This document shows positions 1 through 64,000 of a stretch of DNA of 64,000 bases, piece by piece. Made by a program: the position numbers and the translations under genes. Positions within the stretch are counted from its first letter, which is position 1; each line of letters opens with the position of its first letter. The DNA is from a virus. The stretch is from the IMG/VR virus record IMGVR_UViG_3300025168_000049, positions 22,775 through 86,774 of that record; one strand, 5' to 3'. The notes below the pieces were generated by a model. It was not told the origin of the DNA, did no database searches, and was given only the letters and a program-made list of their open reading frames with translations.

Positions 1-1
1 T

Positions 2-277
2 GCCACAGATAACTTTAATTTAGAAAAATCTTTGAAAGAATTAGATATAAAAGATAAAGAGGTTAATATAAAAGATAGGGAAGTTAATGAGAAAGTTAGA
101 AGTAATAAGTCTGGAGAAGGGCAGAGTAAAACTGAAACTGATGCAAAACGTAAAGAAACTAAACAAACAGGAGCATTAAAAAATAGAGAGTTAGCACAAA
201 AAGCTGAAGAAACTAAGCAGAAAGCTCAAGAAGCTAAAGCTAAGATCAGTGAGTCTAAGAAATCCAAAGATAAATAA
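2..277 (+). CDS. C-terminal fragment of an upstream gene, probably the portal protein (5' truncated)
   Basis: The frame is open from position 2 (gcc aca gat aac...) into the tracked ORF, so TTG at 32 is probably not the real start. The sequence is a K/E-rich coiled-coil tail. Position before scaffold and MCP matches crAss-type order (synteny only). Confidence 0.55.
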   Translation, partial: ATDNFNLEKSLKELDIKDKEVNIKDREVNEKVRSNKSGEGQSKTETDAKRKETKQTGALKNRELAQKAEETKQKAQEAKAKISESKKSKDK

Positions 278-3006
278 TGAATAGTGAAGGAGCTTTAAGT
301 TCAGAAGAAGCATTAGCAATTATTAAGTCTTCAATGTCTGGAGAATTAGAAATTCCTGCGCACAAAGCTATAGAACAAACAGCTTTAAAACAACAGCAAG
401 AATTAGTTGCGCAACAAGAAGAACAAGAACAGTCTCAACAAGGTCCAATGCATCAGATGCCTGATGGTAGCATGATGCCAGGCGAAACTCATGGTGAAGC
501 CCCACCCCCAGCTTTAGGAAAACTAGTACCTACATATACGAAAACAGGAGATCTTGTTAATTCAGGGGATTCACTTACACAAGGATTTAGTAATGCAATT
601 GGGACTCAGCGTGGTAATATAATTGGACAACAAGGAGAATATGCTCACGGTGGTGAGCATGAAGCTCCAGAGTTAGATGATATTGATTCTATTACATATG
701 AGGATGGAGGAATTTCACCACAAAATCAAAAGACAGAGTCTGCTAAGATAGCACGTAATTATGTAAATGTTAAAGGACAGTTATATCCAAATGCAGTAGA
801 TGAAGATGGGTTAATAGAAGATAAATCTAAATTTCCAGATGATAAGGCTTTTTCTATGTATAAGGAAGCTGTTTTAGAAACAGAAGGAGAAAGATTAACA
901 GGATATTTACCTAATAATAAATTTTCAGGTGTAACTGTCGGCAGAGGTTTTGATATAGGACAGTTTAGTACAAGGCAGATTAAAACAATGTTTTCTGATG
1001 ATAAGGTTTTAATGCACAAGTTGCTTCCATATGCAAATAAAAAGAAACCTGAACTAGACAAATCAAACATAAATGGTAAAAAACTAAAGATATCATCATC
1101 AGAATCTGAAAAAATAAATGAAACTTTATTTAATCAACAATGGTCTTCTATAAAAAGTTATACAAACGGTAAAGGAGCTACTGAAGATAATGTTAAAACA
1201 TTAATGCAATTAAAACATTGGTCTGGAGCTTTAGGAAATACATCAGGAAATTTAGCTCCTAAAGGAGAAAATCATATTTGGAAAGAAATCCAAGATGGTG
1301 ACTTTGATACACAAGAGTTATATAATGCAGTTATGTTTACCCGTGAGGATTTAGGTGAAAAAACTAAAGAGAATGAATGGAAATATAATACATTAAAAAA
1401 ACATCATACTAATTTAGGTAAACAAATGAAAGAAGTGCATGGTGAAAATTGGGAAAGTGGATTAGCAGTAACACCGCCTCATCCAGGAGAGTTTCTGATG
1501 AATATGTATAAAATGCAATTAAAAAATGGAGTATTAGATAGGCGAATAGAGCATAAATATAAAAGGTGGTTACATGAAGACTGGGATAAAGATGGTGATG
1601 GAATTCCTTTTAGTATAGACAAAAATGATCATCAACATTTTGAAAGAAAATTTGCAGAAGGTGGGGTAAGAAAGTATCATAATGGAGGTGAAGGGCCAGG
1701 GCATCCTCATGAAGAGGAAGAAATAAAGCCTGACGGATATACAACTACCAAAAAGTATAATAGCGGCAGGGTTACAACACATTCAACTTTTAATGATGAA
1801 AGTAAAAGAAGTCAGGGATCCGGATATGTTAGTGCAATACCGACAGATTCAGAAAATTATATATTAAATGCAGGAATGCTTCCTGAAGTAAATATAAAAG
1901 AAAAAGATCCTAGAAGTTGGGTAAAGAGAAACTACCAAAAGTATATAGCTCCAATAGGACATGGAGTATTAGATGTTGTAGGTATGATACCTGCAGCTGG
2001 AGAATTAGCTGATGGTATTAATGCATTATGGTATACTGCAGAAGGTAATTATGAGGATGCAGCTTTGTCAAGTGCAGCTATGATTCCATTTGCAGGATGG
2101 GCAGCAACTGCAGGTAAATGGGGAAAGAATACTATTAGAGCCATGGATAAAGTAACACCTGGAGGAGGAGGAATGTATCAACAATTAAGATATTTACAAG
2201 ACGTAAATCCTAAACTCGCTGGAGAGTTAGGAATTAAAAATAAGAAGCAGATAAAAAAGATGCTTAAGAATGACCCTGCTGCGGCACAAAAAATAATTGA
2301 TGATGCAAATGCAGGAAAAGTATTTGATGGTGGTAAAAAGACAAAGTATGTAGAACCTACAGTTGATGACTTTGGTAAAAAAGTTAATACTGATGACTTG
2401 CGTAGTACGGGTGATGATATTATAGATAATAGACTACTTGATACGCAAATTGATCCTGACTTAACATTTAGAAAATCTGCTTTTGATAGAACACATCCTA
2501 ACAGAGGTGGACATACATTTAGCGATATAGCAGGAGAATATACTTGGTTAGATAACGCATCTAAAATTGATAATCATGTTATTGCACCATTTAATCCAAA
2601 GTTTAATAAAGCTGGAGATATGACTTCTTTTGATTTACAGAAACTTGATGATTATGTGCCTTTTAGTTCACATAAAATGGAATTCCCTAATCTAAATAAT
2701 ACCGGTTTTAAAAATGATTTAACTCATACAATGAAAAATTTACAAAATAACGGGTTCCATCATATGGATATGCATGGTGGTAATATACTAGTAAAATCAG
2801 ATAATTTTGGTAAGATACTAGATTATAAAATTATTGATCCAGTAGGATACACTCATGACTTCCAAAAGTCAGAAATGTTTTTAAGGAATAATCCAGAATT
2901 TCAAGATTGGGATGGAATACTTAAGAATAGAAGTAGAGTTAATGATGATATATTTAGAATCCAAAATGAGATGAAACATGGTGGACTAAGAAGAAAACGA
3001 AAATAA
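277..3006 (+). CDS. 909-aa modular effector-like virion protein: pesticin-type muramidase + pre-toxin TG + atypical (RIO/Kdo/Bud32-like) kinase
   Basis: Muramidase motif EGERLTGYLP..SGVTVGRGFDIGQ (~883-963). PT-TG motif GHGVLDVVGMIPAAGELADGINALWYTAEGNYEDAALSSAAMIP (~1954-2118). Kinase motifs HHMDMHGGNILV (2758-2793) and KIIDP. Overlaps the upstream stop (TAATG). Confidence 0.7.
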   Translation: MNSEGALSSEEALAIIKSSMSGELEIPAHKAIEQTALKQQQELVAQQEEQEQSQQGPMHQMPDGSMMPGETHGEAPPPALGKLVPTYTKTGDLVNSGDSLTQGFSNAIGTQRGNIIGQQGEYAHGGEHEAPELDDIDSITYEDGGISPQNQKTESAKIARNYVNVKGQLYPNAVDEDGLIEDKSKFPDDKAFSMYKEAVLETEGERLTGYLPNNKFSGVTVGRGFDIGQFSTRQIKTMFSDDKVLMHKLLPYANKKKPELDKSNINGKKLKISSSESEKINETLFNQQWSSIKSYTNGKGATEDNVKTLMQLKHWSGALGNTSGNLAPKGENHIWKEIQDGDFDTQELYNAVMFTREDLGEKTKENEWKYNTLKKHHTNLGKQMKEVHGENWESGLAVTPPHPGEFLMNMYKMQLKNGVLDRRIEHKYKRWLHEDWDKDGDGIPFSIDKNDHQHFERKFAEGGVRKYHNGGEGPGHPHEEEEIKPDGYTTTKKYNSGRVTTHSTFNDESKRSQGSGYVSAIPTDSENYILNAGMLPEVNIKEKDPRSWVKRNYQKYIAPIGHGVLDVVGMIPAAGELADGINALWYTAEGNYEDAALSSAAMIPFAGWAATAGKWGKNTIRAMDKVTPGGGGMYQQLRYLQDVNPKLAGELGIKNKKQIKKMLKNDPAAAQKIIDDANAGKVFDGGKKTKYVEPTVDDFGKKVNTDDLRSTGDDIIDNRLLDTQIDPDLTFRKSAFDRTHPNRGGHTFSDIAGEYTWLDNASKIDNHVIAPFNPKFNKAGDMTSFDLQKLDDYVPFSSHKMEFPNLNNTGFKNDLTHTMKNLQNNGFHHMDMHGGNILVKSDNFGKILDYKIIDPVGYTHDFQKSEMFLRNNPEFQDWDGILKNRSRVNDDIFRIQNEMKHGGLRRKRK

Positions 3007-3069
3007 GTGTTATATAATAATAGAAACCTTAAAACAACAGAAGAGTATAAAAAATATGAATATATTTCG

Positions 3070-3077
3070 TACTTTTG
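3070..3077 (+). promoter_or_regulatory. Bacteroidota sigma -7 promoter element (TAnnTTTG)
   Basis: TACTTTTG in the intergenic gap, 28 nt before the scaffold ATG. No clear -33 TTTG. Confidence 0.55.
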
Positions 3078-3105
3078 TAACCTAAACCAATAAATATATA
3101 TAGAC

Positions 3106-4227
3106 ATGAATGAACCAAATGAAAAAATCCAGCTGGATGACATCACCTTTGATGATGTTATTGGCGGTGACGGAGTCGAGACTGTAGACACTCCCAAAGA
3201 AGAATTAGAAGTAGTAGAAAATGAACTTGAGGAATTAGAATTAGAAGATCCTAAAGACGAAGATCTTGAGGATGATGATGAGTACGAGGATGAAGATGAA
3301 GATGACAATGATGAATATGAAGATGAGGAAGAAGATGAAGATGAATATGAATCAGAGTATGACGATAGTGATGACCCTGCTGAGCAACCAACTGTTATTA
3401 ATGAAATTTTAGACTCATTAGGATATGATGCTAATGATTCTTACGATGATACTGCAGAAGGTTTAACTAAGATGACTAAAGATATAGCATCTAAAATGGC
3501 AGACGATAGAATTGATGATGTGTTAGCATCTTTTCCTTTAGTAAAACAACATTTAGAATATGTTTTACATGGAGGAGAATCTAAGGAGTTTATGTCAGCA
3601 CATGATCCTGCAATAGATTATGGTGCATTTACAGTAGGAGAAGAAGATTCTAGAAGTCAACGAATGATTTTATCTAATTACTTAAAGTTAAAAGGGCATG
3701 ATAAAGAATTTTCTGACGAACTATTAGAAGATTATGAAGATAGTGGTAAATTATATCAGAAATCTTTAGCAGCGCAAAAGGCTTTAACAAGCTATCAAGA
3801 AAAAGAAAGAGAGCAAATGATTACGAATCAACGAGCTAGTCAAGAAAAAAGCAACCAAAGCCAAAGAGAATTCTGGAATGGTATTGCAGATAAGATAGAT
3901 GATTCTGATGAATTTGCTGGAGTTAGGTTAGCAGAGAGTGAGAAAAATGGTTTTTTTAATTACCTTTCTCAACCTGTTGATAAGAATGGAAGTACACAAA
4001 GAGATGTAGACCACCGTGATGCTGATATGGATGTTAAATTAGCTATTGATTATCTAATGTATAAAGGATTTGATTTAGAGAGTTTAGTAAACACAAGAGC
4101 TAAAACGGCAGGTGCTAGATCCCTGAGAGATAAGATATCTAGAAGTGAGGCTAGTGTTAAAAGTGCACGTAAAGCTTCACGAAGAAACAAGAAGTTCGAT
4201 ATAGATGATTTAGATCTTAGTATTTAA
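3106..4227 (+). CDS. Acidic capsid scaffolding-like protein
   Basis: Extremely D/E-rich N-terminus with a helical C-terminus, directly upstream of the MCP as in crAss-like phages. Confidence 0.7.
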   Translation: MNEPNEKIQLDDITFDDVIGGDGVETVDTPKEELEVVENELEELELEDPKDEDLEDDDEYEDEDEDDNDEYEDEEEDEDEYESEYDDSDDPAEQPTVINEILDSLGYDANDSYDDTAEGLTKMTKDIASKMADDRIDDVLASFPLVKQHLEYVLHGGESKEFMSAHDPAIDYGAFTVGEEDSRSQRMILSNYLKLKGHDKEFSDELLEDYEDSGKLYQKSLAAQKALTSYQEKEREQMITNQRASQEKSNQSQREFWNGIADKIDDSDEFAGVRLAESEKNGFFNYLSQPVDKNGSTQRDVDHRDADMDVKLAIDYLMYKGFDLESLVNTRAKTAGARSLRDKISRSEASVKSARKASRRNKKFDIDDLDLSI

Positions 4228-4311
4228 GAAGGCAATTTATACTTGCAATAGTATTTTTACTATAATTACCCCCTGAACTGGGAGATAGGGGCCCATTAAA
4301 ATTTTAATGAA

Positions 4312-5760
4312 ATGGCAATAAGCGGAACTAACATAAGCGTTCAGAAAGCCTACTATAATGACAGTCAAATGACTGACATGAATAGTTTGGCTAATGCACT
4401 CTTATCTAAACCAACCGAGTTGTCACCTATAATCACGCACCTTTCAGGAAAAGATGATAAACGTTTTCCTCTTTCGTTCTTAACAGAGGGGGTAGGAAAC
4501 GTAAAATCTATTGATAGATTGGAGTATGAATATAGAGTGAAAACTCACACTTTAAAAACAAGACCTGTAGCAGTAACAAATAGTGGTATTACTGCAAACA
4601 CAACTTTTGGAGGAACATTTGAACTGGTATTTCCAGACAAATGGTTTATCTTCCCATACGTATTGATTAATGCGGCGGGAGAACAGGCAAGAATCATGGC
4701 AGAACCAGTACAATCTGCTGGAGGACAATGGAAATACTCTATGCAATTAGTAGATCCATCACCAACATCTTCACTTTCTACTGGATTTACAAATGGAGAT
4801 CTTTGGGCTCAATTATATGCACCTGTAGGAGTAGACTTCTCTAGAGGGAATGCAGCTAACTGGGAAACTCCAGGGAAAGTAAGAAACAAAATTGGTACTG
4901 TTAGAAAATCTTACCACATGTCTGGGCATGCTAAAGACTTTGTGGCAGAATTTGCTCTACCTACTAAAGGTGGAAAAAGTACTAAACTTTGGATGGACTA
5001 CGAAGAATATAATCACATGTTAAACTTCAAAGAAGAGTGTGAAATGTTTTACTGGTACGGACAAAAAACTTACGATTCAAACGGTCAAAACGCTATGCGT
5101 GATGAAAATGGCCAACCTGTAATCGTAGGTCCTGGTCTTTTGGAACAAATCATCAATACGGATACATATTCTACGATGACTGAAACAAAGATCAAAAATA
5201 TTATTGGCGATTTATTCTATGGAATGACTGATGCTAATAAAAAGCAAGTTACCCTATATACGGGAACTGGAGGAGCGCGTGAATTTGATGAAGCTCTTAA
5301 AAATCACTTTTCTGGAACTGCAGGAGGATGGAAAGTTGGTGGAGAGAATAGATTCATCACAGGATCTGGAAGATCATTAGGTATGAGTGGTTACTTTACT
5401 TCGTATGAGCATGTAGATGGCCATACTGTAAATGTAGTTAAATTACCTTTATTTGATCACGGTCCAGTAGCACAAGCTCGTACAAAGCACCCTGTTACAG
5501 GTTATTCACTTGAGTCTTACAGAATGGTATTTGTTGATCAATCAAATTATGATGGTCAGGCAAACCTACAAATGATCTCTAAGAAAGGTCGTGAGATGAT
5601 GAGATGGTGTGTAGCTGGTTCAGTAGTACCTAGAGGATTTGATTCATCTTCTTCTAGAGCGTCTGATGTTGACGGTGCTAGCGTTCACATGTTAAAAACT
5701 GCAGGTATTGTATTAAGAAGATTTGATACTTCACTTGACATTACATGTATCGCTGAATAA
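4312..5760 (+). CDS. Major capsid protein (crAss-like, HK97 fold)
   Basis: 482 aa with segments typical of crAss MCPs (TDMNSLANAL, FPLSFLTEG, DENGQPVIVGPGLLEQI, YTGTGGAREFDEA, HPVTGYSLESYRMVF). Flanked by structured leader and trailer. Confidence 0.85.
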   Translation: MAISGTNISVQKAYYNDSQMTDMNSLANALLSKPTELSPIITHLSGKDDKRFPLSFLTEGVGNVKSIDRLEYEYRVKTHTLKTRPVAVTNSGITANTTFGGTFELVFPDKWFIFPYVLINAAGEQARIMAEPVQSAGGQWKYSMQLVDPSPTSSLSTGFTNGDLWAQLYAPVGVDFSRGNAANWETPGKVRNKIGTVRKSYHMSGHAKDFVAEFALPTKGGKSTKLWMDYEEYNHMLNFKEECEMFYWYGQKTYDSNGQNAMRDENGQPVIVGPGLLEQIINTDTYSTMTETKIKNIIGDLFYGMTDANKKQVTLYTGTGGAREFDEALKNHFSGTAGGWKVGGENRFITGSGRSLGMSGYFTSYEHVDGHTVNVVKLPLFDHGPVAQARTKHPVTGYSLESYRMVFVDQSNYDGQANLQMISKKGREMMRWCVAGSVVPRGFDSSSSRASDVDGASVHMLKTAGIVLRRFDTSLDITCIAE

Positions 5761-5796
5761 AGGAAGGCATTAATTTGCGTCTATATATATTGGTTT

Positions 5797-5840
5797 TTAA
5801 TTAAGGTTGTGGGGGAGCAATCCCTCACGGCTTTGATTAA
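5797..5840 (+). promoter_or_regulatory. 20-bp RNA hairpin with GCAA tetraloop after the MCP gene (stabiliser, processing site or attenuator)
   Basis: ttaattaaggttgtggggga-GCAA-tccctcacggctttgattaa pairs fully with 5 G-U pairs, implying a + strand RNA structure. There is no U-tract. Confidence 0.7.
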
Positions 5841-5901
5841 ATAATTATACGGAGAGTTATACTTTACATCCACTTAATTTAAACTTTAAAAGTACTATAT
5901 T

Positions 5902-6711
5902 ATGAGTAAGAAAATTTTTTTAAGAAGGAAAGAGGTAATGAACCATTTACCTAAAGAAGTACGCGCTGAAGCAACAGTAAAATTAAGCAGTGTGTATGTA
6001 AATCGCCAACCATTAAAAGCTTTTGATCCTAAAGAGGAAGCAAAATATTTAAATGGTATTTTAGATGTTGCACCCGATCATCAAGATTGGCCTAAACATT
6101 CTAAAACATACTGGGCAGAAATGTCTATCCCTGTAGGTTTTACAGGAGTAGAACTTGAAATTGGTACTGATGATGATGATAACCCATTGCAGATTATAGA
6201 TTTTATAAAATATAGGTTTGCAATTAAACATCCTCATGTAGCACTAACTAAAGAAGAAGCAGATGGAAACTCAATGAAACGTTTTTACATCTGGGATACT
6301 AAAAGAGATGATGTCGTTAAAAATAAGGACATACAATTAAAGAAAGATGCCTCTAGAGTATTTATTAAGTTGTCTGATGATTTAAAGTCAATGCGAAGAG
6401 TATTACGTATTATGTCTGATGTAAATCCGGACCTTTTAAGTAGAGAACAAGTAGAGAATGCTTTATATTCTTACATGGAGAAGACTCCAGCAAAATTTAT
6501 AAAGATTGCTACAGACTCAAACTTAGGAGTAAAAGCAGAAATAGAAGAAATGGTTTCTGCAGGAGTGTTACGAAAGATAGGTAATCAAATTATTTTCATT
6601 GATGAAGTAATTGGAGAAACTATGGAGAATGCAGTAGTTTATTTAAAAAACAAAAAGAACTCAGGAACATTAACTATTCTTAGAGCTAAATTGAAGGAAA
6701 TAGCGATTTAA
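5902..6711 (+). CDS. Conserved crAss-like protein following the MCP (assembly factor, function unknown)
   Basis: 269 aa. Position after the MCP and the motif DFIKYRFAIKHPHVA resemble the conserved crAss capsid-module gene. Confidence 0.6.
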   Translation: MSKKIFLRRKEVMNHLPKEVRAEATVKLSSVYVNRQPLKAFDPKEEAKYLNGILDVAPDHQDWPKHSKTYWAEMSIPVGFTGVELEIGTDDDDNPLQIIDFIKYRFAIKHPHVALTKEEADGNSMKRFYIWDTKRDDVVKNKDIQLKKDASRVFIKLSDDLKSMRRVLRIMSDVNPDLLSREQVENALYSYMEKTPAKFIKIATDSNLGVKAEIEEMVSAGVLRKIGNQIIFIDEVIGETMENAVVYLKNKKNSGTLTILRAKLKEIAI

Positions 6712-7860
6712 ATGAATATAACAAATATGCATATAGCAATTCAGCAAGGAGTGGATAAAATCAATTCACTCCAAGCTGATATGCTTTTACCTCAAGAGAT
6801 AGATATGGAAATTAATAAAGCTCAAATGAAATTTATTAATTCTAAATACGGTAAGAACAATGTTTATAGGAAAGGTTTTGAGATGAACCAAAAAAGAATT
6901 GATGATCTCAGAACATTAGTAACTGATCATGTTGGAAATTGTACTTATAAAGGACAAGTTTTACAAGGGATGAATCAGACTTTTCATGCAGACACTGTAC
7001 AATTACCTACTGATTATATGTATTTAGTTAGTCAGCAGTCTCATGTATGGTTAAATAATTGCTTAACAATGTCGTCCTATATGATTTATCCGGATCCATT
7101 ATATTATTTTAGAGTTAGCTTACAAGATTTTATATGTGATGAAGGTACTTATATTGTAGATGATATAAAATTATATCAAGATGCAGGAGATGGTACTAAT
7201 CTTAATATAGAAACATTATGGACTAATCCTGGTTATGTTATTAGTGTAGCCGGTGATATTGAAATAGCTAGAACATCCTTTAATGGAGTATCTACAGCAG
7301 CACAAACAACTTGGTGGGAAGAATATTCTCCATCTGCATTAGCACATCCAGGAGAATTTATTGTAGTAGTTAATCCTACAAATCTACCATGGACGTTTAA
7401 TGCTGATCCTGACGCAGGAGTTGTTACAACTTTAGTAGGACGTAATGGAAGTACACATGTATCTGCCGCAAGGCCATTAGTTTTAGGAACAAACTATGAT
7501 GAAAAAAGATACCCTGCAGCGTTTAGTAATCAGTTAGTAGTAAATAATACTTTTGTCCAGCACGATGATATATTTGCTATGTTACCTGATCCATTTAATA
7601 CGACTGCATATACAGACCCTCTTACAACAATGAGAGATAAATATTTAGATATATATACAGATGACACTTTTATAATAGACAAAGTTAATATTACGTATAT
7701 AAGAGAACCAGCAGAAATTTCACTACCTTTGCTGCAGAGCTGTGAGTTGCCAGAACATACACATCTAGAAATTGTAGATATGGCAATAAGTAGCATACTT
7801 GAGGGACTTAGTGACCCTCGTTATAAAACTCAACAATTAGAGTTGGGTAAGAATGAATAA
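6712..7860 (+). CDS. Tail ring / head-tail connector protein with an apparent central insertion
   Basis: GFEMNQKRIDDLRTLV, LPTDYMYLV, YIREPAEI and CELPEHTHLEIVDMAI resemble crAss ring proteins. Confidence 0.7.
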   Translation: MNITNMHIAIQQGVDKINSLQADMLLPQEIDMEINKAQMKFINSKYGKNNVYRKGFEMNQKRIDDLRTLVTDHVGNCTYKGQVLQGMNQTFHADTVQLPTDYMYLVSQQSHVWLNNCLTMSSYMIYPDPLYYFRVSLQDFICDEGTYIVDDIKLYQDAGDGTNLNIETLWTNPGYVISVAGDIEIARTSFNGVSTAAQTTWWEEYSPSALAHPGEFIVVVNPTNLPWTFNADPDAGVVTTLVGRNGSTHVSAARPLVLGTNYDEKRYPAAFSNQLVVNNTFVQHDDIFAMLPDPFNTTAYTDPLTTMRDKYLDIYTDDTFIIDKVNITYIREPAEISLPLLQSCELPEHTHLEIVDMAISSILEGLSDPRYKTQQLELGKNE

Positions 7861-7884
7861 TTATTAATATAAAAATTAGAAAAG

Positions 7885-8823
7885 ATGAGACAAGTTTTAA
7901 TCGGAGACGATGTGCTATCAACTGCCGCAGGAGGTGTAGAAGCACAAGTAATTAACCCTGCAACTGGACTAGCTATTCCAATGGCTGCTTCTATGGTTTA
8001 TGGAACAAATGGTACTGCTAATACACACCAATTTATAAGATTTATCAGACAAGGTGCTGCTGGTGTTGCTGATATAGTAACTCCATGGATTGATGGTGCA
8101 CATATCAATTATTATGATGGTGTATCAGGTACAATTGATGTTGCACAAGCAATGACATTAACGTATACTGCTGCAACTACTGCTGGAGATATTACTACAA
8201 AGTTAATTGATACTAGTTCTGGTACTGAGCCTTTCACAAGATATAGTTGTGAGGTTGCTTCTGGTGCTTCTGGTACTACAGCTGCTGCTAATACTGCTGC
8301 ACAAATGACTGCTGATATTACTTCAGGTAAGTTAAAAGGCGTAGCAACTGCTGCTAATGTTGGTGCTACTCTTACAGTAACAGGATTATTATACACTGGA
8401 TCAGGTGAAGCAAAAGTTGCACCTGCTAAGTTTGTAAGTGCTTTTGAAGACAGTGGTCTAACAGGAGTTACATGTACTGAAGCTGGTACACAATACGTAA
8501 AAAATTCAGGAGCTGGGAATTATATCCTAGATCTAGAAAAAGAAGTACAAGGAATGAGCTACGGATACTACAATAGAATCTCAATGCCTAATGTTCCAGA
8601 TACTTTTGCTGCTGTGGGTACAATTTATGATGTATACACATTAACATGGGGTAACACTTCAGCTGGACAAATAAGAGGGGTAGATAATTTAAGAGACCTT
8701 AAAATTTGTACACCTGCTGGAGCTGGTACTTGGGCACAAACTGCTGGATTTGAAGCTTTCCTTGACAATTGGTTAGCAACAGTTCCTGCACTTAATTACA
8801 CTGCTGGACAAGTAGCATTATAA
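7885..8823 (+). CDS. Auxiliary capsid / decoration-like structural protein
   Basis: A/G/T-rich beta protein. G.G..ILDLEK...G..YG and YDVYTL motifs plus position match the crAss auxiliary capsid gene. Followed by a terminator. Confidence 0.55.
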   Translation: MRQVLIGDDVLSTAAGGVEAQVINPATGLAIPMAASMVYGTNGTANTHQFIRFIRQGAAGVADIVTPWIDGAHINYYDGVSGTIDVAQAMTLTYTAATTAGDITTKLIDTSSGTEPFTRYSCEVASGASGTTAAANTAAQMTADITSGKLKGVATAANVGATLTVTGLLYTGSGEAKVAPAKFVSAFEDSGLTGVTCTEAGTQYVKNSGAGNYILDLEKEVQGMSYGYYNRISMPNVPDTFAAVGTIYDVYTLTWGNTSAGQIRGVDNLRDLKICTPAGAGTWAQTAGFEAFLDNWLATVPALNYTAGQVAL

Positions 8824-8839
8824 TAGTATTACTAATAAC

Positions 8840-8875
8840 GGTTATGAGGGGGTCAAACCCTTCATAACCTTTTTT
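8840..8875 (+). terminator. Rho-independent terminator
   Basis: ggttatgagggggt-caa-acccttcataacc followed by a T run. Confidence 0.85.
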
Positions 8876-8889
8876 AAAAAATTTAATAT

Positions 8890-9390
8890 ATGTCAATAAT
8901 ATCAACTGTAGCTGACGATTGCGCTTATGTGCAAACGGATATAACTATGGTCTCTGTAAATGCAGGTCAAATTCAAGTCATTGATTATTCAGGAACTTTT
9001 GTGCAAAGTAATACAGCGCATACTCCTTCAGGAATCAGTGTTACAGATACTAAATATGTAACTTTGCCTGGGAATGGCGTTTATACAGTACAATTTTATG
9101 ATACAGTCACAAGTACAGTTACTGCATCCTCTTCAATAGTTGTAGCCTGTGATATAGATTGCTGTATTGCCAAACAAGTAAATGAATTAATTGATTGTGC
9201 ATGTGAATGCCACAGATGTTCTAAAGCTCTTGCTAAGGCACAAGAAGTATATTTACTTTTATACTCTGCTAAAACAGCAGCCGGTAAGGTAGATATCTCA
9301 ACAGCAGCTGGAGGTTATCAACAGGACGCTTACAACAAATATAAAAAAGCAAAAGAATTGTGTGATCTGACATGTGGGTGTAACTGTTAA
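8890..9390 (+). CDS. Cys-rich structural protein (tail hub-like)
   Basis: Ig-like N-terminal half. C-terminal half has CDIDCC, CACECHRC and terminal CDLTCGCNC. Confidence 0.45.
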   Translation: MSIISTVADDCAYVQTDITMVSVNAGQIQVIDYSGTFVQSNTAHTPSGISVTDTKYVTLPGNGVYTVQFYDTVTSTVTASSSIVVACDIDCCIAKQVNELIDCACECHRCSKALAKAQEVYLLLYSAKTAAGKVDISTAAGGYQQDAYNKYKKAKELCDLTCGCNC

Positions 9391-9399
9391 AAGTAAATT

Positions 9400-12300
9400 A
9401 TGGCGGCAGATTTAAAAATTCTTTTTGAAACCATAATTACCAAGGCTAACGTTACGGCGCCGGGTGATGGGGATAATCAAGCACAACTAACAGTTAGTGT
9501 TTCTGGTTGTTCTACTATGAGGCTTGTTTCAATACAAGATATCACTTCTGCTGTTGTTCTTTGTGAAACCGGTGAAAATGTAATTGCAACAGCTCCTACT
9601 TATGGATCCCATTCTAATTCTGATACTGATTGGGGTATAATAAAGTATGAGGATTTCATGATAGGAGATTGTCTAAACTGTGCCTGGAGTAGAACAATAC
9701 GAGTTAATATCCAGGATCCACTAGGTTTTTATCCAGATGAATTCATTGACAGACAAATTTGGTTTGCTCCCGCTTATTATAATTATGCAGCGGTAAATAC
9801 AACTCATGCTGACTATAATACTAGTGTTACCTGTGGAAATCTACAATTACATAATGATCTACCTTATTGTCCTACTGGTCTTCAACCAACATCTTGTGTA
9901 AGTCCTTTTGCTGACGGTACTTGGTATGGATCAAATGTAGACTGTAGAGGATCTGCTGATTGTCCTGCAGCTAGTACTTGTGATCCAACTACTGTTAATA
10001 ATCATTTTACTTTTAGATACGCTAAAGCTGTAACAGACCCTTTTGGTGCGATAGCTGGGTTAGTAACTAGTAAAGTAGTTAATGTTTCAAATACTTATAG
10101 AGTCGATACTGCCATACAAGAAAGTGTGCTAAACGACGCGTTTGGATCTGGAACAGAAGAGTTTGAAACATGGACTATTTCTGGAGGAGAAAGTATATAT
10201 TGGTGGAATAGTGGTTTAACAAATGCGGCTGTAACAACAGCTGGAGCTGGTGGATCAGCCACTAGTTTTACTTGGGATGATCTTTTACAAACTTTCCATT
10301 GGCATTGTTATGGTAATTCTGCTAATCCATGTGTAAGCCCTCCGTGTGTTCCGTCTAATGCTTTAGATATTAAGAGGGAGGGAGACGCTTTAGTTCAATA
10401 CAATTTAGTTATTTCGAGGTACTACAATGTCAGTTGTAATAACACTGGTAGTAAATGTAGTAATATGTTACAATGGTCTGAAATATGTGATCCAGATACA
10501 CCACCTAATATAAATGTTTCGTTGGGACCTCATCAGGATCTGAATAATGTTACAGTTACAGCAACTACAGGAATAGCTGCACCTGTTATTACTAATCTTA
10601 CTCCTATTTGTGGGCCAGTTAATAATCCAACTTTAGTTTATACTGGTCTTCCTGGTACAATTCTTGAGGCTACTGGAGAATGTTCATATACCCAAACAGA
10701 TTTTACTCCTCCTTGTACTATGCCGTGTACATTTACACCTCCAACTTGGGGTGTAGCTAATTGTGGGGGAGGAGCTATAACACCGGCAACTGATATTTAT
10801 GCTTGGTATGATATGACATCTTGGACCTCTTTGGAAGTTGTCAGTACATTTCTTACTTTAACAGAATATTGTTTTGGGCCTGGTGGATTACAATCTAATG
10901 GATGGACTGGTAAATTACATAATATATTAGGATCTACTGAAAGATTTGTAAACTGGGCAACATACCCAATGGATGGTACATTAAACAATGCGCAACCACT
11001 ACCCGCTGGACATTATCCAGTGTCAATAGCTGCTAACTACGGTCCTGCCTCTAAAATATTAAGAGTAGCTTCGTGGGTTGTATATCATGATCCTACCAGC
11101 GGTAATCCTCAAAATAATTGGTACACACAAACTACCGCAACTAATAATAGTACTGCTACTTTATTAGATATTAGAATGGATGCGGGGGGTAATTTGTTAC
11201 CAATGTCTAGTTGGACATATCTTGATGCAGATCAATTAGATTATGCAATGGTATCAGGTGCGCCTGCGCCTGCGTCAGCATATTTGGCTCCAGGATTTGG
11301 ATGGCAGGGAGGTTCTGTTATACCCTTACCGGGTACACTACCATCAAATGGAGTGGGATTAAATCTTATCTTTTTAGATGAGGCAGCGTCAGGTACACAA
11401 CCTTATCAATATGCTAATCAAACAAGTGCTAGAGGACCTTACTTTTTTAATACTGTATATAATTCAACTACAACTACGACAAGTTGGTTGGCTCCTAAAC
11501 CTGCATATATGGCGGATTATGATCTTTTTGTAAGTTTATATGAAGCTTTTAGAGCAGGGGGAGGACAAATATACTCTTTTGTATATCCTAGTAAGGCGAG
11601 TTCTAATGCCGCTTTAAATCAGACAGCAGGTTTTCCAAATTTTTGTACTGCCGCTATTTTTAGTGGAAATAGAGATACAGATGCTAAAAATAATCCAGCA
11701 TATACAGATGCAGCTCTAAACGAAGGAGTAGGTGGAGTAGGAACAGGTCTTAAAGATGGGCATTGGGAATTTGGTACTGTTGATGCTATACACCCTAATG
11801 GAAATCCTGTATTTCAACCTCCACATCAATATGTATTTGAACCTGAATGGACTATTGGTTCTGCTATGTGGCTAGCTGGGAATGCTGTAAATCCAACTGA
11901 CTATCCGATTATTGGTATTGCTAGTACTTTAGGAGTTCATATGGCAAATCCTATGAGAAGAAATGTTCTTTGGGACGCACCAAATACAACTACCGTTGCT
12001 ACAACTTATGGAGGATCAACAGGTACACGAGCATGGAGGCCTGGAGAGCATGATTATGGATATGGAGGTTTAGATAACTATCAATGGGATGCAAATGTAG
12101 CTTGTGCGCCTTTTACCCTATCTACATTTGATGAAGACCTTACACAATATATAGAGAATGAATTTGGATCAGGAGGTCCATGTAGTGGTGCACATTGTAT
12201 AACAATAGAAGTAACTGATGATGCTGGAATACCAATACCAAATTATCCTATTACACATAATTTAGATTCAGCTGGTGTTGTACCTGTAGGAACTACAAAT

Positions 12301-15300
12301 GCTTTAGGAATCTTTCAATATAGTTTAGGACCTGGAGCAATCCCTACTACTAGTTGTGTAATCAACAGCTGTATGGATATAATGATTAATAATGCTGCTA
12401 ATGGAGGATCTGCACCTAGTGGAGGAACCATGGGTGATTGTAAACAAACTAGAATACAGATATTTTTAGCTAAAAGTACTTTTGTAGTTGGTGCAAATAT
12501 AACTGCTCCGTGTTGTCCTACTATAGGATGTATGGATCCGTTAGCATGTAACTATGACTCTTCTGCGTGTGTGCCTTGTGATTCTACCCCACCAGATGGC
12601 ACGGGTGCAAGTACAGTACCTGGATCTTTAGGTGAATGTTGTATATATACTGCAGGATGTACTGACCCTAATGCTAATAATTATGATGCTACTGCTACGA
12701 ATGATTGTGGTTGTAATATTCTAGATACAACTCCTGGCTCAGCTTATATGGTTGCAGGAACACCGCAATCAGGTCAAACTAATTATGGAGATACATCTTG
12801 TTGTTTATATTCAGGTTGTTTAGATCCAAGTTCAGTAAGTTATAATCCGGTTAGCGCTCATATAGGTTGTAATAGTACAACTGGAGTCCCTACTTTATAT
12901 CCTGTACCAAGTATTCCAGGAATTGTTTCTGTAGCTACTTCGTACCCTGACTGCTGTCCAAGTACAAAAATGAATTGTTGTAATCCTAAATTTATATTAA
13001 ATGGGTCTTCAGTAAATCCTCCAGGTATGAGTGGATGTGACTTTTCTTACATATTCGATCCTTCATGCCAAGGTTTAAATACTCCTGGTTTAACAACTGT
13101 TACAAATTGGGATTATACATTAGAAATATGGGATCCAATAGGAATGTGGTGGTTGCAAGTAGGCGCAACAACTAATGTTGTTGGTAACACTTTTACTCCT
13201 GTAGAATTTCAATATGCATGTGCTACTGTTAATAGTTTTGGATCAGTAGCGGTAGATGATTTTACTGCTGGTGATGGTTATTATAGAGTAGTACTGAATG
13301 TTTGGTTTAGTGATGGAACATCTTGTCAAGAAGCGACGGATGCTCTTTGGAACACAGCAGATAATATAACTTTTGGTACATGTGGATGTACAAATCCTTT
13401 AGCTACTAATTACAATGCAGCAGCAACTTGTCCTTGTAATGATGCAGGAGTTCCTAATGATTGTTGTCTAGGTGTTTCTGGGTGTACATCATATGGATGT
13501 ATAGATACAGCAGCTGGTCCAAATCCAGATGTAAATGGACTTGATAGTACTCTTACTGCTTGTACTTATCCTTGTGCAAATGGTTATGCTGCTTTAAATT
13601 ATGACCCTGCTATAGCAGTAGGATGTCCTTGTGATGCTGCAGGAACAGCACTAGGGACTGCTCCAGGACAATGTTGTACATATTGTGTGTATGGATGTAA
13701 TGATCCTTCAGCTGCTAATTACAATCCACTTGCTACATGTGATGCAGTTAAAACATGTAATGCGGCAGGTACTGGATGTTGTATATGGTGGCATGTCTGG
13801 GAAAACTGTTCTACTGGAGAGAAGATATCTATTGGAGATACTACAGTAGGACCTACAATGGATGTGTACGATAATAATACAGCGCATGCTAATATAGAAG
13901 CAGCTTACGGAGGGTCAATTCCTGTTGGGCAAGCAGCTAAGTTTGATTATGTTGATCCAATATCTGGAGTAATAACTACTAAAGATTGTTGGCAGTATAA
14001 TGGGCAGTTTAGTGTTTTTGAAAATTATTTAAACCCAGGAAATATAACTACACACGCAAGTTTCTATGTAGATACAACAATTGTGGGAGGATCAAGTGGA
14101 GGAGATTGTAGTGCATGTGCTAGCCCTTGTCCACTAGGACAAATAGAAGTTGAGCTTCTTATGACTGATGATAATCTATCAGGATCAGGACTAGGCTGGG
14201 ATGGTTGGGAAGTGACGTTTACAGGACAAAATACTGGAGCTGTCTATGGGCCATTTACTATTAATTCAGGATCAGCTGGATTCCAACGTTTATGTATGAA
14301 AGAAGATTGTTACACTAATACTGTAGTAGATACAACTAGTAGTAGCGTAGGAAATACTGATCTTATGCAGTTTGAAATTGTAGATACAGCATCAGGTGTA
14401 AGTTTAACAGGTCCACATGGTATAGGTATAGTTCAATTTCAACTAGGCTCAGCATACACTTGTTGTATATACGGTTGTATGAATTCTCTTAATAATTTCT
14501 ATGACCCATCAGCTACTTGTCATTGTGATGATACAGATCCACAAGCTTTACTTTTAGGTCCAGCATGTGTAGGAAGTCAAAGTGGTCCTGATTGTTGTTG
14601 TGAAGAGTGTGTTTTTGGATGCACAGATCCGAGCGCACATAATTTTGATCCTTTAGCTACTTGTGATTGTGATATTTCAGGAACAGCTCAAGGTAATAAT
14701 GAGTGCTGTTGTTTTGATGATGGATGTCCAGATAATTATACTGTTCATGGATATAGTAATCCTACAGGTGCTTGTAACTATAATCCTTTAGCATGCGCAG
14801 ATTGTAATGCTAATGTAGGAGGAAGTGATACAAGCTGTTGTCATTATCCAGGTTGTACAGATCCATCAGCTACAAACTACGATTCATCAGCTACATGCCC
14901 ATGTAATGGAACTACTGGGATTCCAGGTGTAGATAATGATTGTTGTACTTATTGTGTTTATGGTTGTATGAATCCAGGAGCGGCTAACTATGATCCGTTA
15001 GCTACTTGTCCATGTGACGCAACAAATGTAGGATGTACTACAAGTGGAGTACCTACAGCTTGTTCAGGTCCAGGAGTAGGGTGGGGACAATGTTGTGATA
15101 TAGGTATTGCAGGATGTATGGATGGAGGACTTACAGGATATACAGCAGCTTTAGGATTTGGTTCTGCAGATGATGGAATCACTGCTTTAAACTATAATGC
15201 TTTAGCTACTGTTGATGATGGTTCTTGTGTATATTGTACATATGGATGTACAAATTCATCTTTTACTAACTATGATCCATCAGCAGGATGTGCTTGTGAC

Positions 15301-17505
15301 GATGCTGATCCTAATTCTTTAATATTATCACCTTGTGTAAATGATTTAAGTGGAACTATGCAAACTGGAATAGATTGTTGTTGTACAGATTGTATTTATG
15401 GATGTACTGATCCTACTGTTTCTAATTATAATCCTTTAGCAACTTGTGACGATGGATCATGTTGTGTTGACGGATGTACAGATCCAACTCAATGTGTTTA
15501 TGATCCAGCAGCAACTTGTGATAATGGTTCTTGCTCTCCTTGTACAACTGGATGTGCAGACGCAACAGCATTAAATTATGACCCATTAATAGCTACTAAT
15601 GATCCTGATGCTTGTTTTTATTGTAATCTTGCTACAGGACAATTAGACAACAGTTTTTCAGGAAGTCATCCAATTGTTAGTCCTGCATCTATAGTTTGGG
15701 GATCTGTTGAGACTAATACTACTATACTCACAGGTACTTTTACAGGTGCTGCTGATGGTCAAATACAATTTTTAGGAACAGATAATATTGCTAATACCAC
15801 AATGTCTACGAATGCTGCATATTTAGGGATGACATGGAAGTTAGAACTATATAAAACAAATGCATATTGTGACGCTTGGGATGCAGCCGGATCTGTTTTA
15901 ACAGCTACACAAACAGGATTAACAAATCCTGTACATACTTTTACTGGTCTAGGTTATGGATACTACACTGTAAAAGCAATGCTTGATGATGGTATTGGAG
16001 GAGTAGTTGGATGGGAAGAATGTTGGCAAACAGCATGTGGAACTGTAATGGGAGAAGTATGTTGTACATACAATGCTACAAACTTCTGCACTGTAAATTG
16101 TCCTCCTGTTTATCTGCAAAGTTGTAACTCATCAAGTTGTATTGGTATACCTGGTTGTACTTGTGGCGGATGGGGAGGTGAAATTTGGCTTCCTACAGGT
16201 AGTCTATGCTCTAATATGGGAACATTATGTTTTCAGATGGTATGCGGTGATTATATGTTCGACGTTGCATGGGCTGTAACAAACTCTGCTGGAACTGTAG
16301 TTGGATCTGCAACAGTTATTAATACTACAGGATTCATTAATGAAACTCCGTGTATCTCTAATTTACCTGTAGATGTATATACTATTACTATAACTGAATT
16401 AAGTTCTCCTCAATATATTTGCCCTCCTGTTACTCTAACACTTTCTCCACCTGCAGTTATCTGTGATTGTACAGATGCTACAAATGCAGGTTATAATCCT
16501 AGTGCTACACATAATTGTGATGGTACTAATTTAGGAACAACGTTAGCAGGATGGGACGATTGTTGTACTGGATGTGCAGATTTTGGGTGTACAGATCCAA
16601 ATGCTTTAAATTATGATGCTTCTATATTACCGGGATGTGAATGTTGTTGTACGTATGATATTCCTGGATGTATGGACCCTGACGCTCAGAACTATAATAT
16701 AGGTGCTACTGTTCCATGTGATTTAATTAACTATAGTACAGATTGTTGTGAGTATTGTCCAGTACCTACTTGGTCATGTCTTCCTAATCCTGCTACCGTT
16801 ACAGATGATTGTGGATTAACAGGAACACCACCTTCAAGTGGATGGCTTGACTATGAAGGACATAATCCTAATAATGGCTCTGTTCCTGCAGGACCATCAG
16901 TAGCTATGGAAGCAGCAGGACTACAAGCAAGTGGAGCTGCGCTTTCTTATACCCATTTTGTTAATGCAGAAATGGCTGTTAATGGTATTGTTGTGACACA
17001 TGGGATAGATGCAGACTTTACAAACTATCCTGTACGAACTAATAAAACATGTCCACCAGGGTTAGAGGATACTTGTTGTAGTGAAATTGTTCCTGGGGTA
17101 CATCCTGTGCCATTAATGATTATGAAAGTTCATTATATAACCCATACCTCATTAAGTGCTCAGTATACTACTTGGAGAACTTATATTGATGCAGCTATAT
17201 TATTAGGAGGTTCTGCAGCACAAGCTGTTTTAATATCTAATGCAGCAGTAGCTCCTCCAGGGTTTGTTACAGATCCTACTAATGCTTATGGTACTCCAAC
17301 TCATTACTTAGCTAATATGTCTGAAAGTGCATCAACTGCTTGGGGTAGCCCAGTATCTACACTACTTATAGGAGGTGGCTCCTCAATCAACGCTAATAGA
17401 ACTAATTGGTCATCATGTTGTACAGGTCCATGTTCATGTATAGAAGATACATTTGGAACATATGGAAATATCTGGTCTTGTCAAGATGACCCTAATCATA
17501 TTTAA
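9400..17505 (+). CDS. Giant 2701-aa Cys/Gly/Thr/Pro-rich repeat protein, putative tail fibre/adhesin
   Basis: About 19 copies of GC[T/M]DPxAxNY[D/N]PxAT, some ending DDGSC. Very low K/R content. Lies in the tail region. Confidence 0.65.
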   Translation: MAADLKILFETIITKANVTAPGDGDNQAQLTVSVSGCSTMRLVSIQDITSAVVLCETGENVIATAPTYGSHSNSDTDWGIIKYEDFMIGDCLNCAWSRTIRVNIQDPLGFYPDEFIDRQIWFAPAYYNYAAVNTTHADYNTSVTCGNLQLHNDLPYCPTGLQPTSCVSPFADGTWYGSNVDCRGSADCPAASTCDPTTVNNHFTFRYAKAVTDPFGAIAGLVTSKVVNVSNTYRVDTAIQESVLNDAFGSGTEEFETWTISGGESIYWWNSGLTNAAVTTAGAGGSATSFTWDDLLQTFHWHCYGNSANPCVSPPCVPSNALDIKREGDALVQYNLVISRYYNVSCNNTGSKCSNMLQWSEICDPDTPPNINVSLGPHQDLNNVTVTATTGIAAPVITNLTPICGPVNNPTLVYTGLPGTILEATGECSYTQTDFTPPCTMPCTFTPPTWGVANCGGGAITPATDIYAWYDMTSWTSLEVVSTFLTLTEYCFGPGGLQSNGWTGKLHNILGSTERFVNWATYPMDGTLNNAQPLPAGHYPVSIAANYGPASKILRVASWVVYHDPTSGNPQNNWYTQTTATNNSTATLLDIRMDAGGNLLPMSSWTYLDADQLDYAMVSGAPAPASAYLAPGFGWQGGSVIPLPGTLPSNGVGLNLIFLDEAASGTQPYQYANQTSARGPYFFNTVYNSTTTTTSWLAPKPAYMADYDLFVSLYEAFRAGGGQIYSFVYPSKASSNAALNQTAGFPNFCTAAIFSGNRDTDAKNNPAYTDAALNEGVGGVGTGLKDGHWEFGTVDAIHPNGNPVFQPPHQYVFEPEWTIGSAMWLAGNAVNPTDYPIIGIASTLGVHMANPMRRNVLWDAPNTTTVATTYGGSTGTRAWRPGEHDYGYGGLDNYQWDANVACAPFTLSTFDEDLTQYIENEFGSGGPCSGAHCITIEVTDDAGIPIPNYPITHNLDSAGVVPVGTTNALGIFQYSLGPGAIPTTSCVINSCMDIMINNAANGGSAPSGGTMGDCKQTRIQIFLAKSTFVVGANITAPCCPTIGCMDPLACNYDSSACVPCDSTPPDGTGASTVPGSLGECCIYTAGCTDPNANNYDATATNDCGCNILDTTPGSAYMVAGTPQSGQTNYGDTSCCLYSGCLDPSSVSYNPVSAHIGCNSTTGVPTLYPVPSIPGIVSVATSYPDCCPSTKMNCCNPKFILNGSSVNPPGMSGCDFSYIFDPSCQGLNTPGLTTVTNWDYTLEIWDPIGMWWLQVGATTNVVGNTFTPVEFQYACATVNSFGSVAVDDFTAGDGYYRVVLNVWFSDGTSCQEATDALWNTADNITFGTCGCTNPLATNYNAAATCPCNDAGVPNDCCLGVSGCTSYGCIDTAAGPNPDVNGLDSTLTACTYPCANGYAALNYDPAIAVGCPCDAAGTALGTAPGQCCTYCVYGCNDPSAANYNPLATCDAVKTCNAAGTGCCIWWHVWENCSTGEKISIGDTTVGPTMDVYDNNTAHANIEAAYGGSIPVGQAAKFDYVDPISGVITTKDCWQYNGQFSVFENYLNPGNITTHASFYVDTTIVGGSSGGDCSACASPCPLGQIEVELLMTDDNLSGSGLGWDGWEVTFTGQNTGAVYGPFTINSGSAGFQRLCMKEDCYTNTVVDTTSSSVGNTDLMQFEIVDTASGVSLTGPHGIGIVQFQLGSAYTCCIYGCMNSLNNFYDPSATCHCDDTDPQALLLGPACVGSQSGPDCCCEECVFGCTDPSAHNFDPLATCDCDISGTAQGNNECCCFDDGCPDNYTVHGYSNPTGACNYNPLACADCNANVGGSDTSCCHYPGCTDPSATNYDSSATCPCNGTTGIPGVDNDCCTYCVYGCMNPGAANYDPLATCPCDATNVGCTTSGVPTACSGPGVGWGQCCDIGIAGCMDGGLTGYTAALGFGSADDGITALNYNALATVDDGSCVYCTYGCTNSSFTNYDPSAGCACDDADPNSLILSPCVNDLSGTMQTGIDCCCTDCIYGCTDPTVSNYNPLATCDDGSCCVDGCTDPTQCVYDPAATCDNGSCSPCTTGCADATALNYDPLIATNDPDACFYCNLATGQLDNSFSGSHPIVSPASIVWGSVETNTTILTGTFTGAADGQIQFLGTDNIANTTMSTNAAYLGMTWKLELYKTNAYCDAWDAAGSVLTATQTGLTNPVHTFTGLGYGYYTVKAMLDDGIGGVVGWEECWQTACGTVMGEVCCTYNATNFCTVNCPPVYLQSCNSSSCIGIPGCTCGGWGGEIWLPTGSLCSNMGTLCFQMVCGDYMFDVAWAVTNSAGTVVGSATVINTTGFINETPCISNLPVDVYTITITELSSPQYICPPVTLTLSPPAVICDCTDATNAGYNPSATHNCDGTNLGTTLAGWDDCCTGCADFGCTDPNALNYDASILPGCECCCTYDIPGCMDPDAQNYNIGATVPCDLINYSTDCCEYCPVPTWSCLPNPATVTDDCGLTGTPPSSGWLDYEGHNPNNGSVPAGPSVAMEAAGLQASGAALSYTHFVNAEMAVNGIVVTHGIDADFTNYPVRTNKTCPPGLEDTCCSEIVPGVHPVPLMIMKVHYITHTSLSAQYTTWRTYIDAAILLGGSAAQAVLISNAAVAPPGFVTDPTNAYGTPTHYLANMSESASTAWGSPVSTLLIGGGSSINANRTNWSSCCTGPCSCIEDTFGTYGNIWSCQDDPNHI
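12526..16710 (+). repeat. Dispersed GCTDP-type coding repeats
   Basis: Examples: GCMDPLACNYDS, GCTDPNANNYDA, GCTDPSAHNFDP, GCTDPSATNYDS, GCTDPTVSNYNPLATCDDGSC, GCMDPDAQNYN. Confidence 0.85.
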
Positions 17506-17515
17506 AAAATAAATT

Positions 17516-17827
17516 ATGGCAACAACACCTCAATATGTACAAGATATCATCCTACCTATGGTAAGAGAATGCATTATTAGAAAAGGAGGAAGTGTATTAT
17601 TAAAACAACAAGTGGGATTACGAGATACCTGTTCAACTATGCATACTTGGACATTAATATTAATAGATTATTTACTGTCAAAAGAAGACTTATCTTGCAT
17701 GTATTCATGTGCTTCAGAGAGTTATCTTACAAATAGTGATGAATATTTAAATAAATTTGTTAACTTTGCAAACAAATATTGTGAGGAATGTAAATCTACG
17801 GTAAAGACGCCGTATCCTCCAAATTAA
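17516..17827 (+). CDS. Small Cys-containing structural protein
   Basis: 103-aa ORF with CxxxC and CxxC. A-rich start context. Confidence 0.55.
   Translation: MATTPQYVQDIILPMVRECIIRKGGSVLLKQQVGLRDTCSTMHTWTLILIDYLLSKEDLSCMYSCASESYLTNSDEYLNKFVNFANKYCEECKSTVKTPYPPN
17761..17768 (+). promoter_or_regulatory. Possible -7 promoter element TAACTTTG(CA)
   Basis: Matches TAnnTTTG 84 nt upstream of the ATG at 17853, but lies inside a CDS and could be chance. Confidence 0.35.
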
Positions 17828-17852
17828 ACCTAACCAATATAAAATTAAAAAA

Positions 17853-18269
17853 ATGACAACAATTACTGCAACAAAAGGAGAATTCGTAAATTTAGTAAAC
17901 GGGCTATATTCTATACGAACTCTTAAGGGAAAAGAATTTGGATTTAAAGTTTTAAATAACTTAGAACTTCTTCAAACGTCTTTAAAAGACCTAGAAGATT
18001 TAGGACGTCCATCAGATGAATTTTTAAAAGTAGCGGAGCAAATGAATTCTATTGCTAATAGAAACTCTCCAGAAGGAGTAGCTGAAACTAAAGTTATAGA
18101 AGAAGAGAACAAGGAGCTAATTGATGTTCGTAAAGCACAGTTAGATGAAGTTAAGGTAGTTATGGAAGAAGAAACATCTATAGAATTAGAACTTATAGAA
18201 AAGGCTTTAGTTCCAGAAGAAATCTCTATAGAAGATTTAATGAATATTAAAAAAATAATACAAGACTAA
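17853..18269 (+). CDS. Hypothetical acidic helical protein (possible fibre chaperone)
   Basis: 138-aa, E/K-rich helical ORF among the fibre genes. Confidence 0.5.
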   Translation: MTTITATKGEFVNLVNGLYSIRTLKGKEFGFKVLNNLELLQTSLKDLEDLGRPSDEFLKVAEQMNSIANRNSPEGVAETKVIEEENKELIDVRKAQLDEVKVVMEEETSIELELIEKALVPEEISIEDLMNIKKIIQD

Positions 18270-18271
18270 TT

Positions 18272-18760
18272 ATGGCAAAAGCAAGAAATACAGAGGAAAT
18301 CCTCTTACAACAAACACGAGATAAATCAGTAGAACTAAAAGGTGATGTTATATTAGATGATGCTAATATAGCAATTACTGCTGCACAAACTACAATCTCA
18401 GCTACTCAGAATACAACTTCAGCATCACAAAATACAATCTCAGCAGCACAAAATACAACTTCAGCTACTAAGGCTACAGCTATAGCAGCGACTGCTGAAA
18501 CATCGTTAGATAGATCTATTGGAAGAAAAGGATGTGAGATGCGGACATCAGCTTCAGATGCACTAGAAGAAATTGAGGCAGATACATATTACGCTATACA
18601 AATGATAAATGATACTACTTTTGACCTTTTAACTGGACTAAACTGTACTGGAACTTTTACAGGCATCGTATATCCAGCTGGCAGTGTTATTTATCTGAAT
18701 GTATCTATGTTTAGTATATCTGTAGGAGGACCTGCAATATTATATAAAGCACAAGCATAG
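18272..18760 (+). CDS. Putative head/tail fibre protein with heptad stalk
   Basis: Four 7-aa repeats, then a small beta domain (YYAIQMINDTTF...YPAGSVIY). Confidence 0.5.
   Translation: MAKARNTEEILLQQTRDKSVELKGDVILDDANIAITAAQTTISATQNTTSASQNTISAAQNTTSATKATAIAATAETSLDRSIGRKGCEMRTSASDALEEIEADTYYAIQMINDTTFDLLTGLNCTGTFTGIVYPAGSVIYLNVSMFSISVGGPAILYKAQA
18380..18463 (+). repeat. 4 x 21-nt in-frame tandem repeat
   Basis: gctgcacaaactacaatctca / gctactcagaatacaacttca / gcatcacaaaatacaatctca / gcagcacaaaatacaacttca. Confidence 0.85.
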
Positions 18761-19515
18761 TGGCATTTTCGGTGAACATATCTAATAGTCTAAATAAATA
18801 CAAACGAGCATTTGCTCCAAGTAGACTACCAGAGGTGTTTTTGTGGCTACATTTAAATGATTCTAGTCAATATGTTTTAGATTCAGGTACAATAGCAGAA
18901 TGGAAAAATGCAGTAGATTCTGATAATGACTACACTAATGGTAGTGTAACTAGATCTCCTACATTAGTAGGAGGTCCATTAACAGCTTTAAAAGATAAAT
19001 CTTTATCTTTTGATGGAGGAGATTATTTAGTAGGAGCTGTTCCAAAAGCTATTGGTGGCCCAACTGCAGGCACTTTTGCAATAGTTTATACAAACGCTAA
19101 TTGGGCTGCGGCATCTGCTCAAGTAATTATAGGAGATGATAATACAAACAATAGCTTTGTTCGTTCATCAAGTGCTACGAATTTTACTTTTAAAGCGTAT
19201 GATGGAAGTACTACATCTTCTAAAGGCTTGGCTACTGATGTGACTTTAGTAAATGGTCAATTTTATGTTTTTATAGTAACAGTATCACTAATAGGAAACG
19301 TTAAAATGTATATTGATGGTGTTCTTCAAAGTAATAGTCCAACTTTTAATCCTGCAGAGTCTCAACTTATAATCCAAGAAATAGGAGCTAAGAATGGCCC
19401 TTCACAACCATTAACTGGGTCGGTTAAAGAAGTAGTAGCTACAACGGCAGTCTTAACAGACTCTGAAAGAATAAAATTAAATAGTTATCTAGGACACAGA
19501 CACGGAATACTCTAA
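18760..19515 (+). CDS. LamG / concanavalin A-like lectin domain fibre protein
   Basis: LWL..ND, WKN, LSFDGGDYL, KMYIDGVLQ, IGA, G.VKEVV and ERIKLNSYL form the typical phage LamG pattern. GTG start overlaps the upstream TAG. Confidence 0.75.
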   Translation: MAFSVNISNSLNKYKRAFAPSRLPEVFLWLHLNDSSQYVLDSGTIAEWKNAVDSDNDYTNGSVTRSPTLVGGPLTALKDKSLSFDGGDYLVGAVPKAIGGPTAGTFAIVYTNANWAAASAQVIIGDDNTNNSFVRSSSATNFTFKAYDGSTTSSKGLATDVTLVNGQFYVFIVTVSLIGNVKMYIDGVLQSNSPTFNPAESQLIIQEIGAKNGPSQPLTGSVKEVVATTAVLTDSERIKLNSYLGHRHGIL

Positions 19516-19519
19516 AATT

Positions 19520-19831
19520 ATGGCAACAACAAAACAAGAAATAGCACTAATGAAAAAGGATATAGAAACTTTGAGCGGAGATATAAAACAATTAAATAAA
19601 AAGATAGATACTTTAATGATTAAACTGCTCGACCCAGATGAAGGAATAGTAATTAGAGTTAATAAAAATACTGCTCGTTTAGATGAAAGAGATCAAAACA
19701 TGGACAAGTGGTTAAAAGACATTGAAGATTTCCATCATATGAAAAAATGGAAATTAGGAGTTAATAAAGCATTATGGGTTGTATACGCAGCTATTATAGG
19801 ATTCATAATTAGAGTATTATTTTGGGAATAA
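19520..19831 (+). CDS. Coiled-coil protein with C-terminal TM helix (holin/XhlA-like)
   Basis: Heptads followed by ALWVVYAAIIGFIIRVLFW. Confidence 0.55.
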   Translation: MATTKQEIALMKKDIETLSGDIKQLNKKIDTLMIKLLDPDEGIVIRVNKNTARLDERDQNMDKWLKDIEDFHHMKKWKLGVNKALWVVYAAIIGFIIRVLFWE

Positions 19832-19908
19832 TAAAAAACATAGATCCTATTTGGAAGGTATTTTTATCTTACCTTTTAATGCTAGGATTGATAATATTAA
19901 TAAATTAA
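19831..19908 (+). CDS. Unannotated 25-aa membrane peptide, ATA start or decayed start
   Basis: ATA at 19831 overlaps the upstream TAA and reads (M)KNIDPIWKVFLSYLLMLGLIILIN*, filling the intergenic gap. Confidence 0.4.
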   Translation: MKNIDPIWKVFLSYLLMLGLIILIN

Positions 19909-19920
19909 AAAAACAAAGAT

Positions 19921-20331
19921 ATGGCAATGACAATCGCACCTACATTAAAAATTACTAGTACTAGTGTATCAGTAAAAGAAACGTTTAGTTTAAATCTAAC
20001 GGACATTTTAACAGTAGACACCCCTTTAACTAATATAACTAAAGTGGCAACAGTAGTATCTCCAGGAGTACAATTAATCGGACCAATAGGAGGAGCAGAA
20101 GCAACGCCTTCAACAAAAGTAATGCATATGTATGTTTATAATACAGATACTACAGATAGTATATTTATTACTTACGATACAGCTGCTGCAACCCCAGACC
20201 CGGAGAGTGTAACTGTAATAGGCCCAGGAGAATTTTCTTTTTGGAATATTCCTATTGGAGTTAGCACAGTATTTGCTTTCTCTTCTGCTAATACGCCGGT
20301 TTTAGAATATGGTTTTTGGACTAAAGGATAA
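19921..20331 (+). CDS. Small beta-rich virion (head-fibre-like) protein
   Basis: T/V-rich; MYVYNTD...IGPGEFSFW...LEYGFW pattern. Confidence 0.55.
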   Translation: MAMTIAPTLKITSTSVSVKETFSLNLTDILTVDTPLTNITKVATVVSPGVQLIGPIGGAEATPSTKVMHMYVYNTDTTDSIFITYDTAAATPDPESVTVIGPGEFSFWNIPIGVSTVFAFSSANTPVLEYGFWTKG

Positions 20332-20349
20332 ATTAAAAAAAAATAAATT

Positions 20350-20520
20350 ATGAATTGGATAAATAGTTGGAAAAGCGGTAATAAAAAATTAAAGTATAAC
20401 ATTCAGATAAGGTTAGGAAAAATAACTTTATTAGAACTTAGTGCGTGTTTATTTTGTGAAGTAGGATGCACTTCAAAAAGAGTTAGATTTATAATTCTGA
20501 ACGTTGGCTTTGAAGCATGA
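20350..20520 (+). CDS. Unannotated 56-aa protein
   Basis: ATG after aaatta; MNWINSWKSGNKKLKYNIQIRLGKITLLELSACLFCEVGCTSKRVRFIILNVGFEA*; ATGA overlap with the next gene. Confidence 0.75.
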   Translation: MNWINSWKSGNKKLKYNIQIRLGKITLLELSACLFCEVGCTSKRVRFIILNVGFEA

Positions 20521-20741
20521 TGAAAAACTTTACATTAAATCTAGGAAATATAATTTGGATTATAGGTATAATATTTACTATGGGTATTGCTTATAGTCAA
20601 ATAAACCAGCTTGGAGTTGATATAACTGTTTTAGAAAAAAGACTTGAAAAAAAGATTAAGATTATTAATGAGAATGAAGATCGTATTGTAGAGTTAGAGA
20701 AAGATATAGCTCAATTAACTGGATGCAAACATATTAAATAA
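20517..20741 (+). CDS. N-terminal TM + coiled-coil protein (i-spanin- or holin-like)
   Basis: IIWIIGIIFTMGIAY helix, then a coiled coil with a Cys near the C-terminus. Adjacent to the putative lysin. Confidence 0.5.
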   Translation: MMKNFTLNLGNIIWIIGIIFTMGIAYSQINQLGVDITVLEKRLEKKIKIINENEDRIVELEKDIAQLTGCKHIK

Positions 20742-21355
20742 TGAAATACTGCAGAGAAGATATTCAGAAAGTGATGCTAGAAAAAGGTTATAAATACTTT
20801 ACTGGCGATAATTATGATGTTAATATTATAGGTATTAGAAATTCTGATACAGATGGTAAGGTTACAAATAAGTTTGATGATATAATGACTATATCTTATA
20901 AAGATGAGAATAGTAAATGGCAGTATCATGAATTTAAGTGTACTACAGATCCAGGAGATGACTGGATGGACAATCCAATGTCTCCTAAAAAAGGGTGTGC
21001 AGTATTAAAACCAGGACAATATAGAGGAAGCCACAAGATAAGATTACACGGTGGAAAATATATTGCATTAGGACAAAAGAAACCTTTGACAGTCTACAGA
21101 GATAATAATAGAAATGACAAGTATGAGTTTGATGAGTCAACTTGTGATACAGGTGTATTTGGTATAAATATACACAGAGCAACTCCATACGCAGGTAAAG
21201 AGTCCACCAGAGTAAATAAGTGGAGTGCTGGATGTCAAGTAATAACAGCAAATGATGATTGGCATGCATTTTTAGATATATGCCAAACAGCTAGAGAAGT
21301 ATGGGGAAATTCATTTTCTTACACCCTTTTAGAGAGTAAGGATATTATAATATAA
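20741..21355 (+). CDS. Putative endolysin with L,D-transpeptidase (YkuD)-like catalytic motif
   Basis: GINIHRA...WSAGCQV gives an H-x(15)-S-x-G-C motif. Located between membrane genes and a 3TM holin. Confidence 0.65.
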   Translation: MKYCREDIQKVMLEKGYKYFTGDNYDVNIIGIRNSDTDGKVTNKFDDIMTISYKDENSKWQYHEFKCTTDPGDDWMDNPMSPKKGCAVLKPGQYRGSHKIRLHGGKYIALGQKKPLTVYRDNNRNDKYEFDESTCDTGVFGINIHRATPYAGKESTRVNKWSAGCQVITANDDWHAFLDICQTAREVWGNSFSYTLLESKDIII

Positions 21356-21366
21356 AAAATAAAGTT

Positions 21367-21762
21367 ATGAATATATTAGGAAAAATATTTAGTGGCGGTG
21401 CAAAAGATCTTGTTGAAGGTGTAGGTGGAGTTATAGATGACTTACATACATCTGGCGAAGAGAAGCTTGCAGCAGAACAAAAAGTAAAAGAACTAATTGC
21501 TAACTATGAAATTGAGATGGAGAAACAAGTTACATCTCGATGGGAAGCAGATATGAATTCTGATTCCTGGTTAAGTAAAAACGTTAGACCATTAGTTTTA
21601 ATATTTTTAGTTGTATCTACAGTATTAATGATATTTATTGATGCTGGTACAATTAAATTTTTAGTTGAAGAAAAATGGACGGACTTATTACAGATAGTAT
21701 TGATTACTGTAATAGGCGCTTATTTTGGAGGTAGGAGTTTAGAGAAGGTAAAAAAACAGTAA
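21367..21762 (+). CDS. Holin of 3TMs (GTA-holin-like)
   Basis: RWEADM.SDSWLSKNVRPL, two TM helices and GAYFGGRSLEK. Confidence 0.85.
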   Translation: MNILGKIFSGGAKDLVEGVGGVIDDLHTSGEEKLAAEQKVKELIANYEIEMEKQVTSRWEADMNSDSWLSKNVRPLVLIFLVVSTVLMIFIDAGTIKFLVEEKWTDLLQIVLITVIGAYFGGRSLEKVKKQ

Positions 21763-21778
21763 CCAATTAACTATATAT

Positions 21779-22912
21779 ATGACCAAAGACCAGATTAAGG
21801 CCTTTTTGAAAGACAGGCCTGGCTACCTTAAAGAAGGTGCTGAACGTCTTTCTGAACGCTTAGACTGCAGTGTTGAAGCATGTGGACACGCACTAAGAGA
21901 AGGTAGGATAGAAGCAAAAGGAAATGATTTTGATTTAGATAATATAAGTAAGTCTGAAATCAATGAGTTTAAAGAGTTCTTAGACAGTAACGGTATAGCA
22001 GAAGACGATGTAAAGTCTGTAAAGTTTTGGCAGACAATAAAAGGAGATAATAGATTTTCTGTAGTTACAAAAGGAGAGGATAATATAATGAAGGAGGCAA
22101 AAGAAGAAATGCTTAAGTCTCTTAAAGAGTATAGTCCTAAAGTTGAGAAGGAGTATGAGGCAGTAGTAGATCCAGTAGTGTATGAAGTTTCTTTACCAGA
22201 TATTCATTATGGTAAAATAGACGGTCAGACATTAAATGAAGCAGAGGAGTCTTATATGAATACAGTTAAAGACCTTATGAATAAAGCGTCAGGTTTGAAT
22301 ATAGAGAGAATACTTTTACCTATAGGTAACGATGGTATGAACTCTGAGGGATATTCTAGAGCAACTACTAAAGGAACTCCTCAACACGATGGTGCAGAGT
22401 GGCAAGAAACATTTGTTGGATACTGTAATTTAATGGTACGAGCAATAAATTTTTTATCAGATACAGCGCCTGTAGATGTGGTTGTAATACAAGGTAACCA
22501 CGACTATGAAAGAATGTTTTATTCAGGAGAGTTTTTAAGAGCTTTCTTTTTAGGACATGACGGAGTAGAAGTTGATAACAACTATAACTCTAGAAAGTAT
22601 TATGAGTATGGAAAAAATATGATTATGTTTACACATGGAGACAAAGAAAAACCTGCTGAGATGCCACTTATAATGGCAACAGAAGAGCCTATGATGTTTG
22701 CAAGGACTACAAACAGAGAAGTACATTGTGGGCATAAGCATAAAGAAATGGTTAATGAGTACCGTGGAATAAAAGTAAGATTTATCCCGTCTATCTGCGG
22801 TAATGATGCATGGCACAAAATGATGGGATACGAAGCAAAAAGAACCGGACAAGCACATATATGGAGTAAATTAAGAGGGTATGAAGGATATTTACAAACT
22901 AATTTACAATAA
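21779..22912 (+). CDS. Calcineurin-like metallophosphoesterase
   Basis: Complete motif set: DIHYG, GND, GNHD, HGD, GHKH. Confidence 0.85.
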   Translation: MTKDQIKAFLKDRPGYLKEGAERLSERLDCSVEACGHALREGRIEAKGNDFDLDNISKSEINEFKEFLDSNGIAEDDVKSVKFWQTIKGDNRFSVVTKGEDNIMKEAKEEMLKSLKEYSPKVEKEYEAVVDPVVYEVSLPDIHYGKIDGQTLNEAEESYMNTVKDLMNKASGLNIERILLPIGNDGMNSEGYSRATTKGTPQHDGAEWQETFVGYCNLMVRAINFLSDTAPVDVVVIQGNHDYERMFYSGEFLRAFFLGHDGVEVDNNYNSRKYYEYGKNMIMFTHGDKEKPAEMPLIMATEEPMMFARTTNREVHCGHKHKEMVNEYRGIKVRFIPSICGNDAWHKMMGYEAKRTGQAHIWSKLRGYEGYLQTNLQ

Positions 22913-22917
22913 AAATA

Positions 22918-23625
22918 ATGACATTAAATGAAATAGCATACAACTTATTAAACCTAATTAGAGGAGGTAGATCTAATCACGATGAACATCTATCTTTAGA
23001 TCAGATTAAGTTTAATATTAAGCATTATCGAGCAATGTTCTTGCGTAGAGATTTTGCTAGAAATGGATTAACAACAAGACATGTAGAACAAGATTTAGGA
23101 TGTTTAGAAGTAGCTCCTGTAGACGCTTCTAGGTGTTGTAACTTGCCTATAGGATGTACAATTTATAAAACAAAATTGGAAGTTCCTAAAACTGTTAGAT
23201 TTAATTTCAGAGATGCTATTACATATATTGGTGATGTAACTGGTTTAGGAACTATTCCTATGGTGGAGCCACATATTGTGCAATGGTTACCATATGATAA
23301 ATATACAAATAAAAAAATGAAAGCATTTATGATAGATAATTTTATATATATACATAATGCTAAAGGTTTAGAGTACATAAATGTAAGAGGAGTCTTTGAA
23401 GACCCCGAAGATTTAAGGCTTTATAATTGTGGTACTGACGTCTGTTATGACGATAGTGCTACAAATTTTCCAATACCTATGGATATGATTCAAGCAATCA
23501 ATTCAGGTATTATATCTGGTGAATTAGGACTGCTTACTGGTTCATTTAGTGATTTAGAAAATGATAGGATGCAAGACGATAGAACTGTTAAAGGTATTGC
23601 ACCTCAACAAAATAAGCAACAATAA
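22918..23625 (+). CDS. Tail ring protein (crAss R2-like)
   Basis: MTLNEIAYNL, QIKFNIKHYRA, QDLGCLE, VRGVFEDP and FPIPMDM. Confidence 0.7.
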   Translation: MTLNEIAYNLLNLIRGGRSNHDEHLSLDQIKFNIKHYRAMFLRRDFARNGLTTRHVEQDLGCLEVAPVDASRCCNLPIGCTIYKTKLEVPKTVRFNFRDAITYIGDVTGLGTIPMVEPHIVQWLPYDKYTNKKMKAFMIDNFIYIHNAKGLEYINVRGVFEDPEDLRLYNCGTDVCYDDSATNFPIPMDMIQAINSGIISGELGLLTGSFSDLENDRMQDDRTVKGIAPQQNKQQ

Positions 23626-23653
23626 TAATAATTAATTAAATAAATTTAAGACA

Positions 23654-24439
23654 ATGGCAAAAGATGAATTTTACGGGAAAGGCTCTAAGCGCATAAGTGG
23701 CGACTTTTTGGAACCTAGTACCCCTGTTTTGTTTGAGGATGGCGGCGCCTCTGAAGATGAGACACGTAAGGAAATGCGAAGACGACAAAGAGAGGAGCGC
23801 AAAACCGCAAGGAAAAAAAGAAGATCTACTAGGAAAACAAGACGTCTAACAAAGAAAATAAACAGACGTAAGGAAAAAACTAAAAAGATTGAAGGTAAGT
23901 TAGAAACTCATACTGAGAAGACTCTAACAAAGAAAAAAGAGTATGCTCCAACTACAGAAGGAGATAAAAATACTCCACCTAAATCGGCTACAGAAACACC
24001 AGATGTTAAAAAGGATAAAAAGAATTCTAAAAGTATAGATAATATGTCTTTTAGTGAGGCTTACAGAACTCAAAGAGATGCTAATAAAAAAGCAGGTATA
24101 AAGCATTACGGAGATGATTCAGGGCATTTTACTTGGAGAGGTAAGGAATATAGTACGGAGTCAAAATCTGAGCAAGATAAAAGAAAAGGAAAAACTAAGA
24201 AAAAAGTAGTTAAAAAGAAAGAAGAGACACCGGTAGTAAAAGAAACAACTCCTAAGAAGAAACAAACTGTAAATCCAAAGCATGATCAAGACGGTAATGG
24301 TGTTCCAGATTTAGTTCAAAAACCTAAGACTCATGATGCAGATAACGACGGAATTCCAGATTTGATCCAAAGACGTGAGACAACAAAGATCAAGAAGAAG
24401 AAAGGTGGAATAAAGTACAAAAGAGGAGGAAGAAGATAG
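23654..24439 (+). CDS. Basic Lys-rich putative internal virion protein with GG tags
   Basis: FEDGG near the N-terminus and KKKGG-IK-YKRGG at the C-terminus. Also an FSEAY...FTWRGKEYST motif and two DxDxxGxPD repeats. Confidence 0.55.
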   Translation: MAKDEFYGKGSKRISGDFLEPSTPVLFEDGGASEDETRKEMRRRQREERKTARKKRRSTRKTRRLTKKINRRKEKTKKIEGKLETHTEKTLTKKKEYAPTTEGDKNTPPKSATETPDVKKDKKNSKSIDNMSFSEAYRTQRDANKKAGIKHYGDDSGHFTWRGKEYSTESKSEQDKRKGKTKKKVVKKKEETPVVKETTPKKKQTVNPKHDQDGNGVPDLVQKPKTHDADNDGIPDLIQRRETTKIKKKKGGIKYKRGGRR

Positions 24440-24922
24440 ATGTTACATACTTTAAAGGCAATCTATGACGATTATCAGATAAAGTATGACGATAGCATTG
24501 ATGCAAAAACTTTTAGAGACATTTGCTCTGACTATAATATGATAGTCATGAGCAATGTCTTAGAAGGTAAAACATTCAATATGGGCTATAACTTATCTTC
24601 TATATATATAGTTAGAGTAAGAAGAGATCCTAGGACTCCAAGAATAGATTGGGGAGAGAGTAATAAGTATAGAGATGAACTTATTAAAAAAGGTTTGCCT
24701 TTGTATGATAATATTACAGAGAAAGGTAGAAAATGGTATATATATTATACAGATGATTTTTATTGTAAATACCATTGGAACAAAGGTAAATGTAAGATCC
24801 CAAATAAGTCTGTTTATAGATTTGATGCTACACGAGGGGTTAAAGGAAATAAGGGAAAATTAATAACTTTGTTGCGTAAAGATGATTTAGCGTATTTAAA
24901 GTTTAAAAAATATAAATTATGA
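24440..24922 (+). CDS. IHF/HU-like crAss tail-module protein
   Basis: RIDWGES and YCKYHWNK...YRF; sits between ring genes as in crAss-like phages. Confidence 0.6.
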   Translation: MLHTLKAIYDDYQIKYDDSIDAKTFRDICSDYNMIVMSNVLEGKTFNMGYNLSSIYIVRVRRDPRTPRIDWGESNKYRDELIKKGLPLYDNITEKGRKWYIYYTDDFYCKYHWNKGKCKIPNKSVYRFDATRGVKGNKGKLITLLRKDDLAYLKFKKYKL

Positions 24923-25797
24923 TTTATAAAACTATATCTAGCAAGACAATTATTAGAAAGGTTTTTAGAGATTTAAAACCTAATGATGATAATTGGATAG
25001 ATGATGCTATTGAGTGGATAGGAGAGGCATTAGAGCATATAGGTTCTGCACCACAACTGTGTACTAAACAATGTGTCTTAACTGTAAAAGATCATAAAGT
25101 ATGTTTACCTGCTGACCTATATTATATCAATCAAGTCGCAGTTAATAATACAGTATCTCCTACTACATCTGAAGAGTTAGATACTTTATTAACTCAAGTT
25201 AAAACATTATCTGCATCTGTTGTTGCAGCTACGGCTGCAGGGCAAGATTATAGTGATACAGGAAAAGTCCTTAATGAAATAAATGCTAGAATTGTTGTTT
25301 TAGAAAATGTTTTCTTTTCTGATGAACATAAACTAAGAGCATTACAATATGGTGCAAGTACATTTCATAAAAGCATGCATTGTACAGGATGTGTAAACGA
25401 ATTATCAGAGTATAAGGATAGTTATATAGTAGATTGTGGGTATATTAAAACCTCATTTCAAACAGGAAAAATCTGTATAAGTTATATGGCTTTTCCTCTA
25501 GATGAAGATTGCTTTCCATTAGTACCAGATGATATAAGTTTTAAAGAAGCAATGTTTTGGTATATATTTAAAAAATTATTATTATCAGGTTATGATAAAC
25601 CTACTAAGATAGACTATGCTTTTGCAGAAGAGAGATGGATGAATTATTGTACACAAGCTAGAAATGCAGCTAACTATCCAGATATTGCAAAGTATGAATC
25701 GTTTATGAATCAATGGGTAAGATTAGTTCCAAATATAAATAGACACTCGACGTTATTTGAAGATTTAAATGACAGAGAACAATTAGATAGAGGATAA
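24919..25797 (+). CDS. Tail tubular / ring protein 1 (P22 gp4-like)
   Basis: EWIGEALEHIG, YIKTSF..GKICISY.AFPLDEDCFPLVPD and W..YCTQAR; directly before the muzzle gene. Confidence 0.75.
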   Translation: MIYKTISSKTIIRKVFRDLKPNDDNWIDDAIEWIGEALEHIGSAPQLCTKQCVLTVKDHKVCLPADLYYINQVAVNNTVSPTTSEELDTLLTQVKTLSASVVAATAAGQDYSDTGKVLNEINARIVVLENVFFSDEHKLRALQYGASTFHKSMHCTGCVNELSEYKDSYIVDCGYIKTSFQTGKICISYMAFPLDEDCFPLVPDDISFKEAMFWYIFKKLLLSGYDKPTKIDYAFAEERWMNYCTQARNAANYPDIAKYESFMNQWVRLVPNINRHSTLFEDLNDREQLDRG

Positions 25798-28700
25798 TGG
25801 CCAATAAAAGATTTTTAAAAGGATTATTCAAAGATACTAGTCATCAAGACCAGCCTAAAGATTCTTGGAGATATGCAAAAAATGCTACTATAAATAATAT
25901 AGAAGGCTCTATTTCTAACGAATCTGGTACTACTGCACACGGGCATCTTGGAACAAATTTAACCTGGGGTGCTCAAGAAGATAGAATCTTGGGAACTGTA
26001 GAAGTTGATAATGATAGAGTAGTTATATTTACTAAGAATCAACTTAACTTAAGAAGCGAGATTGGTATATGGGATCCTAATACAAGCGTAGGTAATCCAT
26101 ACTCAGCTTTATATAATCCTAACATAACTAGTTATGTAACACACGATTTAAATTTTCAGTTTACCAATTTAATAGAAGGAACTTATAAGATTGATGCTAA
26201 AGGAGATTTAGTTGTTTATTTTACAGATGATTTAAATCCACCTAGGGCAATTAACATAGACCGTCAAATGCGAGGGATAGCATTATCTAATATTACTTGG
26301 TTATATAACATTAATCCTGCTAGTTCACATTCAAAACATTTAGAATTATTAAATTTATTTCCAGCATCTGGTCCTGTTCCTCATATTTATCTTTCTGACC
26401 AGTGGTGGTTTCCTAAACCATATCAGACGTCTGTTGTTGAAGGGGGTGGATTAAAAACAGCAGTATACTATTTAGCTTTAGCTTATGTAGATGAAGACTT
26501 AGTTGCGACTAATTTTTTAACTGTTTCTAATCCTGTTTCAATTGTAGATGAGTATGATCACACTAGGCCTACTAGTAAAAAAGACGGTGCTAAAGAGGGT
26601 ACTCAAACATCTAAAGCTATATCATGGAGAGTTAGTAATCTGAATACAGATTATAAGTTTATGCGACCTGTAGTTGTTAGGCGTATGGGAGATTCGACTG
26701 AGGCTTTTAAATTAAATGATATACAAATAAATCCTAATACTTCAAATCCTCCATTTCAAACTGTAGTATTTAGTGGTATAGAAGGTAGTAGCGGACTAGC
26801 TATTGAAAAAGTTATTATAGATACTACATCTTATGATACTGCAAAAACTATTGATCAGTTAGATGGTATTTTATATTTAGGAAATACAACTAGTAATAAG
26901 GATTTAGGATATCAAAAATATGCTAATGCAATTAAAACATTTTCTGTTGTTAGGGATATACCAAAATTTGATGAGCATTGGATGACCATGGATAGTCTAA
27001 CTACAGGGAATGCTTTTTTCCCAGTTGATGATGGTAATTATGTAGATGATTCTAAATCATATAGACATCATCCAAATATTGTAGATCATAAAGGATATCA
27101 AAGAGATGAGGCTTATGCCTTTTATATTGCATTTATTATGAATGATGGTAGTATGTCTTATGCATATCATATACCTGGACGAGAAAAAAATATATCTACT
27201 GACCCAGCTTTTCATACTGAAGGAGATGCTGTTTCTTCTGCATCAGTAGGGAATACTCAAATTTTTTCAGATTTAGCGGACTTAAGTAAAGGTCACGCTC
27301 AAAACTTTCATTTCTTTGATTACAGTCAATACGCAGGAAATAGAAATATGAACTTTTGGGAAAATGCTACAGAGACTTATCCAGATACAGATAACTATGA
27401 AGTGTGGGATGAAAATGGTTATACAGGAACTGACATTAAAAATGAAAGGGTTCGTCACCACCATTTTCCTGGTAATGATAATGACAACAGATCCTCAATT
27501 AGTGATGACACATGCACGTCGCAGGAGTCTGATGGTGTAGGATCAAATAACACACCTTGGAATGGTACTGTTGAATTTAGACATAATGATGATGGGTGTG
27601 AAATGCATTGGAATGAAGGATCTTGGAGATATGCAAATATGGGTAATTATGTAAATATATCTGATCCTGATGGTACTAACGCTCAGATGTTACAGGCTCT
27701 ATTTAGAAGCAAATCTGATACAGGAGGATTTGGTTCAGGATGTAATAACACTGGTGGTACTTGGAATGGTAATTATATAGTAGCAGATCAAAAAATGACA
27801 GTAAGAAGTTGGGCTATGATTAATCATAGAAGACTAAGTAATGGTGGTTCTGCTCCACTTACTACTACTAAGTATAGTACTAATTCTGTTGCTAGCCCTG
27901 TAGCTGAAGGGGCAGCAGGTACTAGTCCAGGATGTCCTGCAACTTCCTGTGATTCAATAGGTGATTATGGGGGTTGTGGTGGTAGTGGGACGCTTGATTA
28001 TACAGCTATGTCTTTACCAGCTACTGTTTTAGAGCCAGGCGAGTGGATACGAATGAGAAATTGTGGAGATGGTTGGTGTAATGTAGGTGGTCAATCAGGA
28101 GGAACGGATTGTAGATTTAGACAGGCTAGAGGAAGTAGTGAGCAAATAGATGCGTGTGACGCAGGGTGTTCTAGTCCTAGCAGTGCTCCATGGAGTTGCA
28201 ATGATTACCAGTTTATTAGATGGGAAATTGTATCAGCTAATTCTGTTGCGCCTGGCTTTGTAAAATATGATGCAAAGATATCACATACTGTTAGAAGACT
28301 AGGATTTACTCTAGAGGATATAAAGGTACCTAAATCTATAGCAGATAAAGTTCAAGGATTTAGAATTTATTATGCTAAGCGTGGGCAATCTAATAAAACA
28401 ATTATTGGACAAGATTCAATAATACCTATGACACGAAAACTTGTTCAAATGGGTATCTGCCTAGAAACAGGTGGCACAGCAGAAGCATATCAAGTTATGG
28501 GTACGTTGCAAAACTTCCCTGAAACATTCTGGCAATGCGAGTCTATGGCTTATGCATCGTGGCATCCAGGATATCCTATATATACTTATGGAATATACCA
28601 AAACTCTACTACACTAGCTACTGGAGAAGCTGCATATAAAAACTTTACTTTTCACGATTTTAATTTGTTGAGAACAAAAAATAGTTTAGCAGGTGCAACA

Positions 28701-31481
28701 CATATTAAACCACAATGGAGAGTTAGAAATTTAGTATGGAATGGTCCTACAGTTAATCAAGATAAACGAATGAATACTAGATTAACTAGCGCTCCAGGAG
28801 CAGGAACAGATCCTATTGAAATAAGAGAAGAATGGGGATGGGAAACAGACTTTAATTGCTATCCAAGAGATGTAGCCTCTTCTATTCATGCAGGTGCAGA
28901 CTATGCTAATTATAGTAGATATGGAGGTAGCTACCTTCCTCCAAGAGTACTAGGACAAAAAGCTAAATCGTACTTAATGGGCGATACTATTTTTAGAGGA
29001 GCATCTTTAGGTTTTGGAGGTAAAGTATTTAATGAGTTTGGTGAAAGTTGTATGATCTTTTCTTTAATGGATAGACACGAGTTTCGTGCAGTTGATTTAA
29101 CTAACAGGCCTACATCCTCAGCTGGTTGGAATTCAGGATACGCAGCACCTAATAACTCTGCTGCGGTTGAAGGATTTGGAAATATTGAAAGAGTTAATCC
29201 TGGAGACAATGGTCCAATACTTGTAAACCCTTTACCTTGGGGATCTTATGATGGAACTGGTGGATATAATCAATTATCACATGACAGTAGCGGATCTAGA
29301 AGTCAAAGTATGATAGTTAATTTACATGCTTTTAAAACTGATGTTTATAAATCTATTGACAGTAATAAATTAGTATGGACAGGATTTGAAGTATTGGGAC
29401 AGCAGTTTAAGAATTTCATTTTCTGGGATGATGCTAATCACCCTGAAGCACCAACAGGTACTATTGCAGGAGATCCTATGGTTGCTACTATAAAAGAATT
29501 GTTACCACCATATACTCCAGTTAGTAATACAGCAAATTACTCTGTAGCTGATTTACAGTCTACGTTATATCAAGGAACTTCAAACCATATAAAGTCTGGT
29601 ATATATGGAGGAGACACCTATATATGCAGATATGGTAAAGCATTAGCTGTTAAACCTAGTAACATAGATGAGAGTTCATTACCTAAAAGATCTATCCATT
29701 ATCAAATAGTAGAAAGTTGTGATAATATTAACTTTAGACATACTGACTCTGATAAAAATTTATACTATCCAGGATCTATAGCAAAAGAAATTATACGATA
29801 TGTTGGTAGTGAAGATGGAGATTTTACACATTTTGATAACATGAGGTATAACGATAACTATTCTGCAGTTAATGACATCAGACCAGCTTTTCCATTACCT
29901 TTAGAAGAAAACAATCAAACAGATTTTCCAACTAGAACGCATAGAAGTGCTAAGTCAGATAATACTAGTTTGATAGATAATTATAGAATCTTTTTAGGAA
30001 ATCAATTTAAAGACCTTCCTAGAGATAAAGGAGATTTATGGAAGCTATCTACTTTTAATAATTTATTATACTTCCACATGGAAGATACTTTATATGTAAC
30101 TAAAGGTAAACAAAAGATGCAGCTCTCTGGTGGATCAGATGCTTTTGTAGGAAGTGGAGATATTTTTGAACAGGCTCCAGAAGAGATTGTGCACACTAAA
30201 GATGGATATGGAGGAACTCAATCAATTAGAGCAGCACTTGTTACACGTAGTGGGTATTTCTTTGTAGATGCTGCCGCTCGTAAAGTGTTCTTAATGAAGG
30301 AAAATTTAGTCGAGTTGAATGATGTAGGTATGGAACAATGGTTTAAAGATAATATTAAATTTGCTCTAGAAGACTTTGGTTTAAGTACTGTTGCTGATAA
30401 TCCTCTTATGGGATTTGGATTTCATTCTGTATATGATCCTAAATTTAAAAGAATATTATTAACTAAAAGAGAGTATGTACCTACACAACTTTTTATAGAT
30501 GGGTTCAATTCGATTGCCTCTATCCCTCCAAGTTATGGAACAGTAAGATTTAACGTTAATTCACAAATGTTTGAGCAGTTTGCAGCTTGTGCCTGCGGTA
30601 CTTTTCCAAGTTGTTACGATTGTTGGGCTACTATAGAGTGGGAGAATGAATCTTATTTCTACAAAGGTGGTTGGACAATATCTTATTTTCCTGAATTAAA
30701 TATCTGGGTTAGCTTCCATGATTATGTACCTTATCATTATTTTAATACTACTTTTAATTTTTATTCAATAACAGATCAGTATCCAAATTTAATTGGTGGT
30801 CTTGGTGGTCTTGTTACTACTTTGGGAAGCTCTGCTATATGGAAACATCACAGCGGTTTAAAAGGATTATACTACCAAGAAAATGATATAGGAACTATAC
30901 CTAACTGGGCAGATAATATAACTATATCTCCTTTTGAGATTGAGTATATAGAAAATGAATTAAGAGAAGCTGATGGATTATATTCCAGTATAACATATAA
31001 TGCAGAAGTCTGGAATGACACTGCAACAGATCTAAATATACAAGGAGTTAATGTACTAGAACATGGATTTACTAGTTTCTTTGTATACAATACACATCAA
31101 ATATCTGGGACTGAAACATCAAGTCCATTAGAATATTTGATAAATACAAGGCGTGTAGGTACTGATTGGAAGATAAATCAATTTAGAGACTTAGCAGCAA
31201 TAGGTGTTTCAACTGCAGCATACTATACTGCTACCGGGGTCAATGTAACTGGAGGAACAAATGTTGGAACTGTAACAACAAGTGCTATAACTCCTATGTT
31301 TGTAGTAGACGGTATGAGTGAACTACCAAACGCAAATTATATAAATTTAAACAAAATATGGCAAGAACAGAAGAAATTTATAGACAAATGGTTAGGAATT
31401 CGTTTAATATATGATAATATAACAAATAATTCCGTACATTTGTACACTAGTTCTGTGGCTGTAAGAAAATTCTATAGATAA
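25797..31481 (+). CDS. Tail stabilisation / muzzle protein (P22 gp10-like)
   Basis: YFTDDLNPPRAIN, GGDTYICRY, GYGGTQS, GYFFVD, YDPKFKRILLTK and WTISY...WVSFHDY.P. Confidence 0.8.
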   Translation: MANKRFLKGLFKDTSHQDQPKDSWRYAKNATINNIEGSISNESGTTAHGHLGTNLTWGAQEDRILGTVEVDNDRVVIFTKNQLNLRSEIGIWDPNTSVGNPYSALYNPNITSYVTHDLNFQFTNLIEGTYKIDAKGDLVVYFTDDLNPPRAINIDRQMRGIALSNITWLYNINPASSHSKHLELLNLFPASGPVPHIYLSDQWWFPKPYQTSVVEGGGLKTAVYYLALAYVDEDLVATNFLTVSNPVSIVDEYDHTRPTSKKDGAKEGTQTSKAISWRVSNLNTDYKFMRPVVVRRMGDSTEAFKLNDIQINPNTSNPPFQTVVFSGIEGSSGLAIEKVIIDTTSYDTAKTIDQLDGILYLGNTTSNKDLGYQKYANAIKTFSVVRDIPKFDEHWMTMDSLTTGNAFFPVDDGNYVDDSKSYRHHPNIVDHKGYQRDEAYAFYIAFIMNDGSMSYAYHIPGREKNISTDPAFHTEGDAVSSASVGNTQIFSDLADLSKGHAQNFHFFDYSQYAGNRNMNFWENATETYPDTDNYEVWDENGYTGTDIKNERVRHHHFPGNDNDNRSSISDDTCTSQESDGVGSNNTPWNGTVEFRHNDDGCEMHWNEGSWRYANMGNYVNISDPDGTNAQMLQALFRSKSDTGGFGSGCNNTGGTWNGNYIVADQKMTVRSWAMINHRRLSNGGSAPLTTTKYSTNSVASPVAEGAAGTSPGCPATSCDSIGDYGGCGGSGTLDYTAMSLPATVLEPGEWIRMRNCGDGWCNVGGQSGGTDCRFRQARGSSEQIDACDAGCSSPSSAPWSCNDYQFIRWEIVSANSVAPGFVKYDAKISHTVRRLGFTLEDIKVPKSIADKVQGFRIYYAKRGQSNKTIIGQDSIIPMTRKLVQMGICLETGGTAEAYQVMGTLQNFPETFWQCESMAYASWHPGYPIYTYGIYQNSTTLATGEAAYKNFTFHDFNLLRTKNSLAGATHIKPQWRVRNLVWNGPTVNQDKRMNTRLTSAPGAGTDPIEIREEWGWETDFNCYPRDVASSIHAGADYANYSRYGGSYLPPRVLGQKAKSYLMGDTIFRGASLGFGGKVFNEFGESCMIFSLMDRHEFRAVDLTNRPTSSAGWNSGYAAPNNSAAVEGFGNIERVNPGDNGPILVNPLPWGSYDGTGGYNQLSHDSSGSRSQSMIVNLHAFKTDVYKSIDSNKLVWTGFEVLGQQFKNFIFWDDANHPEAPTGTIAGDPMVATIKELLPPYTPVSNTANYSVADLQSTLYQGTSNHIKSGIYGGDTYICRYGKALAVKPSNIDESSLPKRSIHYQIVESCDNINFRHTDSDKNLYYPGSIAKEIIRYVGSEDGDFTHFDNMRYNDNYSAVNDIRPAFPLPLEENNQTDFPTRTHRSAKSDNTSLIDNYRIFLGNQFKDLPRDKGDLWKLSTFNNLLYFHMEDTLYVTKGKQKMQLSGGSDAFVGSGDIFEQAPEEIVHTKDGYGGTQSIRAALVTRSGYFFVDAAARKVFLMKENLVELNDVGMEQWFKDNIKFALEDFGLSTVADNPLMGFGFHSVYDPKFKRILLTKREYVPTQLFIDGFNSIASIPPSYGTVRFNVNSQMFEQFAACACGTFPSCYDCWATIEWENESYFYKGGWTISYFPELNIWVSFHDYVPYHYFNTTFNFYSITDQYPNLIGGLGGLVTTLGSSAIWKHHSGLKGLYYQENDIGTIPNWADNITISPFEIEYIENELREADGLYSSITYNAEVWNDTATDLNIQGVNVLEHGFTSFFVYNTHQISGTETSSPLEYLINTRRVGTDWKINQFRDLAAIGVSTAAYYTATGVNVTGGTNVGTVTTSAITPMFVVDGMSELPNANYINLNKIWQEQKKFIDKWLGIRLIYDNITNNSVHLYTSSVAVRKFYR
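31435..31442 (+). promoter_or_regulatory. Bacteroidota -7 element upstream of the cargo genes
   Basis: TACATTTG 43 nt before ATG 31486. Context CGTACATTTGTA nearly equals CGTACTTTTGTA at 3068. Confidence 0.5.
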
Positions 31482-31485
31482 AATT

Positions 31486-32856
31486 ATGACAAAAATAAAA
31501 AAATTAAAGACCGCTGTTGCGTATAAAAGTAAGTATGCCCTAGGAGGCAAGTTAGAGAAACCAAAAATGAAAAAGAGCAAACGTAAGTTTGTGGCAGGTG
31601 GATCTCAATACGATCAAAACACTATTAGTGCTTTTCAGAACCCTAACTATACAGGGAATATAGTAGCTCAAGGTACTCAAGAATCTGCAGATGCGGCTTC
31701 AGAACATTTTGATTCAGAGGCTGAAAAACTAAAAACTTCATCAGAGACAATGGTTAACGAGATGAAAAATGAAGATGAGCAAACTAAACAAAGACTTATA
31801 CAAGAGGATGCAGCCAACAAACAAAAACAAAATGCAGTTGAAAGCACTGCACAAACGGCTGCACAAACTATAACTGAAGGATATAAAAAGTTTGCTCCTA
31901 ACAGTGCTACTGCAAAAGAAACAAAAGGAGATGGTATTGGTGGACTAGTTGGTTCTATTGGACAGGCTAGAAATCAATGGAAAGCTATAGGAGATGCTAA
32001 AAAGGCTGCTAAATTTGCAAAAGGTTTTAATGAAACTAAAACTGCCTTTGATGTTGGACAAAGATTATCAATGGGAGAGGATGCATATAAGCTGTCTCAA
32101 AGCATGAAGAATGTATCAAATATGAAAACTACTCTAGATCAAACTAAAGTAGGAATGAATATGTTTGATAAAGGTAGTAAAGGTTTAGATATGTTAAATA
32201 AAGGTAAGGATGCTGGTGATGTATTTAAAAAAGGAACAGAACTCGCTAGTACAATGGATAAAACAACGGGACTTTTAAAACTAGGAGAAAAAACACAAAA
32301 ATTAAGCACGATGAGTAAAGTTGGTACAGCTGCTAAAACAGTAGGGGCTGGTGTCAAATCTTTTGCTACTTCGGCTTCAGGGCTAGGTCTTATAGCAAAT
32401 TATGCAGGAAAAGGAATAAGCAAGTTATCTGATGATGGGGATCCTACTAAATCTAACTTTGGAGAATATGCTGGAGCTGCTTTATCTACTGCAGGATCTT
32501 GGGCAGGGACAGGAGCAATGATTGGATCAGTAATACCTGGTATTGGAAATGCTGTTGGAGGAGCTGTTGGGGCAGTTGCAGGAGCTCTCTATGGTGTAGG
32601 AAAAACATTTTTTGGTACTAGAAAAGCTAAACGTGCTAAGGCAAAAGCAGATCAGCAAAGAGCTGAGAAAGTGGGTGCGTATAATGAAAAATTAAAAGGA
32701 AGATTTGGACATGCTGCACAATCAGCTAGAGCTATGGAGATTAAATCAAAAACAACCTCTGGACAAGATTTAGGGTGGGATACAACAAGATCTAGATATG
32801 GAGGAATTAGAAAAGAATATGGGGGGCAACGACAAATACCAGCATACGCTGCATAA
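31486..32856 (+). CDS. Cargo/ejection protein 1-like with glycine zipper
   Basis: GAMIGSVIPGIGNAVGGAVGAVAGALYG membrane hairpin; follows the muzzle gene; GG tags at both ends. Confidence 0.65.
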   Translation: MTKIKKLKTAVAYKSKYALGGKLEKPKMKKSKRKFVAGGSQYDQNTISAFQNPNYTGNIVAQGTQESADAASEHFDSEAEKLKTSSETMVNEMKNEDEQTKQRLIQEDAANKQKQNAVESTAQTAAQTITEGYKKFAPNSATAKETKGDGIGGLVGSIGQARNQWKAIGDAKKAAKFAKGFNETKTAFDVGQRLSMGEDAYKLSQSMKNVSNMKTTLDQTKVGMNMFDKGSKGLDMLNKGKDAGDVFKKGTELASTMDKTTGLLKLGEKTQKLSTMSKVGTAAKTVGAGVKSFATSASGLGLIANYAGKGISKLSDDGDPTKSNFGEYAGAALSTAGSWAGTGAMIGSVIPGIGNAVGGAVGAVAGALYGVGKTFFGTRKAKRAKAKADQQRAEKVGAYNEKLKGRFGHAAQSARAMEIKSKTTSGQDLGWDTTRSRYGGIRKEYGGQRQIPAYAA

Positions 32857-32868
32857 AATACTACGACT

Positions 32869-35800
32869 ATGAATAGAAGATTTATAAATAAACTAAGAAA
32901 TAAATATGCTACAGGAGGAGAACTAATGACTAACTCTATGGATCCAGCTCCAATGGGACAACTAGAAGAATCTAGCACAGTTCCTTATGGGTCAGTACCT
33001 ACTTATGAAGCACAAGGAAATAATGTTCCTAAACCACCATCTACAACAATGGCACCAGTTACGGGTGGAACAGATCCTAAAGTGTTAAAAGCAGAGAGAG
33101 ATAAGTTAGCTCTTATGGATGAAGCAACACTTCGTGCATATTATACAGAGATGTATACTAATCAAGTAACACCTGTAATACCTTTTGGTCAAACTAGATT
33201 TAGTAATGATCCAGGATATGGCCAAGGGAGTACTAGATTTAACTATTCCCACACACAAGATAAGAGTGCATTTAATAATATTTATACTTTGACAGATTAT
33301 GATCCGACAAATGAAGGAGAGCAAGATGTTAATGTAAGGAATATAGATGCTGCAAATTATATATATGGTAATACAACTGATGGGTTAATAGCTACTACTA
33401 CTAAATTTGAGGAAGACAGAACGACACAGAACGCTGCTAATGCTTTATTAGACGGAGATGAAAAAGAAGCTGACCGTATTACTACTAATCAGGTTAACAG
33501 GACTATAATTAATGATCTAATAAATCAGAAAGGCTCGTATTACGAGGAAGGTTGGACTATAGGAGATGGAGGTAAGCCTGTACCACCTGTAAATCAAGGT
33601 CAGTTTAACAGAGACCTTATGCGTGAAGAAGCTGAATCTTGGGAGAAAGAAAAAAATCGTCTTATAGAGGCAGGTATAATGGGAGACGGATCACAGCCTG
33701 TAGTTATAGAAGACGATGCTAAGTTTAATGTAGCGGCACTACCAATGGTTGTAGCATCAGGTGTATTTGCCGCAGGGCAGTGGGGTCTGAATCCTGCAGC
33801 TGACGCCCTGTTTTTAGAATCTTTAGTTTTGGCAGGAATATCAACTATAACTTATAAAGAGTTGCAGGGGATGTATAAAAATTATCAAGAAGGTGCGACA
33901 ATGCAGAGGACTATAGATGCTCATGGTAAACAAATGGAAATTGATTTTGGGGCATCAGCTTCTACTGCTACTTCTGCAGCAGGAAGTCATCCTAATGGAC
34001 CTGAATATGACCCAAAGAAAGATCCGGATAAAAGTAGAGCTGCTAAATTTGCTGAAGCTGTAAAAAAGTGGGGAAAGAATGCTGGTAAGCTAGTTTGGAA
34101 TAAATATACTAGGAAATTTGGGATTTATGTTATAGTTGGGGGTACAGGAAGGTTTATATATGAAGTAATTAAACATGGCGGAATAGGTAATACACCTGAT
34201 GGTCAAAATAGAAATGATAAAAAGAAAGAGAAAACTCTAGATAATGATGAATGGATAGCAAATCCAGCGGACCCATCTGGATGGACATTAATGAATCCTG
34301 CAACAGGTGATATATACGATAAACGTACTGGGAACCATTTCACTAAAGATGGAGAACCTATAAAGAATAGAGGACAGAACTATGAATTTGGCGGGTCTAG
34401 AAATACTCTAGATAGAATGCGTCAATACTCAAGAGGAGGCGAGGCTTTACCAGGAGGTATGATGGAATCAATACCAGGTTCTGATGCTGTAAAATTTAAT
34501 GGTCAAACTCATGAAGAAGGAGGAATAGAATTAGATTCTAGAACAGAAGTAGAAGACGGGGAAACTATGGATAAAGTTAATATGAGTAAGGGAGGTCCTT
34601 CAGACTATTTCTTTTCTAAAAAATTAGGATTCGCTGATAAGCATGAGAGACTACTAGCTAATGGAGGTAGTCAAACTGATATCAATTACTTAGCTAAAAT
34701 GCAAGAAAAAGCTGCTGGGAGAAATCCAAGTAAAATTGCCGCAGAATATGGGGGAGTTAGAAAATTTGAAGAGGGAGGAGCAAATAGAAAAACAGATAGA
34801 CAATATGCATACGGAGAAGATTATACAGAGAATGTAGGAGGAGCACATGGAGAGGCAGGATACACAGGACTGGGATCTGACGGATCTTATACTCCAACTG
34901 ATCCAGGAGAAGAAGGATACGCTAATACACAATCTTCAATAGGAAAAAAAGGAAATAACTATTGGGGAGATAAACATATTATGTCTGATGAAGGACGTAA
35001 AGATTTCTACAATAGAAATAAAAATATTTTAAATGGTATGGATATTAATAGTTGGGAAGATTACGACCCAGCTAAACATGCAGGAGATTTCCAAAAAGCA
35101 TTTAACACAGATTTAAAAGAACGTTATAATAAAGACGAGAACTTACGAAACAGTTTAAAAAGTAGAGGGATTAATAGTGTTGAGGACTTTACACAACAGG
35201 CTGGATTTCATAATAAAGGTCATAAATCTAAACGATTAGATAATGCTCATGGAGAATACACATGGAGTAGAACCTCTGCATATAATGAGCCAGAAGATAA
35301 AGAAATAATCCCACCAACAGACGACGGAGGAGGGGACGAGGAAATTACTACAACAGATTTAAAGGTTCAAAATCAAAAAAAAGGCTTTAATTTGTTAGGG
35401 GCCGCACAATTAATACCTGCAGCTATGGCATTTATGGATAAACCTGATTACATGGAATCTCCTGATTTAGTTGCTCCTGGTATTGTTGTTCCTGAACGAA
35501 TATCTAAAACACATTTAGAAAGAGTAAATTATAATAATCAAAGAGATAAAGAAGATAGAAACTACCAGGGACTAAGACAAGATATCAATACAAGTGGTAT
35601 AGGAGGAGGTAGTGCGATGTCTAACAGATTAGCGGCATATGCAATGTCAGAAGCAAACCAAAGAAAAATTGATGCTGATGAATCTAATGTAAATGTACAA
35701 ATTGGGAATCAAGAAGGTACTATGGACCAACAAAGAAAAGGAGAAAATGCTAGTAACATGTTATCAGCTAGTACTACTAATGCTAGTAACTACTTAGATG

Positions 35801-36264
35801 CAGACAAAACTAATGCTAAGAATGCTATGTATGTAGATGAATTTAATTCTGCAGCAGATGCAGCTACATTTGATAGAAAATTAGATGCTGTACAATCTGG
35901 TGTACAAGGTGTAGCAGGTATGTGGAATGACCAACAAAATAGAAATACACAAGAGCGTATAGCTTTTGCTGAAGCAGGTAATAGAGGAACCTATGAGAGA
36001 GAAAGAGCTAAGTGGGACTCTAAAAATGAGAGTGAAAGATTAACCGCTTCTAATAGTAGTACTTCAGAAAGCAGTACTTCAACTACTAAACGTACTTTTG
36101 TAACAGGAGCAGATGGCACTAAATATTGGAGTGACGGAACTTCAGAGAAACCTGGCAGCGCAGAAACAGGCGGGCCAAGGTATAATACAGAGTTTAAAAA
36201 ACGTTTAGCTCGTAAAGGAGGTGTTCATGAAGGTTCTGCTTCGTGGAAAAGAATGTTTGGATAA
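32869..36264 (+). CDS. Cargo/ejection protein (1131 aa), GG-punctuated
   Basis: crAss-type GQTHEEGGI...EVEDGE motif, hydrophobic hairpin, NAxN 11-mer repeats and about 8 xxGG tags. Confidence 0.6.
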   Translation: MNRRFINKLRNKYATGGELMTNSMDPAPMGQLEESSTVPYGSVPTYEAQGNNVPKPPSTTMAPVTGGTDPKVLKAERDKLALMDEATLRAYYTEMYTNQVTPVIPFGQTRFSNDPGYGQGSTRFNYSHTQDKSAFNNIYTLTDYDPTNEGEQDVNVRNIDAANYIYGNTTDGLIATTTKFEEDRTTQNAANALLDGDEKEADRITTNQVNRTIINDLINQKGSYYEEGWTIGDGGKPVPPVNQGQFNRDLMREEAESWEKEKNRLIEAGIMGDGSQPVVIEDDAKFNVAALPMVVASGVFAAGQWGLNPAADALFLESLVLAGISTITYKELQGMYKNYQEGATMQRTIDAHGKQMEIDFGASASTATSAAGSHPNGPEYDPKKDPDKSRAAKFAEAVKKWGKNAGKLVWNKYTRKFGIYVIVGGTGRFIYEVIKHGGIGNTPDGQNRNDKKKEKTLDNDEWIANPADPSGWTLMNPATGDIYDKRTGNHFTKDGEPIKNRGQNYEFGGSRNTLDRMRQYSRGGEALPGGMMESIPGSDAVKFNGQTHEEGGIELDSRTEVEDGETMDKVNMSKGGPSDYFFSKKLGFADKHERLLANGGSQTDINYLAKMQEKAAGRNPSKIAAEYGGVRKFEEGGANRKTDRQYAYGEDYTENVGGAHGEAGYTGLGSDGSYTPTDPGEEGYANTQSSIGKKGNNYWGDKHIMSDEGRKDFYNRNKNILNGMDINSWEDYDPAKHAGDFQKAFNTDLKERYNKDENLRNSLKSRGINSVEDFTQQAGFHNKGHKSKRLDNAHGEYTWSRTSAYNEPEDKEIIPPTDDGGGDEEITTTDLKVQNQKKGFNLLGAAQLIPAAMAFMDKPDYMESPDLVAPGIVVPERISKTHLERVNYNNQRDKEDRNYQGLRQDINTSGIGGGSAMSNRLAAYAMSEANQRKIDADESNVNVQIGNQEGTMDQQRKGENASNMLSASTTNASNYLDADKTNAKNAMYVDEFNSAADAATFDRKLDAVQSGVQGVAGMWNDQQNRNTQERIAFAEAGNRGTYERERAKWDSKNESERLTASNSSTSESSTSTTKRTFVTGADGTKYWSDGTSEKPGSAETGGPRYNTEFKKRLARKGGVHEGSASWKRMFG

Positions 36265-36275
36265 AATATAATAAT

Positions 36276-38930
36276 ATGGCAAATAAATATAGTAAGTATG
36301 CATTAAAACCTTATGTAAGTACTTATGTAGATCCTGGATCTGTGAAAGTTAATCAGATTCTAGCAGAGCGTTACGACAAAAATAAAGAAAAGAAAGACTT
36401 AGTTGATAGAACATTAGGCTCTTTTAATGCTTTACAGGGGGACCAGTATTTGGTTCAAGAAGCAAAGAATGAGGTTAGGAGCTCATTAAAAGGTATTGTA
36501 CAAAATGGTAATTATGAAGATGCTGGGCTGTTAATTGATGAAGCTATTGTCAGAATGGATACTGATAGAGGACTATTAGCTGCTAAAAAATCATATGATA
36601 ATAGAGCTCAAGAATTAGAATGGATTAAAAAAGCTACTTTTGAAGGACAACAAGTTTTAGATTTTGGAAGAGGTAGAGCGGAGAATCATAATTCTTATAC
36701 TACAAACTCTGAGTCTGGAGCCCTGGAAGAAAATATATACCAACCTTTATCTGAAGCACAGTTAGATTATAATGGAGCAATGTCTAAACTTGTAAAAGGA
36801 ATTAAAGGTGGTACCTATGGTGTAAGTCAAGGACACGCCAATAATATAGCTAAAGGTTTATATCTTAATTACATAAGAAGTAACGAGGGTAAGCAAGATT
36901 TTAGACGTTTAATGGAATTAGAGTTACCTCAAACATTGTCTTATGATGAAAGAGAGACATTGGCTGCACAAGATATTATGAAACGTCTTAAATCGTTTAC
37001 AAATCAATATGTTCATCAATTGGTTCCTAAAAATAAAAAGGATAAAAACATAAATGGAAGGACGGAGAAAGAGCAGCAGATAGTTACTAACACCATGAAT
37101 AAGATTAAAGGTAATAATGATTGGGCGACTAGTAATGGTTATAAGGCTACTGATGTAGCTAGTATAGAAGATGAAACTTGGTTTAATGAAAAACTATTAA
37201 ATTTAAATAATAAAGCTATTACCCAGTATATGCTAAAAACTGATGAAGGCACACAAAAGGGTAATGAGTATATGCAGATGAAGCAGGATCAGATTATCAC
37301 TATGTCTCAAATTCCTACAAATCAAGGAGGATATACGGATGTAGAAGCTAGAAAATTTAAGTATCAAATGGTTGACCAGTTTTTGACTGAAGAGAAAATG
37401 CTGACTTTTACAGAATGGCAGGCACAAAATCCTACTTTATTAGTAGATCAAGACAGTAAACCTCTTCCTACGGGACAACAAGTCTCTAAATATAGAGAGT
37501 ATAAAGAACAAGATAAATTTAGAACTAATCCTGATCTAGTTAAATTTGGTTCATATATCAATTATGTTACTGATGAATCTTGGTCTATAGCAAGTTTACT
37601 CCAGCCTGAATATGAGAATATAGATGCGGGTGATGCAACAATAGGATTAGGTGCGGATATTACAAAGAAAGCTATTGGATATGGATTAGACAAAGTATTT
37701 AAAACCGGTTTAAGTAAATTTGCTGGTGGCTGGATGTTCACAGGCCTTGGGCTAGGCTCGGATATAGGAGAGCTTACATATGAATGGGCAAATAATGCAT
37801 TGGATCCAAATGATAATGTAAGACAATCGAATAGACAACAAGGTGGAGGTGAAGATAATTTGTGGACACAGATGGGCACCATGAATGAGTTAGACCGATT
37901 ATTAGAAAATATTACTCATATTAAACGTCTAAATAATCAACTAGGAACACACTTTACAGAAGAGGATATACCAATGCTACAAGAAAAAGCAGAGAACGTT
38001 TATAGATTCCAAACAGGAGCAGATGGTGCAAATGACGATCCTAATGTACGTACTGGAGATGAGTTAACAGATATATTTAATGACTATGATGGAGAAGTTT
38101 ATGAAGGTAAATACTTTAAACCTAATATTGCTTCTAATGCGGGTCTAGACGCAGCAAAGAAAGCTAATGAAGGACTTTCTTTTTATGCTCCTAGTGACTT
38201 TAATGTTTGGGGTGTTACTGAAGGTAGTGATCCTTGGAAGGAGATTTTCAGTGATGGTATAGGAGCATTAAAAATAGAAGGTGTAATTGCACCCTCTTTA
38301 ATGACTTCTACACAAACTAAATTTGTATTGCAAAAACCTGGGAAAGGAGATAAGAAAACAAAACGATATTTGGCTAATATGAAAGAGGGTGAAGGTATGG
38401 ATAAGATGGGACTAGAGAATCCAAACAACGCAGCATCAGCAAGATTAGGGCATTATAACTTTGTTGTAATGAATGATGCTATTATGCAACTAGAAGGAGA
38501 TCACTCAGTAACACTACTTGAACTTAGCACAGCTATAAATAACTCTTTAGTAGGTCCTCAAGGAAATGGAGGTTTACGACAGGATTTAATGACATTTGAT
38601 AAGGATGAGGTTGTTCTTGGCCAACAGGAGATTAATGAGGCTTATATGGAAACTATGTTAATGTTCCTTGAGCAGAGTCCTGAAGGATTGGCCATTGTTA
38701 TGGATACTCAAGATCAAATAGAAAGTGTATTAGATGCAGAGTATGGACTTAAAAGAGATGAGAGTGGAAAAGTAACGGAAGCTCCAGAAGGGTTTGATCC
38801 TTCTGTTTATGAAAAGGTATATAATCAAACTTTTCAAAAAATGATGTTTTGGGGAGATAATGCTTTCTGTACTAATGATAAATTTATTATTAGAGATTCA
38901 TATGGAGGCTACAGCAAAACTATAAATTAA
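36276..38930 (+). CDS. Cargo/ejection protein
   Basis: Likely start is ATG 36276 (MANKYSKY..YVSTYV) rather than GTG 36243. Helical; lies in the cargo cluster. Confidence 0.55.
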   Translation: MANKYSKYALKPYVSTYVDPGSVKVNQILAERYDKNKEKKDLVDRTLGSFNALQGDQYLVQEAKNEVRSSLKGIVQNGNYEDAGLLIDEAIVRMDTDRGLLAAKKSYDNRAQELEWIKKATFEGQQVLDFGRGRAENHNSYTTNSESGALEENIYQPLSEAQLDYNGAMSKLVKGIKGGTYGVSQGHANNIAKGLYLNYIRSNEGKQDFRRLMELELPQTLSYDERETLAAQDIMKRLKSFTNQYVHQLVPKNKKDKNINGRTEKEQQIVTNTMNKIKGNNDWATSNGYKATDVASIEDETWFNEKLLNLNNKAITQYMLKTDEGTQKGNEYMQMKQDQIITMSQIPTNQGGYTDVEARKFKYQMVDQFLTEEKMLTFTEWQAQNPTLLVDQDSKPLPTGQQVSKYREYKEQDKFRTNPDLVKFGSYINYVTDESWSIASLLQPEYENIDAGDATIGLGADITKKAIGYGLDKVFKTGLSKFAGGWMFTGLGLGSDIGELTYEWANNALDPNDNVRQSNRQQGGGEDNLWTQMGTMNELDRLLENITHIKRLNNQLGTHFTEEDIPMLQEKAENVYRFQTGADGANDDPNVRTGDELTDIFNDYDGEVYEGKYFKPNIASNAGLDAAKKANEGLSFYAPSDFNVWGVTEGSDPWKEIFSDGIGALKIEGVIAPSLMTSTQTKFVLQKPGKGDKKTKRYLANMKEGEGMDKMGLENPNNAASARLGHYNFVVMNDAIMQLEGDHSVTLLELSTAINNSLVGPQGNGGLRQDLMTFDKDEVVLGQQEINEAYMETMLMFLEQSPEGLAIVMDTQDQIESVLDAEYGLKRDESGKVTEAPEGFDPSVYEKVYNQTFQKMMFWGDNAFCTNDKFIIRDSYGGYSKTIN

Positions 38931-38933
38931 AAC

Positions 38934-41900
38934 ATGGCCAAGAAAAAATTTGAAGTGACTGGAGAAGGGAGCTTATTAGATGCTCCAATATTAGCAGCTC
39001 CTGAAGACGGAGTTAACACTGTTACAGCTCCTGGAGTACCAGAGGTCGAGGAAGAAATTCCATTATCTCAAACTGCTTTAGAAGGAATAAGTAAAGTTGA
39101 AGCTAATATTCAAGATAGAATTTCTCAAGGGGGAATGTATACAGAGACCCCAACAGCTATGCAAAAACCTCTTTATGGCGAGCTGCTTCACGATAAGTCA
39201 GTTGAAGACTATGCTGATTATATTGACAGACCTTTTTCTTTTATTACTGATGATGCTGATGACTTAAGAGCATACGGACAAACTACTGGTGAAAAGTGGA
39301 AATACGCTTTACCTAAACTTGTTACACGTGTAGGTACAAACATTTTAGGATCTACAGTAGGACTAGTTTATGGAGGAGGCCAATTCTTATCAGAGTTAGG
39401 TACAGAAAATAGTGCCACACATGCGTTTTTTGATAATGACTTTCAACGATCTTTAGATGGTATAAATGACTATATGGATGGAGCTCTTCCACACTATTAT
39501 ACTAAAGAAGAGCAAAATTATAATTTCTGGCAATCTGCAGGTACAGCAAACTTTTGGGCTAATGATTTTAGTCAAGGACTTTCTTTTGTAATTGGAGCTG
39601 TTCTTTCTGAATACTTATCTGCTGGTTTAGGTACTGCTATGGTGAATACTAAAGCAGCTACATTATTTAAAAGATTGGGTAAACCTGCTAAGTACAGTAA
39701 GGCAGATGATGCTGCATCGAGCGTCACTTCTAAAATGAAAAATAATATTGTTGCGCCTCAACGAGTTAGAAACGTGGCAACTACTGCAAGACAGTTAGGT
39801 ACAGGTGCTATGTATGAGGCTGGGGTAGAAGCAAGACACCACTATGATGCAACTTTAGAAAATTTAATGGCATCTTATAAAGAAGAGCACAATTTAAAAC
39901 AAAATGATGTAATTCCTGCAGACGATTTAAAAGGGTTGATTGATATAACAACTATGAGTTCTAACGCTGTATTTGCTTCTAATGTAGCATTAGTAGGATA
40001 TGGTAACTACATGATGTTCCCTAAGATATTTGGTAAAGGCTATAATTCAACTAGAGGAACATTGTCTAAAAAAATAAAAAGCGAACTAACTAATAAAGGT
40101 AGAGCGTACAAAGAGTTATTTAAAGATATAGGTAAGACAGAATCTTTGATGAGGAATTCTTGGAAGGTTCTTAAAGTACCTTTATATGAAGGATTTGTAG
40201 AGGAAGGAGGTCAAAAATTAATGGACCTTACTGGACAAGGCGCTGCAGAGAATTTTTATGCGTCTAAACGTGATCCAAGTATGACTGGCATGGTTAGTGA
40301 AATGGTGTTAAACATTAATGATAAATTTGGAGAAACTTACGGTAGTAAAGAGGGCCAGAAAGAAATTGGTATAGGATTTATCTTAGGAGCTTTAGGATTA
40401 CCAGGTAAGTCACGATCATCGTCTACTAGTGAGAAAGGCGGATGGAGTATGCAGGGTGGTGTATGGGATACATTTAGAGATATGAAATCACAAAAAACTG
40501 CTATTTCTGCTCTAAAAGCTAACTTGGAGAAATCAACCTCAATGAAAGAAGCATTTGAGCGTAATTTTGATGCTTTAGTTAGAGCAAATGTAATACAAGA
40601 TAGTAAAGATTTTGCTATGATTATTGATAGTCCCTTTATGTACAAGAATGCAGAAGAGGACGAAATATTCAATTATATCAATTCTCGATTACAAGCTGGG
40701 TTTGAATCAGAGATATTAGATAATATTGATCATATTAGAAATATGAGTAATGAGGAGTTTAGAGATAGTTTCTTATACAATGAGAAAAATGATCTAAGTG
40801 ATGAAGCTTTACAAAAAAGAAAAAATGCAATCGCAGATATGATGCTAGATCGGGTTACCAAGATAAAGCAAACTACCGATATGATAGATAGAACATTTAT
40901 CAATTGGGGACAAGACCAAAAAACTGCAGTTATACATGCGCTATCTATTGCAGATAATGCAGATATAAGAGAGAGTGGTATTATAGAAGCAATAGAAGCA
41001 GCAACAGGGATGACCTTAGAAGGAGAAGCAGTTGAATCTATTGCAGAAAGAGATAAAAGAGAAGATAACAATTCTAGAGTTAGGGCAAGGACTATTTGGG
41101 GTAGACTTTCGCAAAAAAGAAAAGATGAGATTAATAACATGCCTATTACGAGAGAGTTAAAACGTAAGTTAGGTATTAGAGAATTTACAGATCCTACGCA
41201 TTTAGAAGAATTGATGCACACTTTACATGAGAAAAGTGCAATGATTGAGAAAGAAATGGAAAGCGTTGAGGCTGATGAATCTATGTCTGCGTATGAAAAA
41301 GATAGTAGATTAATATCTTTAGCAGAGGATCAAACAAAAGTACGAGGAAGGCTTGTAGAGCTTAATAAAGCTTTAAATGAGGGAATGGATCCTGATTTAA
41401 GCGCAATGGAGCAAGAGTATTTAGATACTTGGAAAGCAACAAATCCAAAAACTTACGCAGAAAACTCTGAGGAAACAATACAAATGTTGAAAGATCTTAG
41501 AAAACTAAGAGCTCGTAGACATAGGGCTATTGATATGTACAATACTTTATTATCTTTAAAAGATCAAAATTGGAGCAATAAAAATAATAAAGGTGTAATA
41601 CCTCCTCCTGAATTAATGTTACAACGTTTATTGGATTTTTCTAATAATCCTGTAATGAACATTTCTGATAAGCAGTTACAAAGAATGTACATGAGGTATG
41701 CTGGGAAGACCATCGAAATGAAGTATACAACTAAAGATGGGCAGCAAAAAACTTATAGGTATTATGTAGAAGAGACTAGAATAGAGTCTGAAAATGACAA
41801 AGTACTTATTAGACTGCCTTCGTATGATACTATTGAACTACTAAGAAAGAAAGATGAGTTAACAGAGTTAATAGAATATAATAAGAAGAATTCGCTTAAT

Positions 41901-44900
41901 ACCTTGCAAGAGGAACAAGAGTTAGAAGAGATTAAAGAGGAGTTAAAGCAGAATAAACATATAACAGAGTATAAGGATGCACAACAAGAATTAAGCTTCT
42001 TAAAAGAGCATGAGGGTGAAATTCAAGTTATTACTTTACCACAACAAGCTAAAGAGTATTTAGACAGGACTATACAACTAGTTAATACAGAGTTTTCCAC
42101 GACGTTAAAAAACTTAGAGGAAAATGGTATTGAACTAGAAAAGGATGTTGCAAGTGCTACAGCAGCTCTTGAGAAATTTTTACGAGAGTCTAAAAAAGCC
42201 TTACGAAAGAAGTTAGGTGTAAAACGTTTAAATAAAGATCAATTAGAAGCATTACATTTAACTGCGTCTGAAAAGATAGGAGAATTACAATTTCAAATTG
42301 ATGTAACGACAGACATGTTAAGCGAGCACGATGAAACTGTTAGAAAAATTAAAACAGATGTAGGAGTATTGCATAACTTTACCACTGAAGTCAGTGATGT
42401 TAAATCTGTAAATCACGCTTATACTTTAATAGAGAAACTATTTGAAAAGCAATGGGGCGGATCTAGATCTAAGATCTATAAAGATATGATAGGAAAATTG
42501 AAAAAAGATCCTATTAAAGCTCTATTAGAAGATAAAGACGGTGATTTAGATATAGAACAGTTACAACAGATAGCTGCTATTCTTTCTAGTAATAAAGAAA
42601 TGCCTATAGAGTTGTTGTCTAAGTTTGAGCCTCAAGCAAAAGTTCTTAGAGATCATTTAGATGATATAATAGCTAAAGTAGCGGACCTTAAAGCCGGCCT
42701 TCAGTTAAAGAAAGACGGTGAAATATCTAAGAAGCAATCTAAAGCCAATGCTTCAAAAGTAAAAGAATTAGAAACACTGCATGCAGACTATACTGAGACT
42801 AGTGCTGCTATTTCCGATATAGAAGAAGATTTGCGGGCCAGAACTAAGAAGTTTATATTAGAAATGAATAGGTATACATCTCTAACACAAGCTTTAGGAG
42901 AGCATTTGGATTTTATACGTACTACTATAGAGGGTATTACCAGTAACATAGAGATTGAAAATGAGAACGTCCAGGGTCCTGAAACGGCTTTAGGCATGAT
43001 GACACCAGCAGAGATTGCAGAGGCATCTATTGCTAATCCTAAAAAAGCTTTCTATAACTCTATGCCTATTAGTGATATAAGATTTGGTAAAACTGCTGGG
43101 AATCACTCAGTAGCAGAAAGAGACTATAAAGAGCTAGTTGAACTTATTGCTAGCGATAAGTTTTCTGAAATGCCAGCTAAAGATAAGAAACAAATTGAAG
43201 TTCGTTTAGCTCACGCTAAATCACAAATGAGATTTTTTGAATTTACATCTACAATAAATAAGACTACAGGTAGTAAAACTAATATGAACAACTTTAGATT
43301 TATGTATGTTCATAAAAACTCTATATCAGATGAATTAGCTCCTAAACTTACATTCTTTGATAAAGGTAAATTTTATTATGGGGATGAAGTTAAAGGGCAA
43401 AAGATGCGTAGTGAGGATAAAGAGAGTATTAAAATTATTATTACGGATCAGAAAGGGACTCCATTAACGGATGCTCAAGGAGAGCTTATATATACTGATG
43501 CTCCATCTACAAATTTATACGCTAAACAAAAAACAAAAGGAGGAAAATCTATAGAAATTTATAGATTTGGAAGACAGGATCTTATACCTGAATCTGTAGA
43601 GGAGCATACAATGGCTAATGGTGATATTGGATTAACAGGAGAGCTTACTAATACTGCTAAAGAGGCATTAGCTTGGTATACTAATTTTAGAACTAATTTC
43701 TTACAAATATCTGATCCAAGATTTTTAGGTATCTCTAGAAAAAGTTTTGCACTGGTTAATTTGGCTCAAGGAGCAAGAGATCAAAATCCATCAGATTTTA
43801 TCAGACCAAGTAAGTCTTTAGTACAAAAAAGTCACCAAGTAAAAGATATTAAATTAAGAGTTAATGTCGATCCTAGTGGAGTTGTAAGTGAAGAAGGAAA
43901 AGAAGTTAAAGTTAAGGCTGGGTTCCCATACGTAATTAAAAATGGTAATATAATTCCTATGTACTCACGAGAATTAACTGGTGCGCAGGTTGGTAATATT
44001 GTAAATCTCTTTAAACTACTAGCTAAAAAACAACAAGATTTAACTGGTAAGAAAATAACTAAAGAAGAGTCTGTAAGATTTGGTCCTGATAGCAAGACTA
44101 TCCACCAAATGATTAAGAATCAAGTTTTCTTTGGAGGGTATTCAAAGACTCGTGCTAACGGGCAGTACTCTCTTTACATGATGGGAGATACTATTAAGTT
44201 TGGAACACACGGAGAGATTGAGCTTGCACAACTTTTAGATCCAGCTAATAACACACAATTAATAGACAACTTTAAAGAGCATTTAAGCACACTACTACAT
44301 CAGGTAGATTACTTTGCTTTAAAGCAAGATATTGTACAACAGGATGGACTAGCTACTGATTTTGCTGCTTTAGAAAAGAAATGGCATACAACTAAAGAGA
44401 AGGCACAAGATAGCGGTAAATTTTTAGATGATACTGGTACTTTTAGCGTAGAGATATTTAATAAATGGAAACAAAAAAATCCATATCCAACTAAACCAAG
44501 TCCTGCTTATACTGAATTCTTAGAGTATAAAGTTAACGAGGATTTAACTGTAGATATAATTACTTGGGCTAATTATACTGAGTATTTACTTGGTGATCAG
44601 GGTATGGGAGAGAAAGCAGAAAGAAGAGATGTAGAAAACATACCTCTTCATAGCTATATGCAAGATGACACTTCAGGTATGGAGACATCGTGGAAAACTC
44701 CACAGTTTAAAAATGTATGGATAGGACCAAATTCTAAACATATGGCTTTAACAGGATCAAAAAATAAACGTATGTTAACGTTAGAAGAATTAAATCCTAA
44801 AGCTAAAATGCCAAAAGTAGAAACTAAGGTTCCTACAGAAAAACTAACAGTAGCCGGCAAGAAATTTAAATTCACAGGCGACGTGATTGATGCTACTTTT

Positions 44901-45206
44901 ATTATAAAAACTGATTTTGGTGTTGAGAAAGGGAAAAAAATTAGTAATATTGTAATCACTAATAAAGCAGGAAAAATTGTTAAAGATGCAGATAAATTAG
45001 CGCAACTTCAAACAGCTGTGGAGACTGAAGGTGCTTTTGAATCTATGATAGAGGATGCTATAATAGAAGAAGTTAAAGAACTTTCTAAAAAGAAAACTAA
45101 AAAGAAAGCTCCTACAGACCTTTCAAAATTGACAAAGAAGAATAAACACAAAGGCAGTAAAAATAAATTTAACACAGAGGACAGTAACCAAGAAGATTGT
45201 AACTAA
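38934..45206 (+). CDS. Giant virion protein preceding the RNAP (phi14:2 gp65-like position)
   Basis: 2090 aa with hydrophobic N-terminal segments, EAGVEAR and EGFVEEGGQ motifs, and long coiled coils. Confidence 0.65.
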   Translation: MAKKKFEVTGEGSLLDAPILAAPEDGVNTVTAPGVPEVEEEIPLSQTALEGISKVEANIQDRISQGGMYTETPTAMQKPLYGELLHDKSVEDYADYIDRPFSFITDDADDLRAYGQTTGEKWKYALPKLVTRVGTNILGSTVGLVYGGGQFLSELGTENSATHAFFDNDFQRSLDGINDYMDGALPHYYTKEEQNYNFWQSAGTANFWANDFSQGLSFVIGAVLSEYLSAGLGTAMVNTKAATLFKRLGKPAKYSKADDAASSVTSKMKNNIVAPQRVRNVATTARQLGTGAMYEAGVEARHHYDATLENLMASYKEEHNLKQNDVIPADDLKGLIDITTMSSNAVFASNVALVGYGNYMMFPKIFGKGYNSTRGTLSKKIKSELTNKGRAYKELFKDIGKTESLMRNSWKVLKVPLYEGFVEEGGQKLMDLTGQGAAENFYASKRDPSMTGMVSEMVLNINDKFGETYGSKEGQKEIGIGFILGALGLPGKSRSSSTSEKGGWSMQGGVWDTFRDMKSQKTAISALKANLEKSTSMKEAFERNFDALVRANVIQDSKDFAMIIDSPFMYKNAEEDEIFNYINSRLQAGFESEILDNIDHIRNMSNEEFRDSFLYNEKNDLSDEALQKRKNAIADMMLDRVTKIKQTTDMIDRTFINWGQDQKTAVIHALSIADNADIRESGIIEAIEAATGMTLEGEAVESIAERDKREDNNSRVRARTIWGRLSQKRKDEINNMPITRELKRKLGIREFTDPTHLEELMHTLHEKSAMIEKEMESVEADESMSAYEKDSRLISLAEDQTKVRGRLVELNKALNEGMDPDLSAMEQEYLDTWKATNPKTYAENSEETIQMLKDLRKLRARRHRAIDMYNTLLSLKDQNWSNKNNKGVIPPPELMLQRLLDFSNNPVMNISDKQLQRMYMRYAGKTIEMKYTTKDGQQKTYRYYVEETRIESENDKVLIRLPSYDTIELLRKKDELTELIEYNKKNSLNTLQEEQELEEIKEELKQNKHITEYKDAQQELSFLKEHEGEIQVITLPQQAKEYLDRTIQLVNTEFSTTLKNLEENGIELEKDVASATAALEKFLRESKKALRKKLGVKRLNKDQLEALHLTASEKIGELQFQIDVTTDMLSEHDETVRKIKTDVGVLHNFTTEVSDVKSVNHAYTLIEKLFEKQWGGSRSKIYKDMIGKLKKDPIKALLEDKDGDLDIEQLQQIAAILSSNKEMPIELLSKFEPQAKVLRDHLDDIIAKVADLKAGLQLKKDGEISKKQSKANASKVKELETLHADYTETSAAISDIEEDLRARTKKFILEMNRYTSLTQALGEHLDFIRTTIEGITSNIEIENENVQGPETALGMMTPAEIAEASIANPKKAFYNSMPISDIRFGKTAGNHSVAERDYKELVELIASDKFSEMPAKDKKQIEVRLAHAKSQMRFFEFTSTINKTTGSKTNMNNFRFMYVHKNSISDELAPKLTFFDKGKFYYGDEVKGQKMRSEDKESIKIIITDQKGTPLTDAQGELIYTDAPSTNLYAKQKTKGGKSIEIYRFGRQDLIPESVEEHTMANGDIGLTGELTNTAKEALAWYTNFRTNFLQISDPRFLGISRKSFALVNLAQGARDQNPSDFIRPSKSLVQKSHQVKDIKLRVNVDPSGVVSEEGKEVKVKAGFPYVIKNGNIIPMYSRELTGAQVGNIVNLFKLLAKKQQDLTGKKITKEESVRFGPDSKTIHQMIKNQVFFGGYSKTRANGQYSLYMMGDTIKFGTHGEIELAQLLDPANNTQLIDNFKEHLSTLLHQVDYFALKQDIVQQDGLATDFAALEKKWHTTKEKAQDSGKFLDDTGTFSVEIFNKWKQKNPYPTKPSPAYTEFLEYKVNEDLTVDIITWANYTEYLLGDQGMGEKAERRDVENIPLHSYMQDDTSGMETSWKTPQFKNVWIGPNSKHMALTGSKNKRMLTLEELNPKAKMPKVETKVPTEKLTVAGKKFKFTGDVIDATFIIKTDFGVEKGKKISNIVITNKAGKIVKDADKLAQLQTAVETEGAFESMIEDAIIEEVKELSKKKTKKKAPTDLSKLTKKNKHKGSKNKFNTEDSNQEDCN

Positions 45207-48200
45207 TGGCAAAAGGATGTGGAGTAAATATAGGAAAAGCAGATGCTAATAATCTAGAGGATATAGGATTAATATTAAATAGGATATTACCAGTATCTCC
45301 ATATCCTGTAGAACAAGTATATAATTTTTTAGCTTCTCATCAAGATATGGAGGAGTTACAAACTATGCATACTGCTTTAATAGGAGAAGGGTTAGAATAT
45401 GTAGATGATTGGGGTAAGTCTGTTTATTATCACAATTTTGTCAGTTCTGCTATGAAACTATTATCTGAAGAAGAGTTTACTCAGGTATATGAGAGTTTAC
45501 GAAAACAGAAAGGAAATATTACTACACATCTAGGTAAGAAAAAAGCATTTTCTAACCTATCTAACACTGATCTTTTACACTATTTAACAGAAGAGTTTAG
45601 AGAATATGCGTTTGCTGAAGGTAGTTATATTACAAAAACTCCGGGAGTTGAATCTCTATTTAAGTTTATACATAGTTTTTATGATAATATAGATGAAATG
45701 TCTGGTCTTTTAGAAGGTAGGGACGTAAGCTCATTCTCAGCTATTCTAAAGGAAGAGATGTTAGAGAAGGAAGATGGGTCCACAGAGAGGGTATCGTCTA
45801 TTAATACTCGTCATATGAGGTTTTTGAATGAATCTATGACTGTATCATTATTTCAAATAGCAGAGGAACAAGGAATGGATTTCTCTACTTTTTATAATTA
45901 TAAAGGAGATACTACAGCTTTATACAACAAGTTAAAAGAGATATTAGGGCAACCTTCTAACGATCTAACACAAAACACTGTATTCGCTAAACTAGTAAAA
46001 AGATTAAATGCTACAGGAGACTCTTTGTGGAACGATTTACAAAAAACACAAGATGGATCTTTAAAAGAGCATAGTTTAGATAAGGAAGTTTCTGCACTAT
46101 TAGAGTTGCTAGGGGAGAATCCAGAAGAAGGATTACTAGCAACATATTGGAATGATATTATAAAAGGTAATGTAGAGTTTTTATCAAAGTTTGATTTTGA
46201 TCTTGAATATGAATTACTGCAAGATAATGCAGAGTTGGAGGAAGGGTTAAATGAAGATGGGACAGCAATGGGTAGAGACTCATTGGGGATCAGAGCTGCT
46301 AATGAGATTAATCCTATTACTCGATTACAGCCGCACATTAAACTTATTATACGTACTTTACCAGAGGCTTTTTATGGAGAAGACGGAGGTATTAGATTTG
46401 GTACAAACAGATTTGGGACATATCGTTTAGCAGATTTTGGACAAACTGTTGGACATCTATACAGAGCATTATCTAATAAGAAAGATATGGCTTCACAAAT
46501 ATTTGCGTTAAAAGAATTAGCTCAAAAAGACGCTAAATTCTCTGTCTTAGCAGATCGATTAGGACTCCCTAATATTGCTTTTACTGATGTTGCAGATATT
46601 AATAAAGAACAAATAAATACACTACTTTCTTTCTTTACAGCGTTTAACAATGCTGAAGATGAGTATATGTTATTACGTGTAAGTGATAATGGTCAAAGGT
46701 CTTTAATGAACTCTAACGCAGAGCGTACTGATAAGCTTGTTGTAAACAGGTGGCAAGAGAATTTTAATGCCGTTATTCAGAGAGGAATTGGAAAGATAAA
46801 AAACGGTAGATATACTATTGATCTAAAAGCTACGTATAAAGGTAGAACTGTTGAAGAATGGTTAGAAGCTAAGCATACTATAAATAGTAGAATAGAGGTA
46901 TTAAACATGTTAGGATTTGATTTTGAAAATCCTACTAGGTTAATAGAATATGTTCAAAATCATCCAGAAGAAAAATTTTTACAGAATACACGGTGGATTT
47001 TAAATGATGTACTGAAGACTCCAAATTTATCTAAAATACTTTTTAGTAATTTAGGAGGACGTATTTCTAAACTAGCTAAACTAGAAGCTAAGACAGGTAA
47101 TTCTTTAGGAACGTTATTGCATACTAATGCACAAGGAAATAAAGTATATGGTATTACTCTAAAAGGGTTTGTTAATGTGTTAAAAGATGCATTTAATGAA
47201 GATGGAGAATTCTTAGCTGATCTAGAAAAATCTCCGACAGCTGTCAATTCTGTATACGGTAAGAAATTACAAGAGGGTATAGATATGGAGATTGGCGTTA
47301 TTGAAGGTAGTAATAATGCAGAGGATAATACTGGTACAGAACTATCTAATATGTCAAAAGCTGATATTGCTATGACGCATATTAATGCTATATTAAGTGG
47401 TCATGTTCCTTTAATTCGTACTGGTAATAAAAAATTAGGAAGAACTATTAAGGTAGGAGATCCAGATTTTAAATTAGGTATGAGCTCAATGATTAAAATC
47501 ATGAAAGGATATTTAGTTGATGAGGTTATGACTGCAAATGCAATTAAACAAGGAGCAGCTACTAATATTCAAGGGATTAGAGAACATGGTTCTAAACTAC
47601 AATTTTTTAATGACCCTAAATTTTCAGATATACATACTCTACTTACAGAGAAATACATAATGACACCGTTTATTACGCGTGATGAGGTGACAAGTGAAAT
47701 TAATAAAAGTTCTGCAGTAACTTCATCTATCATAGAATATTTATCTAGTAGAATTTCAGATAATAATATTACATTAAAAAAATATAATGTAGTCCAAGAA
47801 AAAAATGGAGTAGTTATGAATATTGGACTAGACAATAATCATTTATCTGCACTAGCCTCGTCTATAGGGGAAGAGCATGGATTAGAAGGTTCTCAAATTC
47901 CAGACATAGTTTATAAAAAAACATTGGAACAAATTACTTTTATCCAGGAAATAGGAATGCATGAACAATTTAAATTGTTATTAGGGCATCCAGCTGTATA
48001 CTCAGATTTATTTAAACGTACATCAGGATTAGTTTCTCCTAAAAAGTACCCTTTTTCTGATAAGTTATTATTAGCTCGTATACAAGAACTGTTTCCTAAC
48101 AAAGCAAATCCAAACAGAATAATTGATGGTACTGCAAGGTTTGTAACTAGAGAAGAAGTTTTAGAGACTTCTGTATATAAAGAAAAATATAAAGCTATTT

Positions 48201-51200
48201 TAGAAAGTACTTATATAAATAGACCTGATTTAGTAAATATAATTGAAGAGACTTATACAGATATGGCTGTTTTTGACGGAGGTGGTATGATACATCTTGA
48301 TTTTTATAGGTTGACACGTCGTCTAACAGACTCGTGGTCTGATGAACTAGAGAACATATATAATAAGGTTATTGAAGGTGAAAATATTACTCCTGGGGAG
48401 ATTGCACTGTTAACTCCATTAAAACCACAGGTATTTGCTCCTATAATGCAAGATGGAATAGATATCCGTGTATTTAATAAATTTGCACTCTATCCATTAC
48501 ATCCAAATTTAACACGACTTATTGGTAATAAGGAATTAACTTCAATGGATGCATTGTACGAAGATATGAATACTCATGAGTTAGATTACATGGTGTTTGA
48601 ATCTGGTACTAAAGTAGGTGCTCAATACTCAAAACAAGCATTAGAAGCTGCTACTAGGCAAGAGCAACGAAGTGGTTTTGATCAGTTTCATGACGAACAA
48701 GGATTTTATAAACCTCTACCAGGACCAGAAACTATCACTAGTATTCAAACATACGATTTAAAATATTTTGGTATACAACAAGATCCAAAATCTAAAAGAG
48801 ATGAACAAGTTACTGCAGGTACGCAAAGTTTATCTATGCTACTTACTAATATTTTTGATAATGGACTTGTTTCTGAAGTATATCAGGGAACACCTTTCTC
48901 AGAAGAAGAGTCTTGGGATCAAGCTGGTGATAGATATCATAAATTAAATAGTTCACTAGTTTCTAGAGATGCATCTGTATTAGCTACAAAGTTAGGATTT
49001 GTGAGAACGCCTTCAGGACAATTTAGATCACTGCAGAAGCCTGAACTAATTAAAAAGAGCATCTTACAAGAGATGGAAAGAAGAGACCTTCCTGCTAACA
49101 TTAAAAGATCTATAGTAGAATTATTTGATCAAAGTACAAATTACATCCAACAGCTATACGACAAAGTTAAAGTTGAATCTGTTCTAAATTCTATCATTAC
49201 TAATACAGTAATCAAACGTAAGATGCACGGCGAAATGATGGTTTTACAATCTAATTTAGGATTTGAGTTAACACAAGAGGCGCTTAAAGAAAAAGACGTT
49301 ACTGATGAAGCAACATTAGAATGGCTAGAAGGTCGTAACAAACTTAGATTTTACGATAAAGATACTGAATCCACTGATAGAGAAACTATGGCCAGCGCTA
49401 AGACAACTGCTATGGAAGTTTATCTGCCTCATTACTTTAAAGAATTTCTTGGGAAAGAGTTACCTGATAATTTAATATTATCTGCTGAGTCCCTAGAAAT
49501 AATTGGATTCCGTATTCCTACAGAAGGACTTAACTCAATTGATTTTATTAAAGTAGTAGGATTCTTACCACAAACTGCAGGGTCTACGATTATAGTACCA
49601 TCTGAAATGGTAGCTAAATCAGGAGCAGATTATGATATTGATAAATTAACTATTTATTTACCTAATACAGAAATAGTAGGAAGAATAAAAAACTTATTCG
49701 GTACAAATAACGGTACTATGCAAAATATTATTCCTGTAGACCTAAGCGGAGAGTTTGTTGCTCAGGAATTAGAAAGATTACGATCTTTAGATTTGAACAC
49801 TTATAAATCTATTGCTTCTAGGCTATTGTACAGAGATACAGAAGACTTAACAAAATTTATTCAAGAGGTAGAGGATTTATATGAAGGAGCTAGCTTAGCA
49901 AATAAAATTTTAAAAACCTTTAAGGACCATCCTGCAATCACAGATATAAAAGCACAACTAGATAATTTACAAGATGCAATTAATCTATCGACAGATAAAG
50001 TTAAAAAACAACAGTATATAATAGCTAAAGAAGATTTAGTTCAAGTTTTAGTTAATAAAGTAGTAACAGATCCAAGTATTACAGGCAGTGTTACTAAACC
50101 AGAAGCAATTGCTTTGATTGCCTCTATTAAAGATGACCTGGCACAATTAGATTTAATTTTAATTGAGGCAGGAGTAGCACAGTTAGATTATTTTGAAGTA
50201 CAACCTAAACAAGTTCTTCAAAACGATTTACAAATTTTTATGAAAGATGTCTTAAGCCATCCAAAAAGTTTTGATCAATTAATAACTCCAGTAGGAGCTT
50301 TTAATATTAAGCGTATAGCTAAAGAGATTTTTGAACGTAAATTAGATGCAGGTATGGTGTCTGAGGAACCTGTACAGATATCACGAAAGTTAACTCTCGA
50401 CGCTCTTATTGATATTACATATTCTATGTATCAAACATTAGGAGGTACAGGAATTGTTGCAACAGGTATGACTCATAGTATAAAGGGGCAACGTGCGGGA
50501 TTAGCTTTTAATACAGATCTGAAAGAAGAGACTAACCCTGATCTTGCGGTTATAAGATTTAATTTTAAAGGACTAAAAGAATTATCTTTATCTAGAGTTC
50601 TAGATGTATCTAATGAAAATTATATAAATGCTGCTATGCAACAGTATGTAACAGCCTTTGTGGATGGTGAAAAAGATCCTTTTATTATGCATGTTAACGG
50701 AGGTAAAATTGGTGCCGCAGTACATATGTTGTTGTTGCGCACAGGTGTTCCATTAGAAACAGTTTTATACTTTATGTCCCAACCTATAATATCAGACTAT
50801 TTAGACTCTCTTAATTTAAATCAATCAGAAGCATTAAAGGCAAGTGGGCGATTTAAAAGAAAAGAAGATATTAAAAAAGAGATAATAGCACGGTATGGAG
50901 GCTCAGAAGTCGAGTTTGAACATCAGTTAGATTTAGAAGGATTACAACAAAGTGTAGCTCAACCTAGAGAAAGTATGAATGAGCAGCAGAAAGCTACACA
51001 AGTACAGATTTTAAATGACTTTATTCGTTATCAAAACTACGGTAATAAATTACGTGATCTACAATCTGTTACATCTTATGATAGAATGAGATTAAAAAAT
51101 GGTTCTGAAGCTCTTTATATACAGGGGCTAGAAAACCAAGTACGAGAGGATAATTATTTTAAAAACTCTGAGATGATTGCTGGTAGGTCTTCTACACAAC

Positions 51201-52624
51201 AAGAGTCTTTCTTAGCTGAAATGAGAAGTGTAGCATTATCACATTCTACTTTGTTTAAAGGAACAGATTTTAAAAATTCTGTAGGCGGTCTTACCAACTT
51301 TATGGTTCAGAAATCTCAAGATCTTATCCAAGAAGGAAAACGAAGAGATGATATTATATATACTTTAGATAGATTTGATAATTTCTTAGCGTCGTGGGTT
51401 ATTTTAGAAACACATGTAGGACTAGGAAAACTGTCATCAGATACTCAAGATCTATTCGTAGGAGCAAATAGTATACCTAGTAGAATTAAAGATTTACAAG
51501 AACTTGGAGTAGATAATTTTGCACTAGATAGTTTATTAGTAATGATTGATACTTATGACACAGCATCATATGACGCCACAGTGGATAATTTAAAATTAGT
51601 AAAAGGAAAATATGATACGCATGATTTAAATGATTTAGTAGAGGAAATGAGAGATTTAAAAAAGACTCATCCTGAGACTTATGATAATTTAATCACTTTT
51701 AGTTTATTACAATCTAGTTTAGATTTTTCTCCATTTAGCTTTACTCAAATTATGCCTAGTGAAGACGTAATGCAATTAACAGCAGAGAGATTCAATATTA
51801 TGAATAACGCTATAAAAAGTAAAGGGGTTCTCAGAAGCTTACCGTTAGACCATGTGTGGGATCTATTTATCTCAAACAATTGGCATAATCCTCGAATAGT
51901 TCAACAACGTTTTATTGGTCCAAATAATTCAAAAGGTTTAAAAGAAGTTGCAAATAAGAGTTTTACTAATGAACGATATACAGCTAAGTATATTACTTTT
52001 AGTACTGTTAGGAATTCTGATGATGGTACGTATTACTCAACATTCTTTGAAAGACTAGACGATGGAAGTTATGTAAATAAAAATAAATTAGGACTTAGAA
52101 ATAGACTAATTGAAACAGATATCAGCATTATCAAATCTAATACACAGCAAAGGGAAAGACCTCTTTTACAGTTAGGAAAAGATAATGTAGAAAAAATTAC
52201 AAAAGGAATGAAAACAGTTTACGCTTCTTCTCCTAATAAAGGTGTTACGAAAAGTGGTGAGTATGAGTTACTAGATGGTAGCGTAGTTAGATTAACTAAA
52301 ACTGCATATACTACTAAGGCTACATTCCTAAAAAGTAAAAATGTACGTGAGGAATTAGGTATAATAGGTGGAAAATCTCTATCTTTGCTGTCTGATTCAC
52401 TGGGCTTTGAGAAGATTTCCCAAGCAAAAGAAGCATATCCTGGATTCTTTAATGGTAAGAGCAGTTTAAACCTATTTACCATAGAGTTAATGGAGATAGG
52501 CACTGGCATTATAAATGAAAGTGCGGAGTCTGAAGAAAACTCAGCATCCACTAGTAAGTTAACCAATATTATTGTAGTAAACAATCAAAATGAAGCTACA
52601 ACTAATGAAAATGAATGTTTGTAA
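45206..52624 (+). CDS. Virion-packaged DNA-dependent RNA polymerase (crAss/phi14:2 gp66 type)
   Basis: GFRIPT (49505-49522), SGADYDIDKL with catalytic DxDxD (49628-49642), DGG...KP, and AFVDGEKDP. Confidence 0.9.
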   Translation: MAKGCGVNIGKADANNLEDIGLILNRILPVSPYPVEQVYNFLASHQDMEELQTMHTALIGEGLEYVDDWGKSVYYHNFVSSAMKLLSEEEFTQVYESLRKQKGNITTHLGKKKAFSNLSNTDLLHYLTEEFREYAFAEGSYITKTPGVESLFKFIHSFYDNIDEMSGLLEGRDVSSFSAILKEEMLEKEDGSTERVSSINTRHMRFLNESMTVSLFQIAEEQGMDFSTFYNYKGDTTALYNKLKEILGQPSNDLTQNTVFAKLVKRLNATGDSLWNDLQKTQDGSLKEHSLDKEVSALLELLGENPEEGLLATYWNDIIKGNVEFLSKFDFDLEYELLQDNAELEEGLNEDGTAMGRDSLGIRAANEINPITRLQPHIKLIIRTLPEAFYGEDGGIRFGTNRFGTYRLADFGQTVGHLYRALSNKKDMASQIFALKELAQKDAKFSVLADRLGLPNIAFTDVADINKEQINTLLSFFTAFNNAEDEYMLLRVSDNGQRSLMNSNAERTDKLVVNRWQENFNAVIQRGIGKIKNGRYTIDLKATYKGRTVEEWLEAKHTINSRIEVLNMLGFDFENPTRLIEYVQNHPEEKFLQNTRWILNDVLKTPNLSKILFSNLGGRISKLAKLEAKTGNSLGTLLHTNAQGNKVYGITLKGFVNVLKDAFNEDGEFLADLEKSPTAVNSVYGKKLQEGIDMEIGVIEGSNNAEDNTGTELSNMSKADIAMTHINAILSGHVPLIRTGNKKLGRTIKVGDPDFKLGMSSMIKIMKGYLVDEVMTANAIKQGAATNIQGIREHGSKLQFFNDPKFSDIHTLLTEKYIMTPFITRDEVTSEINKSSAVTSSIIEYLSSRISDNNITLKKYNVVQEKNGVVMNIGLDNNHLSALASSIGEEHGLEGSQIPDIVYKKTLEQITFIQEIGMHEQFKLLLGHPAVYSDLFKRTSGLVSPKKYPFSDKLLLARIQELFPNKANPNRIIDGTARFVTREEVLETSVYKEKYKAILESTYINRPDLVNIIEETYTDMAVFDGGGMIHLDFYRLTRRLTDSWSDELENIYNKVIEGENITPGEIALLTPLKPQVFAPIMQDGIDIRVFNKFALYPLHPNLTRLIGNKELTSMDALYEDMNTHELDYMVFESGTKVGAQYSKQALEAATRQEQRSGFDQFHDEQGFYKPLPGPETITSIQTYDLKYFGIQQDPKSKRDEQVTAGTQSLSMLLTNIFDNGLVSEVYQGTPFSEEESWDQAGDRYHKLNSSLVSRDASVLATKLGFVRTPSGQFRSLQKPELIKKSILQEMERRDLPANIKRSIVELFDQSTNYIQQLYDKVKVESVLNSIITNTVIKRKMHGEMMVLQSNLGFELTQEALKEKDVTDEATLEWLEGRNKLRFYDKDTESTDRETMASAKTTAMEVYLPHYFKEFLGKELPDNLILSAESLEIIGFRIPTEGLNSIDFIKVVGFLPQTAGSTIIVPSEMVAKSGADYDIDKLTIYLPNTEIVGRIKNLFGTNNGTMQNIIPVDLSGEFVAQELERLRSLDLNTYKSIASRLLYRDTEDLTKFIQEVEDLYEGASLANKILKTFKDHPAITDIKAQLDNLQDAINLSTDKVKKQQYIIAKEDLVQVLVNKVVTDPSITGSVTKPEAIALIASIKDDLAQLDLILIEAGVAQLDYFEVQPKQVLQNDLQIFMKDVLSHPKSFDQLITPVGAFNIKRIAKEIFERKLDAGMVSEEPVQISRKLTLDALIDITYSMYQTLGGTGIVATGMTHSIKGQRAGLAFNTDLKEETNPDLAVIRFNFKGLKELSLSRVLDVSNENYINAAMQQYVTAFVDGEKDPFIMHVNGGKIGAAVHMLLLRTGVPLETVLYFMSQPIISDYLDSLNLNQSEALKASGRFKRKEDIKKEIIARYGGSEVEFEHQLDLEGLQQSVAQPRESMNEQQKATQVQILNDFIRYQNYGNKLRDLQSVTSYDRMRLKNGSEALYIQGLENQVREDNYFKNSEMIAGRSSTQQESFLAEMRSVALSHSTLFKGTDFKNSVGGLTNFMVQKSQDLIQEGKRRDDIIYTLDRFDNFLASWVILETHVGLGKLSSDTQDLFVGANSIPSRIKDLQELGVDNFALDSLLVMIDTYDTASYDATVDNLKLVKGKYDTHDLNDLVEEMRDLKKTHPETYDNLITFSLLQSSLDFSPFSFTQIMPSEDVMQLTAERFNIMNNAIKSKGVLRSLPLDHVWDLFISNNWHNPRIVQQRFIGPNNSKGLKEVANKSFTNERYTAKYITFSTVRNSDDGTYYSTFFERLDDGSYVNKNKLGLRNRLIETDISIIKSNTQQRERPLLQLGKDNVEKITKGMKTVYASSPNKGVTKSGEYELLDGSVVRLTKTAYTTKATFLKSKNVREELGIIGGKSLSLLSDSLGFEKISQAKEAYPGFFNGKSSLNLFTIELMEIGTGIINESAESEENSASTSKLTNIIVVNNQNEATTNENECL

Positions 52625-55600
52625 ATGGCTTGTAGAATAAATAGAAATGAACGAGGAGAAATTGAATCTGTTTTAACTAAACAGGGTGAAGAGTCTGTAC
52701 TTTTTGATTCATTAAATATTGCTATTAATAATGGCGCTTCTTCTGAAGTTGCATATGTAGCATATTTAGAAACTTTACGAAGAACTCCAAGTATGGGACT
52801 TGGTGAACCTAATATTAGCAGTGGATTTGCGCAAGGCATTCTTAAAGAGATCGATAATGATTACTTAGCATGGGAAGCTGCTGCTAAAACTATGAAGCAT
52901 GAAACTGCTAAAAGTAGATTAGAAGAATCGTTATACCATGTACTAGATAAAATGGGTGTTAATGTTACCGCAGTAGATAACATAAAAGATAATAATGGAA
53001 ATAAATTAGGAGTTACAGGTGCAGCAGATGTTGTAAATAGAACAATTGAATTAGTATCAGGCAAAGCTACCATTGATACGTTAACTGAAGAAACAGCTCA
53101 CTTCATGGTAGAAATTCTCCGCGCTGAAAACAATCCTTTGTATGATTCTATGTATCAGCAAATTGAAAAATATTCTATTTTCAAAGATATATCAGATCCT
53201 GGTTCTATGTATTATGAGCAATATAAAGGTGATGTAGACATGCTTAAACGAGAGGCTATAGCACAGGTTATAATGGAACATGTAGTAAAAGGCGAATCTA
53301 AGCAAGAACCAAAAGGGTTATTGGCGAGATTAAAAAGATGGTTTGACAGAGTTCTAAGATCCTTTGGGGTGAAAGTAGGGAAAGTGACCAAAGATTCTTT
53401 CGGAGAGGCTGCTTGGTCTATGATGAATAAAGATTTATCTTCTGTTTTTGCAACAGATCCAAAAAGCCATACATTACCTAATGTAAGATTTTTCCAAGAA
53501 GAGAAACTTACTAGCATTATAGAAAAATTAGATTCAACGGCGTCTCAATATGAAATTGTTGAAATAGATGTAGCTAATGTTACTAACGCAGAGTTAAAAA
53601 AATACTTTACACCGTTAGCAGATGAAGTTAATGGAAAAAATATAGTAACAAGATATCAAGCTAAAGAAAATAGTCCTTTTAAAGGTAAAATATTAAAAAT
53701 GAGAGGGTCAGATTTAACAGCGCTTTCATTTAAAGATTCACGTCAATTTACTGATCCTGAAGTTGTTGAAAGACGACGAAAAGACATGGATATTCGTATG
53801 AAGGTAGGTACACTTGGCCACAAGATGATGGAAGATTTAGTTGGATACTATTTTCATGGAAAAGGTAGTATTTCTGAGATTAAATCGAGAAAAGGATCCT
53901 TCAAAGAAGCTCAATTCAAAGAACTACAAAAATCAGTGCAGCTTCTTAAGAGCCAGGTTGTAGCTCAGCAAAAGATTATAGATCCTGAAGGAAAGATGTT
54001 AGTACGTACCGAGCAAATGATAGCGGATGAGATAAATGATGTTGGAGGTACTATTGATTTACTAATTATTTACAGTGATGGGTCTGCATCAGTATATGAC
54101 TATAAATTCAAAACGCCATCTATGTATGGTAAATATAGAACAGGTAAGTTTGTTAAAGGTAAAGGTATAGAAGTTATTGGAGACATGTTTGCAAGCTCTT
54201 TAGAAGGATATGATTTTCAAATAGGAGCATATAGAGATGCTTTACTATCTAAATATGGTGTAACTAAGATGAGACATTCTAGGATAATACCAGTTGCAGT
54301 TGTATATGAACGAAATAAAGAAACACAGCAATTAACTGATAATATTTTAAAGTTAGAAGTTTGGACTGGGTCAAAAGGTGGTCAAAATCCATTTTTAGAG
54401 CATATACCAGTTGCTATGGAGTTAACAGGGGATGAGAAAATAGACAAGTTAATTAAAAAAGAAATGAACAGATTTAATGGTCTAGTTAGACAATTAGAAT
54501 CTGCTAAATTCAAAGATAAAGAATCTCTTCACAAGAGAATGAGTACTTCTAGAAAGATTATAAAGGATTTACAATTAAGAAAAGATATTGCATCTGGATT
54601 AAAAGAATCTTTTAGAAGAATACGTAAAACAGAAGAAGGATTAAAAGAGGTAGAGGAATACATAGAAAAAGACGGAGAGATAATTGCTAATCCAAAATAC
54701 CTAACAGATCGTGAACTTAGAGAATTATATAATGAATTAAAACATTTCCAAGCTTTTTCTTCATTACCTGAAATAATATCTAAATTAGAAAAAGGATCTG
54801 ATAACGCTAAAGCATTAGCTGCAGAAGCTAGTGCAAGTGCAGGTAAGATTAATAGAGGTATAGAAGGATTAAAAGAAGCTATGATTCTTAGGATGGTTGA
54901 AAAGAGTAAGAAATTAAATATTAATAATATTAAATATAACAGACCTGGAACTGCTACACAGTATGTTGCAGCGTCTGCGCACAAGAATCCATATAGTAGA
55001 TACATACATCAAACTATGCAGTCTATAAAAGGTATGATGATTAAGGCAGAAAAACAATTAGCGGAAGAGATATATGCTAAAGAACAATCATTATTTGAAT
55101 ATGCAGATAATGCTGGTATTTCTCGTAACGATGCTTTCAAAGAACTTATTGATCCGACTACAGGTAACCTGTATGCTAAATATTCTCCTCAGTTTTATGC
55201 TGATCAGAAGGCAGCTAAAGAAACAAGCAATATTACTTTTATGAAAAATCATCATAAAATTAAAAAAGAGTATTATACTAAAGTTTTTAAAGATTGGAAG
55301 AAGACTAAATTTAAAGAAATTGACAATGCTACAAATAATGTAGATACTAGAAGAAAGAGAAAAGAAGACTGGTCAAAAAAATATGATGTAGTCAACTATG
55401 ATTCTGCATGGACTCAAGAAGGTGGAGAGTATTTTTTGATTATTGACGAGACAAAAACACAATCTTATTATACTGAGTCATACCAAAAGATTAAAACTAC
55501 GCCCGCATTATTAGACTTTTATGAATATCATAGAGATAAGATAAGGGAGTTTGGACATAGATTTGGAATGCATTTAGGAGAAACATTTATAGCCAATGTT

Positions 55601-57538
55601 CAAAAAACTATGGTAGACTCTTTAATTGAATCTGACAATAAATTAGGGGACCTTACGCAGTCAGTAAAAGAACTATTTCAGGTTAGATCTCATTTCCAAG
55701 AATGGGGAGATTTAGATGTAAACGGTAAGCATATTAGAAAAATCCCTAGACTGTACACAAAAGAAATTGAAAATTCTAAGGGAGAGATAGACAGATCTCT
55801 TCGTTCTAATGAACTTGGTAGATCTTTATATTTGTTAGGTAAAGCTTCTTTAGAGTATGAACACTTAACAAGAGTAGAAGATGAACTATTGCTATTAGAA
55901 ACAATCCTTACAGAAGGATTGATAGATGAGGTTGCAGAGAATACCCAAGGTAAAGCTATTAAAGAAAGTTTAGATAGCGTTAGGAAAATATTTGGGTCTA
56001 CGTCAGGCAATGCAGAATTATTCACTGATATGGTAGATAAAACTATCTATGGAAGATCTTTAAAAACCGCTGATTCTGTCTCTGAAGGAGGGTTTAGTAG
56101 AAATAAGTCTCTACTTACATTAAAAACATATGCATCTATAAATGCTTTAGGTCTTAAAGCACCTGTAGCATTAGGAGCACTTGGAGCAGGGTTTGTGGGA
56201 CTTTACATCCAGGGTAGTAAAGGCATCCATTATAACAATACACATCTTGTAGCAGCTGAAAAAGCTTTAATAGGAAGAGATCCTAAAATAAGAGCTATTC
56301 TAGATCATTTTGAAATAGCTATCTTAGATGTATCAAAACGAAGAGGAGATTCGTTATCATCTAATTGGAGAGCTAAATATTTAACAGGTGATAGATGGTT
56401 TGAATTTTTAGCACAGGCGGATAAATTAATTGATGCTACATTAGCAGGTGCTATGGCAATGAACCACGGCCTTGATTCTGAAGGAAATTTAAAAAGATTA
56501 ACTGAATTACCTGAAGGAAGTAAATCATTATGGGATACTGTTGATATAAAAGAGAACTCATTATGGAAACCAAACGCACCCGTTGATAAATATAAAGTTA
56601 AGTTTGAAGGTATGTCAGATGCTGCTTTTGATAGTTTTAGAGCTAGAGTACATAGAATGAGTACTAAAACTAAGGGTACAACAGCTCCTGAAGATGTATT
56701 AACAGCTAATATGTCATTACTTAATAGATTCTTCTTACACTATAGATCATGGTTACCAGGAATTGCATTCGAGAGATTTGGAAATATACGATATGACCAT
56801 GTAATGGATCATTTTGACCAAGGTACATGGAGAGGATTTTTTGGTAATTTTGGACCAGAATCTGAATTTGATAGTATGGGACAATTGTTAGATACAGAAG
56901 TAGGGATACATAACTATGCAGCTGCAGTGGGAGGAGATATTGTTAGAATTGCATTAGATATCAGTACTTTTGGACTTACAAGCGCATACGACCTTAAAGA
57001 GGGGAAAGCAAAACAACAGTTTGACATGTTCCTACTAGATAACGTAGGTAATGCAGACTTTGCATATACTAATGATGTAGAGAAAGAAGCTGCATTTCAA
57101 AAGTTTTTGGAATTGAAACGTGGAAATATTAAAGGAACGCTAGCAGAGCTACGATCTGTAATATTATTACTTTCATTATTATCTATGATGGGAGGAGATT
57201 GGGACGATGACGGTAAAGTAGATGTAAGAAAGACATGGACAGGAAGAAAATTACATAATATAATGGGACGTATTTATAGAGAGACAGCATTTTTCTGGGA
57301 TCCTAGAGAATTAACTGGGCCAAGATCATCAGGTATACCATTATTATCTTTAGGACAAGATTTTATTAATCTAATAGGTAATTCAATTGATGAAATTGGT
57401 GATGAGATACTTGGAGAAAACGCTGTAACATCAGATAGAACTCCAAGAGGATATTACACATTAAAATTTGCACCAGGACTAGGAGGATTAGGTAAAGCAT
57501 TAGAAATTTATCCTGCTTATAAAAATCAACGATCATAA
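52625..57538 (+). CDS. Giant virion protein with zincin-like and RecB-type PD-(D/E)xK nuclease domains
   Basis: LTEETAHF...REAIA. Nuclease motifs GTLGH, TEQMI, GTIDLL, YDYK and QIGAY. Confidence 0.7.
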   Translation: MACRINRNERGEIESVLTKQGEESVLFDSLNIAINNGASSEVAYVAYLETLRRTPSMGLGEPNISSGFAQGILKEIDNDYLAWEAAAKTMKHETAKSRLEESLYHVLDKMGVNVTAVDNIKDNNGNKLGVTGAADVVNRTIELVSGKATIDTLTEETAHFMVEILRAENNPLYDSMYQQIEKYSIFKDISDPGSMYYEQYKGDVDMLKREAIAQVIMEHVVKGESKQEPKGLLARLKRWFDRVLRSFGVKVGKVTKDSFGEAAWSMMNKDLSSVFATDPKSHTLPNVRFFQEEKLTSIIEKLDSTASQYEIVEIDVANVTNAELKKYFTPLADEVNGKNIVTRYQAKENSPFKGKILKMRGSDLTALSFKDSRQFTDPEVVERRRKDMDIRMKVGTLGHKMMEDLVGYYFHGKGSISEIKSRKGSFKEAQFKELQKSVQLLKSQVVAQQKIIDPEGKMLVRTEQMIADEINDVGGTIDLLIIYSDGSASVYDYKFKTPSMYGKYRTGKFVKGKGIEVIGDMFASSLEGYDFQIGAYRDALLSKYGVTKMRHSRIIPVAVVYERNKETQQLTDNILKLEVWTGSKGGQNPFLEHIPVAMELTGDEKIDKLIKKEMNRFNGLVRQLESAKFKDKESLHKRMSTSRKIIKDLQLRKDIASGLKESFRRIRKTEEGLKEVEEYIEKDGEIIANPKYLTDRELRELYNELKHFQAFSSLPEIISKLEKGSDNAKALAAEASASAGKINRGIEGLKEAMILRMVEKSKKLNINNIKYNRPGTATQYVAASAHKNPYSRYIHQTMQSIKGMMIKAEKQLAEEIYAKEQSLFEYADNAGISRNDAFKELIDPTTGNLYAKYSPQFYADQKAAKETSNITFMKNHHKIKKEYYTKVFKDWKKTKFKEIDNATNNVDTRRKRKEDWSKKYDVVNYDSAWTQEGGEYFLIIDETKTQSYYTESYQKIKTTPALLDFYEYHRDKIREFGHRFGMHLGETFIANVQKTMVDSLIESDNKLGDLTQSVKELFQVRSHFQEWGDLDVNGKHIRKIPRLYTKEIENSKGEIDRSLRSNELGRSLYLLGKASLEYEHLTRVEDELLLLETILTEGLIDEVAENTQGKAIKESLDSVRKIFGSTSGNAELFTDMVDKTIYGRSLKTADSVSEGGFSRNKSLLTLKTYASINALGLKAPVALGALGAGFVGLYIQGSKGIHYNNTHLVAAEKALIGRDPKIRAILDHFEIAILDVSKRRGDSLSSNWRAKYLTGDRWFEFLAQADKLIDATLAGAMAMNHGLDSEGNLKRLTELPEGSKSLWDTVDIKENSLWKPNAPVDKYKVKFEGMSDAAFDSFRARVHRMSTKTKGTTAPEDVLTANMSLLNRFFLHYRSWLPGIAFERFGNIRYDHVMDHFDQGTWRGFFGNFGPESEFDSMGQLLDTEVGIHNYAAAVGGDIVRIALDISTFGLTSAYDLKEGKAKQQFDMFLLDNVGNADFAYTNDVEKEAAFQKFLELKRGNIKGTLAELRSVILLLSLLSMMGGDWDDDGKVDVRKTWTGRKLHNIMGRIYRETAFFWDPRELTGPRSSGIPLLSLGQDFINLIGNSIDEIGDEILGENAVTSDRTPRGYYTLKFAPGLGGLGKALEIYPAYKNQRS

Positions 57539-57852
57539 TGGAAGACAACAGAGGACAAAAATGGCTACGCTTTAAAGAATATTATCTTTCTACAAGTAAT
57601 ATAAATTTAATGAAGATAGAAGGAACTACTGTTATGATGACTTTTATCGATGGATCTAATAAGGCAGAGTTAAGTGTGCAGTGTAGAACCATTCAGCTAG
57701 CAAACTATTTATTATTTGATTATATTGAGTTTATTACTGATGCAATAGATTATAGCGAAGGGTATAATGATAGAGAAAATACAATGCGTCATATATTTGA
57801 GATAACTGAACTTAAATATCCCTCACCAACATACACCTTAATGATAGGATAG
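57538..57852 (+). CDS. Hypothetical protein
   Basis: 104-aa ORF, TAATG-coupled to the giant gene; last gene of the + strand block. Confidence 0.6.
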   Translation: MEDNRGQKWLRFKEYYLSTSNINLMKIEGTTVMMTFIDGSNKAELSVQCRTIQLANYLLFDYIEFITDAIDYSEGYNDRENTMRHIFEITELKYPSPTYTLMIG

Positions 57853-57875
57853 GCTATATCGCAACTAGACAACAT

Positions 57876-57910
57876 AAAAAGGGGGCGCTAGCCACCCTTA
57901 TTTCTTTTTT
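57876..57910. terminator. Bidirectional terminator at the convergence point
   Basis: aaaaa-gggggc-gcta-gccaccc-ttatttcttttt between convergent genes. Confidence 0.7.
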
Positions 57911-58230
57911 AAGTAATTGCAAATAGGATACAAGCTATACTTTAACGTTAGCTCTTTGTTCTGGACTATCTTACATGTAGTTCGTATTCTCTTATAATCC
58001 GAGTCTTCATCATCTATAAGTTCACAATTAGGAGTTTCTGAGTGATTAATAAATCCGCCAAGTGGCGTACGTATCCAATCATGTTGAAAATTAGGGTCAT
58101 AAATATGACTTATCCCTATATCAATTCCTTTAGGAATATCCTCTGTAGTAAATATGCCTGCTCCATGTATATCTGAAGGGCCTATAGACAAATATTCAGG
58201 AAGTGGTTTGTACTCTTCGTTTTCTGACAT
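57898..58230 (-). CDS. SET-domain methyltransferase
   Basis: SDIHGAGIFT, FINHSETPNC and ELTLKY. Confidence 0.85.
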   Translation of the reverse strand: MSENEEYKPLPEYLSIGPSDIHGAGIFTTEDIPKGIDIGISHIYDPNFQHDWIRTPLGGFINHSETPNCELIDDEDSDYKRIRTTCKIVQNKELTLKYSLYPICNYLKKK

Positions 58231-58637
58231 TATAATGACATTTTTAATAATAATAAATACCCAATTAAATCATCAACTGTATCTTCTGTTTCATCATAAA
58301 TACCTTTGTTGCCTATTCTAGCTAGTTTATCATCTATTCTAGCACATATAGCCTCACTAGCGCTAAGCTTACTAAATATATTAGTAGGGTTTAATGCTGT
58401 GTTACCATATGCTTTATTTTTCTGCTCTAACAAAGTAGTTATTTTCTTTACTGTACGATCTAATTGCTCAGGAAAAGATTCCATGTCTTTTGCAAATTGG
58501 TCTTTGTTACGATTAGTATCCCAATAATGATCACTGTGTAAGGTAGTATCCATAGTATACGGTTTATTAAATTCTTTATCTTCTGGTACAGACATTTCCA
58601 CCTTTTTACCACATTTGCATTTGTTTGTTTCATTCAT
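58230..58637 (-). CDS. DUF1599 / nucleotide-modification-associated domain 1-like protein
   Basis: KNKAYGN...RIDDKLARI...EDTVDDLIGY. Confidence 0.75.
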   Translation of the reverse strand: MNETNKCKCGKKVEMSVPEDKEFNKPYTMDTTLHSDHYWDTNRNKDQFAKDMESFPEQLDRTVKKITTLLEQKNKAYGNTALNPTNIFSKLSASEAICARIDDKLARIGNKGIYDETEDTVDDLIGYLLLLKMSL

Positions 58638-59413
58638 AATAAATTCATTTTTAAAGGTTCTCCAAAATAATAGTTAGGATCAAAATGCTCTATTTCAGGA
58701 GACATGATACTATATAATTCTGAGTCATCTTCTAGTTCAACTGCTAATAATTGCTCTAATTGTAACTTTCGTTTAGGACTTTTAAATAATATTTGTCCAA
58801 TAGCGCCTCCTAATTCTAAGTCATGAAAATCTAATATTTGTATTTTATAATCGTTACTCATCTTAGAATATTCACCAGCTACAAACTTTTGATAATCTAC
58901 TTGGTGTCGTTCTGGAACATTAAATACAAATATTACATGATGCGGATCAATGTCAATCATTTCTTTGAAGTTGGAAAATTGTTTTAACGCTTGTTCAAAC
59001 TTCATAAATATTGGATCCATGGAAAATCTGTATACCAATACAATACAATCCCCTGTATCTTGTATGCCTATAAAAGCATTTAAAAGCAAAGACTCATACA
59101 TAAATAATGTTTTATGCGATCCTAACATAGGCATTATAAAAATTGATGACTTTGTACGTTCTGCAATTTTTAGATCGTAATAAACTATTTTTCTTGTAAT
59201 CCCTTGTTCTATGATATTGATCTTATAAGGTCGTTTTTTATGTACCAAATTTAATCCTTTCTTGTAAGATATGCCATCTTCTGTTGTAAGCTCTAAGATG
59301 TCATTTTCAGCGTCACGAATAGGGGTTATTGAATTTGTTCCTCCTGTGATTCTTATAGTCAGAGGGTCTACTACGGTGTAAGTTAGTTCTTTGCATTTAA
59401 TACCAGTCATCAT
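58634..59413 (-). CDS. Conserved hypothetical phage protein
   Basis: 259 aa, overlapping both neighbours; motif VP...DYQKFVAGEYSKMS. Confidence 0.6.
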   Translation of the reverse strand: MMTGIKCKELTYTVVDPLTIRITGGTNSITPIRDAENDILELTTEDGISYKKGLNLVHKKRPYKINIIEQGITRKIVYYDLKIAERTKSSIFIMPMLGSHKTLFMYESLLLNAFIGIQDTGDCIVLVYRFSMDPIFMKFEQALKQFSNFKEMIDIDPHHVIFVFNVPERHQVDYQKFVAGEYSKMSNDYKIQILDFHDLELGGAIGQILFKSPKRKLQLEQLLAVELEDDSELYSIMSPEIEHFDPNYYFGEPLKMNLL

Positions 59414-60149
59414 CTTTTGTAATTAATTTAGTTAATACTATATCGGGAACTTCCACTGTGTATGCTGCTGCTTCTTCTCTGGTTCTTAGCATAAATACTA
59501 AGTGAAAAGTCTCTGCAAATTTACACATTCCTTCAAAGATACCAAATTTTTCTACGTATTTTTCTATAACAAGTTGATAATGCTCTAGCATTTTGGGATT
59601 TTCATTCAGTATTTTAATAGCTGTTTTTTCTCCAACTTTAGGAAGTCCTGGTATACCATCAGTAGGGTCTCCCATCAAAGTTTGTATCCATAAAAATCTG
59701 TCTGCGTCATCTTTGGAGGTATTTATCCAAATCATTTTATTATAATCAAAATGCTTTCCAGGTATTTGTCTAAGAACATCTTTATCTGGACTGCAAATGA
59801 TACTATTATTACCTAATTCTGTTTTATGTATTGCTACGCAATCATCAGCTTCTAGTCCAGATACTGCTGTAAAATTATGAGGCTCTCCTTGTAGGTAAGC
59901 CTTCAATGCATAGAAAATAGGAGGTTTTGCCCCGTGTTTTCTATTACCTTTATAATCTCTAGTTTTAGCTATATCATATCTAAAGCATTTGCTTAATGTT
60001 AAAAATCCTGCGTATGTAGTTGTGTTTGTTTCGTTTAATATTATGTTTATTCTGTTATTTAATCCTTCTATTGCTTCCTCTAAAGTGTCTTTGCCCATTT
60101 CATAGTACATTAAGCTATCGGCGTCTATCAATGCTACTTTTTCTGTCAT
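59397..60149 (-). CDS. 5'-3' exonuclease (T7 gp6 / PolA N-terminal-like)
   Basis: LIDADS, YKGNR, LEADD, DKD, GDPTDGIPGLPKVGEKTA. Confidence 0.9.
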   Translation of the reverse strand: MTEKVALIDADSLMYYEMGKDTLEEAIEGLNNRINIILNETNTTTYAGFLTLSKCFRYDIAKTRDYKGNRKHGAKPPIFYALKAYLQGEPHNFTAVSGLEADDCVAIHKTELGNNSIICSPDKDVLRQIPGKHFDYNKMIWINTSKDDADRFLWIQTLMGDPTDGIPGLPKVGEKTAIKILNENPKMLEHYQLVIEKYVEKFGIFEGMCKFAETFHLVFMLRTREEAAAYTVEVPDIVLTKLITKDDDWY

Positions 60150-60180
60150 ATTATTAAATTTTAAAAATTAAAGGTATAAA

Positions 60181-60262
60181 GGGGAGGAATTGTAATAGTT
60201 TCACAAAGTATAACCGCTGAGTTATGTTGGGCAATAGCGCCCTTTAAATTACTAACCTCCCC
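60181..60262 (-). ncRNA. Candidate multi-stem structured RNA element between rIIB and the exonuclease
   Basis: Closing stem GGGGAGG/CCUCCCC, inner GUAAU/AUUAC, and hairpins GGGC-GCUAUU-GCCC and AUAAC-UCAGCG-GUUAU, followed by UUU. Confidence 0.45.
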
Positions 60263-60278
60263 TAATATATCCTATAAA

Positions 60279-61448
60279 TTATAGAGCGTTGTGCTCTGCA
60301 ATTTGCCTGTCAAGCTGAGCTTTAGCTTCAGATTTCTCTTCAACAGCCTTAGCTCTCATATCATCCCACTCTGCATCTGTCATTGCTGCATAAGTAGAAC
60401 TATGATAAATAGATCCATTCACACCAACTAAGGATGAATGAACAAAATATTGCTTACATCTAATAGCTCCTGTGTCATCGTCTGGCACTGCTCCGATGTG
60501 CATAGGATCTACAAAGATATTGTGAATTTCTCCACTGTAGCAATTGATGTACATAAGACCACCGATATGAAGACCTTTAACGCATGACCGTCTATCGTCA
60601 ACGTTAACCATGTCCCAATCGGCTAGTCTATGTGTACATCCCACTTTGATAAAATGTCCTGGATTAGCAAACCCATTAGGGCCTTCACAGAAGAAAGCAT
60701 TTCCACCTGAGCCCATCATAGATGGTTCAAATAATCTGTCTTCTACATGTTCAGGTAATCCATCACCTTCTATCTCACCAGTGTCAATGTTGAAAGTACG
60801 CTTGTACCTATCAACCTCTTCACCTGTTTCTGAATCAAACTTATGAAGGATTTCACTAGATACTTTGTAACCGTTGAGTAATCCCTCATGGGTGATTTTC
60901 ATTTGGTACATTGTAGCTCGCTTCGTTGCCGCTTCTTCGCTTAATCCATGGTTTTCCATAAGATCTTCCATATGTTTTGGATGAACATATTGCATGTTCA
61001 CAAAATTAAAGAATCTCGTACAAAAATCATTTCCATGTCCTTGTTTCATTTTTCTCCACAAGATTGGATTTCTTAACCATCTAGTCCACATCTTAACTAA
61101 AGGCATAAAGTCTATCTCTTTGTCAATAGAGTCAAAGATTCTATCTACTAGCGCTTGTGGCATAGGTATACTAGATACCACTCCACTGTGCTTAAGAAAG
61201 AATTCTCCTGTTCCTTTATTAACATGAATAAACTCACATTGTGTTTCAATACTTGCAGTATAATCTACAACACATAAAGGAGCAAATTCGTCCATTACTC
61301 TATTGTAGTCTTCTACTGTGTCTATACCTTGACTATGAACCTCAAGTTCTTTCATTCTTTGATACAGCTCTTTGCTGTAATCAACTGTAAAAGCTTTGTC
61401 TCCATAGCTTCCACAGATTTTGTCGTCTATTACATTAATTGTAATCAT
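60279..61448 (-). CDS. rIIB: rIIB-like protein
   Basis: ITHEGLLNGYK.V, D..RSCVKGLHIG, VDPMHIGAVPDD and IRCKQYFV; directly downstream of rIIA. Confidence 0.75.
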   Translation of the reverse strand: MITINVIDDKICGSYGDKAFTVDYSKELYQRMKELEVHSQGIDTVEDYNRVMDEFAPLCVVDYTASIETQCEFIHVNKGTGEFFLKHSGVVSSIPMPQALVDRIFDSIDKEIDFMPLVKMWTRWLRNPILWRKMKQGHGNDFCTRFFNFVNMQYVHPKHMEDLMENHGLSEEAATKRATMYQMKITHEGLLNGYKVSSEILHKFDSETGEEVDRYKRTFNIDTGEIEGDGLPEHVEDRLFEPSMMGSGGNAFFCEGPNGFANPGHFIKVGCTHRLADWDMVNVDDRRSCVKGLHIGGLMYINCYSGEIHNIFVDPMHIGAVPDDDTGAIRCKQYFVHSSLVGVNGSIYHSSTYAAMTDAEWDDMRAKAVEEKSEAKAQLDRQIAEHNAL

Positions 61449-61474
61449 AATTTGAATTTTTTTTTATTTAAAAT

Positions 61475-64000
61475 TTAGTTTGTGTTCCATATTTCTCTTG
61501 ACTTTGCTTTTAGATATATTCTAATTTCTTTCTCAAGCTCAGAAGACATTTCTGGGGCTCGTTGATTAAGAAGTTCAATTTCATCTAAAAGCGGTTTAAT
61601 CTCATCTGCAAATTCTAGTATATTATCATATTTTGCTAATACATCTAAATCTGCAGCTCTAGCGCCACTAATATCAGACAAGACAAATAACTCTCTCGAC
61701 TTTTCTTGTATTAGTTCTGCGTCATCGCATTCATTACAAAACTTTTGGAACTCATATAGTTTATCCATGTGATCAGTTATAGCTGGTGCTATATCTCTCA
61801 CATTTCTATACTCATACCTAGAGTAATTCTCATCTCGTAAATCTTTCAATTCACAATAATCCTTTTGTAATTCATCGTGTATGCAGCCTAATCCTTGCAT
61901 AAATTTAAAGTCATTTATCCTGCTCAGTTTATGCGCCGTGTAATACTTTACCAGTGAGTCATCCATAATATATTCATTGTTATCGTTAGTTTGTAAAAAG
62001 AGTTCGTCTATGTGCTTGACATTAGGGTTTTGTGTAATAAACTTAACCTTATTCATACTCACACGTATAAGCTGAGGTGTATCCCATCCTTGCTTAGGTA
62101 TAGCCCAGTCAGCATATTCACCACTATAATTAGCATATCTAACTGGAGGATGTTCATACCAATATACAGGATAATCTTGAGATTCATAATCAGTACCATT
62201 AGCATAAGAACTCATATGAGATCCAGTATAAACTTGGTTAAATCTAGGTACTATATCCCTAAGCATCTTAGCAGCTGCTCTCATCTTACCTTCATCTTCT
62301 GTAGTACAGTAGTAAATACGAGTTTTACTAGTCATAAGATCTTTAGCTTTAGGTTCAATCTTGTCTAAAGTAAAATTGTCATCTTTACGTTTATCCCATC
62401 TAAGAGTATAAGCTACCATTCTCTTTTCTATCTCTCTACGTTCTGCATTACTTAGATTAGAAAATTGAGCCTTTTCTTTTTCCATAGCCTCTTCTAATTT
62501 ACAATTATCTAGCCAGTCTTCAGGAATTTCAACATCGTCATAGCTTTTATACCACTCTGATGCTTCAATAAGCTTAAGTATAGCGTTACGTTTACGTATT
62601 ACTCTAGCCTTTTCTTTAACAAGTTTAGCTTGTGCATCACCTGTAGCTGTAGCTATTTTAGGATTAAACTTCTCATCTAGATCCTGGATACTATAAGTAG
62701 TAACATGATTTTTATGATAAGAGTCTTCTCGGCCTAAATCCATAAGATACATATCTTTATGTTGAGAAAAAGAACCTTCTTTATTATAAAAATGCTTAGC
62801 ATCAAATCCTTGCCAATCTTTAATTGCATCCCTTTTTATTTTAGTTCGCTCTTCATAAGGCTTCATGATTGTAAGACCTTCAAATAGTTTATTAGCTGGG
62901 CCATATTTAATTCTAGGATCAGGACCATATTTAGGTTTAATATCATTTGTATCAACTATCTGAGACAATTTATTAAGAATCCTATTCTCACTACTATTAC
63001 CAGTAATAACAGATCTGCAAGCATCTACCCATTTAAGAAAGTCAGTTTCTTGTAGTTCCTCTTGGATCACATCACTAGCTTCTTGTGCGGCCGCCATAAC
63101 TACTCCTTTAATGTATTTCTTAGTGGCTTCATTCCATATAACTTTCTCACGGGATGGAGTAACATCTACACCGTCTTGTAATACAGTTTCTGTACCGTCG
63201 TCGTTAACAACAACTTGACGTGCAGGACATTTGAATGCTACAGATCCATACATAGACTCCATTTCTAATTCTTTAAAATCAATGTAACCATAATTAATAC
63301 CTGTAGTAGCTCCTTTATCTTTCACAAGTACAATGTGCGGTTTATTAAAATAGTAGGAGTTAGAAATTATAATATTCTCAGAGTTATGTATTATCTCAGC
63401 TTGAAAATCAACTTTCCTTTCATATCCTTCATCCTCATTATCTATGGTTTTAAAGTTAACATTATCAAAGTACATTAATTGTTCTTCTACAGCTTCTTCA
63501 AACTTACTACGATTATGTTTCTTAACTCCAAATGATACAGTAGTTTGATTTTTAGCTTCAGTAGGAACATAGTATACTTTAGATCCATCACTAAATGTAA
63601 TAAATGGATTCTGCTGTCCAGTCTTTACATTAAACGCAGGTATAATAAAGTCTGTTTTGTAATTATAACAATTACATTTAAACCTCATACCATTGTATAT
63701 AGTCTCTATAGTATAAAAGTCTACTCCTGTTGATAATGCAGCTTTAGCACCAAGACCAAAGGCACCAAAATTTTCACTGGTATTTCTTTTCGTAGAATAA
63801 CCTAGTTCTAATATACCTTCTAAACGTTTTGCTCCAATACCTACACCATAATCAGTAACTGAAAATGTATCACAGTAGCCTAGACCTTCATTTTGTTCGT
63901 ATAACAGATCTATATGCTCTGCTACTATATCTAATGAAGCTATATTGTAATAACTTGCATCAAAATTACTATCTTCATATTGAGCACCGTGGCGTTCAAT
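61475..64000 (-). CDS. rIIA: rIIA-like GHKL/HSP90-type ATPase (5' truncated by the window end)
   Basis: The frame is open to 64000. I translated TDYGVGI...GYSTKRN...FGAFGLGAK upstream of the tracked ATG. DVTPSREKV motif present. Confidence 0.85.
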   Translation of the reverse strand: MERHGAQYEDSNFDASYYNIASLDIVAEHIDLLYEQNEGLGYCDTFSVTDYGVGIGAKRLEGILELGYSTKRNTSENFGAFGLGAKAALSTGVDFYTIETIYNGMRFKCNCYNYKTDFIIPAFNVKTGQQNPFITFSDGSKVYYVPTEAKNQTTVSFGVKKHNRSKFEEAVEEQLMYFDNVNFKTIDNEDEGYERKVDFQAEIIHNSENIIISNSYYFNKPHIVLVKDKGATTGINYGYIDFKELEMESMYGSVAFKCPARQVVVNDDGTETVLQDGVDVTPSREKVIWNEATKKYIKGVVMAAAQEASDVIQEELQETDFLKWVDACRSVITGNSSENRILNKLSQIVDTNDIKPKYGPDPRIKYGPANKLFEGLTIMKPYEERTKIKRDAIKDWQGFDAKHFYNKEGSFSQHKDMYLMDLGREDSYHKNHVTTYSIQDLDEKFNPKIATATGDAQAKLVKEKARVIRKRNAILKLIEASEWYKSYDDVEIPEDWLDNCKLEEAMEKEKAQFSNLSNAERREIEKRMVAYTLRWDKRKDDNFTLDKIEPKAKDLMTSKTRIYYCTTEDEGKMRAAAKMLRDIVPRFNQVYTGSHMSSYANGTDYESQDYPVYWYEHPPVRYANYSGEYADWAIPKQGWDTPQLIRVSMNKVKFITQNPNVKHIDELFLQTNDNNEYIMDDSLVKYYTAHKLSRINDFKFMQGLGCIHDELQKDYCELKDLRDENYSRYEYRNVRDIAPAITDHMDKLYEFQKFCNECDDAELIQEKSRELFVLSDISGARAADLDVLAKYDNILEFADEIKPLLDEIELLNQRAPEMSSELEKEIRIYLKAKSREIWNTN

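Follow-up and report, generated by a model that had tools for sequence, protein, structure and literature searches.

A multi-module protein encoded directly after the portal gene of a marine crAss-like phage, a candidate packaged and injected effector

Why should the head gene module of a phage include a protein that combines a muramidase, a segment found in bacterial toxins and a kinase-like domain? The question is raised by P0001, the ORF that follows the portal gene at the start of the window, a 64,000-nt stretch of DNA from a viral genome (positions 22,775 to 86,774 of IMG/VR record IMGVR_UViG_3300025168_000049). An earlier note on this DNA had described an ORF between the portal and scaffold genes, and its coordinates, strand and length of 909 aa were reproduced here (Table 1). 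The whole portal gene (L002:17677 to position 277 of the window) encodes 791 aa that match the portal family phrog_6547 (E 1e-126), crassvirus portals are matched by this gene in tblastn searches, and TerL is encoded upstream. The ATG of P0001 overlaps the portal stop codon (TAATG) and a gap of 99 nt, with no ORF, separates P0001 from an acidic gene that BLAST matches to the gene preceding the capsid gene in cr10_1, Fpv3, p-crAssphage and close relatives. Based on position and composition only, this acidic gene is designated scaffold-like, and with the crassvirus major capsid protein next, the gene order is TerL, portal, P0001, scaffold-like gene, major capsid protein. As the gene after P0001 is the scaffold-like gene, there is no intervening ORF that could confer immunity, as the earlier note had also stated. 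A single gene is present between portal and capsid in p-crAssphage, phi14:2 and Fpv3. Megablast with a 12 kb query found no close relative among the named phages, and the sole tblastn match of P0001 among them is to a pesticin domain annotated as 'VgrG' in a Vibrio phage. The host of this crAss-like podovirus is probably a member of the Bacteroidota. No ORF of the phage other than P0001 combines matches to the profiles for the leader, the lysozyme, the core and the kinase described below.

Table 1. Features of the portal to capsid region, with positions in the window.
Feature	Position	Strand	Basis
Portal gene, 3′ end, with Lys/Glu-rich C-terminal extension	2..277	+	Stop codon TAA at 275-277
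P0001, 909-aa post-portal mosaic protein	277..3006	+	ORF list, translation
N-terminal leader, aa 1-126, ending in the seam EYAHGG (aa 121-126)	277..654	+	Homolog alignment, profile
Pesticin / T4-lysozyme-like muramidase, aa ~178-392; E203, T220, D226	808..1452	+	PF16754, profile, fold
Double Gly-Gly seam GGVRKYHNGG, aa 462-471	1660..1689	+	Same seam in homologs
Core 'pre-toxin-type' domain, aa 557-630; LDxxGxxPxxGExxDxxNAxxY...LSxxxxIPFxG	1945..2166	+	Homologs
Minimal protein-kinase-like domain (probable), aa ~691-898; H829, D831, N836, D854	2347..2970	+	Motif, structure look-ups
C-terminal seam and basic tail MKHGG-LRRKRK, aa 899-909	2971..3003	+	Family-wide pattern
Acidic 373-aa scaffold-like gene	3106..4227	+	BLAST matches to pre-capsid genes
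Crassvirus major capsid protein	4312..5760	+	PF23898, E 5e-81; phrog_11589, E 2e-85

On balance, and with moderate confidence, we favour the interpretation that P0001 and its relatives are multi-module effectors of marine crAss-like phages, encoded after the portal, that would be packaged and then injected. Given the position of the gene and the conserved ends of the protein, storage in the capsid followed by injection appears the most likely fate of P0001.

The muramidase is the most securely assigned module. P0001 scores 45.5 bits with PF16754 (E 1e-11), for which the cut-off is 25.8, and a profile built from 30 relatives matches residues 177-351 of pesticin (PDB 4AQN) with an E value of 7.5e-27. 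The AF2 model of the domain has a mean pLDDT of 81.3, and pesticin chains occupy Foldseek ranks 1-10 (probability 1.00, E 6e-4 to 2e-3), with T4 lysozyme next. E203, T220 and D226 are located in invariant or near-invariant alignment columns and align with the pesticin sequence FEGF...GVT...GVDLG, in which the catalytic reference residues are E178, T201 and D207. Sequence and model together therefore confirm the pesticin-type muramidase that the earlier note had recognized. The order of segments given there also stands, although not their borders, as the domain occupies aa ~178-392 rather than 146-458; the residues that follow it, to aa 461, form an extension with no domain assignment. Many database relatives of the muramidase domain are proteins of 800-950 aa in which this domain is C-terminal.

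The C-terminal module probably has a protein kinase-like fold, as judged from motifs and structural models. The catalytic loop aligns with HRDLAARN...DFG of CSK, and the HxDxxxxN residues together with the metal-binding Asp that is the DFG equivalent are invariant in six homologs. All 10 of 10 structure matches in the Atlas are Kdo, Pkinase or APH proteins (TM 0.52-0.61 over aa ~692-885). The AF2 model of aa 501-909, calculated from 11 sequences, has a pLDDT of only 42.6 and so provides only a weak lead; with this low-confidence model, VIA-align returned kinase folds for nearly all of the top 50 matches, the best with Z 8.0 and an rmsd of 3.7 over 109 residues. Matches at the catalytic loop remain below the Pfam curated cut-offs, with 18.2 bits for ABC1 (cut-off 22.9), 18.1 for PK_Tyr_Ser-Thr (23.1) and 14.3 for Pkinase (31.7). 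The kinase proposed in the earlier note is thus upheld by motif and structure look-ups but not by Pfam. An alignment profile of the kinase-bearing segment (A1) had no match in the PDB, and a search for stand-alone kinases of 118-378 aa found none. K733, E754, K789 and an RGGH stretch are conserved in the homologs, and on so unreliable a model the ATP-binding Lys/Glu pair and the glycine-rich loop cannot be placed.

Between the muramidase and the kinase-like domain is the core, the only part of P0001 common to most of its homologs. Identity of these ~70 residues to a domain in bacterial polymorphic toxins reaches 68%. They were found in 49 bacterial loci, typically with ~80-250 aa between them and the C-terminus of an RHS, WXG100 or ALF toxin, and near the N-terminus instead in a few. 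Carriers include RHS/DUF6443, WXG100, T7SS-signal and ALF proteins, and in 3 of 10 core-carrying bacterial proteins scanned with Pfam, the C-terminus is a Tox-REase-9, deaminase or AHH toxin. The core is a pre-toxin domain by architecture, because in bacterial polymorphic toxins it is placed just before the C-terminal toxin, and the link to such toxins drawn in the earlier note is borne out. The PT-TG label attached to it there is not. PF14449 matched neither aa 501-688 nor the six-frame translated genome at E<=10, and it matched none of 8 phage relatives at E<=1 and none of 10 bacterial core carriers at E<=0.1, so neither phage nor bacterial copies are ever matched by this HMM, which does give matches in B. 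subtilis, the control. Profile-profile comparison with hhalign was also weak, with a probability of 45.7% for 5 Sorangium PT-TG sequences, over 24 columns, and of 2.5% for 13 diverse PT-TG sequences (10 strong Bacillota and 3 weak Sorangium matches). Of the named clusters in the ESM Atlas, those of PT-TG come nearest, with scores of 0.84-0.87 that are below the 0.9 level. Membership of the PT-TG family is rejected by the HMM of that family and not confirmed by the profile comparisons. In a tree of 57 core sequences, viral and bacterial rows interleave with no resolution and therefore no donor can be named. In some relatives (P0058 and P0015/16), a cell-wall domain is placed after the core, and the core is therefore not simply a gate for cytoplasmic payloads.

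How P0001 relates to the proteins encoded at the same position in other phages was evaluated by comparing the portal to scaffold locus. Queries with alignments identified 80 related loci, with portals 64-70% identical, whereas P0001 as a single query identified none. There is a gene directly after the portal in all 69 of the 69 loci (of the 80) that extend past the portal; where complete it encodes 328-1477 aa. A start that abuts or overlaps the end of the portal gene, like the TAATG here, recurs in relatives. Pfam domains detected in 47 of these post-portal proteins include DUF192 (17 of the 47), SLT (7) and PG_binding_1 (3). DUF192 is absent from the genome studied here. Among the related loci, only one relative also has the kinase, no relative has the pesticin module, and database homologs of P0001 share only single modules with it. 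The exchangeable modules predicted in the earlier note are thus evident as wide differences in length and content, and across the Crassvirales the post-portal site is plastic. P0001 is one of a hypervariable family of multi-module proteins that a large clade of marine crAss-like phages encodes after the portal.

What remains constant in this family are its ends and the Gly-Gly sequences, here termed seams. Post-portal proteins of the relatives have in common a leader at the N-terminus that ends in YxxGG, Gly-Gly seams in the interior and, at the C-terminus, GG followed by a short basic tail. The leader profile matches most of these proteins; residues 7-130 of P0001 match the N-termini of the SLT-bearing proteins P0039, P0058, P0073 and P0041, and the seam at the end of the leader aligns under the conserved ...YQKGG of the clade. 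A second GG is present in P0001 at aa 144-145. Seams of the GG-x6-GG type, as in P0001, are found at module borders of homologs. In 48 relatives, GG.{5,6}GG occurs 30 times, compared with 4.9 ± 2.4 in shuffled sequences, and three seams of the GG-x6-GG type are present in other ORFs of this phage, where 0.046 are expected (0 of 1500 shuffles reach three). The significance of the seams is limited to the family as a whole and to these other ORFs, as the 11 GG dipeptides within P0001 are not above chance (8.0 in shuffles, p 0.16). A GG-[VI]-[RK]...GG seam is also present in ORFs located after the muzzle gene, the position of the cargo genes in crAss001. GG plus a short basic tail is present within the last 25 aa of 39 of the 48 post-portal proteins (shuffle mean 8, maximum 17) and is aligned in the kinase-bearing homologs; in the phage as a whole, 9 of 63 ORFs have a GG in their C-terminal 25 aa, close to the number expected by chance. 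The earlier note had anticipated a conserved N-terminus with variable modules in relatives; the leader is indeed conserved, but so is the C-terminal tail.

Such seams invite the alternative, to which we give a rather low probability, that P0001 is a polyprotein, with a phage or host protease cutting at the Gly-Gly sequences to remove the leader and free the muramidase, core and kinase in the capsid or in the host. Seams mark the module borders, the end of the leader and a point ~10 aa from the C-terminus, and they are strongly enriched family-wide. Pre-toxin domains have been proposed as processing sites (Zhang et al. 2012, PMC3482391), self-processing metallopeptidases are frequent in polyvalent proteins (Iyer et al. 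2017, PMC5512222), and the post-portal protein of cr10_1 has a core-like region with an HExxH motif. Yet for seams only 2-10 residues from an end of the protein, cutting would yield no more than trivially small peptides, and a signal at the terminus, or a remnant of cassette exchange, explains such seams no less well. The cleavage implied when the earlier note termed P0001 a polyprotein also finds no enzyme among the four peptidase families sought in the complete genome, as S78, C39, ClpP and C48 were not detected.

In the favoured interpretation, P0001 would be translated together with the portal, through the overlapping stop and start codons, and its conserved leader, probably with the C-terminal GG and basic tail, would bring it into the procapsid near the portal. 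It would be ejected with the DNA at infection, the muramidase would open the cell wall locally, the core may serve in the delivery or release of the downstream module, and the minimal kinase could then act on host proteins in the cytoplasm. An immunity gene would be unneeded, because the target is a host cell that the phage kills. That last point could equally be made for an unpackaged P0001, synthesized late and released at lysis as a bacteriocin-like polymorphic toxin of neighbouring cells, or helping lysis by acting on the wall of the dying host from within, as immunity is superfluous for a dying producer. Pesticin is a bacteriocin killing domain and the core belongs to inter-bacterial toxins, but P0001 has neither a signal peptide nor a pesticin-like receptor-binding part, a kinase needs cytoplasmic ATP, and the translational coupling to the portal and the clade-wide conservation of the leader also argue against release at lysis, which we regard as improbable. 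Less credible still is that P0001 decorates the capsid exterior or portal vertex with variable C-terminal surface-binding domains, by analogy with crAss001-like phages, in which a head fibre is encoded by the gene after the portal. A head-fibre gene follows the portal gene in PhiCrAssBcn11 (PMC10172136) and the post-portal site is plastic, but no similarity of P0001 to a head fibre was found, a capsid surface would have little use for enzymes whose substrate is peptidoglycan or that require ATP, and the basic tails and seams held in common with ORFs at the cargo position point inward.

Extending the packaged-effector interpretation further, we suggest very tentatively, and consider it doubtful at present, that the leader, the K-[YF]-[KQ]-x-G-G seams and the GG plus basic tail constitute a loading or processing code for the packed, injected proteins of marine crassviruses, and that the core, absent from Pfam, is a delivery device common to phage-injected effectors and to bacterial polymorphic toxins of several secretion routes, with both drawing on one pool of payload cassettes. 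If the Gly-Gly seams are a loading or cleavage signal, cargo proteins would be recognizable from sequence alone. Little is known of what crassviruses, which rank among the most abundant phages, deliver into the host apart from DNA and the virion RNA polymerase. The post-portal locus is in effect a natural library of payloads within a fixed frame of position, leader and tail, and therefore what is injected, and why, could be investigated by module swaps in a cultured relative. With up to 68% identity across phyla, the core links phage effectors to inter-bacterial polymorphic toxins and provides a short conserved handle on how such toxins are released or enter cells.

Particles of T4 and T7 contain proteins that leave ahead of the DNA or together with it: the internal proteins of T4 have a short N-terminal capsid-targeting sequence, and gp16 of T7 carries a lytic transglycosylase. 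No similarity to a protein known to be packaged emerged from the searches with P0001, among which PHROGs returned no crAss001 cargo protein. Cargo proteins account for ~5.5 MDa of the crAss001 particle (Bayfield et al. 2023, PMC10172136), in which gp45/gp46 are likewise stored, to be ejected ahead of the DNA or with it, a packaging that we infer for P0001, whose gene follows the portal rather than the muzzle gene. With the pesticin of Yersinia pestis (PDB 4AQN, 4EPF) and VgrG-pesticin fusions, P0001 shares the fold and the catalytic Glu/Thr/Asp; it lacks the translocation and FyuA-binding domains of pesticin, and its muramidase domain is internal to a phage head-module protein. The core is the point of contact with bacterial polymorphic toxins (PMC3482391), being closely similar to the domain that precedes their C-terminal toxin, but in P0001 the trafficking part is a phage leader instead of a secretion domain and there is no immunity gene.

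MuF toxins and polyvalent proteins offer further parallels. MuF toxins are encoded directly downstream of portal genes, with a small downstream ORF in 89% of cases (Jamet et al. 2017, PMC5576092). P0001 has the same gene position, the same arrangement of a conserved N-terminal part and variable C-terminal effectors, and a proposed capsid delivery in common with them. It differs in having several payload modules rather than one, Gly-Gly seams and a GG-basic tail, and in lacking the small downstream ORF and a MuF domain; as stated in the earlier note, no MuF domain is recognizable, with PF04233 and PF06152 unmatched at E<=10 in the genome and absent from the Pfam matches of the 47 relatives. MuF toxins belong to temperate phages, whereas P0001 is encoded by a crAss-like podovirus, probably of Bacteroidota, with no sign of a temperate lifestyle, as Phage_integrase has no match in the complete genome. 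Polyvalent proteins are encoded by phages and conjugative elements, and among their domains are cell-wall enzymes and a truncated Ser/Thr/Tyr-type kinase reported mainly from phages of Bacteroidetes and Verrucomicrobia (PMC5512222). Like them, P0001 unites unrelated effector domains, here the muramidase, the core and the kinase-like domain, in one polypeptide encoded among virion genes, and cell-wall enzymes, a truncated kinase (probable in P0001) and cassette-like variability are common to both. The HxD motif of the P0001 kinase-like domain is without the His-Asp insert described for polyvalent proteins and there is no MPTase domain; P0001 has instead a fixed post-portal position, conserved N- and C-terminal ends and the pre-toxin-type domain of bacterial polymorphic toxins. 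We conclude that P0001 is a variant of the phage polyvalent / MuF-like effector proteins.

The viral record that contributes bases 22775-86774 as the window is 86,774 bp long and has direct terminal repeats. Downstream of its TerL and portal genes, at a TAATG at position 277, the portal stop overlaps the ATG of P0001, a 909-aa mosaic ORF. This is followed, after 99 nt, by a gene for an acidic 373-aa protein, similar to the pre-capsid gene of p-crAssphage, Fpv3 and cr10_1, then by the major capsid gene and, further downstream in crassvirus order, by genes for tail ring proteins, the muzzle protein and three giant ORFs. As only one gene separates portal and capsid in p-crAssphage, Cellulophaga phage phi14:2 and Flavobacterium phage Fpv3, P0001 is an extra gene. 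The same post-portal spot is occupied by a 'peptidase' and a small regulator in cr10_1, and by a head fibre in one crAss001-like phage. The 99 nt include a TACTTTTG box (Bacteroidota-type -7 element, TAnnTTTG), 28 nt 5′ of the ATG of the acidic, scaffold-like gene, and the TerL-portal transcription unit may therefore end with the post-portal gene. The portal itself has a Lys/Glu-rich C-terminal extension of ~130 residues (window 2-277 and, in the upstream stretch of the same record, L002:19600-19899) with no match in portals of other crassvirus families, where matches stop near aa 645-668 of 791.

Features of P0001 and associated genes (positions refer to the window unless stated)
Feature	Position	Evidence or sequence
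TerL	upstream of P0001	phrog_6681, E 1e-130
Portal	upstream of P0001	phrog_6547, E 1e-126
P0001	277-3006, + strand	
Leader	aa 1-126 of P0001	terminates in EYAHGG
Muramidase domain	aa ~178-392 of P0001	Pfam Pesticin, E 1e-11, over cut-off
Seam	aa 462-471 of P0001	GGVRKYHNGG
Core	aa 557-630 of P0001	
Kinase-like domain	aa ~691-898 of P0001	sub-threshold Pfam, catalytic loop
C-terminus of P0001		MKHGG + LRRKRK
TACTTTTG box	3070-3077	
Crassvirus major capsid protein	after acidic 373-aa gene	PF23898, E 5e-81
Other seam ORF	23654-24439	KGGIKYKRGGRR, C-terminus
Other seam ORF	31486-32856	YGGIRKEYGG, near C-terminus
Other seam ORF	32869-36264	YGGVRKFEEGG, mid-protein

The pesticin-type muramidase proposed for P0001 in an earlier note is well supported. 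In addition to the Pfam match, a 30-sequence muramidase profile matches residues 177-351 of pesticin 4AQN (E 7.5e-27), Foldseek places pesticin first and T4 lysozyme next for the AF2 model (pLDDT 81.3), and E203, T220 and D226 are the counterparts of E178, T201 and D207 in pesticin. The kinase that the note also named is retained as a probable fold. The region likely adopts a kinase-like structure, with kinase activity putative: H829, D831, N836 and D854 are unchanged across six homologs, in the ESM Atlas every named feature match and 10 of 10 structure matches are kinase-like (TM 0.52-0.61), and an exhaustive structural search with a poor AF2 model (pLDDT 42.6) returned almost exclusively kinase-fold chains (best Z 8.0), but all Pfam kinase scores, confined to the catalytic loop, are below threshold and the CSK alignment is weak.

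The core is the only part of P0001 common to most homologs. Its assignment to PT-TG is not supported, as PF14449 had no match in the P0001 segment (E<=10), the six-frame genome, eight phage relatives or ten bacterial carriers, and profile comparison with diverse PT-TG sets gave 2.5% probability. The comparison set was 13 PF14449-matching sequences, ten strong (Bacillota genomes) and three weak (Sorangium); against the Sorangium subgroup alone the probability was 45.7%, over 24 columns. The nearest Atlas clusters are PT-TG (0.84-0.87), which is a lead only. The domain is unmodelled by the Pfam copy used. A scan of bacterial genomes identified 49 loci with the same core (identity up to 68%) in Actinomycetota, Bacteroidota, Myxococcota, Chloroflexota, Spirochaetota and others, in most cases 80-250 aa from the end of large proteins. 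These carriers bear RHS repeats/DUF6443, WXG100, a T7SS signal or ALF repeats, and three of the ten scanned with Pfam have toxin ends (Tox-REase-9, Toxin-deaminase, AHH). Its architecture marks the core as a pre-toxin domain of polymorphic toxins. Viral and bacterial rows are mixed in a tree of 57 cores, which gave no resolution. One copy lies in a contig that binning assigned to an archaeon (MVQI01000055.1, Methanosaeta sp. MAG); it may belong to a genuine toxin of that archaeon or result from misbinning. Five IMG/VR contigs (L016-L020) encode proteins of 176-190 aa that are hardly more than the core, with neighbouring genes that lack similarity to crassvirus head genes.

Exchange of modules at the portal-scaffold locus, as the note had anticipated, is evident among relatives. 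Each of 13 database homologs matches P0001 over part only, the P0001-like parts being joined to DUF192, phage lysozyme, PG_binding_1 or unknown parts. A portal-based scan gave 80 loci (portal identity 64-70%); in all 69 that extend past the portal a gene abuts or overlaps the portal stop, and it precedes a scaffold-like gene wherever the locus reaches that far. The complete post-portal proteins range from 328 to 1477 aa, most without BLAST similarity to P0001; the core recurs in about 17 of these loci, the kinase only in L007 and the pesticin module in none. Pfam identified DUF192 in 17, SLT in 7 and PG_binding_1 in 3 of 47 aligned post-portal proteins (from L007, L008, L009, L012 and 38 loci among L088-L163). 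The leader of these 17 proteins consists of DUF192 (PF02643, of unknown function) and ends in ...IE[ST]PxxYQKGG; the phage encoding P0001 lacks this domain. The 432-aa 'peptidase' of the human-gut crassvirus cr10_1 (L003:6177-7475, NC_055875.1) has a core-like stretch at aa 61-137 (E 1e-7 against the L142 core), followed by HEISH, a zincin-type HExxH motif.

The modules are set in a conserved frame. Post-portal proteins share a start of ~25 residues and a leader ending ...YQKGG at aa 75-140, and the N-termini of SLT-bearing proteins match the P0001 leader. Conservation is not limited to the N-terminus, as had been suggested, but extends to the C-terminus, where GG plus a short basic tail lies within the last 25 residues of 39 of 48 proteins (shuffles: mean 8, maximum 17). 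Internal seams are shared as well: [YF]xxGG occurs 123 times (shuffles: 23.6 ± 5.2) and GG.{5,6}GG 30 times (shuffles: 4.9 ± 2.4), both counts being inflated by related sequences; the GG count of P0001 by itself has no significance. The pattern GG-[VILMK]-[RK]-x3-4-GG, taken from P0001 and its homologs, is present in three other ORFs of the phage (0.046 expected; none of 1500 shuffles reached three). Two of these directly follow the muzzle gene, the position at which crAss001 encodes cargo proteins gp45/gp46 (PMC10172136). Seams only a few residues from a terminus are explained no less well by a terminal signal, or by a remnant of cassette exchange, than by cleavage there. Searches of the complete genome for S78, C39, ClpP and C48 proteases and for an integrase detected none, and the MuF search of the genome was also negative, in agreement with the view that P0001 has no recognisable MuF domain.

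With moderate confidence, we favour P0001 being a multi-effector protein that is packed in the capsid and injected. The leader and tail would serve incorporation beside the portal, the muramidase would penetrate the cell wall, the core would deliver or release the module downstream of it and the kinase would act in taking over the host. This reading is supported by the position of the gene, its coupling to the portal and the conserved frame. Further support comes from precedents: MuF toxins (PMC5576092), Bacteroidetes phages whose polyvalent proteins include truncated kinases (PMC5512222) and crassvirus cargo (PMC10172136).

Follow-up and report, generated by a model that had tools for sequence, protein, structure and literature searches.

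What is one short diglycine peptide doing in four different proteins of the same virus genome? The question is raised by the window analysed here, a stretch of 64,000 nucleotides (positions 22,775 to 86,774 of IMG/VR record IMGVR_UViG_3300025168_000049) from a marine crAss-like phage, in which a first-pass annotation had picked out a recurring tag and suggested that it loads cargo into the capsid or marks sites of protein processing. Judged by sequence comparison, K-[Y/F/M]-x-x-G-G is a conserved short linear motif of four virion-module proteins, and we think, with a probability of about 0.5, that it acts as an uncut flexible hinge and docking tag which also provides the joint for module exchange. 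We found no published description of such a Gly-Gly seam motif in the literature. The genes that carry it are as follows:

277..3006, + strand: modular protein of 909 aa, encoded immediately downstream of the portal gene (791-aa ORF)
23654..24439, + strand: 261-aa protein, strongly basic (30% Lys+Arg), occupying a variable slot within the group of ring genes
31486..32856, + strand: 456-aa protein, probable glycine-zipper/transmembrane N-terminal part of cargo protein C1
32869..36264, + strand: 1131-aa protein, orthologue of C1 (crAss001 gp45) by hhalign, fold match and gene order

Is the motif more than chance?

Every motif instance listed in the first-pass annotation lies where it was reported, and its claim that the tag is non-random in these four proteins is borne out by counting. 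Against residue shuffles of each protein, [FYM]xxGG occurs 5 times in the 909-aa protein (0.8 expected), twice in the 261-aa protein (0.07), twice in the 456-aa protein (0.64) and 5 times in the 1131-aa protein (1.28), which together makes 14 copies against 2.8 expected (Poisson p ~1.5e-6), while the remaining 31 ORFs are at chance level with 8 against ~10.6. No copy is present in the MCP, Ring 1, the C2-like protein or either of the giants flanking the RNA polymerase (RNAP), and the muzzle and RNAP have one each, as chance predicts. When the entire 86,774-bp genome is scanned in six frames, the doubled form, GG-[VI]-[RK]-K, appears only at the four reported positions, in agreement with the earlier remark that MCP, ring, muzzle and RNAP lack it.

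Hundreds of relatives, and the gut phage crAss001, have the same peptide at corresponding positions. In relatives it is enriched 4-5 fold in the portal-adjacent gene and in the small basic genes among the ring genes, with 173 motifs against 40 expected in the portal-downstream genes of 80 related loci and 187 against 34 in the 261-aa slot of 69 loci, where small Lys-rich modular proteins are found; in the related loci, as here, enrichment is confined to these gene slots. Across 150 family representatives, no two more than 50% identical, we counted 629 motifs against 142 expected. Neither a frequency at the level of composition nor a loss of position in homologues was seen.

The sequence logo reads Lys at -4, Tyr at -3, Lys or Gln at -2, then GG, a hydrophobic residue at +1 and basic residues at +2/+3, and since residues on both sides of the GG are constrained, the motif resembles a binding peptide or a hairpin. 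Distances from one GG to the next cluster at 6-8 residues, where they are 4-8 times as frequent as expected, and echoes follow at ~15 and ~22. All four synonymous Gly codons are used within motifs, which points to selection on the peptide and not on the DNA.

Which proteins carry it?

The best understood carrier is the 1131-aa protein, in which the following elements can be recognised:

32869..32919, + strand: N-terminal tag (aa 1-17), a basic amphipathic stretch followed by KYATGG
34381..34440, + strand: YEFGG and YSRGG, which flank and cap the portal-binding domain on its N-terminal side
34432..34734, + strand: portal-binding (CARG1-type) domain, aa ~522-622, AlphaFold2 pLDDT >90, with invariant columns
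34741..34779, + strand: doubled AEYGG-VRK-FEEGG, directly after the portal-binding domain
36157..36222, + strand: AETGG (36157) and ARKGG (36208), near the C-terminus

On profile, predicted fold and gene order, this protein is the orthologue of C1 (gp45). A 41-sequence profile of its family aligns with gp45 439-546 in hhalign (probability 91.7%, E 7.7e-7), and VIA-align superposes its domain on 7qog_M with Z 8.0, an rmsd of 2.2 A over 78 residues and 31% identity, the next match reaching Z 4.2; Foldseek alone missed this fold match, and the Pfam PF25725 model matches one of the 41 family members, at an E of 0.0067 that lies below the curated cut-off. The core domain is widespread, with 828 representatives in a 50%-identity protein library. 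Its gene lies downstream of the muzzle and upstream of the C2 and RNAP genes, which fits the C1 slot of the crAss001 map, the order here being Ring2, 261 aa, 160 aa, Ring1, muzzle, 456 aa, 1131 aa, C2-like and RNAP-type giants:

22918..23625, + strand: tail ring protein 2 (Pfam CrAss_Ring_2 1.5e-35), without the motif
24919..25797, + strand: tail ring protein 1 (Pfam CrAss_Ring_1 8.6e-55)
25797..31481, + strand: putative muzzle protein, 1 motif (chance level); Pfam crAss_MUZ (3e-34) matches one of 42 scanned ORFs and is assigned to this one by position, size and 70 homologues
36276..38930, + strand: C2-like cargo protein, without the motif
45206..52624, + strand: virion RNA polymerase-like protein with DYDID at aa 1475, motif at chance level

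Within the 1131-aa family the tag holds its position closely. The N-terminal consensus, M-F-R-K-K-F-I-D-K-L-R-K-K-Y-Q-x-GG, is present under a loose pattern in 101 of 127 representatives (80%); in its 69 strict copies, which most often begin at residue 14, position -4 is Lys in 81% and position -3 is Tyr in 86%, and the full tag occurs 23 times at N-termini and never internally. Just after the portal-binding domain xxxGG is found in 137 of 142 representatives (96%), in doubled form in 114 of the 142 (80%). The AEYGG-VRK-FEEGG region is predicted to be disordered (pLDDT <50), as are the flanks generally, and the domain between them is predicted with confidence. The idea that tags mark termini and module borders therefore stands in general, with positions kept in homologues, and fails for MSKGG (34582), which like HEEGG and LANGG lies inside the portal-binding domain and belongs to the conserved fold elements, not to the seams.

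The 456-aa protein, whose termini are both predicted to be disordered, has these copies:

31534-31548 and 31588-31602, + strand: YALGG and FVAGG
32791-32826, + strand: C-terminal SRYGG-IRK-EYGG

Probably it is the split-off N-terminal part of C1. Its family aligns with gp45 116-170 in hhalign (probability 77%, E 2e-5), over 54 columns that are of low complexity, and pairwise BLAST gives no significant match; support for the link comes from at least 8 related loci in which a 456-like part and C1 are fused into one gene. GG38-39 and GG439-440 are nearly invariant among 12 homologues at ~30% identity. The four cargo proteins had been called unrelated, and two of them thus look like the halves of a single protein.

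What does C1 look like in crAss001? There gp45 (Pfam PF25725 crAss_CARG1; PDB 7QOG chain M) likewise follows the muzzle gene and shares the portal-binding domain, a glycine-zipper/basic N-terminal part, an aromatic-x-x-GG near residue 17 and a C-terminal GG-basic tail. What differs is that C1 is here divided between the products of two genes (456 and 1131 aa), both of which have an N-terminal tag, that the motif is more regular and often doubled, and that extra modules are present. The first gp45 copy is at 17-21; those at 205-210 and 260-264 frame the barrel-bound helix 214-245, and those at 424-428 (NAFGG) and 558-563 frame the portal-bound domain 425-552. These two segments, connected by 179 residues in the authors' model of the structure (Bayfield et al. 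2023, PMC10172136), place C1 on both sides of the portal.

The remaining two carriers are more variable:

640-654 and 697-711, + strand: YAHGG and YEDGG, closing the conserved N-terminal module of the 909-aa protein
1651..1689, + strand: doubled FAEGG-VRK-YHNGG, 909-aa protein
2971..3003, + strand: C-terminal tail MKHGG-LRRKRK, 909-aa protein
23732-23746, + strand: FEDGG, 261-aa protein
24395-24436, + strand: doubled C-terminal KKKGG-IK-YKRGG-RR, 261-aa protein

The conserved N-terminal module of the 909-aa protein ends at YAHGG, three homology segments stop at aa 125-129, and the payload beyond differs among relatives, whose equivalent module closes with QPGQ-Y-[KE]-x-GG. Here the payload includes a pesticin/T4-lysozyme-like muramidase (aa 199-299; Pfam Pesticin 1e-11, phrog_24780) and a weak kinase-like match below cut-off (Pfam ABC1 E 0.008). 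Relatives with quite different payloads also end in xGG and a basic tail, which in gut phages reads [FY][RK]CGG[KRH][KR][KR].

What might the motif do?

Three forms can be distinguished: an N-terminal tag, in which K-Y-x-x-GG comes after ~13 basic, putatively amphipathic residues; internal seams, in many cases doubled and with their GG pairs separated by 7-8 residues, that would bracket folded or docking modules such as the C1 portal-binding domain; and C-terminal GG with basic tails. In our preferred account each copy would have two jobs, serving as a flexible hinge that closes one module and opens the next, and as a small docking or packing element in which aromatic and basic residues surround a Gly-Gly turn. 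A hinge alone cannot account for copies at the very ends of a protein, which connect nothing, and it is for this reason that a recognition role must be added. crAss-like phages would store the motif-bearing proteins along the portal-tail axis and eject them first, hinge and docking together allowing extended storage like beads on a string, and a pull through portal and tail with the N-terminus leading. The present data show the motif, its enrichment and conserved positions, its disordered context, the exchange of modules at seams and the orthology to C1; that the motif remains uncut, and what it would bind, we infer.

With one and the same peptide at the borders of every module, the seams become sites at which modules and genes can be inserted, deleted, fused or split, and this is what relatives do, exactly at the tag joints: 456-like and C1 parts are fused directly at a doubled motif, or are separated by extra modules each framed by YQxGG. 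The earlier suggestion of swappable modules is well founded in this respect, and the tag does mark proteins whose slots are those of virion-internal or ejected proteins, and these slots are enriched in relatives too. As a general capsid-loading signal it does not work, since packaged RNAP-type proteins and the C2-like protein lack it. The latter probably starts at ATG 36276 and not at GTG 36243, matching the conserved N-terminus of its relatives from Met12, and its 32 homologues have 4 motifs against 6.1 expected.

Could the motif be cut?

The strongest competitor, which we nevertheless regard as unlikely, holds that an unrecognised phage or host maturation protease cuts after Gly-Gly, removing the N-terminal leader and C-terminal tails and releasing the modules, with C1 yielding tail-resident and portal-resident pieces. 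The syntax does look like GG-directed processing of the kind known from adenovirus protease sites and double-glycine leaders, the N-terminal copies lie a leader-like 13-21 residues from the start, and the genes that are separate here are fused into one, meeting at the motif, in crAss001 and in at least 8 related loci, as a cleaved polyprotein would also lead one to expect. Moreover, segments of crAss001 C1 are found to either side of the portal, 12 C1 chains in the portal tunnel at once would be a tight fit that cutting would relieve, and processing is predicted for packaged polyvalent proteins and shown for P1 DdrB (PMC5512222).

Against this, Pfam and the best 25 of 60 PHROGs families reveal no peptidase family among genome ORFs of >=90 aa, a search that covers recognised phage-encoded families, and HExxH is missing from every six-frame ORF of >=60 aa and from all 196 motif-bearing proteins of 62 related loci, which tells us that the zincin-like domains mentioned in the first-pass annotation are absent. 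The ordered chain of 7qog_M starts at 425/426 and is continuous through Gly427-Gly428, so that this single crAss001 joint is uncut in virions. Tandem arrays with 7-8-residue spacing would release useless octapeptides, residues after the GG are constrained as well, and the crAss001 structure paper (PMC10172136) mentions neither the motif nor cleavage. The proposed maturation-protease site is accordingly disfavoured. A broader version, slightly less probable again, would make the C1-type proteins of all Crassvirales polyproteins that an unrecognised phage or host protease processes at GG into tail-resident and portal-resident pieces and effector modules; if true, it would explain how one product reaches both sides of the portal with no need for 12 chains to thread the tunnel. 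In a weaker variant, the strictly N-terminal 13-residue helix and GG tag would correspond to the unassigned 14-residue muzzle-bound helix of crAss001.

Improbable, in our view, is that the Lys-rich aromatic-GG repeats are nucleic-acid-binding or condensing boxes like RGG or AT-hook-type elements, which would neutralise or organise DNA round the cargo zone, or hold cargo as a dense phase, the position at module borders being secondary. It would suit the extremely basic context (30% Lys+Arg in the 261-aa protein, with similar small Lys-rich proteins in relatives), the periodic, multivalent repeats in disordered segments, and the conserved 160-aa gene that adjoins the 261-aa slot and takes the place of an HU/IHF-like gene of crAss001. 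However, the copies keep strictly to fixed positions with respect to the portal-binding domain and the N-terminus, which a structural address explains better than general charge, and copies in acidic context exist (YEDGG, FEDGG, FEEGG). Very improbable indeed, and largely refuted by the conservation data, is a by-product without function of its own, from low-complexity linker composition or recombination scars: the glycine content of the proteins is high (7-12%) and the motif falls in disordered regions, but composition-preserving residue shuffles give 4-5x fewer copies, the N-tag keeps its Tyr -3 (86%) and Lys -4 (81%) across representatives <=50% identical, GG columns are nearly invariant at 30% identity, and conservation at the DNA level is absent. 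The thought that GG-ended fragments act as ubiquitin decoys finds no support, no ubiquitin-like fold preceding any motif copy.

How does it compare with known systems?

Adenain, the adenovirus protease, cuts (M/I/L)-x-G-G|x in basic core and cement precursor proteins, and ASFV pS273R cuts GG|x. Their substrates resemble the proteins described here in having GG-ending peptides near the termini of very basic virion-internal proteins. They differ in that no clan-CE or other peptidase was found in this phage (Pfam; best 25 of 60 PHROGs families), that the hydrophobic residue is here at -3 from the first Gly and not at -2, that the motif forms tandem periodic arrays, and that one orthologous joint is uncut in crAss001. 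The internal proteins of phage T4 have a capsid targeting sequence removed by the prohead protease gp21 at L/I-x-E, also a short N-terminal tag common to otherwise unrelated packaged proteins; we know of no prohead protease here and found none, and the largest cargo, the RNAP, is without the tag. Double-glycine leaders, which are cut by C39 peptidase-ABC exporters and have an acidic/hydrophobic consensus, share the ~15-20 N-terminal residues ending in GG, whereas the present tag is basic and K/R-rich (K-Y-x-x-GG) and departs from that consensus; by Pfam and the best 25 of 60 PHROGs families the genome has neither an ABC exporter nor a C39 domain, and its tagged proteins are intracellular parts of the virion.

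Also comparable are the polyvalent proteins of phages and conjugative elements, which are packaged, injected and assembled from numerous exchangeable modules (Iyer, Burroughs, Anand, de Souza, Aravind 2017, PMC5512222). The 909-aa protein, as read from its sequence, may similarly join a muramidase to further modules that vary among relatives, although polyvalent proteins have proposed self-processing zincin-like metallopeptidase domains that are lacking here; neither 'linker' nor 'glycine' occurs in the main text of that paper. As a separate observation on the 909-aa gene, a DxDxDG stretch resembling a calcium site lies 5' of FAEGG-VRK-YHNGG.

What are the proteins that carry the motif?

The window belongs to a single-contig crAss-like phage genome of 86,774 bp, whose major capsid protein is no more than 33% identical to that of any phage record. 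The features needed here, including the four proteins with the glycine-glycine motif (K-[FYM]-x-x-GG, scored as [FYM]xxGG), are as follows.

277-3006: 909-aa motif protein
4312-5760: major capsid protein (Pfam Crass_capsid, 5e-81)
22918-23625: Ring 2
23654-24439: 261-aa motif protein
24919-25797: Ring 1
25797-31481: muzzle protein (a crAss_MUZ match in one of 42 ORFs scanned, placed on this ORF by position, size and 70 homologues)
31486-32856: 456-aa motif protein
32869-36264: 1131-aa motif protein

The 909-aa gene lies directly downstream of the portal gene, the 261-aa gene has Ring 2 on one side and a 160-aa gene, itself conserved, on the other, and 3' of the muzzle gene come the 456-aa and 1131-aa proteins, one that is C2-like and then three giants; of these giants the second has an RNA-polymerase-type DYDID motif. 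This order agrees with the map of Bacteroides phage crAss001, in which gp44 is the muzzle, gp45 and gp46 are the cargo proteins C1 and C2, and gp47, gp49 and gp50 are RNAP-associated (PMC10172136).

The first-pass annotation regarded the four proteins as unrelated, but two of them are probably halves of C1. The core of the 1131-aa protein (aa ~520-640) aligns with crAss001 gp45 439-546 (hhalign probability 91.7%, E 7.7e-7), and its AlphaFold2 model, with pLDDT above 90 over aa ~522-622, superposes in an exhaustive aligner on PDB 7QOG chain M at Z 8.0 (rmsd 2.2 A, 78 residues, 31% identity), the runner-up reaching Z 4.2. Foldseek with the core-domain model against the PDB, and a search of PDB sequences with a profile of the core alignment, each returned zero matches. 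Judged from profile and predicted fold, the core is homologous to C1's portal-bound domain (gp45 425-552). The 456-aa family in turn aligns with a glycine-zipper and basic segment, gp45 116-170 (probability 77%, E 2e-5), and a 456-like part and the C1 core share one gene in at least eight related loci, which together make the two proteins the probable halves. As a whole the 456-aa protein models poorly (AlphaFold2, mean pLDDT 45), with its motif-bearing termini predicted to be disordered. For the C2-like gene the listed start, GTG 36243, makes it overlap the C1 gene; ATG 36276 is the likelier start, since from Met12 the N-terminus matches the conserved one of its relatives.

In the 909-aa protein Pfam recognises a muramidase domain of the pesticin/T4-lysozyme kind at aa 199-299 (1e-11); an ABC1-kinase-like match (aa 816-853, E 0.008) is weak and below cut-off. 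Relatives share pieces of this protein only (the N-terminal module, aa 560-674 and aa 625-748), so its payload is highly mosaic.

How widespread is the motif, and what is conserved?

Every motif instance reported by the first-pass annotation was found in place, and when the entire genome was scanned in six frames the doubled form, GG-[VI]-[RK]-K, turned up at its four reported sites only. With shuffled versions of each protein as the baseline, [FYM]xxGG occurs five times for 0.8 expected in the 909-aa protein, twice for 0.07 in the 261-aa, twice for 0.64 in the 456-aa and five times for 1.28 in the 1131-aa protein, summing to 14 versus 2.8 (Poisson p ~1.5e-6); the remaining ORFs sum to 8 versus ~10.6. 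The motif glycines use all four synonymous codons, so the conserved entity is the peptide and not a DNA repeat; as glycine and flanking codons vary freely, the seams, our name for the motif's positions between modules, are not explained by a repeat or a recombination signal in the DNA, and that reading was rejected. The 909-aa and 261-aa proteins each have DxDxDG calcium-site-like stretches a short way upstream of their doubled motif (DWDKDGDGIP; DQDGNGVPD, DADNDGIPD; window 1582-1630 and 24284-24361), and small basic proteins of the 261-aa type in relatives carry EF-hand-like FPDxNKDGxITxADI modules.

Searched by tblastn against 50,697 phage records, by a word-based protein search and by a viral-contig scan, the 1131-aa protein found only itself; relatives were gathered through Ring 1 (69 viral contigs, 43-73% identity) and the portal (80 further). 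In these, the small basic genes among the ring genes hold 187 motifs versus 34 expected, the C1-like genes 145 versus 47.5 and the portal-downstream genes 173 versus 40; the portal, capsid, Ring 2, exonuclease and C2-like genes stay at or below expectation. The logo reads Lys(-4), Tyr over Met/His(-3), Lys/Gln(-2), any residue, two glycines, a hydrophobic residue(+1) and basic residues(+2, +3), and the spacing of successive GG pairs has a sharp peak at 6-8 residues, where counts reach 4-8 times those expected, and echoes at about 15 and 22.

Position is conserved too. When a profile of the 1131-aa core was run against 1.84 billion library proteins, clustered at 50% identity, it drew 828 representatives (E up to 0.001), the best 150 of which carry 629 motifs versus 142 expected. 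Among these best 150, a loose pattern places the N-tag (some 13 basic amphipathic residues, then K-Y-x-x-GG, at the protein start) in 101 of 127 complete C1-type proteins. Strict N-tags (n=69) start modally at residue 14, with Lys(-4) in 81% and Tyr(-3) in 86%; their consensus is close to the first 17 residues of the window's 1131-aa protein, and the full tag is confined to N-termini (23 versus 0 internal). A GG peptide directly follows the domain in 137 of 142 representatives, doubled in 114. In the 456-aa family (12 sequences, ~30% identity) few columns are almost invariant, and the glycines of FVAGG and SRYGG belong to them. Portal-downstream genes share a conserved N-terminal module of ~100 residues that always closes with QPGQ-Y-x-x-GG (YAHGG being the 909-aa protein's copy); however their payloads differ, the proteins finish with xGG and a basic tail.

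The same motif occurs in gut CRASSVIRALES: crAss001 gp45 has FDTGG at 17-21, FSAYGG (205-210) and FAEGG (260-264) bracketing the barrel-bound helix 214-245, NAFGG (424-428) and MFAYGG (558-563) bracketing the portal-bound domain 425-552, and a basic C-terminal tail, EYTGG...KAKGG. A like pattern is seen in p-crAssphage gp47/gp48, crAss002 gp30, cr3_1 gp20/gp21, IAS virus gp060 and DAC17 gp54, and the gut proteins include [FY]-[RK]-C-G-G-basic C-termini. The motif is therefore order-wide, so that the original observation not only stands but extends to the whole order; its interpretation is supported in part. A literature search gave no description of this Gly-Gly motif and nothing relevant to it.

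Is the peptide a joint, a tag or a cleavage site?

We favour, at a probability of roughly 0.5, the reading that the motif is an uncut hinge and docking tag which doubles as an evolutionary joint between modules. Where relatives have the two parts fused, the C-terminal module of the 456-like part directly adjoins the C1 core at a doubled motif (...KYGG-Y-YQMGG-VQLPGG...), and further relatives insert one or two modules there, each bordered by YQxGG. Ring-cluster proteins likewise reshuffle small modules in varying combinations between MYKKGG joints; these include GLWxNI...GSG, EF-hand-like FPDxNKDG stretches and GGRFAAMV...GRKKYGKS, and one recurs in a 456-like protein. The proposal that tags sit at module boundaries succeeds for the 1131-aa protein, where 51% of 126 internal homology boundaries fall within 8 residues of a motif versus 9% at random (p 0.0015), but the 909-aa and 456-aa proteins gave no significant result. 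MSKGG, listed in the first-pass annotation, and its neighbours HEEGG and LANGG are conserved elements of the core domain's fold and not seams.

The strongest competitor, that the GG peptides are cut, we consider distinctly less probable. It would account for the leader-like N-terminal copies and for equivalent split and fused genes meeting at the motif; processing is predicted for packaged polyvalent proteins and shown for P1 DdrB (PMC5512222), and twelve C1 chains having to traverse the portal tunnel is awkward unless they are cut. However, the ordered C1 chain of crAss001 begins at 425/426 and continues straight through Gly427-Gly428, the authors of that structure describe 214-245 and 425-552 as linked by 179 residues (PMC10172136), and tandem arrays spaced at 7-8 residues, together with constraint before as well as after GG, are less like a scissile site than like an element that binds or forms a turn. 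Nor is there an obvious enzyme: Pfam and PHROGs, among the matches listed for ORFs of at least 90 aa, gave no peptidase family. A zincin-like protease domain has been described for some crAss-like phages (bioRxiv 10.1101/2020.03.07.982082), but none is available here: HExxH is absent from every six-frame ORF of 60 aa or more in the genome, as it is from 196 motif-bearing proteins of 62 related loci. Searching also for HxxEH and HExxxH yielded no zincin, the sole HxxEH being a motif-adjacent HGGEH with no Pfam domain there. The gel and MALDI data for crAss001 (PMC6235969 and supplements) do not give a gp45 band size. At the site where the literature puts the zincin-like domain (phi14:2 gp65 orthologues), adjoining the RNAP, is a 2090-aa protein (38934-45206) with no HExxH and no Pfam match.

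A role in binding or condensing DNA is unlikely, and absence of any function very improbable. In 69 related loci the slot between Ring 2 and Ring 1 holds small, extremely Lys-rich proteins built from a few recurring mini-modules (N-terminal KRKDGSYSKRGLWDNIRANKGSGK, GGRFAAMV..GKSEESAKAIAAS.GRKKYGKS and a C-terminal YKxGG-FLEPxxxxLD end), which could be internal DNA-associated proteins.

What does the tag mark, and why does it matter?

The motif had also been proposed as a signal for packaging into the head. The packaged RNAP-type proteins and C2 lack it, so it does not serve loading in general; crAss001 C2, gp49 and gp50 are without it as well. On sequence grounds, what it marks is a putative class of proteins that are kept along the portal-tail axis and leave the particle first, made up of C1, the protein next to the portal with its muramidase, and the ring cluster's small basic proteins. 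The RNAP-associated cargo protein gp47 of crAss001 (27120-34145) is motif-rich, with four [FYM]xxGG versus 0.84 expected, and in this differs from gp49, gp50 and the RNAP-type proteins of the window.

No phages of the human gut are more abundant than Crassvirales, which are common in the sea as well. The crAss001 structure leaves the loading, ordering and ejection of their large protein cargo as a question, for which the motif is a concrete handle, framing the portal- and barrel-bound segments of C1 and tagging, from marine to gut phages, the N-termini of the proteins ejected first. It also supplies a simple rule for splitting otherwise unannotatable mosaic proteins into modules, and may explain how phages exchange payload modules.

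The ejected proteins of phage T7 show no enrichment of [FYM]xxGG; T7 gp6.7 (865-1131) ends ...SAFGGKK and gp13 (9308-9724) ends ...TITKGG, which may therefore be coincidence. A copy of the 1131-aa protein in the database, 1112 aa long from another start, is recorded on a 303,891-bp contig, which greatly exceeds the 86.8-kb genome in length and may be a concatemeric or chimeric assembly. A pooled Pfam scan of the genome outside the window and of the window's minus-strand genes found a spore-photoproduct-lyase-like radical SAM protein, a SET-domain protein and a 2OG-Fe(II) oxygenase.
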